DNA from: Moraxellaceae bacterium AER2_44_116
GTDB lineage: Bacteria; Pseudomonadota; Gammaproteobacteria; Pseudomonadales; Moraxellaceae
Direction of reading: 5' to 3'
Assembly (NCBI GenBank): GCA_006546595.1
Contig: VIAD01000012.1
Location: forward strand, 14,122-46,121
Length of the DNA: 32,000 bases
Shown: piece after piece, positions 1 through 32,000 of the stretch
How positions within the stretch are numbered: the first letter of the stretch is position 1
How the letters are laid out: the number at the start of each line of letters is the position of its first letter
The notes under the pieces: generated by a model
Databases searched by the model: none
What the model was told of the DNA's origin: nothing
What the model saw: only the letters and a program-made list of their open reading frames with translations
Program-made: the position numbers and the translations under genes

Positions 1-1
1 G

Positions 2-811
2 TATGGCGGTCGTGATAGTCCAGAGTACCAGATCAAAGTTCTAGGTCAATTCCCCGACCGTACCGACATTTACCTCAACAGTGAAGCGCAAGTTCAATGG
101 CGCATGGGTAAAAAAGTCATTACCGAAGGCATGAATTATGGCTATCTCATTTGTGTGGACGTGGGTGCAGGTGAGTACCGAGATTATTCAGCCGTGATTG
201 TGGTTCGAGTCAGTGGCTATGGCGATTATGGTGAAGAAGCACGGCGAATGGAGTTGGTCGATGTGCCATTGTTCAGCAATAGCCGTGACTTGCAGTTCTT
301 ATCGGGTAAAGTTTTTGATACTTATGTTCAGTATGAAAATGCAACACTCTTAATTGATAAAGGCGGTATGGGGGTTTCAACTTGTCAAGATTTAGAGCGA
401 CTTGGATCGCCTGTCACCCGCGTGAACTGGGGTAATCCTTGCCATAATAACGAATTAAGACAGCGATTCTTTAACCAACGAGCACAAGCCTTGGTCATGT
501 TGTCCCGTGCCATTAAAGAGGAGCGCGTAGGCTTTTTGGATGAACGGTACAGCACCCAATTATTAAAGCAAGGCTCACGGATACCTTACACTTTTGACGA
601 AAAAGCGCGTTATAAAATCAAGGACAAGGCCGCGATGCTGAAAGATGGTATTCAATCGCCCGACTTATGGGACGCATTAAGCTTTGCCTTTTTAGAAAGT
701 GCGTATTACACCTTGTCAGAGGAAGGACGCAACAAGGTACAAAGTCATCAAAAGACTGATAAAGCCAACATTCGAGCGAAGTTAAAGGCCGCATTAGCAG
801 CAAGCCCCTAG
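2..811 (+). CDS. terL: Terminase large subunit, C-terminal part (5' end lies upstream of the window)
   Basis: Frame 2 is open from nt 2 (YGGRDSPEYQIKVLGQFPDRT...), so the listed ORF 104..811 is the tail of a longer CDS. A VLGQFP-type linker is followed by RNaseH-like nuclease motifs (YLICVDVGAG..DYSAV, LLIDKGGMG, DLWDALSFAF) typical of phage large terminases. Confidence 0.8.
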   Translation, partial: YGGRDSPEYQIKVLGQFPDRTDIYLNSEAQVQWRMGKKVITEGMNYGYLICVDVGAGEYRDYSAVIVVRVSGYGDYGEEARRMELVDVPLFSNSRDLQFLSGKVFDTYVQYENATLLIDKGGMGVSTCQDLERLGSPVTRVNWGNPCHNNELRQRFFNQRAQALVMLSRAIKEERVGFLDERYSTQLLKQGSRIPYTFDEKARYKIKDKAAMLKDGIQSPDLWDALSFAFLESAYYTLSEEGRNKVQSHQKTDKANIRAKLKAALAASP

Positions 812-814
812 CGT

Positions 815-829
815 GTAACCCTGCCAAAA
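815..829 (+). repeat. Module-boundary motif copy 1 (GTAACCCTGCCAAAA)
   Basis: Exact 15-mer lying 4 nt after the terminase stop codon. The same 15-mer occurs at 6214 and a 14/15 copy at 8136. Confidence 0.8.
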
Positions 830-880
830 TCAGCACATCACACAAGACATAATGCCATCAGGTTTATTTAGGATTGCGTT

Positions 881-2089
881 ATGTCTGTCATCATTTCCCC
901 TGTTATTACCAATGCAGGTTTAAGTGTCTTTACGCCGTCAGCCACGGGTATTGAGTTTACGTTTACCCATGTGGCGGTAGGTACAGGGACAAGTGCGGCT
1001 AGTTCGGCTGATACCGCCTTAGAACATGAAATTGCCCGATTCCCGATAGCAGGGGGTGGCATGGTCACGGGTGGCAGATCAGCATCTATTAATGTGCTAG
1101 TCACAAACCATCAAAATGCAAATCCACAAAACTATGATATTACCGAGGTTGGTTTTTATGGGCTTGATGGTGCAAACAACACTATTTTGTTTGCTATTTA
1201 TCGCCAAAATGCAGCAATTATCAGCAAAGTATCAGGTGGTGATATATCCGCGCCGTTTGTCATGGGTTTAGCGGCCTTGCCCGTCAATAACATGACAGTC
1301 CAGATTGATGCCAATACCAATGCGATGTTGGCATTGTTGGGGCAACATACCGCGTCTAATCATCCTCATACCCAATATAAACGCACTTTAGATAATAGTG
1401 AACGGTTGAAAATAGCCGCAGGTGTTGAGGTTGATGACGCGGTGAGTAAGGGACAATTGGAAGCTGAAGCAACCACACGGGCAGGTGTGGACTCAGCATT
1501 AGCAGGGCAGATAGCACAAGAGGTCTTAGACAGACAAGCAGGCGATTCATCACTTTCTCAAGCAATCAATTCTGAGGCGACTACACGGGCGGGTGTGGAC
1601 TCAGCATTAGCAGGGCAGATAGCACAAGAGGCTTTAGACAGACAGGCAGGCGACAACAACCTACAAACCCAAATCAATAATTTAACCCTTCAAATCATGA
1701 GTAAAACATGGCCAATTGGCTCAGTGTATGAAAATGAAGTGGATATGCGTAATCCAGCACACGCCGACTTGCTTGGCTTTGGCACGTGGATACCCACTCA
1801 ATATGGCCGTTTCAGTGTTGGTTATGCAGACACAGACCCTCAGTTTGGGGGTTTAGGTTGGGCGGGTGGTAACAGAAACCACAAAATGACGTTAGCCAAC
1901 TTAATTGAGCACGACCACGATTATACGGATAGAACGGAGCTTGATTATGCCGCAAGCAATAGCGTTGGACTGGGTACAGACCATAAAGATAGAGTGCTGA
2001 AAACGGGTAAAGCAGGGAGTGCCGACCCTGATCCTATTCCAACATTACCCCCTTATGTTGTTTCCGCCAAATGGCGAAGGACGGCATAA
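881..2089 (+). CDS. Tail fibre protein with a tail-collar-like C-terminal domain
   Basis: 402-aa ORF with AGGA 7 nt upstream of the ATG. It has two tandem 36-aa repeats (ATTRAGVDSALAGQIAQE.LDRQAGD). The C-terminus (WPIGSVY, GTWIP, HKMTLANLIEHDHDY, LPPYVV) resembles phage tail-collar/fibre domains. Confidence 0.7.
   Translation: MSVIISPVITNAGLSVFTPSATGIEFTFTHVAVGTGTSAASSADTALEHEIARFPIAGGGMVTGGRSASINVLVTNHQNANPQNYDITEVGFYGLDGANNTILFAIYRQNAAIISKVSGGDISAPFVMGLAALPVNNMTVQIDANTNAMLALLGQHTASNHPHTQYKRTLDNSERLKIAAGVEVDDAVSKGQLEAEATTRAGVDSALAGQIAQEVLDRQAGDSSLSQAINSEATTRAGVDSALAGQIAQEALDRQAGDNNLQTQINNLTLQIMSKTWPIGSVYENEVDMRNPAHADLLGFGTWIPTQYGRFSVGYADTDPQFGGLGWAGGNRNHKMTLANLIEHDHDYTDRTELDYAASNSVGLGTDHKDRVLKTGKAGSADPDPIPTLPPYVVSAKWRRTA
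1466..1681 (+). repeat. Tandem 108-nt (36-codon) duplication inside the tail fibre gene
   Basis: Unit 1 is 1466-1573 and unit 2 is 1574-1681. The ~70-nt core (acacgggc.ggtgtggactcagcattagcagggcagatagcacaagagg...) differs at only 3 positions between the units. Confidence 0.9.
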
Positions 2090-2364
2090 CCATGCTCACA
2101 GAAGCTCGACTTTATTCATTGATCCGCAATCTAGCCCAAACGACACCCGCATGGGCAACCGCGATTCGTTATCACACGAAGCCAGACGAGCGTTTTGACT
2201 TAACACTGGTCGCAAGACGGGCGTATGGCTTGCCGAGTGAGTGGCGCGTCATCATGGCGGCGGCTGGCTTACAAAGCGTGGATGAACCTTTGAACGAACA
2301 GTTGTTGGTATTACCCACACTGGAACAGTTGCAACGGCTTAAACGCAATACAGGAGCAATCTAA
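2071..2364 (+). CDS. Hypothetical phage protein (alternative start at ATG 2092)
   Basis: 97-aa ORF that overlaps the tail fibre stop when started at 2071. ATG 2092 removes the overlap. Its stop overlaps the next start (TAATG at 2362-2366), which suggests translational coupling. Confidence 0.55.
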   Translation: MAKDGITMLTEARLYSLIRNLAQTTPAWATAIRYHTKPDERFDLTLVARRAYGLPSEWRVIMAAAGLQSVDEPLNEQLLVLPTLEQLQRLKRNTGAI

Positions 2365-3497
2365 TGGCTCTTAAACCCCTGACACAAGCGGAGCAGGATG
2401 CCATTCTCAAGGCTTTTGGTGGTGGTAAGTCTAACTTTAAGCAAGGGGCAAGTCAGCGTAAGGCGTTTGACGAAAATCGCCGTGATAAGGCAGGTGAAGA
2501 TCCGTTAAGCATTATTTTGAGTGTTGATGATGTCAAAGGGCAATACGACACCTCACGCACGCTAATGACTACGATCGGCGGTAAACAGCGTGAGATTACA
2601 GGTTCAGACTTAGAAGCCTTTCGTCGAAACATCGACACAGTACGCAAGGCATTTAAGCAGGGCATTACCGCGAATCAAGTGCTCGATCTCAGTCTAAAAA
2701 TGGATTTAGATAACGCCAAAGCGCAAATCCACACGGCTATTCCTGTCAGGTACAAAGGCGATGTTTTGCACTTTATGACCAACGCGAGTAAAGAGTCCGA
2801 AGTCAGACAGCACTATGTCACGGTACGGTTTTTAGACCTTGGTGCAATCGCTACAACACCGATCCCGTTATTGACCGCGACTAAAACCGTAGCACAAGGT
2901 TATTTAGCCTTTGATTGTGATTGCGGCCGACACACCTTCTGGTATCGCTTTATTTCGACTATTGGCGGATTTAACGCAGGGCGGGCGGAAACAGGCTTTC
3001 CCAAGATTCGTAACCCGCACTTGTCAGGTGTGGCGTGTAAGCACGTTTTACGGGTGATGTTTTCGCTCAATCAGGCATTGGCCATTAGCAAAATTAAAGA
3101 GATGGTCAAGATTGTGCGGGCAAGTGCCAAACCATTAGAAGAGTTACCCGAAAACCAACTTTCAGCCAAAGAAGTCAAAGATGCCGCTAAACGCCAAGTA
3201 GAGAAGGCACACCATGACCGCAATCAGGTCAGGCGTAGTGTGGATGATCCTGTTAAGCAGCGTAAGGCCAAAAAAGAGGCTGAGAGGTTTGCTAAGGCCG
3301 CACAAACGGACGCACAAAAACAACGTGCCGAACGTAAGCGCATTATCGCTAATGGCTCGCCAATGGAGAAATTGAACCTACGGCGTGACCTAGAAAACAG
3401 AGTGAAAACCTTGCAGCGTGAATATGGCCAGACAAGCAATGAAAACTTGCTCGATGCAATGGAAAACTTACAAAACGATATTAACGGGTTGATTTAA
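2364..3497 (+). CDS. SWIM-like zinc-finger domain protein with a Lys/Arg-rich C-terminal tail
   Basis: 377-aa ORF. It carries a CxC-x37-CxH signature (FDCDCGRH...GVACKHVLRV). The C-terminus is strongly basic and coiled-coil-like (KQRKAKKEAERFAKAAQTDAQKQRAERKR). Confidence 0.55.
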   Translation: MALKPLTQAEQDAILKAFGGGKSNFKQGASQRKAFDENRRDKAGEDPLSIILSVDDVKGQYDTSRTLMTTIGGKQREITGSDLEAFRRNIDTVRKAFKQGITANQVLDLSLKMDLDNAKAQIHTAIPVRYKGDVLHFMTNASKESEVRQHYVTVRFLDLGAIATTPIPLLTATKTVAQGYLAFDCDCGRHTFWYRFISTIGGFNAGRAETGFPKIRNPHLSGVACKHVLRVMFSLNQALAISKIKEMVKIVRASAKPLEELPENQLSAKEVKDAAKRQVEKAHHDRNQVRRSVDDPVKQRKAKKEAERFAKAAQTDAQKQRAERKRIIANGSPMEKLNLRRDLENRVKTLQREYGQTSNENLLDAMENLQNDINGLI

Positions 3498-3499
3498 TC

Positions 3500-6217
3500 A
3501 TGTCAGACATTCGTATTGATGATGACGGTTTTTTAGTGGGTGATGGTGAGCAACAACGCACCGAAGCCGAAAACGTGCTCATGAAAGAGATTAAGACAGA
3601 CACCACAACCATTGTCAGTCTGCTAAAAGGTACGGCTAAGCTACAACGGGACGCATTAAAGGCGGCTCAAAGCGCAGTTAGTCCTAAGCCTAATGCCAAT
3701 GCTAACAGTGGGCAATCGTCACGGGTCAACTTAGTTCACCCAAACCGCGCAACACCCGCATCCCCCAGTAACGGGCAAGCCGCACCCATACCACCGACGG
3801 TCAGACCCAATCGACAAGGGGCAGGGGCTAATCCGCCGCCGATACCACAAGGAAGCAGTTCAAACGCAGGGAGTCCAGATACCGCACGGGCAAACCGCCA
3901 ACGTGGGGCAAATGGCCGTTTCATTGGCGATGGCACACAAGCCAATGACGAAAGCACGCAAGGAAACGGCAGCCGTGACAGCAGTGGCCGCTTTACGGGT
4001 GGCAATGGCGCAAATGCAGCCGACCGCAGCGCATCCTCTCGCATTACGGATGGCTTAAAAGACCTAAACAATACGCTTACAGTCAACGCCAACACCGACC
4101 GCATTGACCCAATGGTTGATGCCATCAAAGAAGCGGGTAGCATTATCAGTACGGGGGTAGAAGCCAGTAAAAAAGTATTAAGTGTCGGTAATACACTGAT
4201 TGCTAAACCTGCGATGGCGTTAGGCCGTGGCATTAAAGGATTGTTTAAGCCCAAGACGGACGTCATCAATTCACCTACGTCATGGTACAAGCGGATATGG
4301 CGCACATTGGTACAAGGCAACCGTCAAGACCATGCCGATCATAACCAAGAGCAACGGCGTTTAGATGAGATTGCCCGTGGTCAAGGTCAACGCAGCGGTG
4401 CGGATGGTGGCTTGCTTGGTTTGTTGGGTGTGGGTTTATTAGCAGGACTAGCGGCATTAAAACATCTTGATTTACCGAGCTTGCCTGAATTTTTAAAGAA
4501 AAAAGACAATAACGCGCCTGTTCCCGTTTTTCGTGCGCCCACCATGCCCGTCACGTCTTTACCTCCGACTCGCGCACAGTCCTTGGTCATGCGTATTGCC
4601 GATACAAAGGTTGGTAAGGCATTAGGCACATTTGTTAAACGATTGCCGATCATATCTTCAGTGTTGGCCGCAGGTTCAGGCGGCATTAACGCGGTCAATA
4701 TCAGTAAAGATAACAGTCTGAGTGAAGCAGAAAAAGAACGTGCTCAAGCAGCCAATGTGGGTAAGACAGTCGGGGCTATTGGCGGAGGTTTAGGGGGTAC
4801 GGCTGTTGGTGCAGCGATTGGTACGGCCATTTTCCCCGTTGTCGGGACAGTATTAGGCGGTTTAATTGGCTCATGGCTTGGCACAACAGGCGGTCAAATT
4901 GTTGGTGAAAAGGTTGGTGGTTGGGTCGATGATCTAGCTAATGCGGATATTGCAGGACGAATCAGTAACGCATGGAATGGGTTTCTTACGCCATTAACGC
5001 CGATCTTTACCGAGATTAAAGCCTATGCCCTTGGTCGTTTTGATGTCATAGGTAAGGTGTGGGACGGTTTTGTTGCTGAGACTAAGATGCAGTTCGGCGG
5101 CATCATGGCAGGCTTACAAGCGGTTGCCGATTTCTTTGGCCAAGTGGGTGACTTCTGGGGTGGTGTTGCCGATGCTGCGAATACATGGATTAAAGAAAAA
5201 ACAGGGATTGATGTTAAAGACAACCTGAAACGCTCAAAAAATGCGGTTAACGATTATGCAGGCCAAAAGCTAGACCAAGCAGGGCAGTTTTTAGGGGATG
5301 TGGGGAGTGCTGTCAAAGGTACGCCCATCGTGCAGGCGGCGACTGGCTTGTGGAATGGTTTGACGGGTGAAACGGCTAAGGAAAAAACATCAAAATCAAC
5401 ACAGGCCAATTACAATAAAAATAGTGCAGCTATCAACGATGCAGCAAAAAGAAACGGTTTAACGCCACAATTTATGGCGGGCGTTGCCTACACTGAAAGC
5501 TCTTTTAATGGTGGTGGTACAAAGGCGAATAGTTCAACTGCAACAGGGCTTTATCAATTTGTTGACGATACGTGGGCTGACCAAGTGGCACGAAGTAATG
5601 CCCCTGAAGCACAGCCATACAAAGCACAAGCACAAGCGTACCTTGCTGACAAAAATAAGGGAGTCCCACGGTCAAAAAGAAAAGAAACCTACAAAGCTTT
5701 ATTGTCAGCACGAAGCAATGACCAGCTAAATGCCGTTATTGGCGGGCAGTATCTTAGACAAGGATTAGATGCCCTTAAAAAATCGGGCGTTTCTAATCCT
5801 TCTATGGCTGAGGTTTATGCTTATCACCACGACGGCAATGCCCAACGAGTGATTGATGCACGTCATGGTGACAAGTCGGCTTTAGCACAATTAGAGCAAT
5901 GGGGTACTAAGTTAAACACGGGAGCGGCTTATGCTAAAAATATTCAAGCACCAACTGTATCACCCAAAGCAATTGCCACACCTACGGCGAACATGGCCAC
6001 AAACAGCGTACCAAGCATGAAGGCCGCACCCGTTAATGCCGTTCCTGTGCCGAATGTGCAGTCGATTCAATCCGTGCAGGCTAAAGAGCAACCGACACGG
6101 CTCAATAGCACGCCAACACCGATTAAAGTGTCATTTGCCAAGCCCTTAGTGGGGCAAAACGTGAGCGATCGAGGGATAGCACATATCTTGACGGGCGGCA
6201 TAGGTGAAACGGCGTAA
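3500..6217 (+). CDS. Internal virion/ejection protein with a lytic transglycosylase (SLT-like) domain
   Basis: 905-aa ORF. The N-terminus is low-complexity and rich in P/G/N/S. A Gly-zipper hydrophobic segment follows (GAIGGGLGGTAVGAAIGTAIFPVVGTVLGGLIGSWLG). An SLT-like motif is present (AYTESSFNGGG...ATGLYQFVDDTW). The TAA stop lies inside motif copy 2. Confidence 0.7.
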   Translation: MSDIRIDDDGFLVGDGEQQRTEAENVLMKEIKTDTTTIVSLLKGTAKLQRDALKAAQSAVSPKPNANANSGQSSRVNLVHPNRATPASPSNGQAAPIPPTVRPNRQGAGANPPPIPQGSSSNAGSPDTARANRQRGANGRFIGDGTQANDESTQGNGSRDSSGRFTGGNGANAADRSASSRITDGLKDLNNTLTVNANTDRIDPMVDAIKEAGSIISTGVEASKKVLSVGNTLIAKPAMALGRGIKGLFKPKTDVINSPTSWYKRIWRTLVQGNRQDHADHNQEQRRLDEIARGQGQRSGADGGLLGLLGVGLLAGLAALKHLDLPSLPEFLKKKDNNAPVPVFRAPTMPVTSLPPTRAQSLVMRIADTKVGKALGTFVKRLPIISSVLAAGSGGINAVNISKDNSLSEAEKERAQAANVGKTVGAIGGGLGGTAVGAAIGTAIFPVVGTVLGGLIGSWLGTTGGQIVGEKVGGWVDDLANADIAGRISNAWNGFLTPLTPIFTEIKAYALGRFDVIGKVWDGFVAETKMQFGGIMAGLQAVADFFGQVGDFWGGVADAANTWIKEKTGIDVKDNLKRSKNAVNDYAGQKLDQAGQFLGDVGSAVKGTPIVQAATGLWNGLTGETAKEKTSKSTQANYNKNSAAINDAAKRNGLTPQFMAGVAYTESSFNGGGTKANSSTATGLYQFVDDTWADQVARSNAPEAQPYKAQAQAYLADKNKGVPRSKRKETYKALLSARSNDQLNAVIGGQYLRQGLDALKKSGVSNPSMAEVYAYHHDGNAQRVIDARHGDKSALAQLEQWGTKLNTGAAYAKNIQAPTVSPKAIATPTANMATNSVPSMKAAPVNAVPVPNVQSIQSVQAKEQPTRLNSTPTPIKVSFAKPLVGQNVSDRGIAHILTGGIGETA

Positions 6218-6228
6218 CCCTGCCAAAA
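6214..6228 (+). repeat. Module-boundary motif copy 2 (GTAACCCTGCCAAAA)
   Basis: Identical 15-mer to 815-829. Its TAA (6215-6217) is the stop codon of the 905-aa CDS. Confidence 0.8.
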
Positions 6229-6288
6229 GCGATAGTTAGCAAGCTTTACACTGAGTACATAATTTTATTCGGTGTAAGGCTTAAACAC

Positions 6289-7131
6289 ATGAAGCTCAAT
6301 GATCCTAATTTTCCAACATCCACTATAAATCCTACGCTAACCGATAAGGCATTAGGTGTGATTGGTGGTTTGGTCAAATTAATGACCTTTCAACAGATTA
6401 AGAATTTGATCGGTATTACCGTTGAAAACGTGCTCAATTCAACCAATACCGTTAATGCGTTATCTGCCGCACAAGGCAAGATGTTAAATGATGCTTTAGC
6501 TCAGAAATTAGATATTTCGTCTTATAACGAGCATTACAAAGGTACATTTACTAATGATGCCGACTTAAAAACAGAACATTCTACTGCCAATCTAGGCAAC
6601 TTTGCTCTCGTCGATGCAGGGACAGGTGACAACGCCCATGTTTATATTTGGGACGCTCAAGAAGGTTGGGTACAAGGTGGCCAAACTAGCTTACTCAATA
6701 CGGATGCACTTGCGGAGGGTGGTACTAATAAATACTTTACCAACGCCCGTGTCAAAAGTGCGTTCGTGCGAGAGGACGCGACTTTTGCAGCAACCGCTTT
6801 AGCCAGTAATGCCTCATCAACGAATATGGTCAACATCGCCGCTCGCTATCAGCTATTACACATTACAACGAGTCATCCTTGCCGCGTTCGTCTCTATGCC
6901 TCAGTCGCTCAACGCGATGCCGACTTAACCAGACCGATCGGCACATACCCTACAGGCAATCACGGTTTGCTCTTTGAGTTTATTAGCACGTCCGAATTGC
7001 TGAGTGCCGATTTATCACCACTGGTTGACGGGTTTTCTAACTCGGTGGCCATTCCCTACAGCGTCACTAATTTAAGTGGGGTAACACAAACCATCACCGT
7101 GACATTGAATCACGTTAAAACAGGAGCTTGA
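6289..7131 (+). CDS. Putative tail fibre/receptor-binding-like structural protein
   Basis: 280-aa ORF at the start of the next module. The Asn/Thr/Ala-rich fibre-like N-terminus and its position next to other tail genes support the call. Function is inferred from context only. Confidence 0.45.
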   Translation: MKLNDPNFPTSTINPTLTDKALGVIGGLVKLMTFQQIKNLIGITVENVLNSTNTVNALSAAQGKMLNDALAQKLDISSYNEHYKGTFTNDADLKTEHSTANLGNFALVDAGTGDNAHVYIWDAQEGWVQGGQTSLLNTDALAEGGTNKYFTNARVKSAFVREDATFAATALASNASSTNMVNIAARYQLLHITTSHPCRVRLYASVAQRDADLTRPIGTYPTGNHGLLFEFISTSELLSADLSPLVDGFSNSVAIPYSVTNLSGVTQTITVTLNHVKTGA

Positions 7132-7135
7132 TGAT

Positions 7136-7996
7136 ATGGCTACTTCCATTTTTGGGTGCGCAACAAGTAGTGGCAATGATGCAGAATTCAGAGCCGCAGG
7201 TAGTGCCATTTCAGCGGCTTTGAGTGGCATGTTGACCCGTGTGACGACATCCAGTGACATCAATTGGGCAACAGTCGCAAGACCAACGACGGATAATACA
7301 TTTGAAGCAACATTCGATGTTTTTCGTTTTAATGATGCCGCACAAGCGACACATCCGCTATTTCTGAAGTTTGAATATGGTCGCTACACCAGCACATCAC
7401 CTATTCATATTCGCTTAACGATTGGTAAAACGTGTAGCGGTGCGGGTGTATTGGGAGGGATTGTTTTTCCTGCTACGGTCATTACGTCATATAGTGCGGG
7501 TGCATCTTCTACGATATACAGCTCATATATTAGTAACGGTGATGGCCATTGTTTATGTTTGGCAATAACCCCTGCAAATAATGCCATCCTGTTAATGATT
7601 GAACGAGCCATTGATAGTAATGGTGCAGTGCTAGGTAACGGTCTGTGGGTGGCATTTAAAAGTGAAGGCACAATGACAAACTATTTTTGTGCTTACGATT
7701 CGGGGGCAAATACAAATTACACGGGTGGTATTTTCCCATCCTTGTCACCTCTTAGCTCTGGTCAATCCTTTGCGAACGGTTCGATTACGCCCTATTTTCC
7801 AGCCGCGTGTTTTGCGCCTAATGGTTTGTATTGGATTCCCCGTGCGGCATTGGGTGGTGCATTGGCTGATTGTTCTTTGGGTACTACACGATCAGCACTA
7901 TTAGATGGTAATACGTATTTAGGCGTTGGCAATGCGGGTAGATTCAGCGACCAACGTGGCCAAAGTTATTCTGGGTTATTGATGCGTTGGAGTTAA
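7136..7996 (+). CDS. Hypothetical virion protein (Gly/Ser/Thr/Ala-rich)
   Basis: 286-aa ORF starting 5 nt after the previous stop. No recognisable catalytic motif. Confidence 0.5.
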   Translation: MATSIFGCATSSGNDAEFRAAGSAISAALSGMLTRVTTSSDINWATVARPTTDNTFEATFDVFRFNDAAQATHPLFLKFEYGRYTSTSPIHIRLTIGKTCSGAGVLGGIVFPATVITSYSAGASSTIYSSYISNGDGHCLCLAITPANNAILLMIERAIDSNGAVLGNGLWVAFKSEGTMTNYFCAYDSGANTNYTGGIFPSLSPLSSGQSFANGSITPYFPAACFAPNGLYWIPRAALGGALADCSLGTTRSALLDGNTYLGVGNAGRFSDQRGQSYSGLLMRWS

Positions 7997-8139
7997 TGAT
8001 GATTTATACTGTATTTCATTGGTATCCCTCTCCGTTATACACATACGCCGAAACGGGAGGTGTCATTTATGTGTCATTCAATCGACTCGCCCAAGACCCG
8101 CCGCCGTTGAGTGGGCAGATTTGGCCGCGTGGCAAGTAA
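7996..8139 (+). CDS. Small hypothetical ORF (47 aa), not in the supplied ORF track
   Basis: The ATG overlaps the upstream TAA by 1 nt (TAATG). It reads MMIYTVFHWYPSPLYTYAETGGVIYVSFNRLAQDPPPLSGQIWPRGK. Its TAA stop lies inside motif copy 3, as happens for the 905-aa CDS. Confidence 0.35.
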   Translation: MMIYTVFHWYPSPLYTYAETGGVIYVSFNRLAQDPPPLSGQIWPRGK

Positions 8140-8150
8140 CCCTGCCCAAA
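8136..8150 (+). repeat. Module-boundary motif copy 3 (GTAACCCTGCCCAAA)
   Basis: 14/15 identical to copies 1 and 2. It lies at the end of a run of coupled ORFs. Confidence 0.75.
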
Positions 8151-8177
8151 CAGCAGCAGACCATCCATTAAACTAAT

Positions 8178-8209
8178 GCCTAACTCCTCATTAAGAGATA
8201 GGCGTTTTT
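8178..8209 (+). terminator. Intrinsic-terminator-like hairpin plus T-run
   Basis: GCCTAACTC (8178-8186) pairs with GAGATAGGC (8195-8203) with one A.A mismatch and an 8-nt loop. It is followed by G and TTTTT (8205-8209), just before ATG 8213. Confidence 0.4.
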
Positions 8210-8212
8210 ATC

Positions 8213-9118
8213 ATGCCCAAGACTTCTAAAATCACGTTTAACGTAAACGAGTTACAACGCCAACACACAGGCCAACGGCGGTGCTATGACAATGTGGGTT
8301 TGGCGCGTCTCATCAATTCACCAGAAATTCAAGAGCGTGTCAGCAAAGGCGACCTGATTGGCTATTATGGCCATTGGCCGCGTAAAAAGTTTGGAATGCA
8401 GCCGCAAGAAGGCGGCATGGATGGCAGCAAGCCGATCACCTTAAAACCTGCTATTCGCACCACGTTCTTAGAAGCTGATAACAAAGGCAACCTCACGCAT
8501 CAAACCGAGTTTTTAGATACACAAGAAGGCAAAGATGCCTATGACCTGTTTCAAAACAAAGTCGGCGGCTTTAGTGCGGCAATGACAACGGCACCTAAAG
8601 GTGTAACCGAGATACCCGTTCGATTTTATGGCTTTGATTATGTGCTTGAGCCTAACTTTAGCGGTAATCGTGGCTATACGATGGCGTTTGATAGTGTGCC
8701 GAATGATTCATTGATTTTAGAGCGTTTTGATTCAATCAATGATGAGGGTGATACGGGTGAGTTGATCCACGTTTTTGATAGTGTTGAAGATGAAGTGTTA
8801 TATCAAAATCAAGTCATGGGTGACTTGTATCGTCGATTGCAGGGTGATTATCGCCATGTTTTAGATAGTGCAGGCGCAATGTCAGGTGAGAAAGCACACT
8901 TAGAACAGACCATTCAAGAGATGCTAGATAAGCAAGCGAAGCAGGGTAAACGTAGCAGCCGAAGTCCTATTTTTATTGATGAACGGAAAATAGCTCGTTT
9001 TGATGAGGCGAATTCGTTTATGACGGCGGATTTGGTGAGTCTTGATATGGACGATGATAAAGACATTCGTGCCGAAAAAGCCAAAATTGCTCAGGCTAAA
9101 CGCCGTTATGGGTACTAA
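8213..9118 (+). CDS. Hypothetical head-morphogenesis protein (possible prohead protease/scaffold fusion)
   Basis: 301-aa ORF. GYYGHW and VGGFSAAM could be the His and Ser motifs of an S78/HK97-type prohead protease. The acidic, coiled-coil C-terminal half looks scaffold-like. The assignment is weak. Confidence 0.35.
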   Translation: MPKTSKITFNVNELQRQHTGQRRCYDNVGLARLINSPEIQERVSKGDLIGYYGHWPRKKFGMQPQEGGMDGSKPITLKPAIRTTFLEADNKGNLTHQTEFLDTQEGKDAYDLFQNKVGGFSAAMTTAPKGVTEIPVRFYGFDYVLEPNFSGNRGYTMAFDSVPNDSLILERFDSINDEGDTGELIHVFDSVEDEVLYQNQVMGDLYRRLQGDYRHVLDSAGAMSGEKAHLEQTIQEMLDKQAKQGKRSSRSPIFIDERKIARFDEANSFMTADLVSLDMDDDKDIRAEKAKIAQAKRRYGY

Positions 9119-9120
9119 TC

Positions 9121-9882
9121 ATGGCTGATTTATTTCTACCCGTGAAAATTGGCTTAGGCGAATACATGGGGCGGTTTAAGCAATCGTTTGCGGTTACTCA
9201 TAACGACACGAACGCGGTACAAGAATTTGCAGCACGACCTCTTGAGCAAGCCTGCATTGTCTTTGCACCGTCACGGATGGCTGACGCGATAGAAGAAGTG
9301 CTCAGTGCATGGCGAAAAAATACCAATGAAAACGGCAAAGCACAAAGTACCGCTTTTTTGCCCGTCATGGCCATTGCCGTTGCCCGTGACTATACGCCCG
9401 CATCGCCCAGTCAAGGCATGATGTTGGGTGATGCGATTGATATTAAGATTCCCCATTATCCCGATGAACGCAGCTTAAAGCTTGAATTGATCCGTGGTCA
9501 ATTGCGCGTACAAGTGGTGGTGATTGCCGCCGATGACAGTACCGCTAAAAGCTTAATAGCGCGGTTTTGCCATTTTGTGCGCCGTTATGATAACCGTGGC
9601 TTTGATGCGATTTATTCACTCGCAGGGGTTAATGACGCTTGGTTTAACGCTTGGGATAGTCAAGACCTTTATCCATCGGCTGTCACCATCGCCCAGACCA
9701 ACCTCGCCATTCAAAAGGTGGATTTGATGTTGAACATCGCTATCCCGATGGTTTACGGCGCGGCCAGTGGTCAACCCAATAGCGGTATCGGTACAGGAAC
9801 GCCAAATGATCCATTTGGCTTGAGTGTTTTAACGCAAATCAATGTAGGGCAATTAAATATGTCCGATAAGGAGTTGGTATGA
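9121..9882 (+). CDS. Hypothetical virion protein
   Basis: 253-aa ORF starting 3 nt after the previous stop. Its stop overlaps the next start (ATGA). Confidence 0.5.
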   Translation: MADLFLPVKIGLGEYMGRFKQSFAVTHNDTNAVQEFAARPLEQACIVFAPSRMADAIEEVLSAWRKNTNENGKAQSTAFLPVMAIAVARDYTPASPSQGMMLGDAIDIKIPHYPDERSLKLELIRGQLRVQVVVIAADDSTAKSLIARFCHFVRRYDNRGFDAIYSLAGVNDAWFNAWDSQDLYPSAVTIAQTNLAIQKVDLMLNIAIPMVYGAASGQPNSGIGTGTPNDPFGLSVLTQINVGQLNMSDKELV

Positions 9883-10409
9883 GTGAACCCCTAAGAATCC
9901 GCGCCATTGTGCAGGGTTATCAAGGCGATATGTTGTGTATTTATGCGGCAATGGACGAAGCCAGTGGTTTATTGCTTATCGACCGTGCCGAAAAGTTTGA
10001 TGAAAATATGGAGATTACGCCTGATTTAACGATCTTGACCAATGTGCCATTGTTGCCTAGTTGGACGATGTTTTTTAAGGAAGAGCAGCTTAAACAGGCG
10101 ATTGATGCGTACCACACGTTAACGGGTAATGGCTTATTGGACATTGAATCAAATATGCAGCGTTACAATCCTATGGGCGCGATTCAAGTCAATGGCATGA
10201 AGGAAAGCGGCATCGAGTACCGTTTTACTGAGTTAAACAATGGTCATGTTGGGGTGTTGATCTGTGCCTTGTTTGCCGAAAAGCAGCGCAACATTCGAGC
10301 GAGTTTAGCCGCACAAGTGAATATGCTGAATCCACCGACTCCATTACCTTACGCGCAACAGCGAGAGAGTTTTGTGGTTAAGCCTATGAGTGTCGGCTAC
10401 TTTTTTTAA
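9879..10409 (+). CDS. Hypothetical phage protein
   Basis: 176-aa ORF with AAGGAG upstream and an ATGA overlap with the preceding CDS. Confidence 0.5.
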   Translation: MSEPLRIRAIVQGYQGDMLCIYAAMDEASGLLLIDRAEKFDENMEITPDLTILTNVPLLPSWTMFFKEEQLKQAIDAYHTLTGNGLLDIESNMQRYNPMGAIQVNGMKESGIEYRFTELNNGHVGVLICALFAEKQRNIRASLAAQVNMLNPPTPLPYAQQRESFVVKPMSVGYFF

Positions 10410-10420
10410 GGTGAATCATT

Positions 10421-10900
10421 GTGCTGAATAATGTGCCGTTAGCCATTAGACGTTCGGTTCGGGCGGTGACGTTGAATCACCCAAACCGTATGACGTGTAC
10501 CGTTTATCGAAAGGTTGTGACCCGTGTCGCACCAACCATGATAGGGGGATTGCCTACGCTAGGCGGTTTAGGCGTACTAGAAGATGATGATGAAGCAGAT
10601 TTTGAATATCAGTCATTAGGGGATGGTGCGGTGGTGATGACAGGGACGTATCAGGGCGGCTTTAGAAGTGATGATAATTCACTTTTAGATAATCCCAATA
10701 TCTCACAACAAGAAGCGTTGCTTGAACCTTTAACGGATGATGGCTTTACGCCTAAAAAGCATGATTTAGTGAGTATCGTGATCGGTGATGCGGTGTTGCC
10801 TTATGAAATTACCGATATTACAGGGACGGTCAACATTCCACCATTTACGCAAAAGTATGTGCTGCAATTGAGGGATGAACTGGTTTATGTGGCGAGTTAG
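10421..10900 (+). CDS. Hypothetical phage protein (GTG start)
   Basis: 159-aa ORF. The GTG at 10421 is preceded by AAGGTG about 6 nt upstream. It is the last phage-type gene before the cas operon. Confidence 0.5.
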   Translation: MLNNVPLAIRRSVRAVTLNHPNRMTCTVYRKVVTRVAPTMIGGLPTLGGLGVLEDDDEADFEYQSLGDGAVVMTGTYQGGFRSDDNSLLDNPNISQQEALLEPLTDDGFTPKKHDLVSIVIGDAVLPYEITDITGTVNIPPFTQKYVLQLRDELVYVAS

Positions 10901-10906
10901 ATTTAC

Positions 10907-10935
10907 TTGAATGTATTAAATTAAGTTGTTATAAG
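10907..10935 (+). promoter_or_regulatory. Candidate sigma70-type promoter for the cas operon
   Basis: TTGAAT (10907-10912), a 17-nt spacer, then TATAAG (10930-10935), in the AT-rich 105-nt gap upstream of cas3. Pattern match only. Confidence 0.3.
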
Positions 10936-10962
10936 TTAGCAGGATTCATGTAATAAATTAAT

Positions 10963-10978
10963 TTAACTTGCCAAAAAG
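10963..10978 (+). repeat. Degenerate copy of the boundary motif (TTAACTTGCCAAAAAG)
   Basis: It shares TAAC and TGCCAAAA with GTAACCCTGCCAAAA, but the linker is 1 nt rather than 2 nt. It lies between the last phage gene and cas3. Confidence 0.3.
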
Positions 10979-11005
10979 AAGACTAAAAATCAGGGATGGA
11001 TTTTA

Positions 11006-13447
11006 ATGGACAACTATGTCGCACATGTTCGTAAGATTGATGGACAAAAGCAAACAGTTCAACAGCATCTATTAAGTGTCAGTGACATTACAGGTCAGTT
11101 GGCAAATAAAATTGGACTAAAAGAAGCGGGTGAGCTTATTGGCTTGCTTCATGATTTTGGCAAGTATAGCCAGTCTTTCCAAAACTACATCCAGTCGGCT
11201 ACAGGGATTCTAAACTCTGATTTAGATGATGATTTTGTAGATATAAATGCACTAAAAGGAAAAATTGACCACTCATCGGCAGGTGCACAATGGATATGGC
11301 AACAATTCAGCCAAAGGCTTAATGGTGTAGGTGCACTATGTGCACAGATTATGGCTTTATGTATAGCATCACATCACAGTGGATTAATTGACTGTTTAAA
11401 GCCAGAAGGCGTGGATAGCTTTAGTGATCGAATGAAAAAATCTGATGAAAATACACATTTATCAGAGTGTAAGTTAAATGCGGACTCTCTCATTCTAACT
11501 AAAGCAACAGCACTCGCAGATCCTCATCTTCTAAAAAATATGTTCATGCAGTTACAGGCTGTTTTACGGCCTGAGCAACATAATCAAAAAATTTCAGAAA
11601 AAATTAAATATTTCTATTTAGGCTTTTGGACAAGACTTCTCTTCAGTTGTTTGATCGATGCAGACAGAATAGATAGTGCTGATTTTGAACGACCTCAAAA
11701 TAAAAAGCATCGACGAAATACTCCTGTTAATTGGTCATTGGCAGTTGATAGAGTTGAGTCTTTTATTGATGCACTCAAAGTACGTCACAAGGTTGATGAA
11801 ATTCGCCGTGATATTTCTGAACGCTGTAAAGCCAAAGCAAGTGGTACGCAAGGTATTTATACTTTAACAGTGCCTACGGGGGGTGGAAAAACCTACGCTA
11901 GTTTACGTTTTGCATTACATCATGCGCAAGCGCATGGACTGGACAGAGTTATTTATATTGTGCCATACACCACGATTATTGAGCAGAATGCAAAAGCAAT
12001 TCGTGCAGTCGTTGAACGTGAAGGTGATGATTTTCCGTGGGTATTAGAACATCATTCAAATTTAGAACCAGAGCAGCAAACATGGCGTAGTAAGCTAGTT
12101 GCTGAGAATTGGGATTCACCTATTGTTTTGACAACAATGGTGCAGTTTTTAGAAACTCTATTTAGTGGTGGTACACGCGGTGTAAGGCGAATGCATCAAC
12201 TCACAAATAGCGTAATTGTCTTTGATGAAATTCAAACGCTACCCATTAATTGCACGCATTTATTTTGTAATGCACTTAATTTCTTAGCAACTCATACTAA
12301 AACAACAGCGGTGCTATGTACGGCAACACAACCTTTGTTGCATCGGTTAAAAAATACTGAAAAAGGGCAGTTGTTTATTCCTGTTGAAAACGAGTTGGTT
12401 CATGATGTGGATCGGCTTTTTCAACAACTTGAGCGGGTTAAGATTAAAAATAAAGTTCGTGTGAATGGTTGGAGTGAGCAAGAAATCGCCAAGCTTGCTC
12501 TTGATGAGTTGAACGAAAAAGGAAGTTGTCTTGTTATCGTCAATACTAAAGCATGGGCGCAGAAGTTATATGAAGCCTGTACAAAAAAAGTAGAAAAAGG
12601 ATCGATCTTTCATTTGAGTACCAGTCAATGCCCTGCACATCGTCAGATTATTCTAGCGCAAGTACGCTCTCGGTTAGATCATAACTTGCCTGTGTTATGT
12701 ATAAGTACCCAACTGATTGAGGCGGGTGTTGATGTTGATTTTGCAAGTGTTATTCGATTTTTGGCAGGCTTGGACTCTGTGGCGCAAGCAGCAGGTCGTT
12801 GCAATCGAAATGGTGAGCGAGATATATCTGAAGTCCATTTACTTAATCCAGATCAAGAGCCAATAGACACATTAGTTGATATTAAAGTTGGTCAGGAAAA
12901 AATACGGCGTATTTTAGATGAGTCCGCAGATAAAGATTTGTTAACCCCAGCGGTTATGGAAAAGTATTTTGATTATTATTTTTATAGCCGATCCGCCGAA
13001 ATGGATTATCAATTAACTGAAAAGCAGGCTACTCGAACTGATAGTTTGTTGAATTTACTGAGTGATAATCCTAAAAATATCATATCACGCCAATCTGCAA
13101 TACCTATGTTACGACAGTCATTTATGACAGCGGGCAAAGCATTTAAGGCAATTGATGCACCTACTGAATCTGTGATTGTGCCTTATGGTGAAGGAAGGCA
13201 ACTAATTATTGATCTAGGAGATCAAGAGAATGAGTTTGATGTTGCTCGTTATTATACATTACTGAAAAAAGCACAAAAATTTAGCGTTAATGTCTTTCCT
13301 AATGTTTGGCGAAAGCTGCTTGACGCACATGCTGTATGCGAAATAAAAGCGGGTGAAGGCATTTATTGTTTGGATAAGCGTTACTACAGTGAAGCTTTTG
13401 GATTATCAACTGAGGTTGTTAGTCAGGCTGATTTTTTATCATTTTAG
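11006..13447 (+). CDS. cas3: Cas3 nuclease-helicase (HD domain plus SF2 helicase), type I
   Basis: 813 aa. HD motifs are present (LLHDFGKYS, ASHHSGL, LIDADRIDS). Helicase motifs are present: motif I (VPTGGGKTY), motif II (VFDEIQ) and motif VI (AAGRCNRNG). Confidence 0.95.
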   Translation: MDNYVAHVRKIDGQKQTVQQHLLSVSDITGQLANKIGLKEAGELIGLLHDFGKYSQSFQNYIQSATGILNSDLDDDFVDINALKGKIDHSSAGAQWIWQQFSQRLNGVGALCAQIMALCIASHHSGLIDCLKPEGVDSFSDRMKKSDENTHLSECKLNADSLILTKATALADPHLLKNMFMQLQAVLRPEQHNQKISEKIKYFYLGFWTRLLFSCLIDADRIDSADFERPQNKKHRRNTPVNWSLAVDRVESFIDALKVRHKVDEIRRDISERCKAKASGTQGIYTLTVPTGGGKTYASLRFALHHAQAHGLDRVIYIVPYTTIIEQNAKAIRAVVEREGDDFPWVLEHHSNLEPEQQTWRSKLVAENWDSPIVLTTMVQFLETLFSGGTRGVRRMHQLTNSVIVFDEIQTLPINCTHLFCNALNFLATHTKTTAVLCTATQPLLHRLKNTEKGQLFIPVENELVHDVDRLFQQLERVKIKNKVRVNGWSEQEIAKLALDELNEKGSCLVIVNTKAWAQKLYEACTKKVEKGSIFHLSTSQCPAHRQIILAQVRSRLDHNLPVLCISTQLIEAGVDVDFASVIRFLAGLDSVAQAAGRCNRNGERDISEVHLLNPDQEPIDTLVDIKVGQEKIRRILDESADKDLLTPAVMEKYFDYYFYSRSAEMDYQLTEKQATRTDSLLNLLSDNPKNIISRQSAIPMLRQSFMTAGKAFKAIDAPTESVIVPYGEGRQLIIDLGDQENEFDVARYYTLLKKAQKFSVNVFPNVWRKLLDAHAVCEIKAGEGIYCLDKRYYSEAFGLSTEVVSQADFLSF

Positions 13448-13456
13448 AAAGGAGTC

Positions 13457-14176
13457 ATGATGGAAGTTCCTAAAAATAGTATTAGTTTCCGATTGTGGGG
13501 GCGTTATGCGTTATTTACTGACCCTATTACTAAAATCGGTGGTGAGAAATGCTCCTATCATATTCCTACTTATGAGGCGATTAAGGGTGTTTTGAAGTCG
13601 ATTTATTGGAAGCCTACTATTACATGGTATGTCGATAAAGTTAGGGTGATGAAACCGTTAAGAACGCAAACTAAAGGTGTAAAACCCTTAGTTTGGAGTG
13701 CTGGTGGCAATAGCCTTGCTATCTATACGTTTTTGCACGATGTTGAATATCAAGTACAAGCGCATTTTGAATGGAATGAGCACCGTCCTGAATTGGCTCG
13801 GGACAGAGTTGATGGTAAGCATTTTAGTATTGCTAAACGAATGTTAGAAAAAGGTGGACGGCAGGATGTTTTTTTGGGGACACGAGATTGTCAGGGTTAT
13901 GTAGAGCCTTGTGAGTTTGGTGAGGGAGAGAGTCCTTACGCTAATATTGACGAATTGGGTTTTGGGTTGATGTTTCATGGCTTTGATTATCCTGATGAAA
14001 CAGGAGTGGATGAATTGCGTAGCCGTTTTTGGCGAGCAAACATGAGGCATGGCATTATTGAATACCCTAGACCTGAAAATTGTGAGATTAATCGTTTTGT
14101 TCGAGTGATGACTGCCAAAGAGTTTGCGCTAGGAGAAAGCGTATTAGCAGTAGAGCAAGAAGAGGTGCAATCATGA
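13457..14176 (+). CDS. cas5: Cas5c (Cas5d) pre-crRNA endoribonuclease, type I-C
   Basis: 239 aa. The N-terminus FRLWGRYALFTDPITKIGGEKCSYHIPTYEAIKGVLKSIYWKP is characteristic of subtype I-C Cas5. AAAGGAG lies upstream. Confidence 0.93.
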   Translation: MMEVPKNSISFRLWGRYALFTDPITKIGGEKCSYHIPTYEAIKGVLKSIYWKPTITWYVDKVRVMKPLRTQTKGVKPLVWSAGGNSLAIYTFLHDVEYQVQAHFEWNEHRPELARDRVDGKHFSIAKRMLEKGGRQDVFLGTRDCQGYVEPCEFGEGESPYANIDELGFGLMFHGFDYPDETGVDELRSRFWRANMRHGIIEYPRPENCEINRFVRVMTAKEFALGESVLAVEQEEVQS

Positions 14177-16185
14177 GTTGGATGGCAAAGCTCTACGAGA
14201 CATATGAAGCAGGTTTGTTACTGACAGACCTGCCTGATGATAAGCGTCTTATGCCCACTAGCCACACATTGCAAAATGCACATATCAATATTGCTATTGA
14301 TGGTGAAGGAAATTTTAAACGAGCATCTGTACTAGAAAAAACGCAAATTGTATTACCTGCTACTGAACGTTCAGCAAGTCGTAGTAGTGGTGAGGCTCCA
14401 CACCCATTAGCGGATAAATTGCAATATGTTGCTCAAGATTATGCTGCTTATGGTGGACTGAAAAAGCCTTATTTTGATGGATATAAAAAGCTTCTTTCTT
14501 CATGGTGTCTTTCTGAATTTTCTCATCCCAAAGCAACAGCAGTTTTACGTTATATTGAAAAAGGGACTGTGATTAAAGATCTTATTGATCAGAAAGTTGT
14601 TTTTATTGGTGATGATGGACTGTTATTAACATCATGGGTAAATGCTACAGATGATTCCAATCCGACACCAACACTTTTTAAGGTGCTACCTAAAGAAAAA
14701 GGTTTATTAGATCAAGGCTCTGCGTTGGTGTGTTGGACGGTTGAAATAGACTCTAATCCTAATGCCGACACATGGAAGGATAGAACGCTACAGGATAGTT
14801 GGATTGCTTTTGATAACTCTGAAGATAGTGAAGCGGGTTTATGTTTTGTCACAGGTAAAGTTCAATCATTATCTATTAATCATCCTGCAAAAATTCGCCA
14901 CTCAGGAGATAAAGCAAAGCTAATTTCTTCAAACGATACCAGTGGATACACGTATCGGGGGCGGTTTTTGGATAATAAGGAGGCGTGTGGCGTAGGGTTT
15001 GATGTATCGCAAAAGGCTCATAATGCCTTGCGTTGGTTGGTTTCACGGCAAGGTTATCGTAATGGTGATCAGGCATTTGTCTCTTGGGCTGTTTCTGGTA
15101 AAGACATTCCCGAACCATTACAAGACGCTTTTCATTTGTTTTCAAATTTTAATTTTGATGATTTAGATGATAGTGAACCGCATAGATTAAATGAAGATAC
15201 TGTTATAGATCGTAGCCGTGATATAGGCGAGTCATTTGCCCATCAACTTAATAAATACATGGCAGGCTATCGAGCAAAATTAGATCCAAATGAGCAAATT
15301 GTAATTATCGGCCTTGATGCAGCAACGCCAGGGCGAATGGGTATTATTTATTACCGTGAGTTATTAGGCAGTGAGTTTTTACAAAGGCTTGAACATTGGC
15401 ATAAAAGCTTTGCATGGCCACAAAGACATACCATAGACGTGCCTAGCTTATCAGGTAAAAAACCAACGAAAAAAGTTGTTTGGCCTGTCAGTTCCCCTGC
15501 ACCTAAAGATATTGCTTCTGCGGCATATGGGCAGCGGCTATCAGATGAATTGAAGAAAAGCGTGGTTGAGCGTCTTATGCCGTGCATTATTGATGGAAAT
15601 CCATTTCCAATCGATTTAATGGATTCATGTGTACGAATGGCCACTAATCGCAATGGTTATAAAAGTGACGAACAATGGCTTTGGGAAAAGAACCTTGGTA
15701 TTGCCTGCGCGGTATATCGTGGTTATTTCCAACGCCATCCAATTAAAACTCAAAGGAGAGACTACACAATGGCACTGGATGAAAATAATCACTCGCGTGA
15801 TTATCTCTATGGCCGATTATTAGCCGTAGCAGATCGTATTGAGGAGGTTGCATTAAGTGTTGGTGGAGAGAGTCGATCAACAACCGCAGCCCGTTTAATG
15901 CAACGTTTTGCGGATAGACCTTTTTCTACATGGCGTAATATAGAGTTGGCCTTGCAACCGTATATGCAGCGTTTGCAAAACTCCCGCGCTGGTTTTTTAG
16001 TGAACCAAAAGAAAGAGTTGGATGCAATCAATGCCAATTTTAAAACTGAAGACTTTGTGAGTGAAAAAAAGCTATCAGGTGAGTTTTTACTTGGCTTTCA
16101 TTGCCAACGTCAAAAACTAAGAGAAAAAACTGAGTCAACTAACGAAACCATTAACGAAGTAAGCAGTGCAGGGAGTGAAGAATGA
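14173..16185 (+). CDS. cas8c: Cas8c (Csd1) large subunit, type I-C
   Basis: 670 aa. It sits between cas5c and cas7c with ATGA overlaps at both ends. Its size and position are diagnostic of the I-C operon order. Confidence 0.9.
   Translation: MSWMAKLYETYEAGLLLTDLPDDKRLMPTSHTLQNAHINIAIDGEGNFKRASVLEKTQIVLPATERSASRSSGEAPHPLADKLQYVAQDYAAYGGLKKPYFDGYKKLLSSWCLSEFSHPKATAVLRYIEKGTVIKDLIDQKVVFIGDDGLLLTSWVNATDDSNPTPTLFKVLPKEKGLLDQGSALVCWTVEIDSNPNADTWKDRTLQDSWIAFDNSEDSEAGLCFVTGKVQSLSINHPAKIRHSGDKAKLISSNDTSGYTYRGRFLDNKEACGVGFDVSQKAHNALRWLVSRQGYRNGDQAFVSWAVSGKDIPEPLQDAFHLFSNFNFDDLDDSEPHRLNEDTVIDRSRDIGESFAHQLNKYMAGYRAKLDPNEQIVIIGLDAATPGRMGIIYYRELLGSEFLQRLEHWHKSFAWPQRHTIDVPSLSGKKPTKKVVWPVSSPAPKDIASAAYGQRLSDELKKSVVERLMPCIIDGNPFPIDLMDSCVRMATNRNGYKSDEQWLWEKNLGIACAVYRGYFQRHPIKTQRRDYTMALDENNHSRDYLYGRLLAVADRIEEVALSVGGESRSTTAARLMQRFADRPFSTWRNIELALQPYMQRLQNSRAGFLVNQKKELDAINANFKTEDFVSEKKLSGEFLLGFHCQRQKLREKTESTNETINEVSSAGSEE
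15769..16185 (+). CDS. cas11: Candidate internally translated Cas11c small subunit (in frame within cas8c)
   Basis: In-frame ATG (Met533 of Cas8c) preceded by AAGGAG (15753-15758) with a 10-nt spacer. It would give a 138-aa helical C-terminal product, MALDENNHSRDYLYGRLLAVADRIEE.... Confidence 0.5.
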   Translation: MALDENNHSRDYLYGRLLAVADRIEEVALSVGGESRSTTAARLMQRFADRPFSTWRNIELALQPYMQRLQNSRAGFLVNQKKELDAINANFKTEDFVSEKKLSGEFLLGFHCQRQKLREKTESTNETINEVSSAGSEE

Positions 16186-17021
16186 GTAGTCTTGACCATA
16201 AAATTGATTTTGCGGTTATTTTTTCAGTAAAGAACGCCAATCCAAATGGTGACCCATTAAATGGTAATCGTCCTCGTACCGATTATGACGGACTTGGTGA
16301 AATAACGGATGTTTGCTTGAAGCGCAAAATTCGTGATCGTTTGCAAAGTGATGGATATTCAATATTTGTCCAATCTGATGAAAAGAAAACGGATGGCATG
16401 ACTAGCTTAAAAAATCGTGCGGATTCTGATGTTTATGGACTGGGAAAAGACGCGTTTAAAAAGAACAGTAAAGATGAAACAGCAAAGCTTGCCTGTGCAA
16501 AATGGCTAGATGTTCGTGCGTTTGGACAGGTATTTGCGTTTGCAAAAGAATCTGATGCAGCAGGTGTATCTATAGCTATTAGAGGCCCTGTGACAATTCA
16601 ATCTGCATTTAGTCGTGAGCCAATTAGTGTTACCAGTACACAAATAACCAAAAGCGTGAGTGGTGAGGGTGATGGCTCTAAAAAAGGATCGGACACGATG
16701 GGTATGAAACATCGTGTTGATAAAGCTGTTTATGTGACATATGGTGCAATAACACCACAATTGGCAGAGCGTACAGGCTTTAGTAATCAAGATGCTGAAA
16801 GCATTAAGTCGGTATTGCAGAAGTTATTTGAAGGCGATGCATCATCGGCGCGTCCAGAAGGTAGCATGGCTGTATTAAAAGTTATTTGGTGGAAACATAA
16901 CAGCAAATCAGGACAATACTCCTCCGCTAAAGTGCATAACTCTTTGACAGTAAATCCTGATGGTAGTTTTAATTTAGATGATTTAGATGGATTGACTCCA
17001 GAAGTTATCGACGGCTTTTAA
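16182..17021 (+). CDS. cas7: Cas7c (Csd2) backbone subunit, type I-C
   Basis: 279 aa. The N-terminus DFAVIFSVKNANPNGDPLNGNRPRTDYDGLGEITDVCLKRKIRD is a classic Csd2/Cas7 signature. Confidence 0.93.
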   Translation: MSSLDHKIDFAVIFSVKNANPNGDPLNGNRPRTDYDGLGEITDVCLKRKIRDRLQSDGYSIFVQSDEKKTDGMTSLKNRADSDVYGLGKDAFKKNSKDETAKLACAKWLDVRAFGQVFAFAKESDAAGVSIAIRGPVTIQSAFSREPISVTSTQITKSVSGEGDGSKKGSDTMGMKHRVDKAVYVTYGAITPQLAERTGFSNQDAESIKSVLQKLFEGDASSARPEGSMAVLKVIWWKHNSKSGQYSSAKVHNSLTVNPDGSFNLDDLDGLTPEVIDGF

Positions 17022-17030
17022 TGGGATAGT

Positions 17031-17051
17031 GCCACCTTCGGGTGGCTTTTT
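17031..17051 (+). terminator. GC hairpin with a TTCG tetraloop plus T5 between cas7 and cas4
   Basis: GCCACC (17031-17036), TTCG loop, GGTGGC (17041-17046), then TTTTT (17047-17051). It fills most of the 36-nt cas7-cas4 gap. Confidence 0.55.
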
Positions 17052-17057
17052 CTAAGG

Positions 17058-17717
17058 ATGGAAAAAGTGATGCAACATGATGAAATAATATACCTTTCCC
17101 GCCTTCAGCATTTTTTGTTTTGTCCGCGTCAATTTGCCCTTATTGAATTAGAAGGTCTGTGGGAAGAAAATCTCTACACGGCTGAAGGACAGCTATTACA
17201 CCAAAAAGCAGACCAACTCCAACAGCACACACGCAAAAATATTACAACAATAAATGCCATGCCATTGTCATCCTCTGAGCTAGGTATTCAAGGTGTGGCA
17301 GATGTCGTTGAGTTCTATAACTCTCAGGACGATGGTAGTCATCGACCTTTCCCCATTGAATATAAACGTGGTAAGCCAAAAGAGCATCGCGCAGACGAAG
17401 TACAACTTTGTGCCCAAGCTTTATGCTTGGAAAGTATGTTAAACACGGTTGTCCCAGAAGGAGCCTTGTTTTATGGCCAAACAAAACGGCGATTGGTTGT
17501 AACGTTTGATGCAGAGTTGAAGAAACTAACTTTGGATGTTATTGCGAAATGTCGAGAGTTATTAGTCACAGCTAAAACGCCTGCACCAATTTACGAAGAA
17601 AGAAAGTGTAATCGTTGTTCATTGATAGACTTATGCCATCCAAAAACGTTGTGCCGTCAACGCTCCGCAAAACATTGGTTTATAAAACAATTAGAAAAAG
17701 AACAAGGAGGAACTTGA
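17058..17717 (+). CDS. cas4: Cas4 RecB-like exonuclease with an Fe-S cysteine cluster
   Basis: 219 aa. There is an N-terminal Cys (FCPRQFAL), a PD-(D/E)xK-like core (GVADVVEF...EYKRGKP) and a C-terminal CNRCSLIDLC cluster. ATG 17070 is an alternative start. Confidence 0.9.
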   Translation: MEKVMQHDEIIYLSRLQHFLFCPRQFALIELEGLWEENLYTAEGQLLHQKADQLQQHTRKNITTINAMPLSSSELGIQGVADVVEFYNSQDDGSHRPFPIEYKRGKPKEHRADEVQLCAQALCLESMLNTVVPEGALFYGQTKRRLVVTFDAELKKLTLDVIAKCRELLVTAKTPAPIYEERKCNRCSLIDLCHPKTLCRQRSAKHWFIKQLEKEQGGT

Positions 17718-18757
17718 TGCGTCAGTTACGCAATACATTATATGTCAGTACAGAAGGAGCTTGGCTACATAAGGATGGTGAAAATTTGGTTATGGATGTT
17801 GACGGACAGAAAAGAGGTCGCGTTCCTATTCACATGCTGCAAGCATTAGTCTGTTTTGGACGAGTGATGTTGTCACCTCAATTGATGGGTTTCTGTGCAG
17901 AAAAAGGTATTACGGTGACTTTCCTCAATACCTACGGAAAATTTTTGGCGCGAATGGAAGGACCCATTAGCGGTAGTGTGTTATTACGGCGGCGACAACA
18001 CTTAGCATGTGAAAATCCGATCATGGCTTTAGAGATCGTGCGTAATATCGTATGCGCCAAAGTGCATAATCAGCGTGCGGTGGTCAGGCGAGTAATACGT
18101 GACCATGCTGAAAAAATGGACGATAAAGCCAATGGCGAGCTAGAAGATGCACAAAAAAGACTAAAGCGTGTGATTGAATGTGTTCGTTTAGAAACGAATA
18201 TTGAAAGTATTCGAGGTTTTGAAGGTGATGCAGGGCATGTGTATTTTAAGGTGTTTAATCATTTTATTCGTGCTCAAAAAGAAGACTTTATCTTCGATGG
18301 GAGAGAAAGGCGGCCTCCCCGTGATCCTGTCAATGCGCTATTGTCATTTATCTATACATTACTGACTCATGATTGTCGTTCGGCCTTGGAGACAACTGGG
18401 TTGGATTCGGCTAGTGGTTTTTTACATTTTTTGCGGGTTGGTCGTCCTAGTTTGGCTTTAGATTTAATGGAAGAGTTTCGGCCTTTTTTGGCTGATCGAC
18501 TGGTATTGTCGCTTATTAATCGAAAACAGATACAAGCGAGCGACTTTAGTTGTTTGCCCAACGGTGCTGTTGTTATGAAAGATGACGCACGAAAAACTGT
18601 ACTTATGGAGTGGCAGCAACGTAAAGCCGACACACTAACTCATCCGTGGTTTGAAGAAAGTGTGCCTGTAGGTCTTTTTCCGTGGTTGCAAGCACAATTA
18701 TTAGCCCGACATTTACATGGCGAGATAGATGCTTATGTGCCATTTTTATGGAAATAG
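17717..18757 (+). CDS. cas1: Cas1 integrase
   Basis: A start at ATG 17717 (MRQLRNTLYVSTEGAWLHKDGENLV...) overlaps the cas4 TGA by 1 nt and follows AAGGAGG. The track start at 17615 lies inside cas4 and is rejected. The product is 346 aa. Confidence 0.93.
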   Translation: MRQLRNTLYVSTEGAWLHKDGENLVMDVDGQKRGRVPIHMLQALVCFGRVMLSPQLMGFCAEKGITVTFLNTYGKFLARMEGPISGSVLLRRRQHLACENPIMALEIVRNIVCAKVHNQRAVVRRVIRDHAEKMDDKANGELEDAQKRLKRVIECVRLETNIESIRGFEGDAGHVYFKVFNHFIRAQKEDFIFDGRERRPPRDPVNALLSFIYTLLTHDCRSALETTGLDSASGFLHFLRVGRPSLALDLMEEFRPFLADRLVLSLINRKQIQASDFSCLPNGAVVMKDDARKTVLMEWQQRKADTLTHPWFEESVPVGLFPWLQAQLLARHLHGEIDAYVPFLWK

Positions 18758-18778
18758 GTTAATTCATGGAGAGGCGAC

Positions 18779-19069
18779 ATGATGGTATTGGTGAGTTACG
18801 ATGTCTGTTTTCAAAATGATACAGGAGCACGTCGGTTGCGAAGAATAGCAAAAGCTTGCTTAGATTATGGGCAAAGGGTGCAGTATTCGATCTTTGAGAT
18901 TGAGGTAACGCCAGCACAATGGACAATGTTACGGAGTCGCTTATTACAAGAAATTGATCCTGAAGTAGATAGTTTGCGATTTTATTTTTTAGGAAAAAAT
19001 TGGCAGCCAAAGGTTGAACATATTGGAGCTAAGGCTGTTTTGGATTTGAATGGCCCATTGATTTTTTAG
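18779..19069 (+). CDS. cas2: Cas2
   Basis: 96 aa. The MMVLVSYDV... N-terminal beta-strand motif and the position after cas1 support the call. Confidence 0.92.
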   Translation: MMVLVSYDVCFQNDTGARRLRRIAKACLDYGQRVQYSIFEIEVTPAQWTMLRSRLLQEIDPEVDSLRFYFLGKNWQPKVEHIGAKAVLDLNGPLIF

Positions 19070-19257
19070 GCTTGTAGAACATCTGCGAACCTTAAGTAAG
19101 CATTAAAATGCAGGTAGGTTCGCACCTTGTTTTTTGCATATAAAACAAGGTGCTCTTTAAAACTATATTTTTTATTCTAGATGATTGTTCGGTTTCATTA
19201 TGTGTTCGCATTTTAGTGGAAGATGTGCATTTGAAAACAGTATGTTATAACTAGACT
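19070..19257 (+). promoter_or_regulatory. CRISPR leader (AT-rich)
   Basis: 188 nt between the cas2 stop and the first repeat. It is AT-rich. Repeats read ...ATTGAAAC on the + strand, and the degenerate repeat is at the far end. This fixes the leader at this end and + strand transcription. Confidence 0.8.
19084..19153 (+). terminator. Two overlapping stem-loops just downstream of cas2
   Basis: TGCGAACCT (19084-19092) pairs with AGGTTCGCA (19116-19124). GCACCTTGTTTT (19122-19133) pairs with AAAACAAGGTGC (19142-19153) across an 8-nt loop, followed by T/A-rich sequence. The two stems share 3 nt, so they are mutually exclusive. Confidence 0.45.
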
Positions 19258-22200
19258 GTCGCGTCCTCACGGGCGCGTGGATTGAAACGCCTTTTTTAAG
19301 AGCTGTCTTAACGACCGCCACGTCGCGTCCTCACGGGCGCGTGGATTGAAACGTCGGTTGTTGATGATGATGGAATGCCGTTTGATCCGGTCGCGTCCTC
19401 ACGGGCGCGTGGATTGAAACCATTGAAATAACGTGACCTTGCGCTGCATAAACGGGTCGCGTCCTCACGGGCGCGTGGATTGAAACGGCAATTTATCCAA
19501 CGCACAGACAGGCATATTAGGCGTCGCGTCCTCACGGGCGCGTGGATTGAAACGGCTTTATATTTAGCGCAAGATTTTAAAATCTATTGTCGCGTCCTCA
19601 CGGGCGCGTGGATTGAAACTTAACAGGTTTATCAACCGATGCAAACGCTAGTCGTCGCGTCCTCACGGGCGCGTGGATTGAAACATCAAATGTACGACCG
19701 TATTATTGTCCTCAACAAGTCGCGTCCTCACGGGCGCGTGGATTGAAACGTCCCTACGCTCATCGTCGTGTAACACTCGGCTGTTGTCGCGTCCTCACGG
19801 GCGCGTGGATTGAAACAACTGACCGCTAGCACCGTCACTAATGAAAAAGTCGCGTCCTCACGGGCGCGTGGATTGAAACACTCAACAGTACACCCCTGTC
19901 GATGTCCCTAAAGGTCGCGTCCTCACGGGCGCGTGGATTGAAACTACGCCTATTGGTAATGTAATGTTGATTGCTGCAAGTGTCGCGTCCTCACGGGCGC
20001 GTGGATTGAAACAGTTTAAGGAATTATGGCAGATTAAAGCCTTGCCATGTCGCGTCCTCACGGGCGCGTGGATTGAAACACTAATGATGCCGATGGTCTT
20101 GCGTATGCTTATGAGTCGCGTCCTCACGGGCGCGTGGATTGAAACAGCGTATTAAAAACCAAACAAGGCGCGTCTTTAAGGTCGCGTCCTCACGGGCGCG
20201 TGGATTGAAACTATCGTGTAATAGAGTCGTTGGTTATTGTGTCGATGTCGCGTCCTCACGGGCGCGTGGATTGAAACAACGGACCCGATGGCGCATTGGT
20301 ATTGGCAAATGGTCGCGTCCTCACGGGCGCGTGGATTGAAACTGCTTGTGTAAGTCGATTTACGGATAACTGTGCTCGGTCGCGTCCTCACGGGCGCGTG
20401 GATTGAAACACCCGATGACGGTTTGCGTAACGTCACACTGGTGTCGCGTCCTCACGGGCGCGTGGATTGAAACGGCAGCGAGAGCAATTGACAAGGAAAG
20501 ATCTGCATTGTCGCGTCCTCACGGGCGCGTGGATTGAAACAATGCGCGGCACAATAATGAATCTGTGGCCTGGGTCGCGTCCTCACGGGCGCGTGGATTG
20601 AAACTAGGTTGTGAATAACAACTGCTATGAAAAACACGTCGCGTCCTCACGGGCGCGTGGATTGAAACTAGTGAGTGTTGGCCCACCTGTATCAAGAGCT
20701 AATCGTCGCGTCCTCACGGGCGCGTGGATTGAAACATGCAGTATGTAGCAGGTGAATCCCGTTTTATCCGTCGCGTCCTCACGGGCGCGTGGATTGAAAC
20801 ATCGTCTTGAGTTATCAACTCACCAACAACTGATGGTCGCGTCCTCACGGGCGCGTGGATTGAAACTTTGCTTGCAGTGTGGTAGCGATTTCCAGCATTT
20901 CGTCGCGTCCTCACGGGCGCGTGGATTGAAACATTCGCCAATTGCTGATGATAGTTATCGTCGTATTGTCGCGTCCTCACGGGCGCGTGGATTGAAACAT
21001 TAAAAGAACAAATAAAAAGCGGATGCAATAGCGTCGCGTCCTCACGGGCGCGTGGATTGAAACTACTTGGCCTGCCAATGTGTCACGGGCTTGGTTTAAG
21101 TCGCGTCCTCACGGGCGCGTGGATTGAAACTGCATAACGGGCGTGACTAACGGTTTTACTAGGTCGCGTCCTCACGGGCGCGTGGATTGAAACTTGTGCG
21201 GGATAGTTAAAGCCGCAAAAATCAACAGTCGCGTCCTCACGGGCGCGTGGATTGAAACTTTACCGCTCCAAAAAATCCCATTCAATTGATACGGTCGCGT
21301 CCTCACGGGCGCGTGGATTGAAACGTCTGATAACTCATCAATGCCAAAATGTTTTTTTAGTCGCGTCCTCACGGGCGCGTGGATTGAAACTTCAAAATTG
21401 AAAGCGATGATTTAAGATAAACGTGTGTCGCGTCCTCACGGGCGCGTGGATTGAAACAAATATGCTTTGGGAATTTCTCAAGAATCCTGAGTCGCGTCCT
21501 CACGGGCGCGTGGATTGAAACTTTTATTGTCATTGTCATTTTTTGAATCCTCATGCTGTCGCGTCCTCACGGGCGCGTGGATTGAAACATTTGATACGCC
21601 AAAAAATACGCAATTTAAAGTTGTCGCGTCCTCACGGGCGCGTGGATTGAAACGTGGTCTTGGCCAATGCCTTGAAACTTACTGTCGTTGCGTCGCGTCC
21701 TCACGGGCGCGTGGATTGAAACACCACGTAAGTGATATTTGTGCGAGTAATAGTTAATGTCGCGTCCTCACGGGCGCGTGGATTGAAACATTTAGTGCTT
21801 TTTCGCCACGATCTTCATATGGCTCACGTCGCGTCCTCACGGGCGCGTGGATTGAAACAATCGCCTACAAGAGCAATTTACAGGGAAATATGCGTCGCGT
21901 CCTCACGGGCGCGTGGATTGAAACCGCTATTTTGTATGCCTGACGCACTAGCATCACTATGTCGCGTCCTCACGGGCGCGTGGATTGAAACTTATACTAC
22001 GCGATATATAGCAACAGTGAAAAGAACGTCGCGTCCTCACGGGCGCGTGGATTGAAACGTTCGGACTGCCGCCATATCGCGCAATACAAGCCTGTCGCGT
22101 CCTCACGGGCGCGTGGATTGAAACGGGTATTGGTGGATTTTGATTTTGTGAAACGTGGGGGGTCGCGTCCTCACGGGCGCGTGGATTGAAACAAGCCTAC

Positions 22201-25200
22201 GCGCCCAAATCAAACAATTAACGGTACGTCGCGTCCTCACGGGCGCGTGGATTGAAACGGTGTTGTTCGTCGTTATGGTGCGAGTCAATCCAATGTCGCG
22301 TCCTCACGGGCGCGTGGATTGAAACATTGGGACTACCACCGTATCTCGCTATACAAGCTTGTCGCGTCCTCACGGGCGCGTGGATTGAAACTTAATCAGT
22401 CCGTCCTTTTTCCCGTTTTTATCAATGTCGCGTCCTCACGGGCGCGTGGATTGAAACTCAGCACAAATACGACTTAGATTTTTATAGCATCGTCGCGTCC
22501 TCACGGGCGCGTGGATTGAAACTTCTAAAGCCGATACTGTTCAATCTGCTTCTAAAGTCGCGTCCTCACGGGCGCGTGGATTGAAACATATAGTCAGGAA
22601 ATTTACTACGTAATTTAAACTGGTCGCGTCCTCACGGGCGCGTGGATTGAAACTCTAGCTCGTTAAGCTGATCTGTTATCGCTTTCTTTGTCGCGTCCTC
22701 ACGGGCGCGTGGATTGAAACGTTTTGATGGCAGACCAAAAGCCGAAGAAGCGTGGGCGTCGCGTCCTCACGGGCGCGTGGATTGAAACCCGTGATGAGAT
22801 ACACCTTTCCAGATTTTGGCTTAGTCGCGTCCTCACGGGCGCGTGGATTGAAACTCTGCACTGATAGAGATATTTGTTTTACTCTTTGAGGTCGCGTCCT
22901 CACGGGCGCGTGGATTGAAACTTGTTGATAGCAATAAAATCCCGTTAGATATGGCAGGTCGCGTCCTCACGGGCGCGTGGATTGAAACACATCATGGCGG
23001 CGACTATAGCAAGATAAAAACGGTCGCGTCCTCACGGGCGCGTGGATTGAAACCCATCACAGCGATAATAAGCACTCATTTTTTAACAAGTCGCGTCCTC
23101 ACGGGCGCGTGGATTGAAACAAAGTGGCATAAACCGCTTTGAAGTAGTCGTTAAAGTCGCGTCCTCACGGGCGCGTGGATTGAAACGTCGAAATGTGAAC
23201 GATGCGCCAAGAGGCGGCAAGTCGCGTCCTCACGGGCGCGTGGATTGAAACACGACAATACCAAGATTTTTACGGCAATAATTTAGGTCGCGTCCTCACG
23301 GGCGCGTGGATTGAAACCTCTATCTCTAGAAGTATCAAACCTTTCTCTAGAGCGTCGCGTCCTCACGGGCGCGTGGATTGAAACAAAAACGCCTACAAGC
23401 TCACTGTCGAGGCTGTAATGGTCGCGTCCTCACGGGCGCGTGGATTGAAACAGACAACAAGCCGTTAACCATTGGGATGACCTCATGTCGCGTCCTCACG
23501 GGCGCGTGGATTGAAACCACTATGACGGTGTCGGGGGAGTTGTTGACTCCAGTCGCGTCCTCACGGGCGCGTGGATTGAAACGTTCTGTCGTTGTTCAGT
23601 GTCTAGGGTCTAACGAAGTCGCGTCCTCACGGGCGCGTGGATTGAAACATTGTGGCAAATTCCGTGACACTTGGGCTTATAATTCGTCGCGTCCTCACGG
23701 GCGCGTGGATTGAAACCGTCTTTGTGTGGCTCTGCTACGCGTAAACCTGCCATGTCGCGTCCTCACGGGCGCGTGGATTGAAACTAGTCCCTTATCGCGT
23801 CTTTGAAACACTCACAAATGTCGCGTCCTCACGGGCGCGTGGATTGAAACTTTAGATCGTAGTAAGTTTGAATATTTACATAAAGTCGCGTCCTCACGGG
23901 CGCGTGGATTGAAACAGGGATTATCTCTTGAGGCGCAGATTATCTACCTGCGTCGCGTCCTCACGGGCGCGTGGATTGAAACGGGCGGCACATGGGCGGC
24001 TGGTTTATCGCAATCAATGTCGCGTCCTCACGGGCGCGTGGATTGAAACTCAATTTTGGCATAAGCAACAACATCTGCGCGTGTGTCGCGTCCTCACGGG
24101 CGCGTGGATTGAAACGACATATTCCATTTTGTTTGACCGGGTGTCGTGAGTCGCGTCCTCACGGGCGCGTGGATTGAAACTTCGTAGGTGTCACTTGGTG
24201 TATAAGAACAGGAAACGTCGCGTCCTCACGGGCGCGTGGATTGAAACATGTTCGTCATCGAAAATTTGATTTTTATTAGGTCGCGTCCTCACGGGCGCGT
24301 GGATTGAAACAGCGAATGCCCGTCAGAACTACATTTTGCTAATAAGTCGCGTCCTCACGGGCGCGTGGATTGAAACAGCCGTAACCACTGTACGCACGGT
24401 ATTTGAACAATGTCGCGTCCTCACGGGCGCGTGGATTGAAACGCCTGTAGCCGCATCAGCCACCGCCTCGACCATCTGTCGCGTCCTCACGGGCGCGTGG
24501 ATTGAAACTTTGACGCTCGGCATTAGTTGGTGATGTTTTGTTGTCGCGTCCTCACGGGCGCGTGGATTGAAACGACGCATGGCCGACTAGCCCACTTGCT
24601 TCTCATAGTCGCGTCCTCACGGGCGCGTGGATTGAAACGTCATCAGTTACGCCTTTGTAGCGTGTTTGATCTTGTCGCGTCCTCACGGGCGCGTGGATTG
24701 AAACCTATTTTTGGTAAATATAACGCGGCAAACACGCAAGTCGCGTCCTCACGGGCGCGTGGATTGAAACATTGAATGTGACATGGATTTTTGTGCATCA
24801 CGTTCGGTCGCGTCCTCACGGGCGCGTGGATTGAAACTTCTTCGGAGACTTGGCGCATTGGCTTACGTTGACGTCGCGTCCTCACGGGCGCGTGGATTGA
24901 AACCATTAAACTCGCACCCCTAAAATTTTATAAACATGTCGCGTCCTCACGGGCGCGTGGATTGAAACCATTGTCAAGCCCTCAATATTTACATAGCTAA
25001 TATGTCGCGTCCTCACGGGCGCGTGGATTGAAACACAGATGCACGTTTGTGGTCTTGGTCGTTATCAAGTCGCGTCCTCACGGGCGCGTGGATTGAAACC
25101 GCCTGAAACGCGCTAAATTCCTCGTCTTTTTGCTTGTCGCGTCCTCACGGGCGCGTGGATTGAAACTCGCATGAAAGCTCATGCAGTGCTGAATGTGCCG

Positions 25201-27687
25201 GTCGCGTCCTCACGGGCGCGTGGATTGAAACCTAAACCTGACGGCTTTGAAGATGAAAGCGAAGTTGTCGCGTCCTCACGGGCGCGTGGATTGAAACATG
25301 GGTTTGATGTAACTGAGATTTGAGTTAAGAAAGTCGCGTCCTCACGGGCGCGTGGATTGAAACAGTAGCATATCCGCCGTATGCAGTTTATCTTGGTAGT
25401 CGCGTCCTCACGGGCGCGTGGATTGAAACGCGCTAAAGCTCGTCGCATCAAGAAAAAACACGGCGCGTCGCGTCCTCACGGGCGCGTGGATTGAAACAGC
25501 TAAAGATACTTTATCTTCGACCCACACATCACGTCGCGTCCTCACCGGGCGCGTGGATTGAAACAAAAGTACCGTACACAACCATACAGAGGATACTAAC
25601 AGTCGCGTCCTCACGGGCGCGTGGATTGAAACTGTATAAGTACCATCGCCATCTGACCCACCACCAATACGTCGCGTCCTCACGGGCGCGTGGATTGAAA
25701 CGTATATATCGGCGCAGGTCGCCATTGATGACGGGGTGTCGCGTCCTCACGGGCGCGTGGATTGAAACACGGCAAGACGTAATTCAGGGTGCATATAGAT
25801 TTGTCGCGTCCTCACGGGCGCGTGGATTGAAACTTTTATTCGCGGCTTTAAATATGAGGAATGTGGTTGTCGCGTCCTCACGGGCGCGTGGATTGAAACA
25901 AAAAATGAAAGTCACACTCAAAAAAGCCAAGTCACGTCGCGTCCTCACGGGCGCGTGGATTGAAACCAAACATTCGCCATCTTCATTTTCTAATGTTGTC
26001 CGGTCGCGTCCTCACGGGCGCGTGGATTGAAACGGGTGTTAGCAGGCGATGGTTAACAATAGGGAAATGTCGCGTCCTCACGGGCGCGTGGATTGAAACG
26101 TCTGTGCTGTTTTTAGGTCAAACATATCAAGGCAAGTCGCGTCCTCACGGGCGCGTGGATTGAAACATAAACACAATTTTATTTTATTTGAAGTTCATAC
26201 AAGGTCGCGTCCTCACGGGCGCGTGGATTGAAACTGGTGCTGTTGTGCGCATTGATGCAGGCGCGGCAGAGTCGCGTCCTCACGGGCGCGTGGATTGAAA
26301 CCCAAAGTTACATTGATTGAACGTAAATGAGTCAGTGTCGCGTCCTCACGGGCGCGTGGATTGAAACGGTGGTTGTTGATATTTATATTGAATCATTGGC
26401 TGGTCGCGTCCTCACGGGCGCGTGGATTGAAACATTCAGTGTAGCCACATCATCTAAGCGCATTTTGTGTCGCGTCCTCACGGGCGCGTGGATTGAAACA
26501 TAGCATACGCTCAGAAAGTGCCGAGCAAGATATTGGTCGCGTCCTCACGGGCGCGTGGATTGAAACAATTTGATGCGTACATTTTTGCAGCCGATTACGA
26601 CGTCGCGTCCTCACGGGCGCGTGGATTGAAACCGCCAACCGTGTGCCTAAAAATCTTAGTGCCTTGTCGCGTCCTCACGGGCGCGTGGATTGAAACAACT
26701 GTCCACCCCAAAGCCGCCGACTCAGGACTAGTCGCGTCCTCACGGGCGCGTGGATTGAAACACAACATTTGCAGCGCGTACCTGTTTTGACTTCATGTCG
26801 CGTCCTCACGGGCGCGTGGATTGAAACGTCTTAAACGACATAACCAACGCACTAAAATAGTCGTCGCGTCCTCACGGGCGCGTGGATTGAAACGCTGCAT
26901 CTTCTAATGACGAAGCCAAAATCAGGTACGTCGCGTCCTCACGGGCGCGTGGATTGAAACCCAGAGATGGCCGCAAAAGCTAAAGCGGTCATGTGTCGCG
27001 TCCTCACGGGCGCGTGGATTGAAACCTCGTACAACTTTAGACACGCAACCGCACCGACAAGTCGCGTCCTCACGGGCGCGTGGATTGAAACCAATTGGTT
27101 TGGGTGCGGCAAAAAGACAGAGCCTTGTCGCGTCCTCACGGGCGCGTGGATTGAAACTGTCGATTCAGGCTCAAAGGGGGGCACTTGCATACGTCGCGTC
27201 CTCACGGGCGCGTGGATTGAAACAATTGAATTGCTTACGGTGATAGAACTATCAATGGGTCGCGTCCTCACGGGCGCGTGGATTGAAACTTGAATTCGAC
27301 ACGCCAAAAAACTTATACAACCCTGGTCGCGTCCTCACGGGCGCGTGGATTGAAACAACGCTGGACAGATTGATAGCAAAACGACAATGGAGTCGCGTCC
27401 TCACGGGCGCGTGGATTGAAACATGTCGGTGAATTTGTCTAGTGTTAGACCGCCGTGTCGCGTCCTCACGGGCGCGTGGATTGAAACATGATTAAGCAGC
27501 AAGCGTGAAGATACTGCTGAAGCGTCGCGTCCTCACGGGCGCGTGGATTGAAACTACCTCCCGTATTTGCTCTTTTACCCAATGAGTCTGTCGCGTCCTC
27601 ACGGGCGCGTGGATTGAAACATCTACGCCGCCAATCATGCAAATGCCGAGGCTAAGTCGCGTCCTCACGGGCGCGTGGATTTGTAAC
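19258..27687 (+). CRISPR. Type I-C CRISPR array: 128 repeats (127 consensus-length plus 1 degenerate terminal) and 127 spacers
   Basis: Hand enumeration of every repeat start, from 19258, 19322, 19390 ... to 27590 and 27656. The 31-nt repeat GTCGCGTCCTCACGGGCGCGTGGATTGAAAC has a GCGTCC/GGGCGC stem, a TCAC loop and a 3' ATTGAAAC tag. Spacers are 32-38 nt and the mean period is about 66 nt. One repeat (25533-25564) carries an extra C. The last repeat matches for 26 nt and then diverges. Confidence 0.99.
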
Positions 27688-27690
27688 CCT
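27683..27690 (+). repeat. Partial boundary-motif copy (GTAACCCT) fused to the terminal repeat
   Basis: The sequence reads ...GCGCGTGGATT-TGTAACCCTCGAACAAAC. The first 8 nt of the phage boundary motif begin 2 nt after the point where the last repeat stops matching. GTAAC could instead be a mutated GAAAC repeat end. Confidence 0.35.
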
Positions 27691-27718
27691 CGAACAAACC
27701 CACTTTTTTATCGCATAC

Positions 27719-27758
27719 CCTAGTCGTAACTTAAAAATCTTACGACTAGGTGTTTTCT
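27719..27758 (+). terminator. 11-bp hairpin plus T-rich tract at the distal end of the array
   Basis: CCTAGTCGTAA (27719-27729) pairs with TTACGACTAGG (27740-27750) across a 10-nt loop, followed by TGTTTTCT. The 3' arm contains the AGG of the likely SD for ATG 27759. Confidence 0.5.
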
Positions 27759-29498
27759 ATGTCAGCTTTACTTTCTCAAATTAACAACACCGCGCACCAA
27801 GGCGCATTTGGCCATAACCCTCGATCTGAACCCACACTCGCTCAATTAGCCGCAGGTAACTACAAAAAAGGCGTAGTGATGGTGAAAGGGTTAAGTATTG
27901 CCATTGAAAACCCCGCTTACACCTACCGCAAAGGCATGGATAAATCAGGCAAAGAATGGATGTGCTTGATGCAGGCACACTATGGCTATATTCAGGGTCA
28001 TAGAGGCAATGACGGCGATGAAATGGATGTATTTATCGGCAATGTGCCTGAAAACGACACGGTTTATATCGTCAATCAAAAAACAGCAGACGGCTATTTT
28101 GACGAACATAAAATCATGCTTGGCTTCCTGTCACAACAGCAAGCCGTTGACACCTATCAACACTGTTTTGAGCGTGGTTGGACGGGTTTAATGAGTGTTG
28201 TGCCTTGCACCATGACGCAATTCAAGTGGTGGTTAGCCAATGGTGATAAGTCACGGCCTGTCACTTTAGACCGCTTGCCCTACGCAGGATTAGAGCGTTT
28301 GGATAGTGTGATTTGGGGCGGTAATGACGGGTCAGACTTAGCCAGTCATAGTGGCCAAGTACATAAATTGTTGTACCAGATTCGCCAATGTGATGACACG
28401 CATCAAGCCTTAGAGCCTTTGTCTTATAACGATTTAGTGCAAGAACTTGGCAATCAAGGTTTTATGTACGAAAACTATGATGCATTAGTCGTTGAGTACA
28501 ACAAATTAGAGAAAAAAGCCAAGCAATTACTCATGGTGATGCAAGGTGCGGCCAGTAGTGTTAAGCCCATTGGTGTCACTGTAGGTAAGCCATTAACCAA
28601 GGGCGGTGTGGCTAATGTCGTTGCATGGTTTGAGATGGATGATGGTCAAGCCGTGGGTGTGTTTTTCCATAACCCTGATAAAACGCCTAAAAAGATTGAC
28701 CCCATGGACGAGATGATTAGCTACAAATGGGTGCTTAACAAAAAAGACATTACCATTGCCGTTGCGCCTGAGCAGGGTAAGGATTTGATTATTCGTACCG
28801 TCGCTAAGCGCATTATGCAGTTGGTTGAAAAGAATCATGACCGTTTTGTCAAAGCCAATGGTGACAAGGCCGCACTGAATCAGGCAGAGCAAGACTTAAC
28901 CGCTAAAGTGGCAGAAAAACAAGCGACCTTGAAAGGTTTGCAAGATGACGTTGCCGCGTTGCAGGCGAAGAAAGCCGAAAAAGATGCTTTTACACTCCAA
29001 GCCCAAACCGAAGCAGACCTACGCCAACGTGAAGCCGAAGCTCAAGCCGCTGAAGCTGAACGATTAGCGCAAGAGAAAGCTGCAAAAGATAAAGCACAGG
29101 CCGATAAAGATGCGGCTGATTTCCGTTTGACAGGTAGTAATTTGCCAGCCGATGTAGCGGCAGCAGGTGGTCAACAGGATTTATTAGCCAGCGGCAATCA
29201 AAACGATAAAGAAGATGCAGAAAAAGAAGCATTTGTTACCTCTACTCAAGAGCAACAGCCACCACAACCCGTAAGCGAGCCAGCTACACCAACCCAAGAA
29301 GACCAAGACCGTGAATTCTTACAGTCTGCTATTGACGAAAAAATCAACATTTTAGATGCCGCTAATGTCAATAAATTGGCCGAGTTATCAAAAATCTATA
29401 CCCAAGGTGACATGAACGGTCTGATTAAACAAGCCAAACAAGTTGCGATTTCCGCAATCACACGCAGCGTTGCGCAAGCGACAGCGAATATTGGTTAA
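27759..29498 (+). CDS. Inorganic-pyrophosphatase-fold domain protein with an acidic/coiled-coil C-terminal region
   Basis: AHYGYIQGHRGNDGDEMDVFIG resembles the family I PPase core (NYGYI...DGDPVDVLV). The C-terminal half is low-complexity and coiled-coil-like (EAEAQAAEAERLAQEKAAKDKAQADKDAAD). ATG 27759 is preferred over the track's GTG at 27750, which lies in the hairpin. Confidence 0.6.
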   Translation: MSALLSQINNTAHQGAFGHNPRSEPTLAQLAAGNYKKGVVMVKGLSIAIENPAYTYRKGMDKSGKEWMCLMQAHYGYIQGHRGNDGDEMDVFIGNVPENDTVYIVNQKTADGYFDEHKIMLGFLSQQQAVDTYQHCFERGWTGLMSVVPCTMTQFKWWLANGDKSRPVTLDRLPYAGLERLDSVIWGGNDGSDLASHSGQVHKLLYQIRQCDDTHQALEPLSYNDLVQELGNQGFMYENYDALVVEYNKLEKKAKQLLMVMQGAASSVKPIGVTVGKPLTKGGVANVVAWFEMDDGQAVGVFFHNPDKTPKKIDPMDEMISYKWVLNKKDITIAVAPEQGKDLIIRTVAKRIMQLVEKNHDRFVKANGDKAALNQAEQDLTAKVAEKQATLKGLQDDVAALQAKKAEKDAFTLQAQTEADLRQREAEAQAAEAERLAQEKAAKDKAQADKDAADFRLTGSNLPADVAAAGGQQDLLASGNQNDKEDAEKEAFVTSTQEQQPPQPVSEPATPTQEDQDREFLQSAIDEKINILDAANVNKLAELSKIYTQGDMNGLIKQAKQVAISAITRSVAQATANIG

Positions 29499-29513
29499 GG
29501 GAAGGGCTAGCAT

Positions 29514-32000
29514 ATGAAAACAGATTACGAAAAATTCAAAATTATCGGCAAAATCTCCCTTTTGTTGCGCCAGTTGGATGAGCAACCAAAAGTTGAGCTG
29601 GATATGTTTGGTGAGCCTATCGCTTCACCTAATAAGACGCTCGATGTCACCCGTGTTGATGTCAAAGACATTAAAGTTGATCCTAAAGCCTACCAATTCC
29701 GTAGTGAAGTTGGCCATGACGGTACCGACAAACGCTTGAATGAAGTCAAAGCGTGGGATGACTTACGGGCAGGGGTCATGGTGATACATGAGCGTCACGA
29801 TGGCCAACAGTTTATTGCCGATGGTCATCACCGTATTGCTTTGGCAAAGAAATTAGGTGTCGATGGCGTTAATGCCTTTGTCTTGAAAGAAAGCGAAGGG
29901 CATACCGTCGATGATGCCAAATCATTAGCCGCCTTAGTCAACTTGGCCAACAATAACGGCACAGGGGTCGATGCCGCTAAATTGTTCCGAAGCAATGCCA
30001 ACGGCAAACGTCCTGAACAGTTAATGGAGGACTTAAACCTGCCTAAAAACCAAGCCATTAAAACGGGTGTTGCCTTGGCCAAACTTTCCGACGATGTGTT
30101 TGGTTCGGTGGTCAATGGTGTGATTGAAGAGCGTGATGGTGCGGTCATTGGTGATACGTTTAGTAGTCCAGAGGAACAACAAGCCGCCTTAAAGCAGTTT
30201 ATGCGTGTACGTCCTGCGAACCAAGAAGAGTCTCAAGTCTTAGCACAACAGATTAAATTAGCAGGATTCTCTAAGGCGCAAGCGTCCGATAACTTTGACT
30301 TGTTTGGTAGCGAGTTAGATACCGATAGTTTGTTAGGTGAACGGACACGGTTAATCGTGGCACTCGGTCGCGCCTATAAAAAAGATAAAACCTTGTTTGA
30401 AACACTGGGGATCAATGCCAGCAAAATTGAGCAGGCAGGCAATCAACTGGATAAGGAAACCAATTCCAAGCTAAGTAATGAAGCGACCGTCATGCAATCA
30501 TTACTGGGTGAGCAGATTTATACTAATCCCAAAATGAAGCAGGTCTTAGACCAATACGCCACGGAGCTAAAAGATCATCCGAATGGTATGGCCGCTATTT
30601 TGGCCAAGCTTAAACAAGCCTTGCCACAGGTCGTACAACACACGAAGGCTGTTTTTGATGAAGGTGGTGATGACGCTCATGTCTTTGCCTTGATTGCTGA
30701 AGCATCGTCCTTACTGAGTACCTTAAATGCCGACGACGCTGACTTTTTTATCAAGCTGCTTCGACTACAAGAAATTATTCAAGCATTAAATGGTGCGCAT
30801 CTCAGCAATGACTCCACCCATACAGACGTAGCTCCTCTACCTAACGCTAATACCGAAGAAACCGAACCCCCTGAAACCGATCTTATCGGTGATGTGGATG
30901 ATGGCTTATCGGATCACTATCAAGACGATAATTATCGCTTTAAAGATGTGGGCTATATTGCAGGGGCAAGAAAAGAGAAAGCTCAACTCGCCATCATGCA
31001 GGCAAAAAAATCAGGGCAGTTAGTATCCGTCACCGATATTGATTGGGATGCCTTGGAAGATGATTCCCGTATGGCGGCCGCCACAATCATTAAAAAGAAT
31101 GTCTTTGGTCAGGTCGATTGGGATGCGCTGAAAGACGGCGGCATGAATGGCAACGTGGGTTATTTTATTAAACGATTGTATGCAGCAGTCGAGTTACAGC
31201 CCGATGATGATTCACCCGAGGGGCGCAAACTCTATGTCACGGCGATTCAAAATCTACGTCAACTGTTTGAGTCCTGCCAAACAATGGATGATGCCGTTCG
31301 TGAAATTGTCGCGTTGAGTAAATTGCTCAATACCCATCGCAATATGATTAAAGGTGAAGATGGCAAAGCCACACTCAACTATGACTCTCAAGTGGCGAAT
31401 GCTTTAGGCAAAAAGTTTAAGAGTTGGGTGTTTAAGACTGGCAATAAAGCCATTCATGAGTCCAGAGTAATGGCCAATGATGATTGGTCTTGGTTAGAAA
31501 AAAGCGATAAGCCCACGGTAAGCAAGCCCAAAAAACAAGGGTTTCAATTAGAAGCGGCGAGCCATATTCAACGTGTCGGCGGTACCGAAGTCAGTATTCA
31601 ATCGACTGAACAGTTTAAAGACGCTTTTGGCTTAAAAGCGATTCAGTCGGGTAATTGGGTATTAAAAGATAAAGAGAGCATTGAGTTTCATATTCAACGG
31701 GCGGCGGAGTCGATGCTCGATATGGCCGATGTCACAGGGATTGCGCCTGAGTTATTGGGTTTTGGTGGTCGTTTAGGTTTGGCGTTTGGTGCTAGAGGTA
31801 AAGGTGGGGCGTTGGCGCATTATGAACCTGTTGCCCGTGTCATTAACATTACCAAGATGAAAGGTGGTGGTTCACTGGGGCATGAATACTTTCACGCCTT
31901 GGATAACCTAATACAAGACCTTGTGACGCAACAGAACAACGGTAAGGCGGGTTTTTTTGCTACCGAAACACCGCATTTGTTGCCTGAGAGTTTAACTAAA
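29514..32000 (+). CDS. Large polyvalent protein, N-terminal 829 codons (ParB-like nuclease domain plus zincin-like HExxH domain); continues past the window
   Basis: The frame is open from ATG 29514 to the last base of the window. It is absent from the ORF track because it has no stop. A ParB/Srx-type motif is present (FIADGHHRIALAKKLG). Near the end, LAFGARGKGGALAHYEPVARVINITKMKGGGSLGHEYFHALDN matches my recollection of the metallopeptidase-like module of phage and conjugative-element polyvalent proteins. Confidence 0.8.
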   Translation, partial: MKTDYEKFKIIGKISLLLRQLDEQPKVELDMFGEPIASPNKTLDVTRVDVKDIKVDPKAYQFRSEVGHDGTDKRLNEVKAWDDLRAGVMVIHERHDGQQFIADGHHRIALAKKLGVDGVNAFVLKESEGHTVDDAKSLAALVNLANNNGTGVDAAKLFRSNANGKRPEQLMEDLNLPKNQAIKTGVALAKLSDDVFGSVVNGVIEERDGAVIGDTFSSPEEQQAALKQFMRVRPANQEESQVLAQQIKLAGFSKAQASDNFDLFGSELDTDSLLGERTRLIVALGRAYKKDKTLFETLGINASKIEQAGNQLDKETNSKLSNEATVMQSLLGEQIYTNPKMKQVLDQYATELKDHPNGMAAILAKLKQALPQVVQHTKAVFDEGGDDAHVFALIAEASSLLSTLNADDADFFIKLLRLQEIIQALNGAHLSNDSTHTDVAPLPNANTEETEPPETDLIGDVDDGLSDHYQDDNYRFKDVGYIAGARKEKAQLAIMQAKKSGQLVSVTDIDWDALEDDSRMAAATIIKKNVFGQVDWDALKDGGMNGNVGYFIKRLYAAVELQPDDDSPEGRKLYVTAIQNLRQLFESCQTMDDAVREIVALSKLLNTHRNMIKGEDGKATLNYDSQVANALGKKFKSWVFKTGNKAIHESRVMANDDWSWLEKSDKPTVSKPKKQGFQLEAASHIQRVGGTEVSIQSTEQFKDAFGLKAIQSGNWVLKDKESIEFHIQRAAESMLDMADVTGIAPELLGFGGRLGLAFGARGKGGALAHYEPVARVINITKMKGGGSLGHEYFHALDNLIQDLVTQQNNGKAGFFATETPHLLPESLTK

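Follow-up and report, generated by a model that had tools for sequence, protein, structure and literature searches.

At several points in the 32,000-nt window analysed here (the whole stretch of DNA, at its full length), a short box, GTAACCCT, lies between one run of genes and the next, and the question it raises is to which of the two it belongs. The preliminary description took the box as a mark of the 3' end of each gene module, found at both edges of a CRISPR-Cas cassette, and offered promoter, terminator, RNA processing site and recombination boundary as candidate roles. The comparisons described below suggest that GTAACCCT(nn)cAAAA probably serves phage late promoters of one family as their upstream recognition element, each promoter having an insulating hairpin built in.

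The box and the phage that carries it

The window belongs to a distant P1-like myophage, sourced from a biofilm metagenome and probably at home in an Agitococcus-like host (Moraxellaceae). The genome of this phage is incomplete; the window contains pacB, tail and baseplate genes, tail fibres and a darA/darB-like operon (Pfam), and the PacB-, gp25- and DarA_N-type genes of the phage point to a lineage in common with P1. Megablast returned no match to the phage parts of the window from GenBank phages or PLSDB plasmids, so the lineage is absent from both collections. A 5.7-kb Logan contig was recovered for the darA-like gene. The sequencing runs that contain the element are metagenomes; of the two labelled as RNA, one is a virome and the other a sparse set from wastewater, and no transcript ends could be read from the contigs. 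A literature search yielded no earlier description of the box.

Four copies of GTAACCCT occur in the window (815, 6214, 8136 and 27683), all on the plus strand, which is the coding strand, where 0.43 would be expected and no shuffle reaches four. For the longer form GTAACCCTGCCMAAA, nine matches with up to three mismatches were found against 1.7 expected, a number equalled in 0 of 100 shuffles. The three long copies first described are real, each an exact match to GTAACCCTGCCMAAA on the plus strand: box A (GTAACCCTGCCAAAA, 815..829), box B (6214..6228) and box C (GTAACCCTGCCCAAA, 8136..8150). Their placement at stop codons is likewise as described. The TAG of the PacB-like terminase gene (809-811) ends 3 nt before box A, while the TAA inside box B (6215-6217) is the stop of a Sit-like, SLT-domain gene (3500-6217) and that inside box C (8137-8139) is the stop of a small ORF (7987-8139) whose final 8 codons encode residues that are conserved in L128. 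From box to next start codon the gap is 51, 60 and 62 nt. The fourth copy, box D (GTAACCCTCGAACAA, 27683..27697, plus strand), adjoins the truncated last CRISPR repeat and heads the darA/darB-like operon; it is genuine and not the mutated end of a GAAAC repeat, as relatives without the array have GTAACCC(T/C) at this position, followed by the same downstream sequence.

Two other matches were set aside. The supposed degenerate copy before the cas genes (TTAACTTGCCAAAAAG, 10963..10978, plus strand) stands 28 nt ahead of the start of cas3, within a low-GC insert. It departs from the 8-base core at 4 positions and lacks a -10-like hexamer at the constant distance described below, and is best regarded as chance. 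An in-gene sequence, GTAACCCG at 3010..3017 (plus strand), which reads GTAACCCT in L117 and L118, is a coding coincidence of a gp25-like gene and has no downstream -10.

Across the comparison set of five related genomes, whose 26 box sites amount to only 9 independent orthologous classes, the box takes the form GTAACCCT-nn-cAAAA. The first seven positions do not vary, the eighth is T at 21 of 26 sites, and A occupies position 13 at 24 sites and position 14 at all 26. Each related genome has 3-6 plus-strand copies of GTAACCCT, with a single minus-strand copy in L138. The box is kept at orthologous sites in all five genomes (that of box A, for example, in L118, L116, L128 and L138), and the operons downstream of every site are virion or packaging operons. 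This answers the earlier question of whether the motif recurs in relatives, and it leaves practically no room for a compositional repeat without function: isolated copies of the exact 15-mer do arise by chance, as in IMG/VR, where the matches listed (80 of at least 115 loci) fall one per contig, with one true relative besides, and among those listed the single copies are chance matches. Such a repeat is refuted by conservation at orthologous sites in five genomes, by shuffles that in 0 of 100 cases match the observed count, and by the strict strand bias, intergenic placement and fixed hexamer spacing of the copies.

Spacing to a -10-like hexamer and comparison with known promoters

Downstream of the box, a hexamer of the form xAxxxT, resembling the sigma-70 -10 element, begins 25-26 nt after GTAACCCT; 22 of the 26 sites have it at offset 33 and the remaining four at offset 34. 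At other offsets the same pattern mostly occurs in 0-4 of 26 sites, with a lesser rise at 44-54 that peaks at 14 of 26 at offset 44. In the window these hexamers, all on the plus strand, are CATAAT at site A (848..853, 25 nt after GTAACCCT), TACACT at site B (6247..6252; TATAGT or TACACT in relatives), TAAACT at site C (8169..8174, at the fixed spacing to its box) and TACCCT at site D (27716..27721). Sites B and D have a second hexamer at offset 44, and site B also has a weak sigma-70 pair, TTAGCA-16-CATAAT, so that the start point at these sites is ambiguous. The spacer between box and hexamer is unconserved and homology restarts at the -10 (blastn), as it does with L118 and L116 at the site D hexamer. 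There is no -35 hexamer, positions 11-16 reading cAAAAn and not TTGACA, and the structural region has fewer full sigma-70 promoters than expected (9 vs 17.7).

The fixed distance to a -10-like hexamer, the strand specificity and the position upstream of late operons support the promoter among the roles first proposed. Relative to a start of transcription that we infer from the -10 hexamer, the box would span roughly -45 to -38, and the A-run roughly -33 to -30. Because a -35 hexamer is lacking, a phage factor would seem to be needed: host RNA polymerase may act together with a phage-encoded, box-reading protein, either an activator or an adaptor resembling sigma region 4. Each unit would then head one late operon of the clade (tail tube, portal/terminase, baseplate, tail fibres, dar), the window having four of the units. 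Against this reading, the box is asymmetric, lies one helical turn upstream of a normal -35 and matches no characterised factor.

The closest parallel is with the Lpa-dependent late promoters of P1 (LPpac, LPdar, LP26, LPhot and others), which also combine a -10 and a conserved upstream box with no -35, and which are likewise present in several copies per genome, each heading a late (virion, packaging or dar) operon. LPdar is the P1 late promoter that serves the dar genes, and the PacB- and DarA-linked sites described here adjoin homologues of the P1 genes served by LPpac (from the P1 annotation) and LPdar; the TACCCT of site D is also the annotated -10 of LPpac. The boxes themselves differ. 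That of P1 is a 9-bp inverted repeat (ATGTGACTT, AAGTTACTT, AAATGACTA), annotated as a -22 region and situated 4-9 nt from the -10, whereas the GTAACCCT..AAAA box of the window's clade is asymmetric and 25-26 nt away; at the 26 sites the bases 4-9 nt ahead of the hexamer show no conservation. Searches with tblastn and phmmer --max detected no Lpa homologue in the window, in the relatives or in the complete genome of Acinetobacter phage ABMM1, Lpa being small and fast-evolving and the genome of the window phage incomplete.

An activator site over the -35 region (centred at about -41 to -43), with a good -10 and a poor -35, is also the arrangement of the Mu promoters activated by Mor (Pm) and C (late). 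The likeness lies in the overlap of an activator-type site with the -35; the sites of Mor and C are dyad-symmetric and dimer-bound, whereas the box here is asymmetric. The -35 motifs of ECF sigma factors, such as GGAAC and TGTAAC, resemble the core TG(G/T)AACC. An ECF-type promoter is ruled out by a hexamer spacing of 27-28 nt, as against 16-17, and by a downstream xAxxxT in place of a CGT-type -10; no bases are conserved at the ECF -10 position among the 26 sites.

The TG(G/T)AACC core is family-wide. In the cultured phage ABMM1, some 15 sites of the form TGGAACY-N28-xAxxxT stand before structural, lysis and RusA/HTH operons, and no such site was found before the genes of its minus-strand early region; an Alkanindiges prophage (L155) has seven sites of the TGGAACY design. 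A few candidate regulators of ABMM1, compared with Pfam, gave generic HTH matches only.

Predicted hairpins across the proposed promoter and the start codon

At most of the 26 sites the -10 region is predicted to pair with the Shine-Dalgarno sequence or the start codon, in folds with z-scores of -3 to -6.5 (weaker, about 0 to -2.6, at a minority), and at some a T-run follows. The box itself is part of no hairpin. A simple terminator scan missed these structures because their loops exceed 8 nt. In the window, all on the plus strand, predicted hairpin A (845..886) has the -10 hexamer in its 5' arm and the ATG of the downstream baseplate/tail operon (881) in its 3' arm; its folding energy is -15 to -16 kcal/mol, and 4 of its 15 pairs show compensatory change among five orthologues. 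Hairpin B (6241..6282), also predicted, similarly holds the hexamer in the 5' arm and, in the 3' arm, an AAGG Shine-Dalgarno upstream of the tail-fibre gene at 6289 (-20 to -24 kcal/mol, z -4 to -4.8). Hairpin C (8175-8206) with its T-run (8207-8211) is predicted to form a terminator-like structure (8175..8211) that stops 1 nt short of the start codon at 8213. Hairpin D (27717-27752, with a T-run to 27756; 27717..27756 in all) has predicted core arms CCTAGTCGTAA and TTACGACTAGG, a 5' arm overlapping the -10 hexamer, and an AGGTG Shine-Dalgarno in its 3' arm before the ATG at 27759. Pairing is kept even where the arm sequences differ among orthologous sites.

Folding of the window hairpins gives about -13 to -20 kcal/mol when the 5' arm is included, as against -1 to -6 for RNA beginning 7 nt past the -10. 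RNA initiated at the promoter would thus be without the 5' arm and translated, while in RNA read through from upstream the hairpin would form, either ending transcription or blocking translation; in this way successive late modules would be insulated from each other by the units. There is precedent for this in T4, where late promoters of genes e, soc, 49 and I-TevI occupy the 5' strand of a hairpin that has the Shine-Dalgarno or AUG in its 3' strand, and only RNA initiated upstream folds and is silenced, that initiated at the promoter being translated (PMC3014915). Most of the 26 sites are predicted to share this geometry. T4 differs in using TATAAATA with gp55 and gp33, and in reserving the arrangement for a few special genes, where here it is predicted to be standard for most of the late operons examined; T-runs, too, are present at several hairpins here.

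A hairpin near the box might instead point to termination, with the box as a part of the terminator or as a mark on the module just ended. In the window the boxes do coincide with an upstream stop codon or lie no more than 4 nt from it, and terminator-like hairpins with T-runs follow boxes C and D, as they do many ABMM1 units. The box, though, shows no dyad symmetry, and 25-45 nt separate it from the hairpins downstream; since hairpins A and B lack a T-run, 'terminator' fits only some units. At site D in L118, homology with the upstream gene of the window stops 72 nt before the box, and the true end of the dar operon is a classic intrinsic terminator with no box. In L138 (Agitococcus), the minus-strand box is divergent, precedes small ORFs and has no upstream gene at all, which makes the box a 5' element of the next module; we interpret this copy as a divergent promoter from its orientation and context. 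The role of a 3'-end mark, as originally proposed, is therefore abandoned, and a terminator function of the box itself appears most improbable.

Nor does the alternative that the box acts in RNA, with linear element and hairpin forming a processing or antiterminator-loading site comparable to the boxA and boxB of nut, seem at all likely. It would account for the hairpin that at most sites lies 20-30 nt past a conserved linear motif, and for operons in tandem on one strand, where read-through RNA would include the box; a review also reports indications of antitermination in P1 (PMC10695390). Hairpin sequences nevertheless vary between sites, unlike boxB, and it is the distance from box to hexamer that is fixed and that from box to hairpin that varies. 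The divergent box of L138, and those ABMM1 boxes that head operons coming after opposite-strand genes, have no co-directional upstream transcript in which to act.

Module junctions and the CRISPR-Cas cassette

Two stretches of the window without counterpart in L116 and L118 end at a box. The larger is an inserted type I-C CRISPR-Cas cassette of 16.8 kb (10891..27682, plus strand), with a TGT/GT micro-repeat at its flanks, which comprises cas3, cas5 (cas5c), cas8c (Csd1), cas7, cas4, cas1 and cas2 (Pfam), a leader and 127 repeats of the type GTCGCGTCCTCACGGGCGCGTGGATTGAAAC. Comparison with relatives without CRISPR-Cas places its right end at the 5' edge of box D. As only this edge adjoins a box, the left-hand copy being a chance match within the insert, the description of the cassette as a motif-bounded module does not hold. 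The exact junction, together with a relative that lacks the cassette while having a gp25-like protein of 97% identity, indicates that CRISPR-Cas was gained recently. A cas8c scan found the cassette in no other IMG/VR viral contig, and the spacers of the array match none of the relatives compared. The second is a swapped fibre C-terminus and chaperone cassette (6488..8135, plus strand), non-homologous to L118 and L116, whose right edge is box C; homology to both restarts exactly at 8136.

Among relatives in general, of 114 HSP starts 19 fall between -3 and +40 relative to a box, as against about 1% expected, and 4 of the 19 exactly on its first base. Breaks in homology often coincide with the promoter units, and these junctions invite the view that the box, in addition to or instead of a promoter role, is a short recombination linker through which modules are exchanged and CRISPR-Cas was captured. 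At least three different upstream flanks adjoin box C, the homology of G118 and G128 restarts at -1 of site S2, two non-homologous upstream genes share the TAA inside the box as their stop, and the right junction of the cassette coincides with the 5' edge of a box and a micro-repeat. A similar role has been described for the PeSL promoter-terminator cassettes of T4-like phages, in which a short conserved promoter and stem-loop lie at module borders and at indel or replacement junctions (PMC2839356, PMC4122927). Those, however, are early sigma-70 promoters with both hexamers, in hyperplastic, ORFan-rich regions, and are wholly conserved between copies over ~50-70 nt, whereas the units here serve late structural operons, have no -35 and share only 8-15 nt within a genome, which is short for homologous exchange.

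Other points also weigh against a recombination linker. The cassette lacks a box at its left junction, exchange between orthologous sites could use the long conserved downstream operon, and a purely recombinational role leaves the fixed spacing to the -10 hexamer unexplained. Junctions of this kind would be expected from selection alone. Since upstream genes finish inside the box or right next to it, its 5' edge may be the only neutral insertion point, sparing both the upstream gene and the promoter, and it is there that the CRISPR-Cas and swapped fibre cassettes would have joined; selection for this sole permissive point fits the junctions as well as motif-mediated recombination does. Of the boundary role first suggested, then, the clustering of homology starts and of the cassette junction at boxes stands, while motif-mediated exchange explains it no better than selection, and we regard a recombination sequence as unlikely.

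It is tempting to combine the two, such that the box would be a shared 'module joint' of the Moraxellaceae phage gene pool, both starting late transcription and docking new cargo by way of a phage recombination function or of microhomology-driven exchange. This is a speculative proposal that we consider rather unlikely; were it true, microhomology or a phage recombination function would act preferentially at the box, and CRISPR-Cas would have been spliced in at exactly that base.

On the reading preferred here, that of a late promoter with its hairpin, the design by itself would explain why foreign cargo, be it a type I-C CRISPR-Cas system with 127 repeats or alternative tail-fibre cassettes, is found just upstream of the units. 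A promoter within a hairpin, known before from a few T4 genes, would as the standard joint of late modules insulate tandem operons economically. The factor that reads the box, not recognisably Lpa-like, becomes a clear target for discovery, and in this uncultivated P1-like lineage as well as in ABMM1 late operons may be delimited from sequence alone, by TG(G/T)AACC followed after ~27 nt by xAxxxT.

Motif copies and their phage setting

The window carries the C-terminal part of a PacB-like large terminase and a block of tail, baseplate and fibre genes (1-10900, including a Gp10_C baseplate protein, a gp25-like tail protein and a Sit-like SLT-domain protein), followed by a complete type I-C cas operon (11006-19069), a CRISPR array of 127 repeats reaching to 27686 and, from 27759, genes for an InPase-DarA_N protein and then a large LPD1-domain ORF. 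We take this last ORF as DarB-like; together the genes from 27759 make up an anti-restriction operon like the dar operon of P1. The source of the element is a biofilm metagenome. Its best phage relatives in GenBank (ABMM1, Xanthomonas Rb1, D6 and P1) share only 33-45% protein identity, and among isolate genomes Agitococcus lubricus DSM 5822 (Moraxellaceae) has the closest relative, on a prophage contig. The dar-type operon is highly variable (window 27759-32000; L121, a Logan contig, 1978-5163; related loci L122, 9992-21222, and L123, 9998-20932), with a DarA_N/InPase protein of 579 aa in the window vs 1126-1165 aa in relatives, and a following ORF of 1061 aa (LPD1 domain) vs 2175-2572 aa.

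Exact copies of the 15-mer GTAACCCTGCCMAAA occur on the plus strand at 815, 6214 and 8136, and the 8-mer core GTAACCCT occurs at these sites and at 27683, four copies where shuffled sequence predicts 0.43, with none on the minus strand of the window. The recurrent motif of the preliminary description is therefore real, as are the placement of the boxes at stop codons and the gaps to the next start codon (51-62 nt), but one of the copies it listed is spurious: at 10963, the supposed degenerate copy differs from the core at half its positions, is embedded in foreign DNA and has no hexamer downstream. An in-gene GTAACCCG at 3010 was set aside as a coding coincidence.

Composite anatomy of the units

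Comparison of the window with four relatives, ranked by identity of the gp25-like protein (L118/L122, 97%; L116/L123, 86%; L117/L128, 75%; the Agitococcus prophage L138, 74%), yielded 26 sites in 9 orthologous classes. Box positions 1-7 are invariably GTAACCC, position 8 is T in 21 of the 26 sites, positions 13 and 14 are A in 24 and 26, and position 15 is A or T, while the bases between conserved positions vary. A hexamer of the form xAxxxT is found in every site, 22 times at offset 33 and four times at offset 34 (CATAAT, TACACT, TAAACT, TACCCT, TATAGT, TATCCT, GACAAT, AATAAT, CAGCAT, CACACT, GATAAT, CAAAAT); at most other offsets the pattern is found in 0-4 of 26, with a smaller rise at offsets 44-54 that peaks at 14/26 at offset 44. 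The 18 bases from the A-run to the hexamer are unconserved even between orthologues, and blastn homology picks up again at the hexamer. No -35 hexamer is present at the sites compared, and the structural region has fewer complete sigma-70 promoters than expected (9 vs 17.7). Judged from this arrangement of bases, the box layout is a promoter signature, in which the upstream element is predicted to cover about -45 to -38 and the A-run to fall near -33 to -30.

Some sites carry additional elements. At unit B a weak full sigma-70 pair (6236-6263, TTAGCA-16-CATAAT) lies 11 nt downstream of the box-linked hexamer, with TTGGCA-16-CATATT as its counterpart in L116, and site D has TAACTT at offset 44; these second hexamers may be additional start points. 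Upstream of the tail-tube operon, L116 has two GTAACCCT copies 48 nt apart (1138 and 1186), the second of which lacks a -10-like hexamer at the fixed spacing, stands 22 nt before an ATG and may be a box that was duplicated or has become vestigial.

Most sites are predicted to fold into a strong hairpin, with the hexamer and its following bases in the 5' arm and the Shine-Dalgarno sequence or start codon in the 3' arm. In the window these hairpins span 845-886 (unit A), 6241-6282 (B), 8175-8206 (C) and 27717-27752 (D). Their energies, which vary with the stretch folded, are -13 to -24 kcal/mol; z is mostly -3 to -6.5 over the 26 sites, with a weaker minority at about 0 to -2.6. A T-run ends 1-3 nt before the ATG at units C and D and at many units of the Acinetobacter phage ABMM1; it occupies 8207-8211 in unit C and 27752-27756 in unit D. 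Pairing is kept between orthologous sites despite different arm sequences: the arms at the portal-operon site are ACACA/TGTGT in L118 and AACGCTAA/TTAGCGTT in L138, and at site A both sides have changed in 4 of 15 pairs. By computation on the window units, an RNA begun about 7 nt past the hexamer would lose the 5' arm and fold with only -1 to -6 kcal/mol.

All operons headed by units serve the virion or packaging (tail tube, portal and terminase, baseplate, Sit-like, fibres, dar). The preliminary description had read the box as a mark of the 3' end of each gene module, and two observations overturn this. In L138 (NZ_QAON01000024, region 3896-4235) divergent boxes stand back to back at 4217 (minus) and 4235 (plus), 18 nt apart, and the minus-strand box, with a CACACT hexamer of its own, precedes two small ORFs (~36 and 30 aa) and has no co-directional gene upstream, so the box is a 5' element; the dar operon, for its part, ends in an ordinary terminator without a box. 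The small ORFs of L138 stand where L128 has a 272-aa gene. About 1.2 kb past the window end, the L121 contig terminates (5697-5705) in ...CCTGTAACC, which may be the next promoter box; it directly follows a minus-strand ORF and the classic terminator at the end of the dar operon.

Mosaic junctions and the CRISPR-Cas cassette

In L116 the homologue of ORF 10421-10900 continues directly into the box (...GGTTTAT GTA ACC CCC TAA), and the box D promoter and dar operon come immediately after it; the cassette is absent from L118 as well. The insert is thus 10891-27682, or 16.8 kb, flanked by TGT/GT, with its right end inside the last CRISPR repeat (GGATT|TGTAACCCT). It had been considered that GTAAC at 27683 might be a decayed GAAAC repeat end; it is instead ancestral phage sequence, given that cassette-free L116 has the box there. 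The cassette encodes a complete type I-C system (cas3, cas5, cas8c, cas7, cas4, cas1 and cas2; 11006-27686 with the array), its cas genes have 38-42% G+C vs 45-50% in the flanks, and 126 of the 127 repeats are identical, the last being truncated. None of the ~126 spacers (32-38 nt) matches the compared relatives. The system is missing from the relatives whose gp25-like proteins are 97% and 86% identical, which indicates that it was gained recently.

A second junction lies at box C. The window loses its homology to L118 and L116 inside the fibre gene at 6289 (at 6488-6494) and regains it precisely at base 1 of the box, 8136; virome contigs join a third, different flank to 8136, and in L118 a non-homologous 203-aa gene likewise stops on a TAA within the box. 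The fibre C-terminus and genes 7136-7996 and 7987-8139 are swapped for unrelated sequence in L118 and L116; the replacement (6488-8135) has the look of an exchanged host-range cassette. When all genome pairs are pooled, 19 of 114 HSP starts fall -3 to +40 nt from a box (about 1% expected), four of them exactly on base 1, and HSP ends near boxes are rare. The box may act as a recombination joint, but such a role is unnecessary for explaining these data: the genes ahead of it finish on the box or abut it, which makes its 5' edge the only neutral place for insertion, and a neutral edge accounts for the junctions without a special recombination activity.

Distribution, known systems and a proposed mechanism

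The box is absent from more distant relatives from beta- and other gammaproteobacteria. In two Moraxellaceae phages the design recurs with a box that differs by one base: ABMM1 (vB_AbaM_ABMM1, OQ471969.1) has ~15 TGGAAC(C/T) sites, all followed by xAxxxT at offset 34 (N28 spacer), and L155, an Alkanindiges prophage, has seven TGGAACC sites, on the plus strand only, giving a family-wide core of TG(G/T)AACC. The ABMM1 units precede structural operons, a holin/lysin operon and a RusA/HTH operon, most being followed in order by hairpin, T-run and ATG, and none stands ahead of any gene in the minus-strand early region. A candidate regulator is gp68, an HTH_19 protein encoded downstream of the unit at 59517. 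The published account of ABMM1 does not discuss promoters, and we found no earlier description of the box in the literature.

In logic and lineage the closest system is the Lpa-dependent late promoters of P1, but those are defined by a 9-bp box, annotated as the -22 region, that is separated from the -10 by 4-9 nt, and the units here do not share this feature. No Lpa homologue was found in the window, the relatives or the complete ABMM1 genome; the genome of the window phage is incomplete, and Lpa is small and fast-evolving. The box core resembles an ECF -35 element; we rejected an ECF promoter because the box stands a helical turn too far from the downstream element, which itself looks sigma-70-like. 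The Mor and C sites of Mu are class II-type activator sites, and the box is positioned like them but lacks dyad symmetry. T4-type PeSLs share with the box units an association with mosaic junctions, whereas the box unit is a late, -35-less promoter. In T4, the late promoters of genes e, soc, 49 and I-TevI are placed within the 5' strand of a hairpin, which keeps RNA begun further upstream from being translated (PMC3014915); the units here, with their predicted folds, have a matching geometry.

The best reading is that the box is a late-promoter box inside a composite promoter-hairpin unit. A candidate phage late factor would read the box and bring host RNA polymerase to the -35-less promoter, so that each unit would initiate one late operon, and the overlapping hairpin would terminate or silence RNA arriving from upstream, at unit D including transcripts from the newly inserted CRISPR array. 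The 5' edge of the box would be the sole neutral site at which such a phage could take up new DNA.

Follow-up and report, generated by a model that had tools for sequence, protein, structure and literature searches.

A probable tailed phage of a Moraxellaceae host with a complete type I-C CRISPR-Cas system, apparently aimed at competing phages, in a cargo slot

A complete, apparently functional type I-C CRISPR-Cas system lies inside a phage backbone in the 32,000-nt stretch of DNA analysed here (the window). We consider it likely that the backbone belongs to a tailed phage, which carries the system in a cargo slot and aims it at competing phages. An earlier note had proposed a phage-borne type I-C system with both interference and adaptation functions, probably serving inter-phage conflict, and this main reading is supported by empty sites in related loci, by the tailed-phage backbone and by the spacer matches. 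The features are listed in Table 1.

Table 1. Features of the window, with the basis of each assignment
Feature	Position	Strand	Basis or remark
Terminase large subunit, C-terminal part	1..811	+	phrog_2; gene extends past left window end
Tail fibre/baseplate protein, Gp10_C domain	881..2089	+	PHROG and Pfam
Baseplate wedge	2071..2364	+	PHROG and Pfam
P1 gp25-like tail protein	2364..3497	+	PHROG and Pfam; tblastn
SLT-domain protein, 905 aa	3500..6217	+	Pfam SLT; phrog_6922, phrog_4067, phrog_794
Tail-fibre-repeat protein	6289..7131	+	PHROG
ORF of no assigned family	7136..7996	+	
Four conserved phage ORFs	8213-9118, 9121-9882, 9879-10409, 10421-10900	+	PHROG
Left junction, 84 nt	10901..10984	.	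absent from empty-site relatives and plasmid-borne cassettes
cas3 (HD nuclease and SF2 helicase)	11006..13447	+	Pfam Cas3_HD, DEAD, Cas3-like_C_2; structure-chain alignment
cas5c (Cas5d family)	13457..14176	+	PF09704, E 1e-47, profile 2-215/217
cas8c (Csd1), large subunit	14173..16185	+	PF09709, E 3.5e-131, profile 1-558/559
cas7 (Csd2)	16182..17021	+	PF05107, E 2.6e-75, profile 2-232/249
cas4	17070..17717	+	PF01930, profile 3-159/160; 215-aa gene call in L001; alternative start 17058
cas1, 346 aa from ATG	17717..18757	+	PF01867, E 1e-102, profile 1-283/283; L001 gene call
cas2	18779..19069	+	PF09827, E 2.7e-25, profile 1-73/74
Leader, A+T-rich, 188 nt	19070..19257	+	read from sequence
CRISPR array, 128 repeats and 127 spacers	19258..27686	+	orientation from leader and degenerate last repeat
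Siphophage-matching spacer block	21654..24477	+	mid-array, sp37-sp79
Siphophage-matching spacers sp37; sp40; sp49; sp56	21654-21691; 21859-21893; 22458-22491; 22922-22957		
Siphophage-matching spacers sp59; sp60; sp61; sp64	23121-23155; 23187-23220; 23252-23286; 23452-23486		
Siphophage-matching spacers sp73; sp74; sp75; sp79	24050-24084; 24116-24149; 24181-24216; 24443-24477		
GTAACCC, first backbone sequence right of the slot	27683..27689	+	invariant in six related loci (alignment)
Palindrome, 11-bp stem, directly upstream of the DarA-like gene	27719..27750	+	z -6.7; conserved
InPase and DarA_N protein, 579 aa	27759..29498	+	Pfam; equals TQC96421.1 exactly
Large polyvalent protein, 1061 aa in full	29514..32000	+	open frame; extends past window; HExxH motif

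Results

Phage backbone

The terminase is 40% identical in amino acids to that of Acinetobacter phage ABMM1 and 86-87% identical to those of two IMG/VR relatives (L019 and L020). The block of three tail and baseplate genes that follows (881-3497) gave tblastn matches to ABMM1, Xanthomonas phage Rb1, D6 and P1 gp25, and its gene order is shared with ABMM1, a temperate Acinetobacter phage (PMC10345192) that carries an integrase and is the nearest cultured relative by structural genes (25-42% amino acid identity). The SLT-domain protein may be either an internal virion transglycosylase or a tape-measure-like protein. The final backbone genes to the left of the cargo slot (6289-10900; PHROGs 30560, 1801, 4333, 4179 and 4597) are 92% identical in nucleotides to the related locus L002 up to position 10894, with dN/dS of 0.03-0.11 against it. 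The flanking ORFs are intact and match their counterparts in the relatives in length, with dN/dS below 0.11. Upstream of the slot, the relatives encode tail tube, tail, baseplate spike, portal and terminase proteins.

To the right of the slot, the DarA-like protein is 96% identical over 423 aa to a 1165-aa homologue in L002, and in its shortened form keeps both N-terminal domains and the conserved C-terminus in frame. The polyvalent protein has an LPD1 domain, as read from the full gene in L017. Both genes are far shorter here than in the empty-site relatives. The flank assignments of the earlier note (terminase, tail fibres, SLT domain, PPase fold and polyvalent protein) held, while the ParB-like N-terminus that it gave to the polyvalent protein returned a weak match to DUF1015 (E 0.004).

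The window is best interpreted as part of a tailed, myovirus-type phage of a Moraxellaceae (Agitococcus-like) host, with structural genes distantly related to those of ABMM1 and P1. Neither the two flanks nor the cas operon had a megablast match among isolate phages or PLSDB plasmids, and judging by such comparisons the phage lineage is known solely from metagenomes. No Rfam family or tRNA was detected when the window was scanned for them. The sole match in a scan of genome contigs was a 1.5-kb contig of Agitococcus lubricus.

Cas operon, leader and array

Seven genes, cas3-cas5-cas8c-cas7-cas4-cas1-cas2, lie contiguously on the plus strand (11006-19069), and all are full length against Pfam, so that the complete operon described in the earlier note was borne out. 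Of the catalytic motifs that it had reported, those of Cas3 (HD, LLHDFGK; Walker A, GGGKT; motif II, DEIQ) were recovered by alignment, and those of Cas4 (four Cys and a RecB-type EYK motif) were seen by eye only. Residues 3-658 of Cas3 align to the solved Cas3 chains 8zns (E 1e-94) and 8g9u (E 1e-92). The cas8c product equals TQC96417.1 of Moraxellaceae bacterium AER2_44_116 exactly (annotated at source as 'type I-C Cas8c/Csd1') and is too divergent for a structural match, a search of solved structures with its sequence having given zero matches. Cas1 is full length, as judged beyond Pfam by eye only; in the mechanical ORF list its gene begins at a TTG at 17615.

The type I-C features found were Cas8c, an HD-helicase Cas3, Cas5c and Cas7 without cas6, the cas4-cas1-cas2 genes, the repeat fold and a TTC PAM. 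The cas6 gene is absent, since the seven named genes occupy the operon interval and leave no space for a further gene on the plus strand; in type I-C systems Cas5 is the pre-crRNA processing endonuclease (PMC7049708). Values of dN/dS of 0.03-0.13 indicate purifying selection in the cas genes and in the flanking phage genes alike.

The leader contains a hairpin with a 12-bp stem (19122-19153) and an 8-bp inverted repeat (19085-19092 and 19116-19123), folds at -17.6 kcal/mol (z -6.35) and is homologous to the leader of a plasmid contig (L016). The 31-nt repeat, GTCGCGTCCTCACGGGCGCGTGGATTGAAAC, is identical in 126 of the 128 copies and folds into a 7-bp stem with a 4-nt loop and an 11-nt 3' tail ending in ATTGAAAC. 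One deviant copy (25533-25564) has a 1-nt insertion, and the last (27656-27686) is degenerate at the 3' end, its identity to the consensus stopping at 27681. The spacers, 32-38 nt long, are all different, and their previously reported number of 127 was exact; the internal order of the array may contain assembly errors.

Insertion slot and junctions

An empty site joining position 10900 to the right flank, proposed earlier as a check, was found in the IMG/VR and metagenome loci L002/L007, L003, L009, L012 and L013. In these loci about 30-280 nt separate a 159-aa ORF, whose stop corresponds to position 10900 of the window, from the DarA-like gene downstream of it, whose start corresponds to 27759; between the flanks themselves, 30-105 nt remain in related viral contigs. 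In L002, positions 9017-11771 align to window 8136-10894 (92% nucleotide identity) and positions 11877-13153 to window 27716-28992 (94%), leaving about 105 nt between the flanks. In five or more related loci, which come from independent samples, the flank segments are 71-94% identical in nucleotides to the window. Since the flanks adjoin in related phage loci, they form a single backbone and the 16.8 kb between them is an insertion. The CRISPR-Cas locus is embedded in and co-oriented with the phage genes, all on the plus strand, as had been stated before; the gaps, put at about 100 nt, measure 105 nt on the left (10901-11005) and about 72 nt on the right (27687-27758).

Other relatives carry other cargo in the same slot: L010 has HsdR/S/M together with the candidate defence genes PDC-S26 and PDC-S02 (8.7 kb), and L011 has Arc-like and Rha-like regulators. 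Between conserved flanks the slot is therefore empty or holds a type I restriction-modification system, Arc/Rha-like genes or CRISPR-Cas, depending on the relative. This pattern indicates that the slot is a variable cargo hotspot between the tail/baseplate block and the dar-like operon.

At the left edge, backbone homology stops at 10894-10904 and homology to the plasmid cassettes of L016 and L018 begins at 10985. L001, a 17.7-kb contig from SRR9332771, contains the left junction at 100% identity, and L017 from SRR12684520 contains the right junction with the last two repeats at 99.6%. In the palindrome before the DarA-like gene, the stem sequence varies between relatives and the palindromy is kept. 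Direct and inverted repeats were sought on the two sides of the cassette; the only one found was an 8-mer, consistent with chance, and no transposase or recombinase was found in or beside the cassette. A consensus scan for sigma-70 promoters and terminators at the junctions, including the interval that separates cas3 from the tail genes, found nothing beyond what shuffled sequences would give.

Origin of the cassette

The GC content is 38-42% in the cassette against 45-50% in the backbone. The nearest relatives of the cassette (Cas8c 94% identical) are on plasmid-like contigs with Rep3, ParA and Fic genes, and nucleotide homology to these plasmid-borne cassettes begins 21 nt before cas3. Composition and homology mark the module of about 16.8 kb as foreign to the backbone and horizontally acquired, and plasmids are the likely donor pool. 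In IMG/VR the exact repeat was absent, a Cas8c scan gave no close relatives and no second cassette-bearing relative was found; the acquisition may therefore be recent, possibly transient.

Spacer targets

Using blastn-short against IMG/VR loci L024-L165, 12 spacers were found with matches in the head-tail module of a single siphophage family at a full-length identity of at least 80%. The closest were sp60 (34/34), sp37 (37/38) and sp59 and sp73 (each 34/35). Nine of the 12 best protospacer matches are preceded by 5'-TTC, against a background of 1.5% (P about 1e-14), and TTC is the established PAM of type I-C (bioRxiv 10.1101/2022.06.15.496202; PMC8406640). Five of these spacers match one 11-kb contig (L146) with genes for protease, major head, adaptor, neck, tail terminator, major tail, tape measure and fibre proteins. 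Reversed spacers used as decoys gave no full-length match and nothing above 20 nt.

The family was reached through sp79 by a wobble-degenerate pattern search. This spacer had the best match among isolate phages, 31/35 to tape-measure genes at E 0.1, and was the only lead there: the 127 spacers, concatenated, gave no significant match in 50,697 isolate phage records, and zero matches in 72,556 plasmid records. Targets of the remaining 115 spacers were not found in these isolate phage and plasmid searches, and a degenerate pattern from the in-register pair sp43/sp47 found nothing in IMG/VR. Compared with the window outside its array, with the empty-site relatives, with the plasmid contigs and with ABMM1, the spacers gave no match, so there is no sign of self- or sibling-phage targeting. 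When the spacers of the plasmid arrays (L016 and L018) were compared with the myophage loci, a single match of 19 nt, in the region of the L020 portal gene, was judged to be chance because it covers only 20/37 over the full length and has no TTC PAM.

The spacer memory thus appears to be aimed, at least partly, at siphophages of the same kind of habitat. The earlier suggestion to search the spacers against phage and plasmid databases led to this family in IMG/VR. Its idea of inter-phage warfare agrees with the 12 matches and their mostly TTC PAMs; for the anti-satellite role that it also considered, no evidence was found.

Discussion

From what is established for type I-C systems, a mode of action can be proposed. 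The leader would drive transcription of the array, and Cas5c would cleave at the foot of the hairpin in every repeat. On each crRNA a Cascade of Cas8c, Cas7 and Cas5c would assemble and bind protospacers preceded by a 5'-TTC PAM, after which Cas3 would be recruited and the target degraded. New spacers would be inserted at the leader end by Cas1, Cas2 and Cas4. Since the identified spacers are aimed at siphophages, the module would shield a lysogen, and hence the resident phage, against superinfecting competitors; it could also strike competitors in co-infection.

Whether the module adapts within the phage, so that the array of 128 repeats is a growing memory transmitted in virions from host to host, is a more tentative matter, and we regard it as possible rather than probable. 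The siphophage-matching spacers could predate the move of the module into the phage and stem from a time when it was on a plasmid or in a chromosome, since they lie in the middle of the array. If adaptation does proceed in the phage, the array would far exceed those reported for phage genomes (PMC12676247; bioRxiv 10.1101/572362), there would be a trade-off between its growth and the capacity of the capsid, and the reduced length of the DarA-like and polyvalent genes might be due to compensating deletions. A temperate phage would then be running full adaptive immunity against rival phages and not a frozen guide set.

Among the alternatives, the one that retains most weight, although we hold it to be less likely, is compatible with the preferred explanation and refines it: the element may be a P1-type phage-plasmid and not an integrating prophage, with the cassette gained by recombination with a co-resident Rep3 plasmid. 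The P1 gp25-like tail and DarA_N proteins, the Rep3/ParA plasmid-like setting of the nearest cassette relatives and the size of the source contig (98.5 kb, in the P1 range) point this way. However, replication and partition genes are absent within the 32-kb window, the integrase of ABMM1 argues for integration, and the similarity to P1 is only about 33% in amino acids, in one protein and over 42% of its length.

It is rather improbable that the element is a defective prophage or a domesticated element which forms no infectious particles, the CRISPR-Cas system being in effect a host system that is never packaged. Every visible structural gene is intact and under purifying selection, the same junctions recur in three data sets, and the in-frame retention of the N-terminal domains and conserved C-terminus by the shortened DarA-like protein speaks against the decay that the much reduced DarA-like and polyvalent genes may reflect. 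The 16.8-kb insert would nevertheless be a heavy load for a headful or fixed-capacity capsid, IMG/VR holds no further cassette-bearing phage and the view is restricted to 32 kb, all of which favour a defective element.

Far less credible is the alternative given in the earlier note, a chromosomal locus that by chance has a prophage fragment on each side, the two being unrelated or degraded. Chromosomal islands accumulate CRISPR loci as well as prophages, the source contig was assigned by binning to a bacterial genome assembly and the GC content of the cas genes is unlike that of the flanks, but this reading is contradicted by flanks that adjoin directly in at least five related loci and are intact and conserved in length under dN/dS below 0.11, and by other cargo, such as restriction-modification genes, in the same slot. 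An assembly or binning chimera is equally implausible, for although the sequence comes from a metagenome-assembled genome and arrays of repeats misassemble readily, the two junctions recur at 100% and 99.6% in separate data sets.

Read as cargo of a tailed phage, the locus is a natural example of the whole type I-C machinery, including cas1, cas2 and cas4, in which the insertion is demonstrable, plasmids are the likely donors and a rival phage family is matched with the correct PAM. These four properties make it a tractable case for studying spacer acquisition by phages, the cargo tolerance of capsids and the traffic of defence modules between plasmids and phages. The concept of prophage defence hotspots is also widened to a Moraxellaceae myophage lineage, with the slot beside a dar-like operon.

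In gene set and order, absence of cas6, hairpin repeat with an 11-nt 3' tail and 5'-TTC PAM, the system resembles the characterised type I-C systems of Desulfovibrio vulgaris, Xanthomonas oryzae and Bacillus halodurans (bioRxiv 10.1101/2022.06.15.496202; PMC8406640; PMC7049708). It differs from them in its 31-nt repeat, in a Cas8c beyond the reach of solved structures and in its genomic carrier. The mobile type I-C systems of Pseudomonas aeruginosa conjugative islands and the CRISPR-Cas systems of plasmids (PMC9071438) are likewise accessory cargo against other mobile elements; the carrier in P. aeruginosa is a conjugative element, whereas here it is a tailed phage. The hotspots of P2-like prophages and P4-like satellites (PMC9122126) share a fixed intergenic slot with varying anti-phage cargo in a conserved backbone. 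In those hotspots the cargo is typically a small innate system, and here it is a 16.8-kb adaptive one, in another phage lineage and host family and directly upstream of a dar-like operon.

A close parallel is Vibrio phage ICP1 (Seed et al. 2013; PMC9071438; PMC7145637), which also encodes a complete type I system with adaptation and interference that serves conflict between mobile elements. According to these accounts ICP1 is lytic, with a type I-F system and small arrays directed at the host-resident satellite PLE; the present phage has a type I-C system, 127 spacers and a temperate-like backbone, and its identified targets are another tailed phage family. Huge phages and phage catalogues (bioRxiv 10.1101/572362; PMC12676247) provide further phage-borne systems with spacers against structural genes of competitors. 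The rarity of such systems asserted in the earlier note is correct, as one complete CRISPR-Cas system was found among 2498 RefSeq phages (PMC7145637), but type I-C is already the commonest phage-borne subtype (120 of 299 systems in 741,692 genomes), and nearly all of the catalogued systems, including 116 of those 120, lack cas1, cas2 and cas4 (PMC12676247). The catalogued phage arrays are compact, with a repeat number printed as '323' and read here as 3-23, and a median of 6 in the preprint (bioRxiv 10.1101/572362; PMC12676247). Compared with these phages, the present one has a full adaptation module and 128 repeats in a genome of probably 80-100 kb and not above 200 kb. Phage-borne CRISPR-Cas is thus already known, and what is unusual here is the retention of the adaptation genes together with a very large array.

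The type I-C operon and the phage backbone

We showed that a complete type I-C module occupies a cargo slot of a phage backbone, and that many of its spacers are guides directed at a rival siphophage family, where the PAM is the correct one. The overall interpretation of the earlier note, a type I-C system within a phage element, was supported by empty sites, the phage backbone and the spacer targets. Its gene order, coordinates and count of 127 spacers all agreed with the ORF list, the Pfam scan and the repeat count.

Features of the window and their coordinates
Feature	Position	Strand	Description
Tail-fibre/baseplate gene	881-2089		Gp10_C domain
Tandem duplication	1464-1678		108 nt, two copies, 83% identity
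End of left backbone homology	10900		stop codon of a 159-aa ORF
Cargo slot	10901-27681		equivalent to the L010 slot
cas operon	11006-19069	+	seven contiguous genes (ORF list and Pfam scan)
cas3		+	HD, DEAD/ResIII and Cas3 C-terminal domains (Pfam)
cas5		+	Cas5d family (Pfam)
cas8c/csd1		+	E 3.5e-131, profile covered end to end (Pfam)
cas7		+	Pfam
cas4	17070-17717	+	Pfam; gene call in identical Logan contig
cas1	17717-18757	+	Pfam; gene call in identical Logan contig; mechanical ORF start, TTG at 17615
cas2		+	Pfam
Inverted repeat	19085-19092 / 19116-19123		8 bp, brackets the leader hairpin
Leader hairpin	19122-19153		perfect 12-bp stem, then CTCTTT; 53 nt past cas2 stop; -17.6 kcal/mol, z -6.35
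Array	19258-27686		128 repeats (31 nt each), 127 spacers
sp19 / sp40	20474-20509 / 21859-21893		diverged spacer pair
sp43 / sp47	22059-22093 / 22326-22360		diverged spacer pair
Variant repeat	25533-25564		1-nt insertion in hairpin (CACCGGG vs CACGGG)
Right junction	27681-27689		shortened last repeat (GTGGATT), T, GTAACCC
Palindrome	27719-27750		11-bp stem, ~10 nt upstream of the DarA-like gene start
DarA-like gene	27759-29498		579 aa, InPase+DarA_N
Polyvalent protein gene	29514-32000+		1061 aa, LPD1 domain

Frameshifts and internal stops were absent. In alignments spanning 650 residues with the solved Cas3 chains 8zns and 8g9u, the window Cas3 retained the HD motif, Walker A and the DExQ box. 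Cas8c had no sequence match among solved chains. The dN/dS values, which average over both lineages compared, were 0.05-0.13 for the cas genes versus the plasmid copies and 0.03-0.11 for the flanking phage genes versus L002, an empty-site phage relative. With all values at 0.03-0.13, both gene sets evolved under purifying selection.

The left flank encodes a terminase large subunit (C-terminal part), the tail-fibre/baseplate protein, a baseplate wedge protein, a P1 gp25-related tail protein, an SLT-domain protein (905 aa), a tail-fibre-repeat protein and four ORFs of phage-only PHROG families. The gene order terminase, fibre, wedge and tail protein is also that of the temperate Acinetobacter myophage vB_AbaM_ABMM1 (ABMM1), at low identities of 25-42% aa (PMC10345192). 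Using megablast (roughly ≥85% identity), no close match to either flank was found among isolate phages and plasmids. Since genes for tail tube, tail, baseplate spike, portal and terminase are located directly upstream in the relatives, the backbone is that of a bona fide tailed phage. The duplication within the tail-fibre/baseplate gene would add a 36-aa repeat to the fibre shaft.

In the right flank, the DarA-like protein is short compared with its counterparts of 1165 aa (L002:11911-15408) and 1126 aa (L003:11843-15223, another empty-site relative), and lacks the PBECR3 nuclease domain present in L002. The polyvalent protein is also short, against >~1770 aa in L002 as estimated from the end of that locus. 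The reduced size of both proteins may offset the 16.8 kb of added cargo or simply reflect variation. P1 DarA is an injected anti-restriction protein, and the flank proteins are tied to it by name and domain. The carrier may be a P1-type phage-plasmid, but the similarities of the window to P1 are weak, and an integrase is present in ABMM1, the nearest relative in culture; replication genes would be located beyond the window.

Insertion of the module

Searches with left-flank proteins yielded three viral contigs from IMG/VR and nine contigs from metagenomes. In L002 (= L007), window positions 8136-10894 were matched at 92% and 27716-28992 at 94%, with ~105 nt between the two blocks; L003 had ~30 nt at the slot, and L009, L012 and L013 were also empty. 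Because the flanks abut in these relatives, they form a single backbone into which the 16.8 kb was inserted, so the phage-embedded reading made earlier from the sequence was borne out by the empty sites in all of these loci. On the right, GTAACCC was invariant in six aligned loci, with differing sequence to its left and homologous sequence to its right, and in the window it follows the shortened last repeat.

The left junction was spanned by a 17.7-kb contig from SRR9332771 that is 100% identical to window 1602-19285, and a contig from SRR12684520, 99.6% identical to window 27537-32000, included the last two repeats. As both junctions were assembled independently, an assembly chimera is very unlikely. 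A chromosomal locus between two prophage remnants was ruled out by the adjoining of the flanks in related loci. No flanking repeats, transposase or recombinase explaining the insertion were found at the cassette.

The palindrome before the DarA-like gene, with GTAACCC ~30 nt upstream, was present at the equivalent position in L002, L003 and two relatives with other cargo in the slot (L010 and L011). Its outer CCTAG/CTAGG was kept, while the inner stem was GTCGTAA/TTACGAC or TGACA/TGTCA among relatives and always complementary. These features point to an operator or RNA hairpin that has been conserved.

Leader and array

The leader (188 nt, A+T-rich) is directly followed by the array, in which 126 of the 128 repeats are identical and the final copy is degenerate in its 3' part. 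This near-perfect homogeneity fits a maintained array. The repeat folds with a 7-bp stem, a 4-nt loop and an 11-nt tail, as type I-C repeats do. The insertion in the sole internal variant repeat could hamper the cutting of neighbouring crRNAs by Cas5c. The hairpin in the leader may be a terminator of the cas operon or a regulatory site; its region was partially conserved in the leader of L016, a plasmid-like contig with a related cassette.

All 127 spacers are different, with lengths of 32-38 nt. Spacers sp43 and sp47 (numbered from the leader) form a diverged, in-register pair, with ~27 of 35 positions common by eye, as do sp19 and sp40; both pairs gave rise to the 131-201-nt periodicities detected by Tandem Repeats Finder. 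Such pairs suggest repeated sampling of one site in diverged target genomes. The target of the sp43/sp47 pattern was not found in IMG/VR.

Spacer targets

The search of phage and plasmid databases that the earlier note had proposed matched 12 spacers to one siphophage family and none to plasmids in PLSDB. No spacer had a match elsewhere in the window, in the sibling phages, in the plasmid contigs or in ABMM1. In a set of 50,697 isolate phage records, sp79 alone had a match (31/35, in tape-measure genes of several siphophages); since three of its four mismatches share one codon position, its target would probably be homologous to these genes but unsequenced. A wobble-degenerate sp79 pattern retrieved 120 IMG/VR contigs, including the 4.7-kb L092, in which sp59 matched at 34/35 and TTC directly preceded the protospacer on its 5' side. 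L092 and the empty-site relative L003 come from the same sample (3300020047). Further relatives of L092 were fetched with the tape-measure and major-head proteins, and matches were accepted at ≥80% full-length identity.

Best matches of 12 spacers in the siphophage family
Spacer	Identity	5' trinucleotide
sp60	34/34	TTC
sp37	37/38	TTC
sp59	34/35	TTC
sp73	34/35	TTC
sp74	33/34	TTC
sp56	33/36	TTC
sp40	31/35	TTC
sp75	30/36	TTC
sp61	29/35	TTC
sp49	32/34	ATC
sp64	33/35	CTC
sp79	33/35	CTC

TTC, the experimentally established type I-C PAM (bioRxiv 10.1101/2022.06.15.496202; PMC8406640), was thus found in nine of the 12 best matches versus a background of 1.5% (binomial P ~1e-14). Reversed-spacer decoys gave no match >20 nt. 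Five of the 12 spacers matched a single 11-kb contig, L146, which encodes head protease, major head, adaptor, head closure, neck, tail terminator, major tail, tape measure and tail fibre proteins. The matching spacers lie at array positions 37 to 79, and at least 36 spacers were gained after them.

Cargo slot and origin of the module

The slot of L010, a 58-kb contig from the same lineage as L004, was filled by an 8.7-kb island with its genes on the opposite strand. The island (L010:10501-19096, IMG contig Ga0209599_10000116, minus strand) encodes the type I restriction-modification proteins HsdR, HsdS and HsdM and embeds two candidate defence genes, PDC-S26 (PD-(D/E)XK protein) and PDC-S02 (YhcG/DUF1016). 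It immediately precedes a DarA-like gene; the Pfam name of DarA refers to defence against restriction. The slot of L011 held Arc-like and Rha-like regulators. The slot is a cargo hotspot with varying contents, placed directly upstream of the dar-like operon. The same pattern is seen in P2-like prophages and P4-like satellites, in which fixed hotspots hold exchangeable anti-phage systems (PMC9122126).

The GC content was 38-42% in the cas genes versus 45-50% in the backbone. The window Cas8c is identical to TQC96417.1 of Moraxellaceae bacterium AER2_44_116, whose 98,553-bp contig also encodes the flanking proteins. The closest non-identical relative (97%) is in L166 (Logan ERR13120689), where an IS4-family transposase element (L166:3902-5209) splits cas7 from cas4 and thereby keeps interference and adaptation genes apart. 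Relatives at 94% were found in two plasmid-like contigs with ParA, a Fic protein, a toxin-antitoxin pair and, in one contig only, a Rep3 initiator. Those at 76% had a chromosomal-looking context; adjoining them, divergent and just upstream of cas3, is the gene of a small tyrosine recombinase of 228 aa (L167:5851-6537, L168:54-740), which may have a role in moving the module. Relatives at ≤70% were mostly from Methylococcaceae and Nitrosomonas.

Nucleotide homology to the plasmid cassettes begins 21 nt before the cas3 ATG (window 10985) and runs through a homologous leader, with repeats 1-2 bases apart and no spacer in common. The module is therefore passed between mobile elements within this group of bacteria.

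Discussion

Following the established type I-C pathway (PMC7049708; bioRxiv 10.1101/2022.06.15.496202; PMC8406640), transcription from the leader would give a pre-crRNA that Cas5c cleaves, TTC-flanked protospacers would be recognised by a Cascade of Cas8c, Cas7 and Cas5c, and targets would be degraded by Cas3, while Cas1-Cas2-Cas4 would extend the array at its leader end. A scan between the tail genes and the cas genes found no consensus promoter or terminator. In a lysogen, host and resident phage would be shielded from superinfection; during co-infection, a competitor phage could be eliminated.

Phage-borne CRISPR-Cas is already an established kind, and this locus belongs to it. A type I-F system is present in ICP1 (as cited in PMC9071438 and PMC7145637), and complete RefSeq systems numbered one in 2498 phages and 27 in 26,987 prophages (PMC7145637). 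A 2025 catalogue lists 299 systems in 741,692 phage genomes with I-C as the commonest subtype, and 116 of 120 I-C phage systems are without Cas1, Cas2 and Cas4 (PMC12676247), whereas the locus described here retains cas4, cas1 and cas2. Huge phages carry several CRISPR-Cas types with short arrays (median 6 repeats; 3-23, the range as read from 10.1101/572362), in contrast to the very large array of 128 repeats in the window. Besides the retained adaptation genes and the large array, the locus is unusual in that its insertion history is legible directly from the relatives with an empty site or alternative cargo.

Follow-up and report, generated by a model that had tools for sequence, protein, structure and literature searches.

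The window analysed here, a 32,000-nt stretch of a freshwater Moraxellaceae draft genome, carries on its plus strand seven cas genes, a leader and a long CRISPR array, set among phage virion genes. The operon runs cas3-cas5-cas8c-cas7-cas4-cas1-cas2, and all seven genes are intact. cas3 (11006..13447) encodes an HD nuclease and superfamily-2 helicase; the Pfam domains Cas3_HD, DEAD, Helicase_C and Cas3-like_C_2 all fall within this single 813-aa ORF, a match at the level of domains. It is followed by cas5c (Cas5d; 13457..14176; Pfam Cas_Cas5d, E 1e-47), the pre-crRNA processing subunit of type I-C systems, by cas8c (Csd1; 14173..16185; Cas_Csd1, E 3.5e-131), the large subunit and signature of subtype I-C, and by cas7c (Csd2; 16182..17021; Cas_Cas7, E 2.6e-75). 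The adaptation genes cas4 (17058..17717; Cas_Cas4, E 5e-21), cas1 (17717..18757; Cas_Cas1, E 1e-102) and cas2 (18779..19069; CRISPR_Cas2, E 2.7e-25) are full ORFs with strong Pfam matches, as an earlier reading of this DNA from its letters alone (the sequence-only reading) had claimed. The longest ORF for cas1 begins at 17615, and the ATG at 17717, preceded by a GGAGG site, is its likely start as read from the sequence. There is no cas6 in the operon, as fits a subtype in which Cas5c processes the pre-crRNA; all seven contiguous ORFs between 11006 and 19069 are assigned otherwise. With the Cas8c (Csd1), Cas5c and Cas7c signature set, an intact type I-C adaptation module (cas4-cas1-cas2) and a 31-nt repeat of the form typical of the subtype (some 32 nt that include a GC-rich hairpin and end in a 3' ATTGAAAC handle), the locus reads as a complete type I-C CRISPR-Cas system. 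Measured against a 93%-identical copy in another genome of the same genus (G002), dN/dS is 0.05-0.13 across all cas genes, with cas3 at 0.13, and Cas8c is 94% identical in amino acid sequence. These ratios indicate purifying selection on the cas genes.

The array occupies 19258..27687 on the plus strand (8,430 bp) and holds 128 repeats of 31 nt and 127 spacers. An anchored regular-expression count, an independent repeat finder and a whole-genome pattern search give this count, which is exactly the one previously enumerated by eye. In the pattern search, a 26-nt core of the repeat had 127 exact matches, all on the plus strand, the core being broken by an insertion in repeat 96; the reverse strand of the whole genome gave 0 matches, as did a reversed-pattern control. 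No further copies of the repeat were found outside the array in the 3.55-Mb genome. Such an array cannot be the product of chance. The homogeneity described earlier also holds: 126 of the 128 repeats are identical to the 31-nt unit GTCGCGTCCTCACGGGCGCGTGGATTGAAAC, and the exceptions are repeat 96 (25533..25564, plus strand), which has one extra C in the loop, and the degenerate terminal repeat 128 (27656..27687, plus strand). In the latter, the altered 3' end TTTGTAAC replaces TTGAAAC and merges into GTAACCC, a motif that marks the junction in related phages. Folded, the repeat has a 7-bp stem closed by a tetraloop, with 11 nt left over as a 3' tail, as expected for type I-C; repeat 96 retains the stem with a loop of 5 nt. 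No Rfam family reached threshold on the cassette or the repeat.

Between cas2 and repeat 1 lies a leader of 188 nt (19070..19257, plus strand; 67% A+T), with the degenerate repeat at the opposite end of the array. Its 3' end, ATGTTATAACTAGACT, abuts repeat 1, and the leader is ~82% identical to that of the G002 locus. No two of the 127 spacers are identical; they measure 32-38 nt, with a mode of 35. In spacer-versus-spacer comparisons, where shuffled controls peak at 20-22, the sole pair clearly exceeding the controls consists of spacers 43 (22059-22093) and 47 (22326-22360), which span 22059..22360 on the plus strand and are identical at 27 of 35 positions in the same register. The two therefore derive from two alleles of one protospacer. 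This allelic pair, the dN/dS values and one protospacer with a TTC PAM point toward adaptation, and we regard active, recent adaptation as plausible. The sequence-only reading had drawn that conclusion from the near-perfect identity of the repeats together with the intact cas1, cas2 and cas4; such repeat identity is ordinary for any working array. An exact-repeat scan for sibling arrays returned none from IMG/VR and two contigs from the JGI metagenomes that have the same repeat and unrelated spacers.

Identifiable targets were obtained for only 2-3 of the 127 spacers. Spacer 76 (24248..24279, plus strand) matches a same-genus prophage (G004:C20) at 31 of 32 nt, next to the canonical 5'-TTC PAM; its target is the gene of a cro-like regulator adjoining a CI-like repressor in the prophage immunity region. 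Spacer 115 (26828..26862, plus strand) matches G003:C134 at 32 of 35 nt, where a same-genus prophage fragment of siphovirus type has its major tail protein gene. A weaker, partial match places spacer 2 in a Zot-like gene of a filamentous prophage (inovirus). Over these three cases, too small a sample to fix a motif, the PAM position reads TTC (spacer 76), TTT (spacer 115) and TGC (spacer 2, the weak match). Searches of the eight genus genomes, run in chunks, gave no targets besides those of spacers 76, 115 and 2. No spacer matched the host genome or relatives of the carrier phage, and ~640 kb of DNA from relatives held no further targets. Against 50,697 phage records the array gave one 33/37 match, which is at chance level; against 72,556 plasmids it matched solely other I-C arrays; and IMG/VR held no match to degenerate patterns of spacers 43/47 or spacer 76. 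The targets that can be identified are temperate phages of the host genus other than the carrier.

The locus is flanked on both sides by phage virion genes, as judged by PHROGs, Pfam and tblastn against Xanthomonas phage Rb1: portal, terminase, baseplate and tube upstream; capsid-like, sheath, Hdf, PmgG and DarA-like downstream. The ORFs of the virion genes, ~46 kb in all, are uninterrupted; they are collinear with those of environmental viral contigs, to which they are 75-95% identical. P1-type genes (Hdf, PmgG, PmgB, DarA) are present in the sense of PHROG families named after P1 genes and of Pfam DarA_N, and their similarity to P1 is distant; no P1 records were among the matches of the tail sheath. 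The last conserved backbone gene before the cas operon belongs to phrog_4597 (10421..10900, plus strand; PHROGs E 6e-36; function unknown). It has 81-92% nucleotide identity in three IMG/VR viral contigs, where homology ends at 10894-10904, and homology to a same-genus cas operon (G002:C119) starts at ~10904. The left junction and the region upstream of cas3 (10901..11005, plus strand) are missing from related phages. At the right junction (27688..27749, plus strand), phage homology picks up again at 27716, and a hairpin with an 11-bp stem (27719-27729 paired with 27740-27750) is kept in related phages. The first backbone gene beyond it (27750..29498, plus strand) encodes an InPase and DarA_N protein (Pfam E 9e-50 and 1e-36) with 90-92% amino acid identity in two viral contigs with an empty site; it is P1 DarA-like and probably a virion-injected anti-restriction protein.

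In these two IMG/VR contigs, the positions equivalent to window 10894 and 27716 are joined with 30-105 nt between them and flanks that are 85-95% identical in nucleotide sequence, and a third related viral contig has different cargo at this point. Because the site is empty in two relatives, the cas operon, leader and array are best described as a 16.8-kb cargo cassette (10901-27715) inserted in a variable intergenic hotspot, which bears out the mobile-element context already proposed. In a related phage, the same hotspot holds solitary host-type I-F repeats; these are anti-CRISPR-like and are candidate RNA anti-CRISPRs, and may rival the length of the array in interest. No viral contig with the cassette was found in IMG/VR, either by a search with Cas8c or by the exact-repeat scan, and phage and plasmid collections held no near-identical DNA.

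An un-gapped part of the contig (C31) runs from phage genes through prfC into the core chromosome, with homology to all eight of eight genus members beginning at C31:63242. This arrangement places the phage in the chromosome next to prfC. We rejected a P1-type episome, since the phage DNA runs into prfC and core chromosome and the contig showed neither replication nor partition genes; a chromosomal island merely abutting a prophage was also rejected. The assembly is a short-read draft of 36 contigs with 55-nt end overlaps and scaffold gaps. One such gap, of 100 N at C31:57241-57340, is bridged by a join that is supported by how the genes are spaced in a related viral contig. A search for the left prophage end by synteny with G004 led to a non-phage region of contig C23 and gave no boundary, and no contig-end overlaps tie C31 to another contig. 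Homologues of the early, lysogeny and replication genes of Rb1 were not found on the contig by tblastn. Overall, the carrier appears to be a large temperate myovirus with P1/Xanthomonas-Rb1-like virion genes.

The array was singled out in the sequence-only reading as exceptionally long for its context, on the premise that phage arrays are usually short. The literature concurs with that premise (PMC7162821; bioRxiv 10.1101/2023.09.20.558655): arrays of huge phages have a median of six repeats (PMC7162821), complete CRISPR-Cas systems occur in 27 of 26,987 prophages (PMC7145637), and phages below 200 kb seldom encode CRISPR systems, according to one review (PMC11656645). The array is indeed far above usual phage-borne arrays, but its length is not exceptional for a chromosome: it is host-sized, since the chromosomal I-F array of the same host has ~110 repeats and Moraxellaceae chromosomes commonly have I-C arrays of 6-11 kb. 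Growth of the array may have taken place mostly during vertical inheritance as a prophage.

We consider it likely that the array serves a complete type I-C system as its genuine, transcription-ready memory bank, carried as a cargo cassette by an integrated large temperate phage and protecting the lysogen. By analogy with established type I-C biology, the A+T-rich leader would drive a plus-strand pre-crRNA, and Cas5c would cleave at the base of every 7-bp repeat hairpin to leave an 11-nt 5' handle. A Cascade of Cas5, Cas8c and Cas7 would locate protospacers flanked by 5'-TTC, Cas3 would destroy the target, and Cas1, Cas2 and Cas4 would insert new spacers at the leader end. crRNA processing, interference, adaptation activity and a protective role are all predicted here from that biology. 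Since the spacers with identifiable targets point at other temperate phages from this genus, the system most likely shields the lysogen, and hence its resident prophage, against competing phages.

A substantial possibility, though one we hold short of probable, is that the prophage is defective or grounded, having lost excision or packaging after integration, and that the CRISPR system is now an ordinary chromosomal locus; a long array would then be uninformative about capsid limits. Integration beside prfC, the Rb1 homologues missing from the contig, the host- and family-like length of the array, and the lack of an IMG/VR contig with this Cas8c or repeat all agree with such an outcome. Size does too: CheckV implies a full size of ~87 kb for the relatives, so the 16.8-kb insertion adds ~19%. 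For P1-type headful packagers, an excess of this order is greater than the usual terminal redundancy. Set against these points is the uninterrupted, collinear virion module, and the missing modules may sit past the contig end.

The phage might instead be fully viable and package the whole 127-spacer array as a capsid-limited, horizontally transferable immune library, which was implicit in the sequence-only reading. We hold this possibility only tentatively. The intact virion module, the close relatives that occur in viromes and metagenomes, and the use of the same hotspot by relatives for other payloads argue for it; the size excess, the integrated state, the host-like array size and the lack of viral contigs that carry the cassette argue against it.

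An improbable alternative is counter-defence as in Vibrio phage ICP1, with spacers aimed at host defence islands or satellites and not at rival phages. The DarA-like and polyvalent anti-restriction genes near the cassette and the anti-CRISPR-like I-F repeats of a related phage at the same spot would suit this role, but no spacer matches the host genome, the matched targets are cro-like, tail and Zot-like genes of prophages, and a phage that is temperate and integrated and holds 127 spacers is unlike ICP1 with its few dedicated ones. It is highly improbable that a chromosomal CRISPR island was misjoined to phage DNA through repeats: arrays are hard to assemble in such a draft, but the left junction joins a phage gene to cas3 in sequence that is unique, the 31-nt repeat fits within the k of 55 and all spacers are unique, the right junction is the unique degenerate repeat running into the phage GTAACCC motif, and three independent relatives have the two flanks next to each other.

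The favoured reading, an immune memory carried by an integrated phage, has partial parallels. ICP1 is a lytic Vibrio phage with a type I-F system and short arrays whose spacers target the host anti-phage island PLE (Seed et al. 2013, as summarised in a review, PMC11656645). As described there, it resembles our locus in that a complete CRISPR-Cas system, adaptation module included, lies within a phage genome at a swappable site that holds other cargo in sister phages. Unlike ICP1, the phage here is temperate and integrated, and its system is of type I-C with 127 spacers and identified targets in other phages. PPTOP, a phage-plasmid of Acinetobacter baumannii, carries a type I-Fa system with few spacers, attributed to capsid space; its CRISPR-Cas alternates with a type I restriction-modification system and has a proposed role against rival prophages (bioRxiv 10.1101/2023.09.20.558655). 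Both elements are temperate phages, of ~100 kb in the case of PPTOP, with CRISPR-Cas as alternative cargo (bioRxiv 10.1101/2023.09.20.558655) and, presumably, hosts in the same bacterial family. PPTOP is episomal and I-F, whereas our phage is integrated and I-C, with an array of chromosomal length. Matches of our tail sheath to phage and plasmid records from Acinetobacter are weak (22-30% amino acid identity).

With chromosomal or ICE-borne I-C systems, such as that of Pseudomonas aeruginosa (bioRxiv 10.1101/2020.06.15.151498), the locus shares its seven-gene order, a TTC PAM in the case of its best protospacer, 34-37-nt spacers, a GC-rich hairpin, an ATTGAAC-type repeat end (ATTGAAAC) and, within the family, the 6-11 kb arrays. 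It differs in its context, a phage virion-gene cluster, and in its 31-nt repeat, as opposed to 32 nt in the same-genus copy. Systems of huge phages have likewise been proposed to supplement host immunity against competing phages, but they belong to genomes larger than 200 kb, have compact arrays, and in many cases are missing genes for adaptation or interference (PMC7162821). Phage Rb1 (PQ569993.1; 91.5 kb, circular, serine recombinase) and 80-115-kb plasmids of Burkholderia and Pseudomonas have the closest sequenced backbones, with terminase, portal, capsid, sheath, tube, baseplate and DarA-like proteins 30-45% identical; unlike our phage, Rb1 has no CRISPR-Cas annotated in the parts inspected, and its gene order is partly rearranged.

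The filled, empty and alternative-cargo versions of one site provide a clean natural case in which a large temperate phage has acquired an entire adaptive immune system with a host-sized memory. It is less likely than not, though a real possibility, that a viable phage packages a complete, adaptation-competent I-C system with 127 spacers at a hotspot that alternates between anti-CRISPR payloads, in sister phages, and CRISPR payloads. If packaged, these spacers would form, to our knowledge, the largest CRISPR memory on a phage below 200 kb, and a lysogen would gain this transmissible immune library in a single infection. The locus opens three points to testing: the amount of accessory DNA that phages of this type can carry, a possible gradual grounding of the phage by spacers gained during lysogeny, and a possible spread of immunity between strains through prophage-borne CRISPR.

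The sequence-only reading had placed 128 nearly identical repeats and 127 spacers at 19258-27687, and our anchored count gives exactly these numbers and coordinates. The same 31-nt unit makes up 126 of the 128 repeats; the exceptions are repeat 96 (25533-25564, plus strand), with a single additional C, and repeat 128 (27656-27687, plus strand), which is degenerate at its 3' end. A general repeat finder and a whole-genome pattern search agree with this count, and the latter finds no copy of the repeat outside this array in the rest of the 3.55-Mb assembly. Folded as RNA, the repeat forms a 7-bp stem, a tetraloop and a tail of 11 nt; the extra base of repeat 96 does no more than enlarge the loop. 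Every spacer is distinct (32-38 nt, mode 35). Spacers 43 (22059-22093) and 47 (22326-22360), which agree at 27 of 35 positions in the same register, are the sole pair that clearly exceeds shuffled controls. They are two alleles of one protospacer, which suggests that related invaders were sampled repeatedly.

Seven cas genes lie immediately 5' of the array on the same (plus) strand, each with a strong Pfam match: cas3 (11006-13447), cas5c (13457-14176), cas8c (14173-16185), cas7 (16182-17021), cas4 (17058-17717), cas1 (17717-18757) and cas2 (18779-19069). Judged by its predicted genes, the operon at 11006-19069 is a full type I-C set without cas6. Between cas2 and repeat 1 is a 188-nt plus-strand leader (19070-19257; 67% A+T), and new spacers are expected to enter at 19258, since the degenerate repeat lies at the opposite end of the array. 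A second copy of the operon, with 93% DNA identity, is present in G002, a genome from a different species of the genus (L029, G002:C119:1-8190), where the repeat variant is 32 nt and the upstream context differs. Relative to this copy, dN/dS is 0.05-0.13 for all seven genes, which indicates purifying selection on the Cas proteins, including those of adaptation. The genes cas1, cas2 and cas4 are intact, as had been claimed. The G002 copy has apparent deletions of ~190 bp in cas7 and ~150 bp in cas1 and an apparent stop in cas4. These lesions could be either decay or draft-assembly error, and we put little weight on them, as the G002 assembly is a draft (88% complete, 280 contigs).

The mobile-element context proposed from sequence is borne out by phage genes on both sides of the cassette and by an empty site in two related viral contigs. 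The 5' side encodes baseplate, tail tube, portal, large terminase, a Gp10-like baseplate protein, an SLT-domain tail protein and tail fibres. On the 3' side are genes for an InPase/DarA_N protein, a polyvalent protein (1,061 aa, LPD1), a capsid-like phrog_1014 protein, tail sheath, Hdf-like, PmgG-like and PmgB-like proteins, and a lysin-like protein. Two IMG/VR viral contigs, UViG_3300027710_000070 and UViG_3300020047_010688, match both flanks at 85-95% identity; in each, the equivalent of 8136-10894 is followed by 30-105 nt and then by that of 27716 onward. We regard this comparison as decisive evidence that the cassette sits inside a mobile element. In UViG_3300009419_000146, homology extends as far as 10904 and gives way to different sequence. 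The empty and alternative versions of the site define 10901-27715 (16,815 bp; cas operon, leader and array) as an insert in a variable cargo site, bounded by a conserved phage gene (10421-10900) and a DarA-like gene (from 27750). The right junction falls on the last repeat, whose altered end merges into a GTAACCC motif that the empty phages also have at their junction. The cassette differs in base composition from the phage DNA on either side (G+C of 40.2% in the cas genes vs 46.9% and 45.4% in the two flanks), and no transposase or integrase is encoded within it. In G002 the left boundary is the same (about 10904) and the neighbouring sequence is unrelated, so the cassette occurs in at least two contexts within the genus.

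The site accepts other cargo. In UViG_3300009419_000146, unrelated sequence directly after the same conserved phage gene (L091:13189-13417) looks like the end of a gene on the minus strand, which makes the site a hotspot for several kinds of cargo, seen in four states: empty, type I-F solitary repeat, other gene and I-C CRISPR-Cas. The closest sister phage, UViG_3300027710_000070, lacks the I-C cassette; a solitary type I-F repeat unit lies precisely at its empty site (L033:9873-9895, minus strand), and a second lies ~16 kb downstream (L085:1424-1446). The window has no such repeat. The hairpin and handle of these units agree with the host-type I-F repeat at 22 of 23 positions; the units may be RNA anti-CRISPRs or remnants of mini-arrays, directed against the I-F system of the host. 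A hairpin with an 11-bp stem (27719-27750), kept in related phages, lies 31 nt beyond the last repeat, just 5' of the DarA-like gene; it could act as a terminator of the pre-crRNA transcript. The InPase/DarA_N and LPD1 polyvalent proteins that come after the array (27750-32000) are probably virion-injected anti-restriction proteins, by analogy with P1 Dar, and the cassette thus adjoins phage counter-defence genes.

The window occupies positions 14122-46121 of a 98.5-kb contig (C31). DNA common to all eight other genus genomes starts at C31:63242, just 5' of prfC, which indicates that the phage has integrated, or at a minimum that the assembly joins it to the chromosome. A P1-type episome was rejected, as the phage region is contiguous with the chromosome at prfC. 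C31 has a gap of 100 N (57241-57340) within an RTX-repeat ORF. The join is supported by a related viral contig, in which genes are spaced alike over this stretch and a segment past the gap is 95% identical. This giant RTX calcium-binding-repeat ORF (L010:14072-19360, C31:54072-59360), which falls within the phage region, has repeats that also match several chromosomal loci in a same-genus genome. An XseA-like (exonuclease VII large-subunit) gene upstream of the window (L009:6149-7420), between baseplate and tail-tube genes, is an odd passenger for a virion module. Two short intergenic elements 3' of prfC (L011:8600-8715, C31:68600-68715; L011:11890-11942, C31:71890-71942) look like REP or MITE-type repeats, with dozens of copies in this genome and all genus members at 80-95% identity.

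Among sequenced backbones, the nearest are Xanthomonas phage Rb1, which is 91.5 kb, circular and carries a serine recombinase, and Burkholderia and Pseudomonas plasmids of 80-115 kb, all at 30-45% protein identity. Among species-representative genomes, close homologues of the DarA-like protein occur only in Agitococcus lubricus DSM 5822, and a related phage is present in one same-genus genome; the host is thus probably an Agitococcus or a near relative within the Moraxellaceae. All homologues of the Rb1 virion module are on C31, and none of its early, lysogeny or replication genes has a homologue there. The prophage's left end extends past C31; no contig-end overlap continuing C31 was found, and a synteny search for the other end reached non-phage DNA. 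The virion genes are unbroken over about 46 kb and collinear with those of environmental relatives, which argues against decay. CheckV completeness of two relatives (36.3 kb, 42%; 43.4 kb, 50%) implies a genome of ~87 kb, which the cassette would enlarge by ~19%. Such an excess is at or beyond the terminal redundancy usual in P1-type headful packaging. Carrier viability, and with it the earlier premise of a capsid-limited genome, is uncertain.

We know of no phage-borne array with more than 100 spacers. Complete CRISPR-Cas systems are almost absent from prophages (27 of 26,987) and phages (1 of 2,498) (PMC7145637) and rare in phages below 200 kb (PMC11656645). In huge phages the median array has six repeats (PMC7162821), and spacers are few in the A. 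baumannii phage-plasmid PPTOP, which its authors put down to capsid space (bioRxiv 10.1101/2023.09.20.558655). The length is unusual for a phage and ordinary for this host. Its chromosomal type I-F system (C26:315080-330401) has an array (C26:323821-330401) of about 110 identical 28-nt repeats with 32-33-nt spacers, none of which targets the resident phage, and I-C arrays of 6-11 kb are common on chromosomes across the family. Most simply, the array would have lengthened at a host-like pace during the element's inheritance as a prophage. Active, fairly recent adaptation is plausible; repeat homogeneity does not demonstrate it, since repeat identity is normal in any functioning array. No sibling array was found in IMG/VR or JGI metagenomes.

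About 98% of spacers have no match. None matches the host genome or those portions of the carrier's relatives that were retrieved, and isolate-phage and plasmid collections gave no credible match. Same-genus genomes contain three targets: a cro-like regulator gene adjoining a CI-like repressor in a prophage (spacer 76; 31/32 nt, 5'-TTC PAM), a major-tail-protein gene (spacer 115; 32/35 nt, TTT at the PAM position) and a Zot-like gene in an integrated filamentous phage (spacer 2; 31/34 nt, without a PAM). Host I-F spacer IF37 matches the same phage as spacer 2, an inovirus-like prophage in G002:C70, at 30 of 32 positions. The identifiable targets are thus other temperate phages; they fit lysogen protection and phage-phage competition, and do not fit ICP1-style counter-defence. 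The system falls within known phage- or prophage-encoded CRISPR-Cas; the size of the array is unusual here, and the insertion hotspot is well defined.

Follow-up and report, generated by a model that had tools for sequence, protein, structure and literature searches.

A spacer pair in a long type I-C CRISPR array, probably drawn twice from one site in the attachment-protein gene of diverged inoviruses

The window (the whole stretch of DNA analysed here, 32,000 nucleotides from a Moraxellaceae bacterium) contains a complete type I-C CRISPR-Cas operon, followed by a leader and a long array:

11006..19069, + strand, type I-C operon, complete: cas3, cas5c, cas8c (Csd1), cas7, cas4, cas1, cas2
19070..19257, + strand, leader: AT-rich, 188 bp, from cas2 to the first repeat
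19258..27686, + strand, CRISPR array: 128 repeats and 127 spacers of 32-38 nt

The cas genes match their Pfam families far above the cut-offs: Cas_Cas5d (1e-47), Cas_Csd1 (3e-131), Cas_Cas7 (3e-75) and Cas_Cas1 (1e-102), together with Cas3_HD/DEAD/Cas3-like_C_2, Cas_Cas4 and CRISPR_Cas2. The cas gene calls in L006 are identical to those of the window. In type I-C systems the array typically lies downstream of cas2, behind a leader, and its repeats, about 32 nt long, have a GC-rich stem and finish with ...ATTGAAAC at their 3' side. The window has the type I-C gene set (in which cas7 is Csd2, and cas6 is absent), the corresponding repeat and leader, and a 5'-TTC PAM on the spacer-sense strand. 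The 31-nt repeat is identical in 126 of its 128 copies; the terminal repeat (27656-27686) is degenerate, and that at 25533-25564 has a 1-nt insertion. The leader lies beside spacer 1, which is thus the newest. This orientation is also indicated by the degenerate repeat at the far end, and by TTC 5' of the protospacers when spacers are read on the + strand.

Two spacers, both flanked on either side by perfect 31-nt repeats (GTCGCGTCCTCACGGGCGCGTGGATTGAAAC), are the subject of this report. By the same orientation, spacer 43 was acquired after spacer 47:

22059..22093, + strand, spacer 43: 35 nt; newer of the pair; crRNA sense +, target gene on the complement
22326..22360, + strand, spacer 47: 35 nt; older of the pair; same protospacer and register as spacer 43

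The initial annotation gave the positions and sequences of both correctly. Its gapless alignment (offset 0, 27/35 identities) was reproduced, as was the placing of seven of the eight mismatches in one codon phase: they fall at positions 1, 4, 10, 13, 16, 21, 25 and 34, and all but one are congruent to 1 mod 3. By the chance control named beforehand the bias is remarkable, since at least seven of eight random mismatch positions share a phase with P = 0.002. When all 127 spacers were compared with one another on both strands, the pair was the single outlier and the only significant match, and no further allelic pair emerged; the next best pairs have 22 identities, and the maxima in 20 shuffled spacer sets were 20-23. 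An in-array duplicate that later diverged by mutation, or chance similarity, might be invoked for such a pair, although the similarity itself is all that speaks for it. Because the repeats are invariant in 126 copies, mutation within the array cannot explain eight changes in 35 nt; the shuffled sets never rose above 23/35; and the gene in which every change is synonymous is known from natural alleles, described below. These observations refute the idea, and we give it practically no credence.

Read on the minus strand, in frame 2, spacers 43 and 47 both encode ACIARYGGSPN (or (K)ACIARYGGSPN on the full complement), with no amino-acid difference, so that all eight nucleotide differences are synonymous. 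Only 9 of 100,000 random sets of eight substitutions left no replacement in any open frame (P about 9e-5). This pattern places the reading frame of the target gene on the spacers' minus strand. The initial annotation had instead translated the + strand, as FGLPPYRAIQA and LGLPPYLAIQA with five synonymous changes, and had suggested the tail-collar-type fibre gene of a tailed phage as the target. Its arithmetic is right, for seven of the eight mismatches are third positions in this frame as well, and the LPPY motif does occur in the window's own tail fibre. The strand is wrong: two replacements are needed there against none on the other strand; a stop codon interrupts the + frame in two of three natural alleles of the identical peptide (GLPP*RAIHA in L008 and GEPP*RAMQA in L003); and in the third, L001, the frame is a 90-aa antisense shadow ORF within a 486-aa gene. 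The LPPY link is a four-residue coincidence, with 10/33 DNA identity at that place. Nucleotide searches found no tailed-phage match for either spacer, and no spacer of the array matches the window outside the array. Refuted by the replacements, the stop codons, the shadow ORF and the LPPY identity, the fibre proposal is highly improbable. More generally, synonymous-only differences between related spacers can show on which strand and in which frame an unknown target gene is read.

The target was reached by degenerate back-translation of ACIARYGGSPN after nucleotide searches had failed, a method reusable for CRISPR 'dark matter'. It led to two IMG/VR contigs, in both of which the motif lies within a secreted, Cys-rich protein of 467-580 aa that has a low-complexity linker and is anchored by a hydrophobic C-terminus. 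Its gene immediately follows that of the major coat protein, and the DUF2523 and Zot genes come after it. Aligned homologues (n=10) share a hydrophobic N-terminus ending ...VFAAG, invariant cysteines, and a T/N/G/P-rich linker followed by a C-terminal hydrophobic stretch. An AlphaFold model is confident only for residues ~31-125 (pLDDT 76-89; whole-model mean 50). Neither sequence nor fold showed homology to the N1/N2 domains of characterised pIII proteins: the protein matched no Pfam family, and a Foldseek search of the PDB with the model gave no match at E below 0.5, so 'g3p-like' describes position and architecture only. What spacers 43 and 47 target is no tail-collar fibre but an inovirus gene for a g3p-like minor coat/attachment protein, named from gene order and architecture; its product would be the receptor-binding protein. 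Among L001, L003 and L008, residues 30-125 are 67-77% identical in protein and 68-74% in nucleotides, and the longest fully conserved stretch among them is DLSKACIARYGGSPNE, which contains the spacer-encoded peptide. The finding points to a conserved motif in the inovirus attachment protein, and the motif is probably under functional constraint.

The targeted phages are filamentous phages (inoviruses) of ~7 kb, known from free contigs and from prophages of Agitococcus-like Moraxellaceae. They show the features of this group: a genome within 5-10 kb, genes in one orientation, a Zot-like pI ATPase, a small major coat protein and a rolling-circle replication protein. L001 (7.6 kb) matches Rep_trans (1e-27), Zot (1e-21) and DUF2523 in Pfam, with Coat_B at 22.4 bits, just below the 23.5 cut-off; precomputed matches to Phage_Coat_B, Zot and Phage_CRI/G2P_X_C exist for L008, L010, L011 and L020. 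The free contigs are 6.7-7.6 kb long, with replication genes of the Rep_trans or Phage_CRI kind. The same inoviruses are also found integrated, in contigs of 20.6 kb and 168 kb, and the prophage-flanking genes cluster at >=90% identity with proteins of Agitococcus sp. and Moraxellaceae MAGs. The Agitococcus-like Moraxellaceae of wastewater and groundwater are thereby linked to an uncultured inovirus family.

Natural alleles of the site differ from the spacers in the way that the spacers differ from each other. The nearest to spacer 47 are L001/L004, with four mismatches, all synonymous, and a TTC PAM; the nearest to spacer 43 is L008, with six mismatches and CTC at the PAM position, and against L001 spacer 43 has eight mismatches, with TTC there. 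Five DNA versions of the identical peptide (spacers 43 and 47, L001, L003 and L008) are pairwise 4-12 of 35 nt apart. A protospacer with 0 mismatches was found for neither spacer (best 6 for spacer 43, 4 for spacer 47), so the source phages and their PAMs are inferred from relatives. The codon that follows ACIARYGGSPN is GAA (Glu), which on the spacer strand is the 5'-TTC PAM; the expected TTC is present in L001/L004 and L010/L011, and is CTC in L003 and L008. These alleles, whose variation is likewise purely synonymous, bear out what the initial annotation had surmised: diverged homologues of one protein-coding gene were sampled twice, independently, with register and PAM position unchanged, in repeated encounters with a variable lineage. 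The location of the pair in a conserved motif is also partly an ascertainment effect, because only conserved sites are recognizable as the 'same site' among diverged sources.

Spacers 43 and 47 have company. Matches to one inovirus family, mostly at 2-8 mismatches, extend to ten of the 127 spacers (about 8%), the first at array position 2 and the last at 120. Besides the pair, these are:

19353..19389, + strand, spacer 2: Zot-like (pI) gene; L008 3612-3648, 6 mismatches, PAM TTC (peptide SVVDDDGMPFDP, compared with AVVDGDGMPFDP in L008)
19880..19913, + strand, spacer 10: Zot-like (pI) gene; L001 7016-7049, 3 mismatches, all synonymous (peptide TQQYTPVDVPK, identical in L001, L003, L009 and L016-18, where the PAM position is TTT)
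21458..21490, + strand, spacer 34: pI (Zot) N-terminus of a more distant inovirus; L020 3755-3783, 26/29, PAM TTC (peptide NMLWEFLKNP, identical in L020)
21522..21557, + strand, spacer 35: regulatory region and minus-strand gene start; L008 4311-4346, 5 mismatches
23054..23089, + strand, spacer 58: partial match upstream of an inovirus coat gene; 26/28 to L002/L003/L005
25702..25737, + strand, spacer 98 (the 32-nt repeat variant is included in the count): Phage_CRI/G2P replication gene; L008 5089-5124, 36/36, PAM TTC
25900..25935, + strand, spacer 101: minus-strand gene start (MKVTLKKAKS...); L008 4333-4298, 2 mismatches
27158..27192, + strand, spacer 120: C-terminal part of the same g3p-like gene; L001 5660-5694, 2 mismatches, PAM TTC (peptide VDSGSKGGTCI, identical in L001)

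Six of the ten are on the coding strand and four are antisense, without strand bias and without clustering; the protospacers of spacers 35 and 101 overlap by 23 nt on opposite strands. TTC occupies the PAM position in the reference for six of the ten, including the 36/36 match and the 43/47 site in L001, and the remaining, diverged references show TTT, ATC, CTC or GAA.

Very probably, the type I-C adaptation module (Cas1-Cas2-Cas4) acquired spacers 43 and 47 in two separate events at the same PAM-anchored site in the g3p-like gene, from two diverged inoviruses of Agitococcus-like Moraxellaceae. The GAA Glu codon, read as TTC on the spacer strand, would set both the start base and the 35-nt length. 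Since the peptide is the most conserved part of an otherwise variable N-terminal domain, the lineages differ there only at wobble positions, and since the PAM codon sets the register, wobble falls at spacer positions 1, 4, 7, 10 and so on, including the PAM-proximal seed. The crRNA of spacer 47 would mismatch the spacer-43 allele at positions 1 and 4 and at six more. By seed rules that come mainly from type I-E, it is expected to give no interference on that allele, hence no cross-protection, and a second spacer at the same site would then add protection rather than be redundant. The DNA attacked would be the double-stranded replicative or integrated form. A diversifying virus has thus been sampled more than once at a single PAM-anchored site. 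The initial annotation had also raised re-acquisition against escape variants; the 8/35 divergence matches the 68-74% nucleotide identity between whole lineages, unlike a one- or two-step escape mutant.

How the second acquisition came about is a separate matter. Priming, in which spacer 47 partly matches a variant inovirus, Cascade-Cas3 is engaged and spacer 43 is then acquired at the same TTC site, would be a sub-mechanism of this explanation and not an alternative target. Type I-C systems do prime, and overlapping older and newer spacers in Legionella have been read in this way (PMC5071653). Spacers 43 and 47 are also only four positions apart, with the newer one closer to the leader. Spacers 41-42 and 44-46, however, match no inovirus reference in DNA or peptide, so that no priming burst is visible around spacer 43, and the inovirus-matching spacers as a whole are scattered from position 2 to 120. 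With ~230-270 TTC sites per inovirus genome and 10 spacers, moreover, two spacers would share a site by chance in about 1 case out of 6, with no priming involved. We regard priming as possible, though somewhat doubtful. Less likely again is that the two acquisitions took place in different cells or on different elements, and that recombination between related arrays joined the spacers later. Related I-C modules (Cas1, Cas2 and Cas3 at >=90% identity) recur on many further contigs, one of them a Rep3 plasmid contig, so arrays with compatible repeats coexist in these communities. Yet the one related array recovered, L013 (76 repeats, of the 32-nt variant), has no spacer in common with the window and no inovirus match, and the window's repeats are uniform, with no recombination junction in evidence.

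The context of the array is the less ordinary point, more so than the spacer pair. Over its C-terminus, the terminase in the window shares 33-44% identity with the PacB proteins of P1, D6, Acinetobacter phage ABMM1 and Xanthomonas phage Rb1. The window also encodes a gp25-like tail protein; the order terminase-fibre-wedge-tail protein is the same in ABMM1; downstream of the array there is a DarA_N + InPase protein; and the window's proteins are recorded on a contig of 98,553 bp, P1-like genomes being about 90-100 kb in size. From this gene content, the CRISPR-Cas locus appears to lie inside a P1-like phage or phage-plasmid. A bolder proposal, on which our judgement is evenly divided, is that a ~98-kb P1-like phage-plasmid of Agitococcus-like Moraxellaceae has long used its own complete, adaptation-competent type I-C system to exclude competing chronic filamentous phages. 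At least 10 of its 127 spacers would be directed against one inovirus family, and with spacers 43 and 47 it would follow a pair of lineages at the attachment-protein motif under the strongest constraint. The PAM being a Glu codon, a synonymous GAA/GAG switch (TTC/CTC) would offer the phage a ready-made escape route.

Same-site re-acquisition has been published for type I-C before, and this pair is a clean instance of it from nature. The type I-C arrays of Legionella pneumophila contain spacer pairs against overlapping or identical sites of LME-1, and two independent laboratory acquisitions occurred at the same protospacer (Rao et al. 2016, PMC5071653). In those pairs the older spacer is mismatched in the PAM or seed, which was read as repeated invasion by variants, possibly with priming (PMC5071653). 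The subtype is the same here, and here too a small mobile element that keeps returning has left two spacers of different age in one array. The present pair differs in being in exactly the same register, with 8/35 differences that are all synonymous, which argues for deeply diverged source lineages and not recent escape mutants. It differs, too, in that the target is an inovirus attachment-protein gene and neither spacer is exactly matched in the databases.

Inoviruses are familiar CRISPR targets: 1,150 matching spacers, of eight subtypes, have been reported from 42 bacterial families and one archaeal family (Roux et al. 2019, PMC6813254). Some hosts have a high share of inovirus-derived spacers, in a survey that covered host arrays and kept only matches with 0-1 mismatch (PMC6813254). 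Here, by comparison, 10 of 127 spacers match one inovirus family, mostly with 2-8 mismatches, and the array appears to reside on a phage or phage-plasmid and not on a chromosome.

CRISPR-Cas systems carried by viruses are known from Vibrio phage ICP1, whose type I-F system targets PLE, and from huge phages that carry arrays. In Acinetobacter baumannii, a prophage-borne I-F system is directed against the competing prophage DgiS1 (bioRxiv 10.1101/2023.09.20.558655). The present locus resembles these in that CRISPR-Cas lies between phage genes, with spacers against a virus of the same host group. It differs in its apparently P1-like carrier, its complete type I-C system with adaptation genes and its unusually long array (127 spacers), and in that the rival is a chronic filamentous phage. 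If confirmed, it would add a case of temperate phage versus filamentous phage to the CRISPR-mediated conflicts between viruses.

Spacers 43 (22059-22093) and 47 (22326-22360) of the window's type I-C CRISPR array read, letter for letter, as the initial annotation gave them, and its observation on them is confirmed. They align without gaps (offset 0) at 27 of 35 identities, and seven of the eight mismatches fall in one codon phase (P = 0.002). When all spacers were compared with one another on both strands, this pair was the sole outlier; the runners-up have 22 identities, and 20 shuffled sets peak at 20-23. No further in-register allelic pair rose above chance in that comparison. The phase bias itself is compatible with two frames, one on each strand. 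The plus-strand frame chosen initially gives peptides that differ at two residues, whereas the matching minus-strand frame gives ACIARYGGSPN for both spacers, without a single amino-acid difference. Here the off-phase mismatch, at position 21, is CGA/AGA, arginine in both, and the terminal partial codon is xAG/xAA. Among 100,000 random sets of 8 substitutions, 9 leave zero amino-acid differences in any open frame. Strand and frame thus need correction.

BLASTn of the two spacers against 50,697 phage records, the route first proposed to the target, returned only 17-22-nt chance matches (E about 4) or none, and a search with the whole array met no match of at least 28 nt in phage and plasmid collections. 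Degenerate back-translation of ACIARYGGSPN over IMG/VR led instead to a 7.6-kb and a 6.7-kb contig. Each has the motif close to the N-terminus of a 467-580-aa protein with a hydrophobic, signal-like N-terminus, invariant cysteines, a low-complexity linker rich in T, N, G and P, and a C-terminal hydrophobic anchor. A rolling-circle Rep gene is found upstream, a gene for an 83-aa major-coat-like protein directly before, and DUF2523 and then Zot (pI) genes after. This arrangement is the canonical inovirus layout, with the target gene in the position of g3p, the attachment protein. Neither Pfam families nor PDB folds reveal homology to characterised pIII proteins, and so we term the gene 'g3p-like', a putative assignment from position and architecture. 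AlphaFold and Foldseek gave no usable structural relative. A tail-collar-type fibre gene, the target suggested at first, is not borne out, as the motif belongs to the g3p-like gene of inoviruses.

Protein searches and contig look-ups added more members of the family, several with precomputed Phage_Coat_B, Zot and Phage_CRI matches. With the target protein cut to its N-terminal 272 aa, the search found fewer matches than with the full-length query, and a protein search from the second lineage's target protein gained no closer allele. Bacterial contigs, one genome per species, were scanned twice with g3p peptide patterns and yielded no relative, and no new protospacer allele was obtained from the contigs of metagenome runs X1 and X2 or of other wastewater and subsurface runs. 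One 515-nt contig of a third run, X3, about 87% alike, spans the protospacer site; a shorter reference matched no contig. In X1 and X2, which are biofilm metagenomes, the window's cas3 is present at 100% of sampled words, and L001-like g3p and coat sequences were not found there save for low-complexity matches; the longest contigs there are 93,076 and 93,068 bp.

Three inovirus-bearing contigs (L001, L003 and L008) all encode LSKACIARYGGSPNE at the spacer 43/47 site. With the two spacers, they provide five DNA versions of one peptide, which differ pairwise at 4-12 of 35 positions. The allele nearest to spacer 47 is that of L001 (4 mismatches), and the nearest to spacer 43 that of L008 (6 mismatches). 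Since L001 and L008 differ in replication module (Rep_trans versus Phage_CRI) and in the C-terminal anchor domain of g3p, the source phages of the two spacers were probably distinct mosaics with a common N-terminal domain. Mosaicism is seen among the targeted inoviruses themselves: L001 and L008 (and L010) have the g3p-like N-terminal region in common and differ in other modules. The codon 3' of the asparagine is glutamate in these phages. Where it is written GAA, in L001 and L010, it gives a TTC on the spacer strand at precisely the expected PAM position; where it is written GAG, in L003 and L008, it gives CTC. The PAM being a glutamate codon, naturally GAA or GAG, a silent change can alter it. 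The codon lies at:

L003 2711-2713, Glu/PAM codon of the spacer 43/47 site
L008 792-794, Glu/PAM codon of the spacer 43/47 site
L001 4632-4634, Glu/PAM codon of the spacer 43/47 site

Both spacers begin at the base adjoining this codon and both are 35 nt long, as expected under PAM-anchored, Cas4-assisted acquisition. Residues 30-125 of the target protein are 67-77% identical between lineages (68-74% in nucleotides), and DLSKACIARYGGSPNE is the longest fully conserved stretch among them. Because the lineages are no more alike than this in nucleotides, and the motif is fully conserved in protein, the 77% identity of the spacers represents ordinary divergence between lineages under strong purifying selection, and not the recent escape once proposed.

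The order of the two captures follows from the organization of the locus:

11006-19069, array's strand, complete type I-C operon cas3, cas5c, cas8c, cas7, cas4, cas1, cas2, immediately upstream of the array
directly after cas2, AT-rich leader of 188 bp
19258-27686, CRISPR array, 31-nt repeat GTCGCGTCCTCACGGGCGCGTGGATTGAAAC in tandem
25533-25564, variant repeat with a 1-nt insertion (GTCGCGTCCTCACCGGGCGCGTGGATTGAAAC)

Counting the variant repeat, the array comprises 128 repeats, the final one degenerate, and 127 spacers of 32-38 nt. A repeat search that allows only substitutions joins the spacers beside 25533-25564 into a spurious 104-nt 'spacer' and displaces the numbering downstream; with the variant counted, as here, every spacer beyond it has a number one greater than it would otherwise receive, and 43 and 47 are unchanged. 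With the leader at the cas2 side, leader-proximal spacer 1 is the youngest, and spacer 43 was acquired later than spacer 47. The evidence shows that one TTC-anchored site was captured twice, from diverged alleles, the newer capture nearer the leader. The initial interpretation thus stands in part: the double capture holds; strand, frame, target and recent escape do not.

Cascade acts on double-stranded DNA and requires a PAM with a matching PAM-proximal seed, and so its target here would be the prophage or the replicative form. With the register fixed by the glutamate codon, wobble positions would fall at spacer positions 1, 4, 7 and onward, where synonymous drift would strike the seed. Of the eight differences between spacers 43 and 47, two are at positions 1 and 4 and the other six are likewise at base-paired positions, none at the every-sixth, flipped-out positions. 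By analogy with type I behavior, each crRNA should guard against its own allele only.

Matches to this inovirus family, in DNA, peptide or both, were found for ten spacers:

spacers 2 and 10, Zot gene, the differences of spacer 10 all synonymous
spacer 34, pI N-terminus of L020, a more distant member
spacers 35 (21522-21557) and 101 (25900-25935), opposite-strand protospacers overlapping by 23 nt, start of an L008 minus-strand gene (MKVTLKKAKS...)
spacers 43 and 47, g3p-like gene
spacer 58, inovirus family match
spacer 98 (25702-25737), L008 5089-5124, 36/36, PAM TTC, Phage_CRI/G2P replication gene
spacer 120, C-terminal part of the g3p-like gene also targeted by 43 and 47

They match both strands, and their scatter from array position 2 to 120 points to recurrent encounters with the family; TTC occupies the PAM position in the reference for six of the ten. 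The only exact protospacer found for the array is that of spacer 98, on an inovirus contig of 6,859 bp in a public run. Spacers 35 and 101, which differ at 5 of the 23 overlapping positions, are the second instance of neighbouring captures from distinct variants. The older spacer 47 may have primed the acquisition of spacer 43. Each phage genome has 229-273 TTC sites, counting both strands, and if these are assumed to be used uniformly, the probability of a site shared by two or more of about 10 spacers is about 0.1-0.2; a single same-site pair is thus unremarkable. The idea that the spacers target the window itself is ruled out, the best match within it being a single 16-nt stretch.

Both IMG/VR phages were also found integrated, one in a 20.6-kb contig beside tRNA-Met, and the other in a 168-kb contig beside ruvAB-ybgC-tolQRA:

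L005 8001-11200 and flanks, ruvAB-ybgC-tolQRA and XerC/D-like recombinase genes, Agitococcus-like contig
L004 12108-12184, tRNA-Met, with integrase

Proteins flanking the prophages cluster at 90% identity or above with proteins labelled Agitococcus sp. or Moraxellaceae bacterium. We take the host's identity from these cluster names, as the bacterial contig scans gave no relative.

The CRISPR-Cas locus has phage genes on either side (window 1-10900 and 27750-32000) and no obvious chromosomal gene was seen in the window:

2-811, PacB-like terminase C-terminus, upstream of cas3
881-2089, tail-collar fibre, upstream of cas3
baseplate wedge, upstream of cas3
2364-3497, gp25-like tail protein, upstream of cas3
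3500-6217, SLT (transglycosylase)/tape-measure-like protein, upstream of cas3
27750-29498, InPase and DarA_N protein, downstream of the array
from 29511, ORF of over 828 aa, continuing past the window's end, downstream of the array

The upstream gene order is that of Acinetobacter phage ABMM1; other relatives are P1, D6 and Xanthomonas Rb1, all P1-like. The tail-fibre protein and the 582-aa protein encoded downstream of the array had no entry when looked up by exact sequence. The window's proteins are on record in a 98,553-bp contig, and the metagenome runs containing the window come from biofilm, activated sludge and wastewater. Given phage genes on both sides and P1-like relatives, the 32-kb window suggests that the carrier is most likely a P1-like phage or phage-plasmid. 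The cas operon has a GC content of 38-42% (window 11001-19000) versus 45-50% in the phage genes; lying below both flanks, it suggests that the cas module was acquired from elsewhere. A near-identical I-C module, with a Cas2 in the same 90% cluster, occurs in L013 (JGI contig Ga0558718_11049, 34 kb), which appears plasmid-like from its ParA, Rep3 and toxin-antitoxin genes. The repeat of the L013 array, present 76 times, is a 32-nt variant (one T more), and none of the array's spacers is in common with the window or matches inoviruses. A P1-like phage-plasmid may turn its own adaptive type I-C system on filamentous phages, a proposal that concerns the carrier rather than the spacer pair. ICP1 and huge phages carry CRISPR-Cas against rival viruses.

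In Legionella type I-C systems, same-site and overlapping spacer pairs combine an old, mismatched spacer with a new, matched one, and one protospacer has been captured repeatedly in the laboratory (PMC5071653). The spacer 43/47 pair resembles these in having an older and a newer spacer at one site. Inoviruses are widely targeted by CRISPR (PMC6813254), and CRISPR-Cas systems carried by viruses and directed at rival viruses are known (bioRxiv 10.1101/2023.09.20.558655). With all of this already described, the pair, its reading corrected in strand, frame and target, adds an instance to a documented phenomenon.
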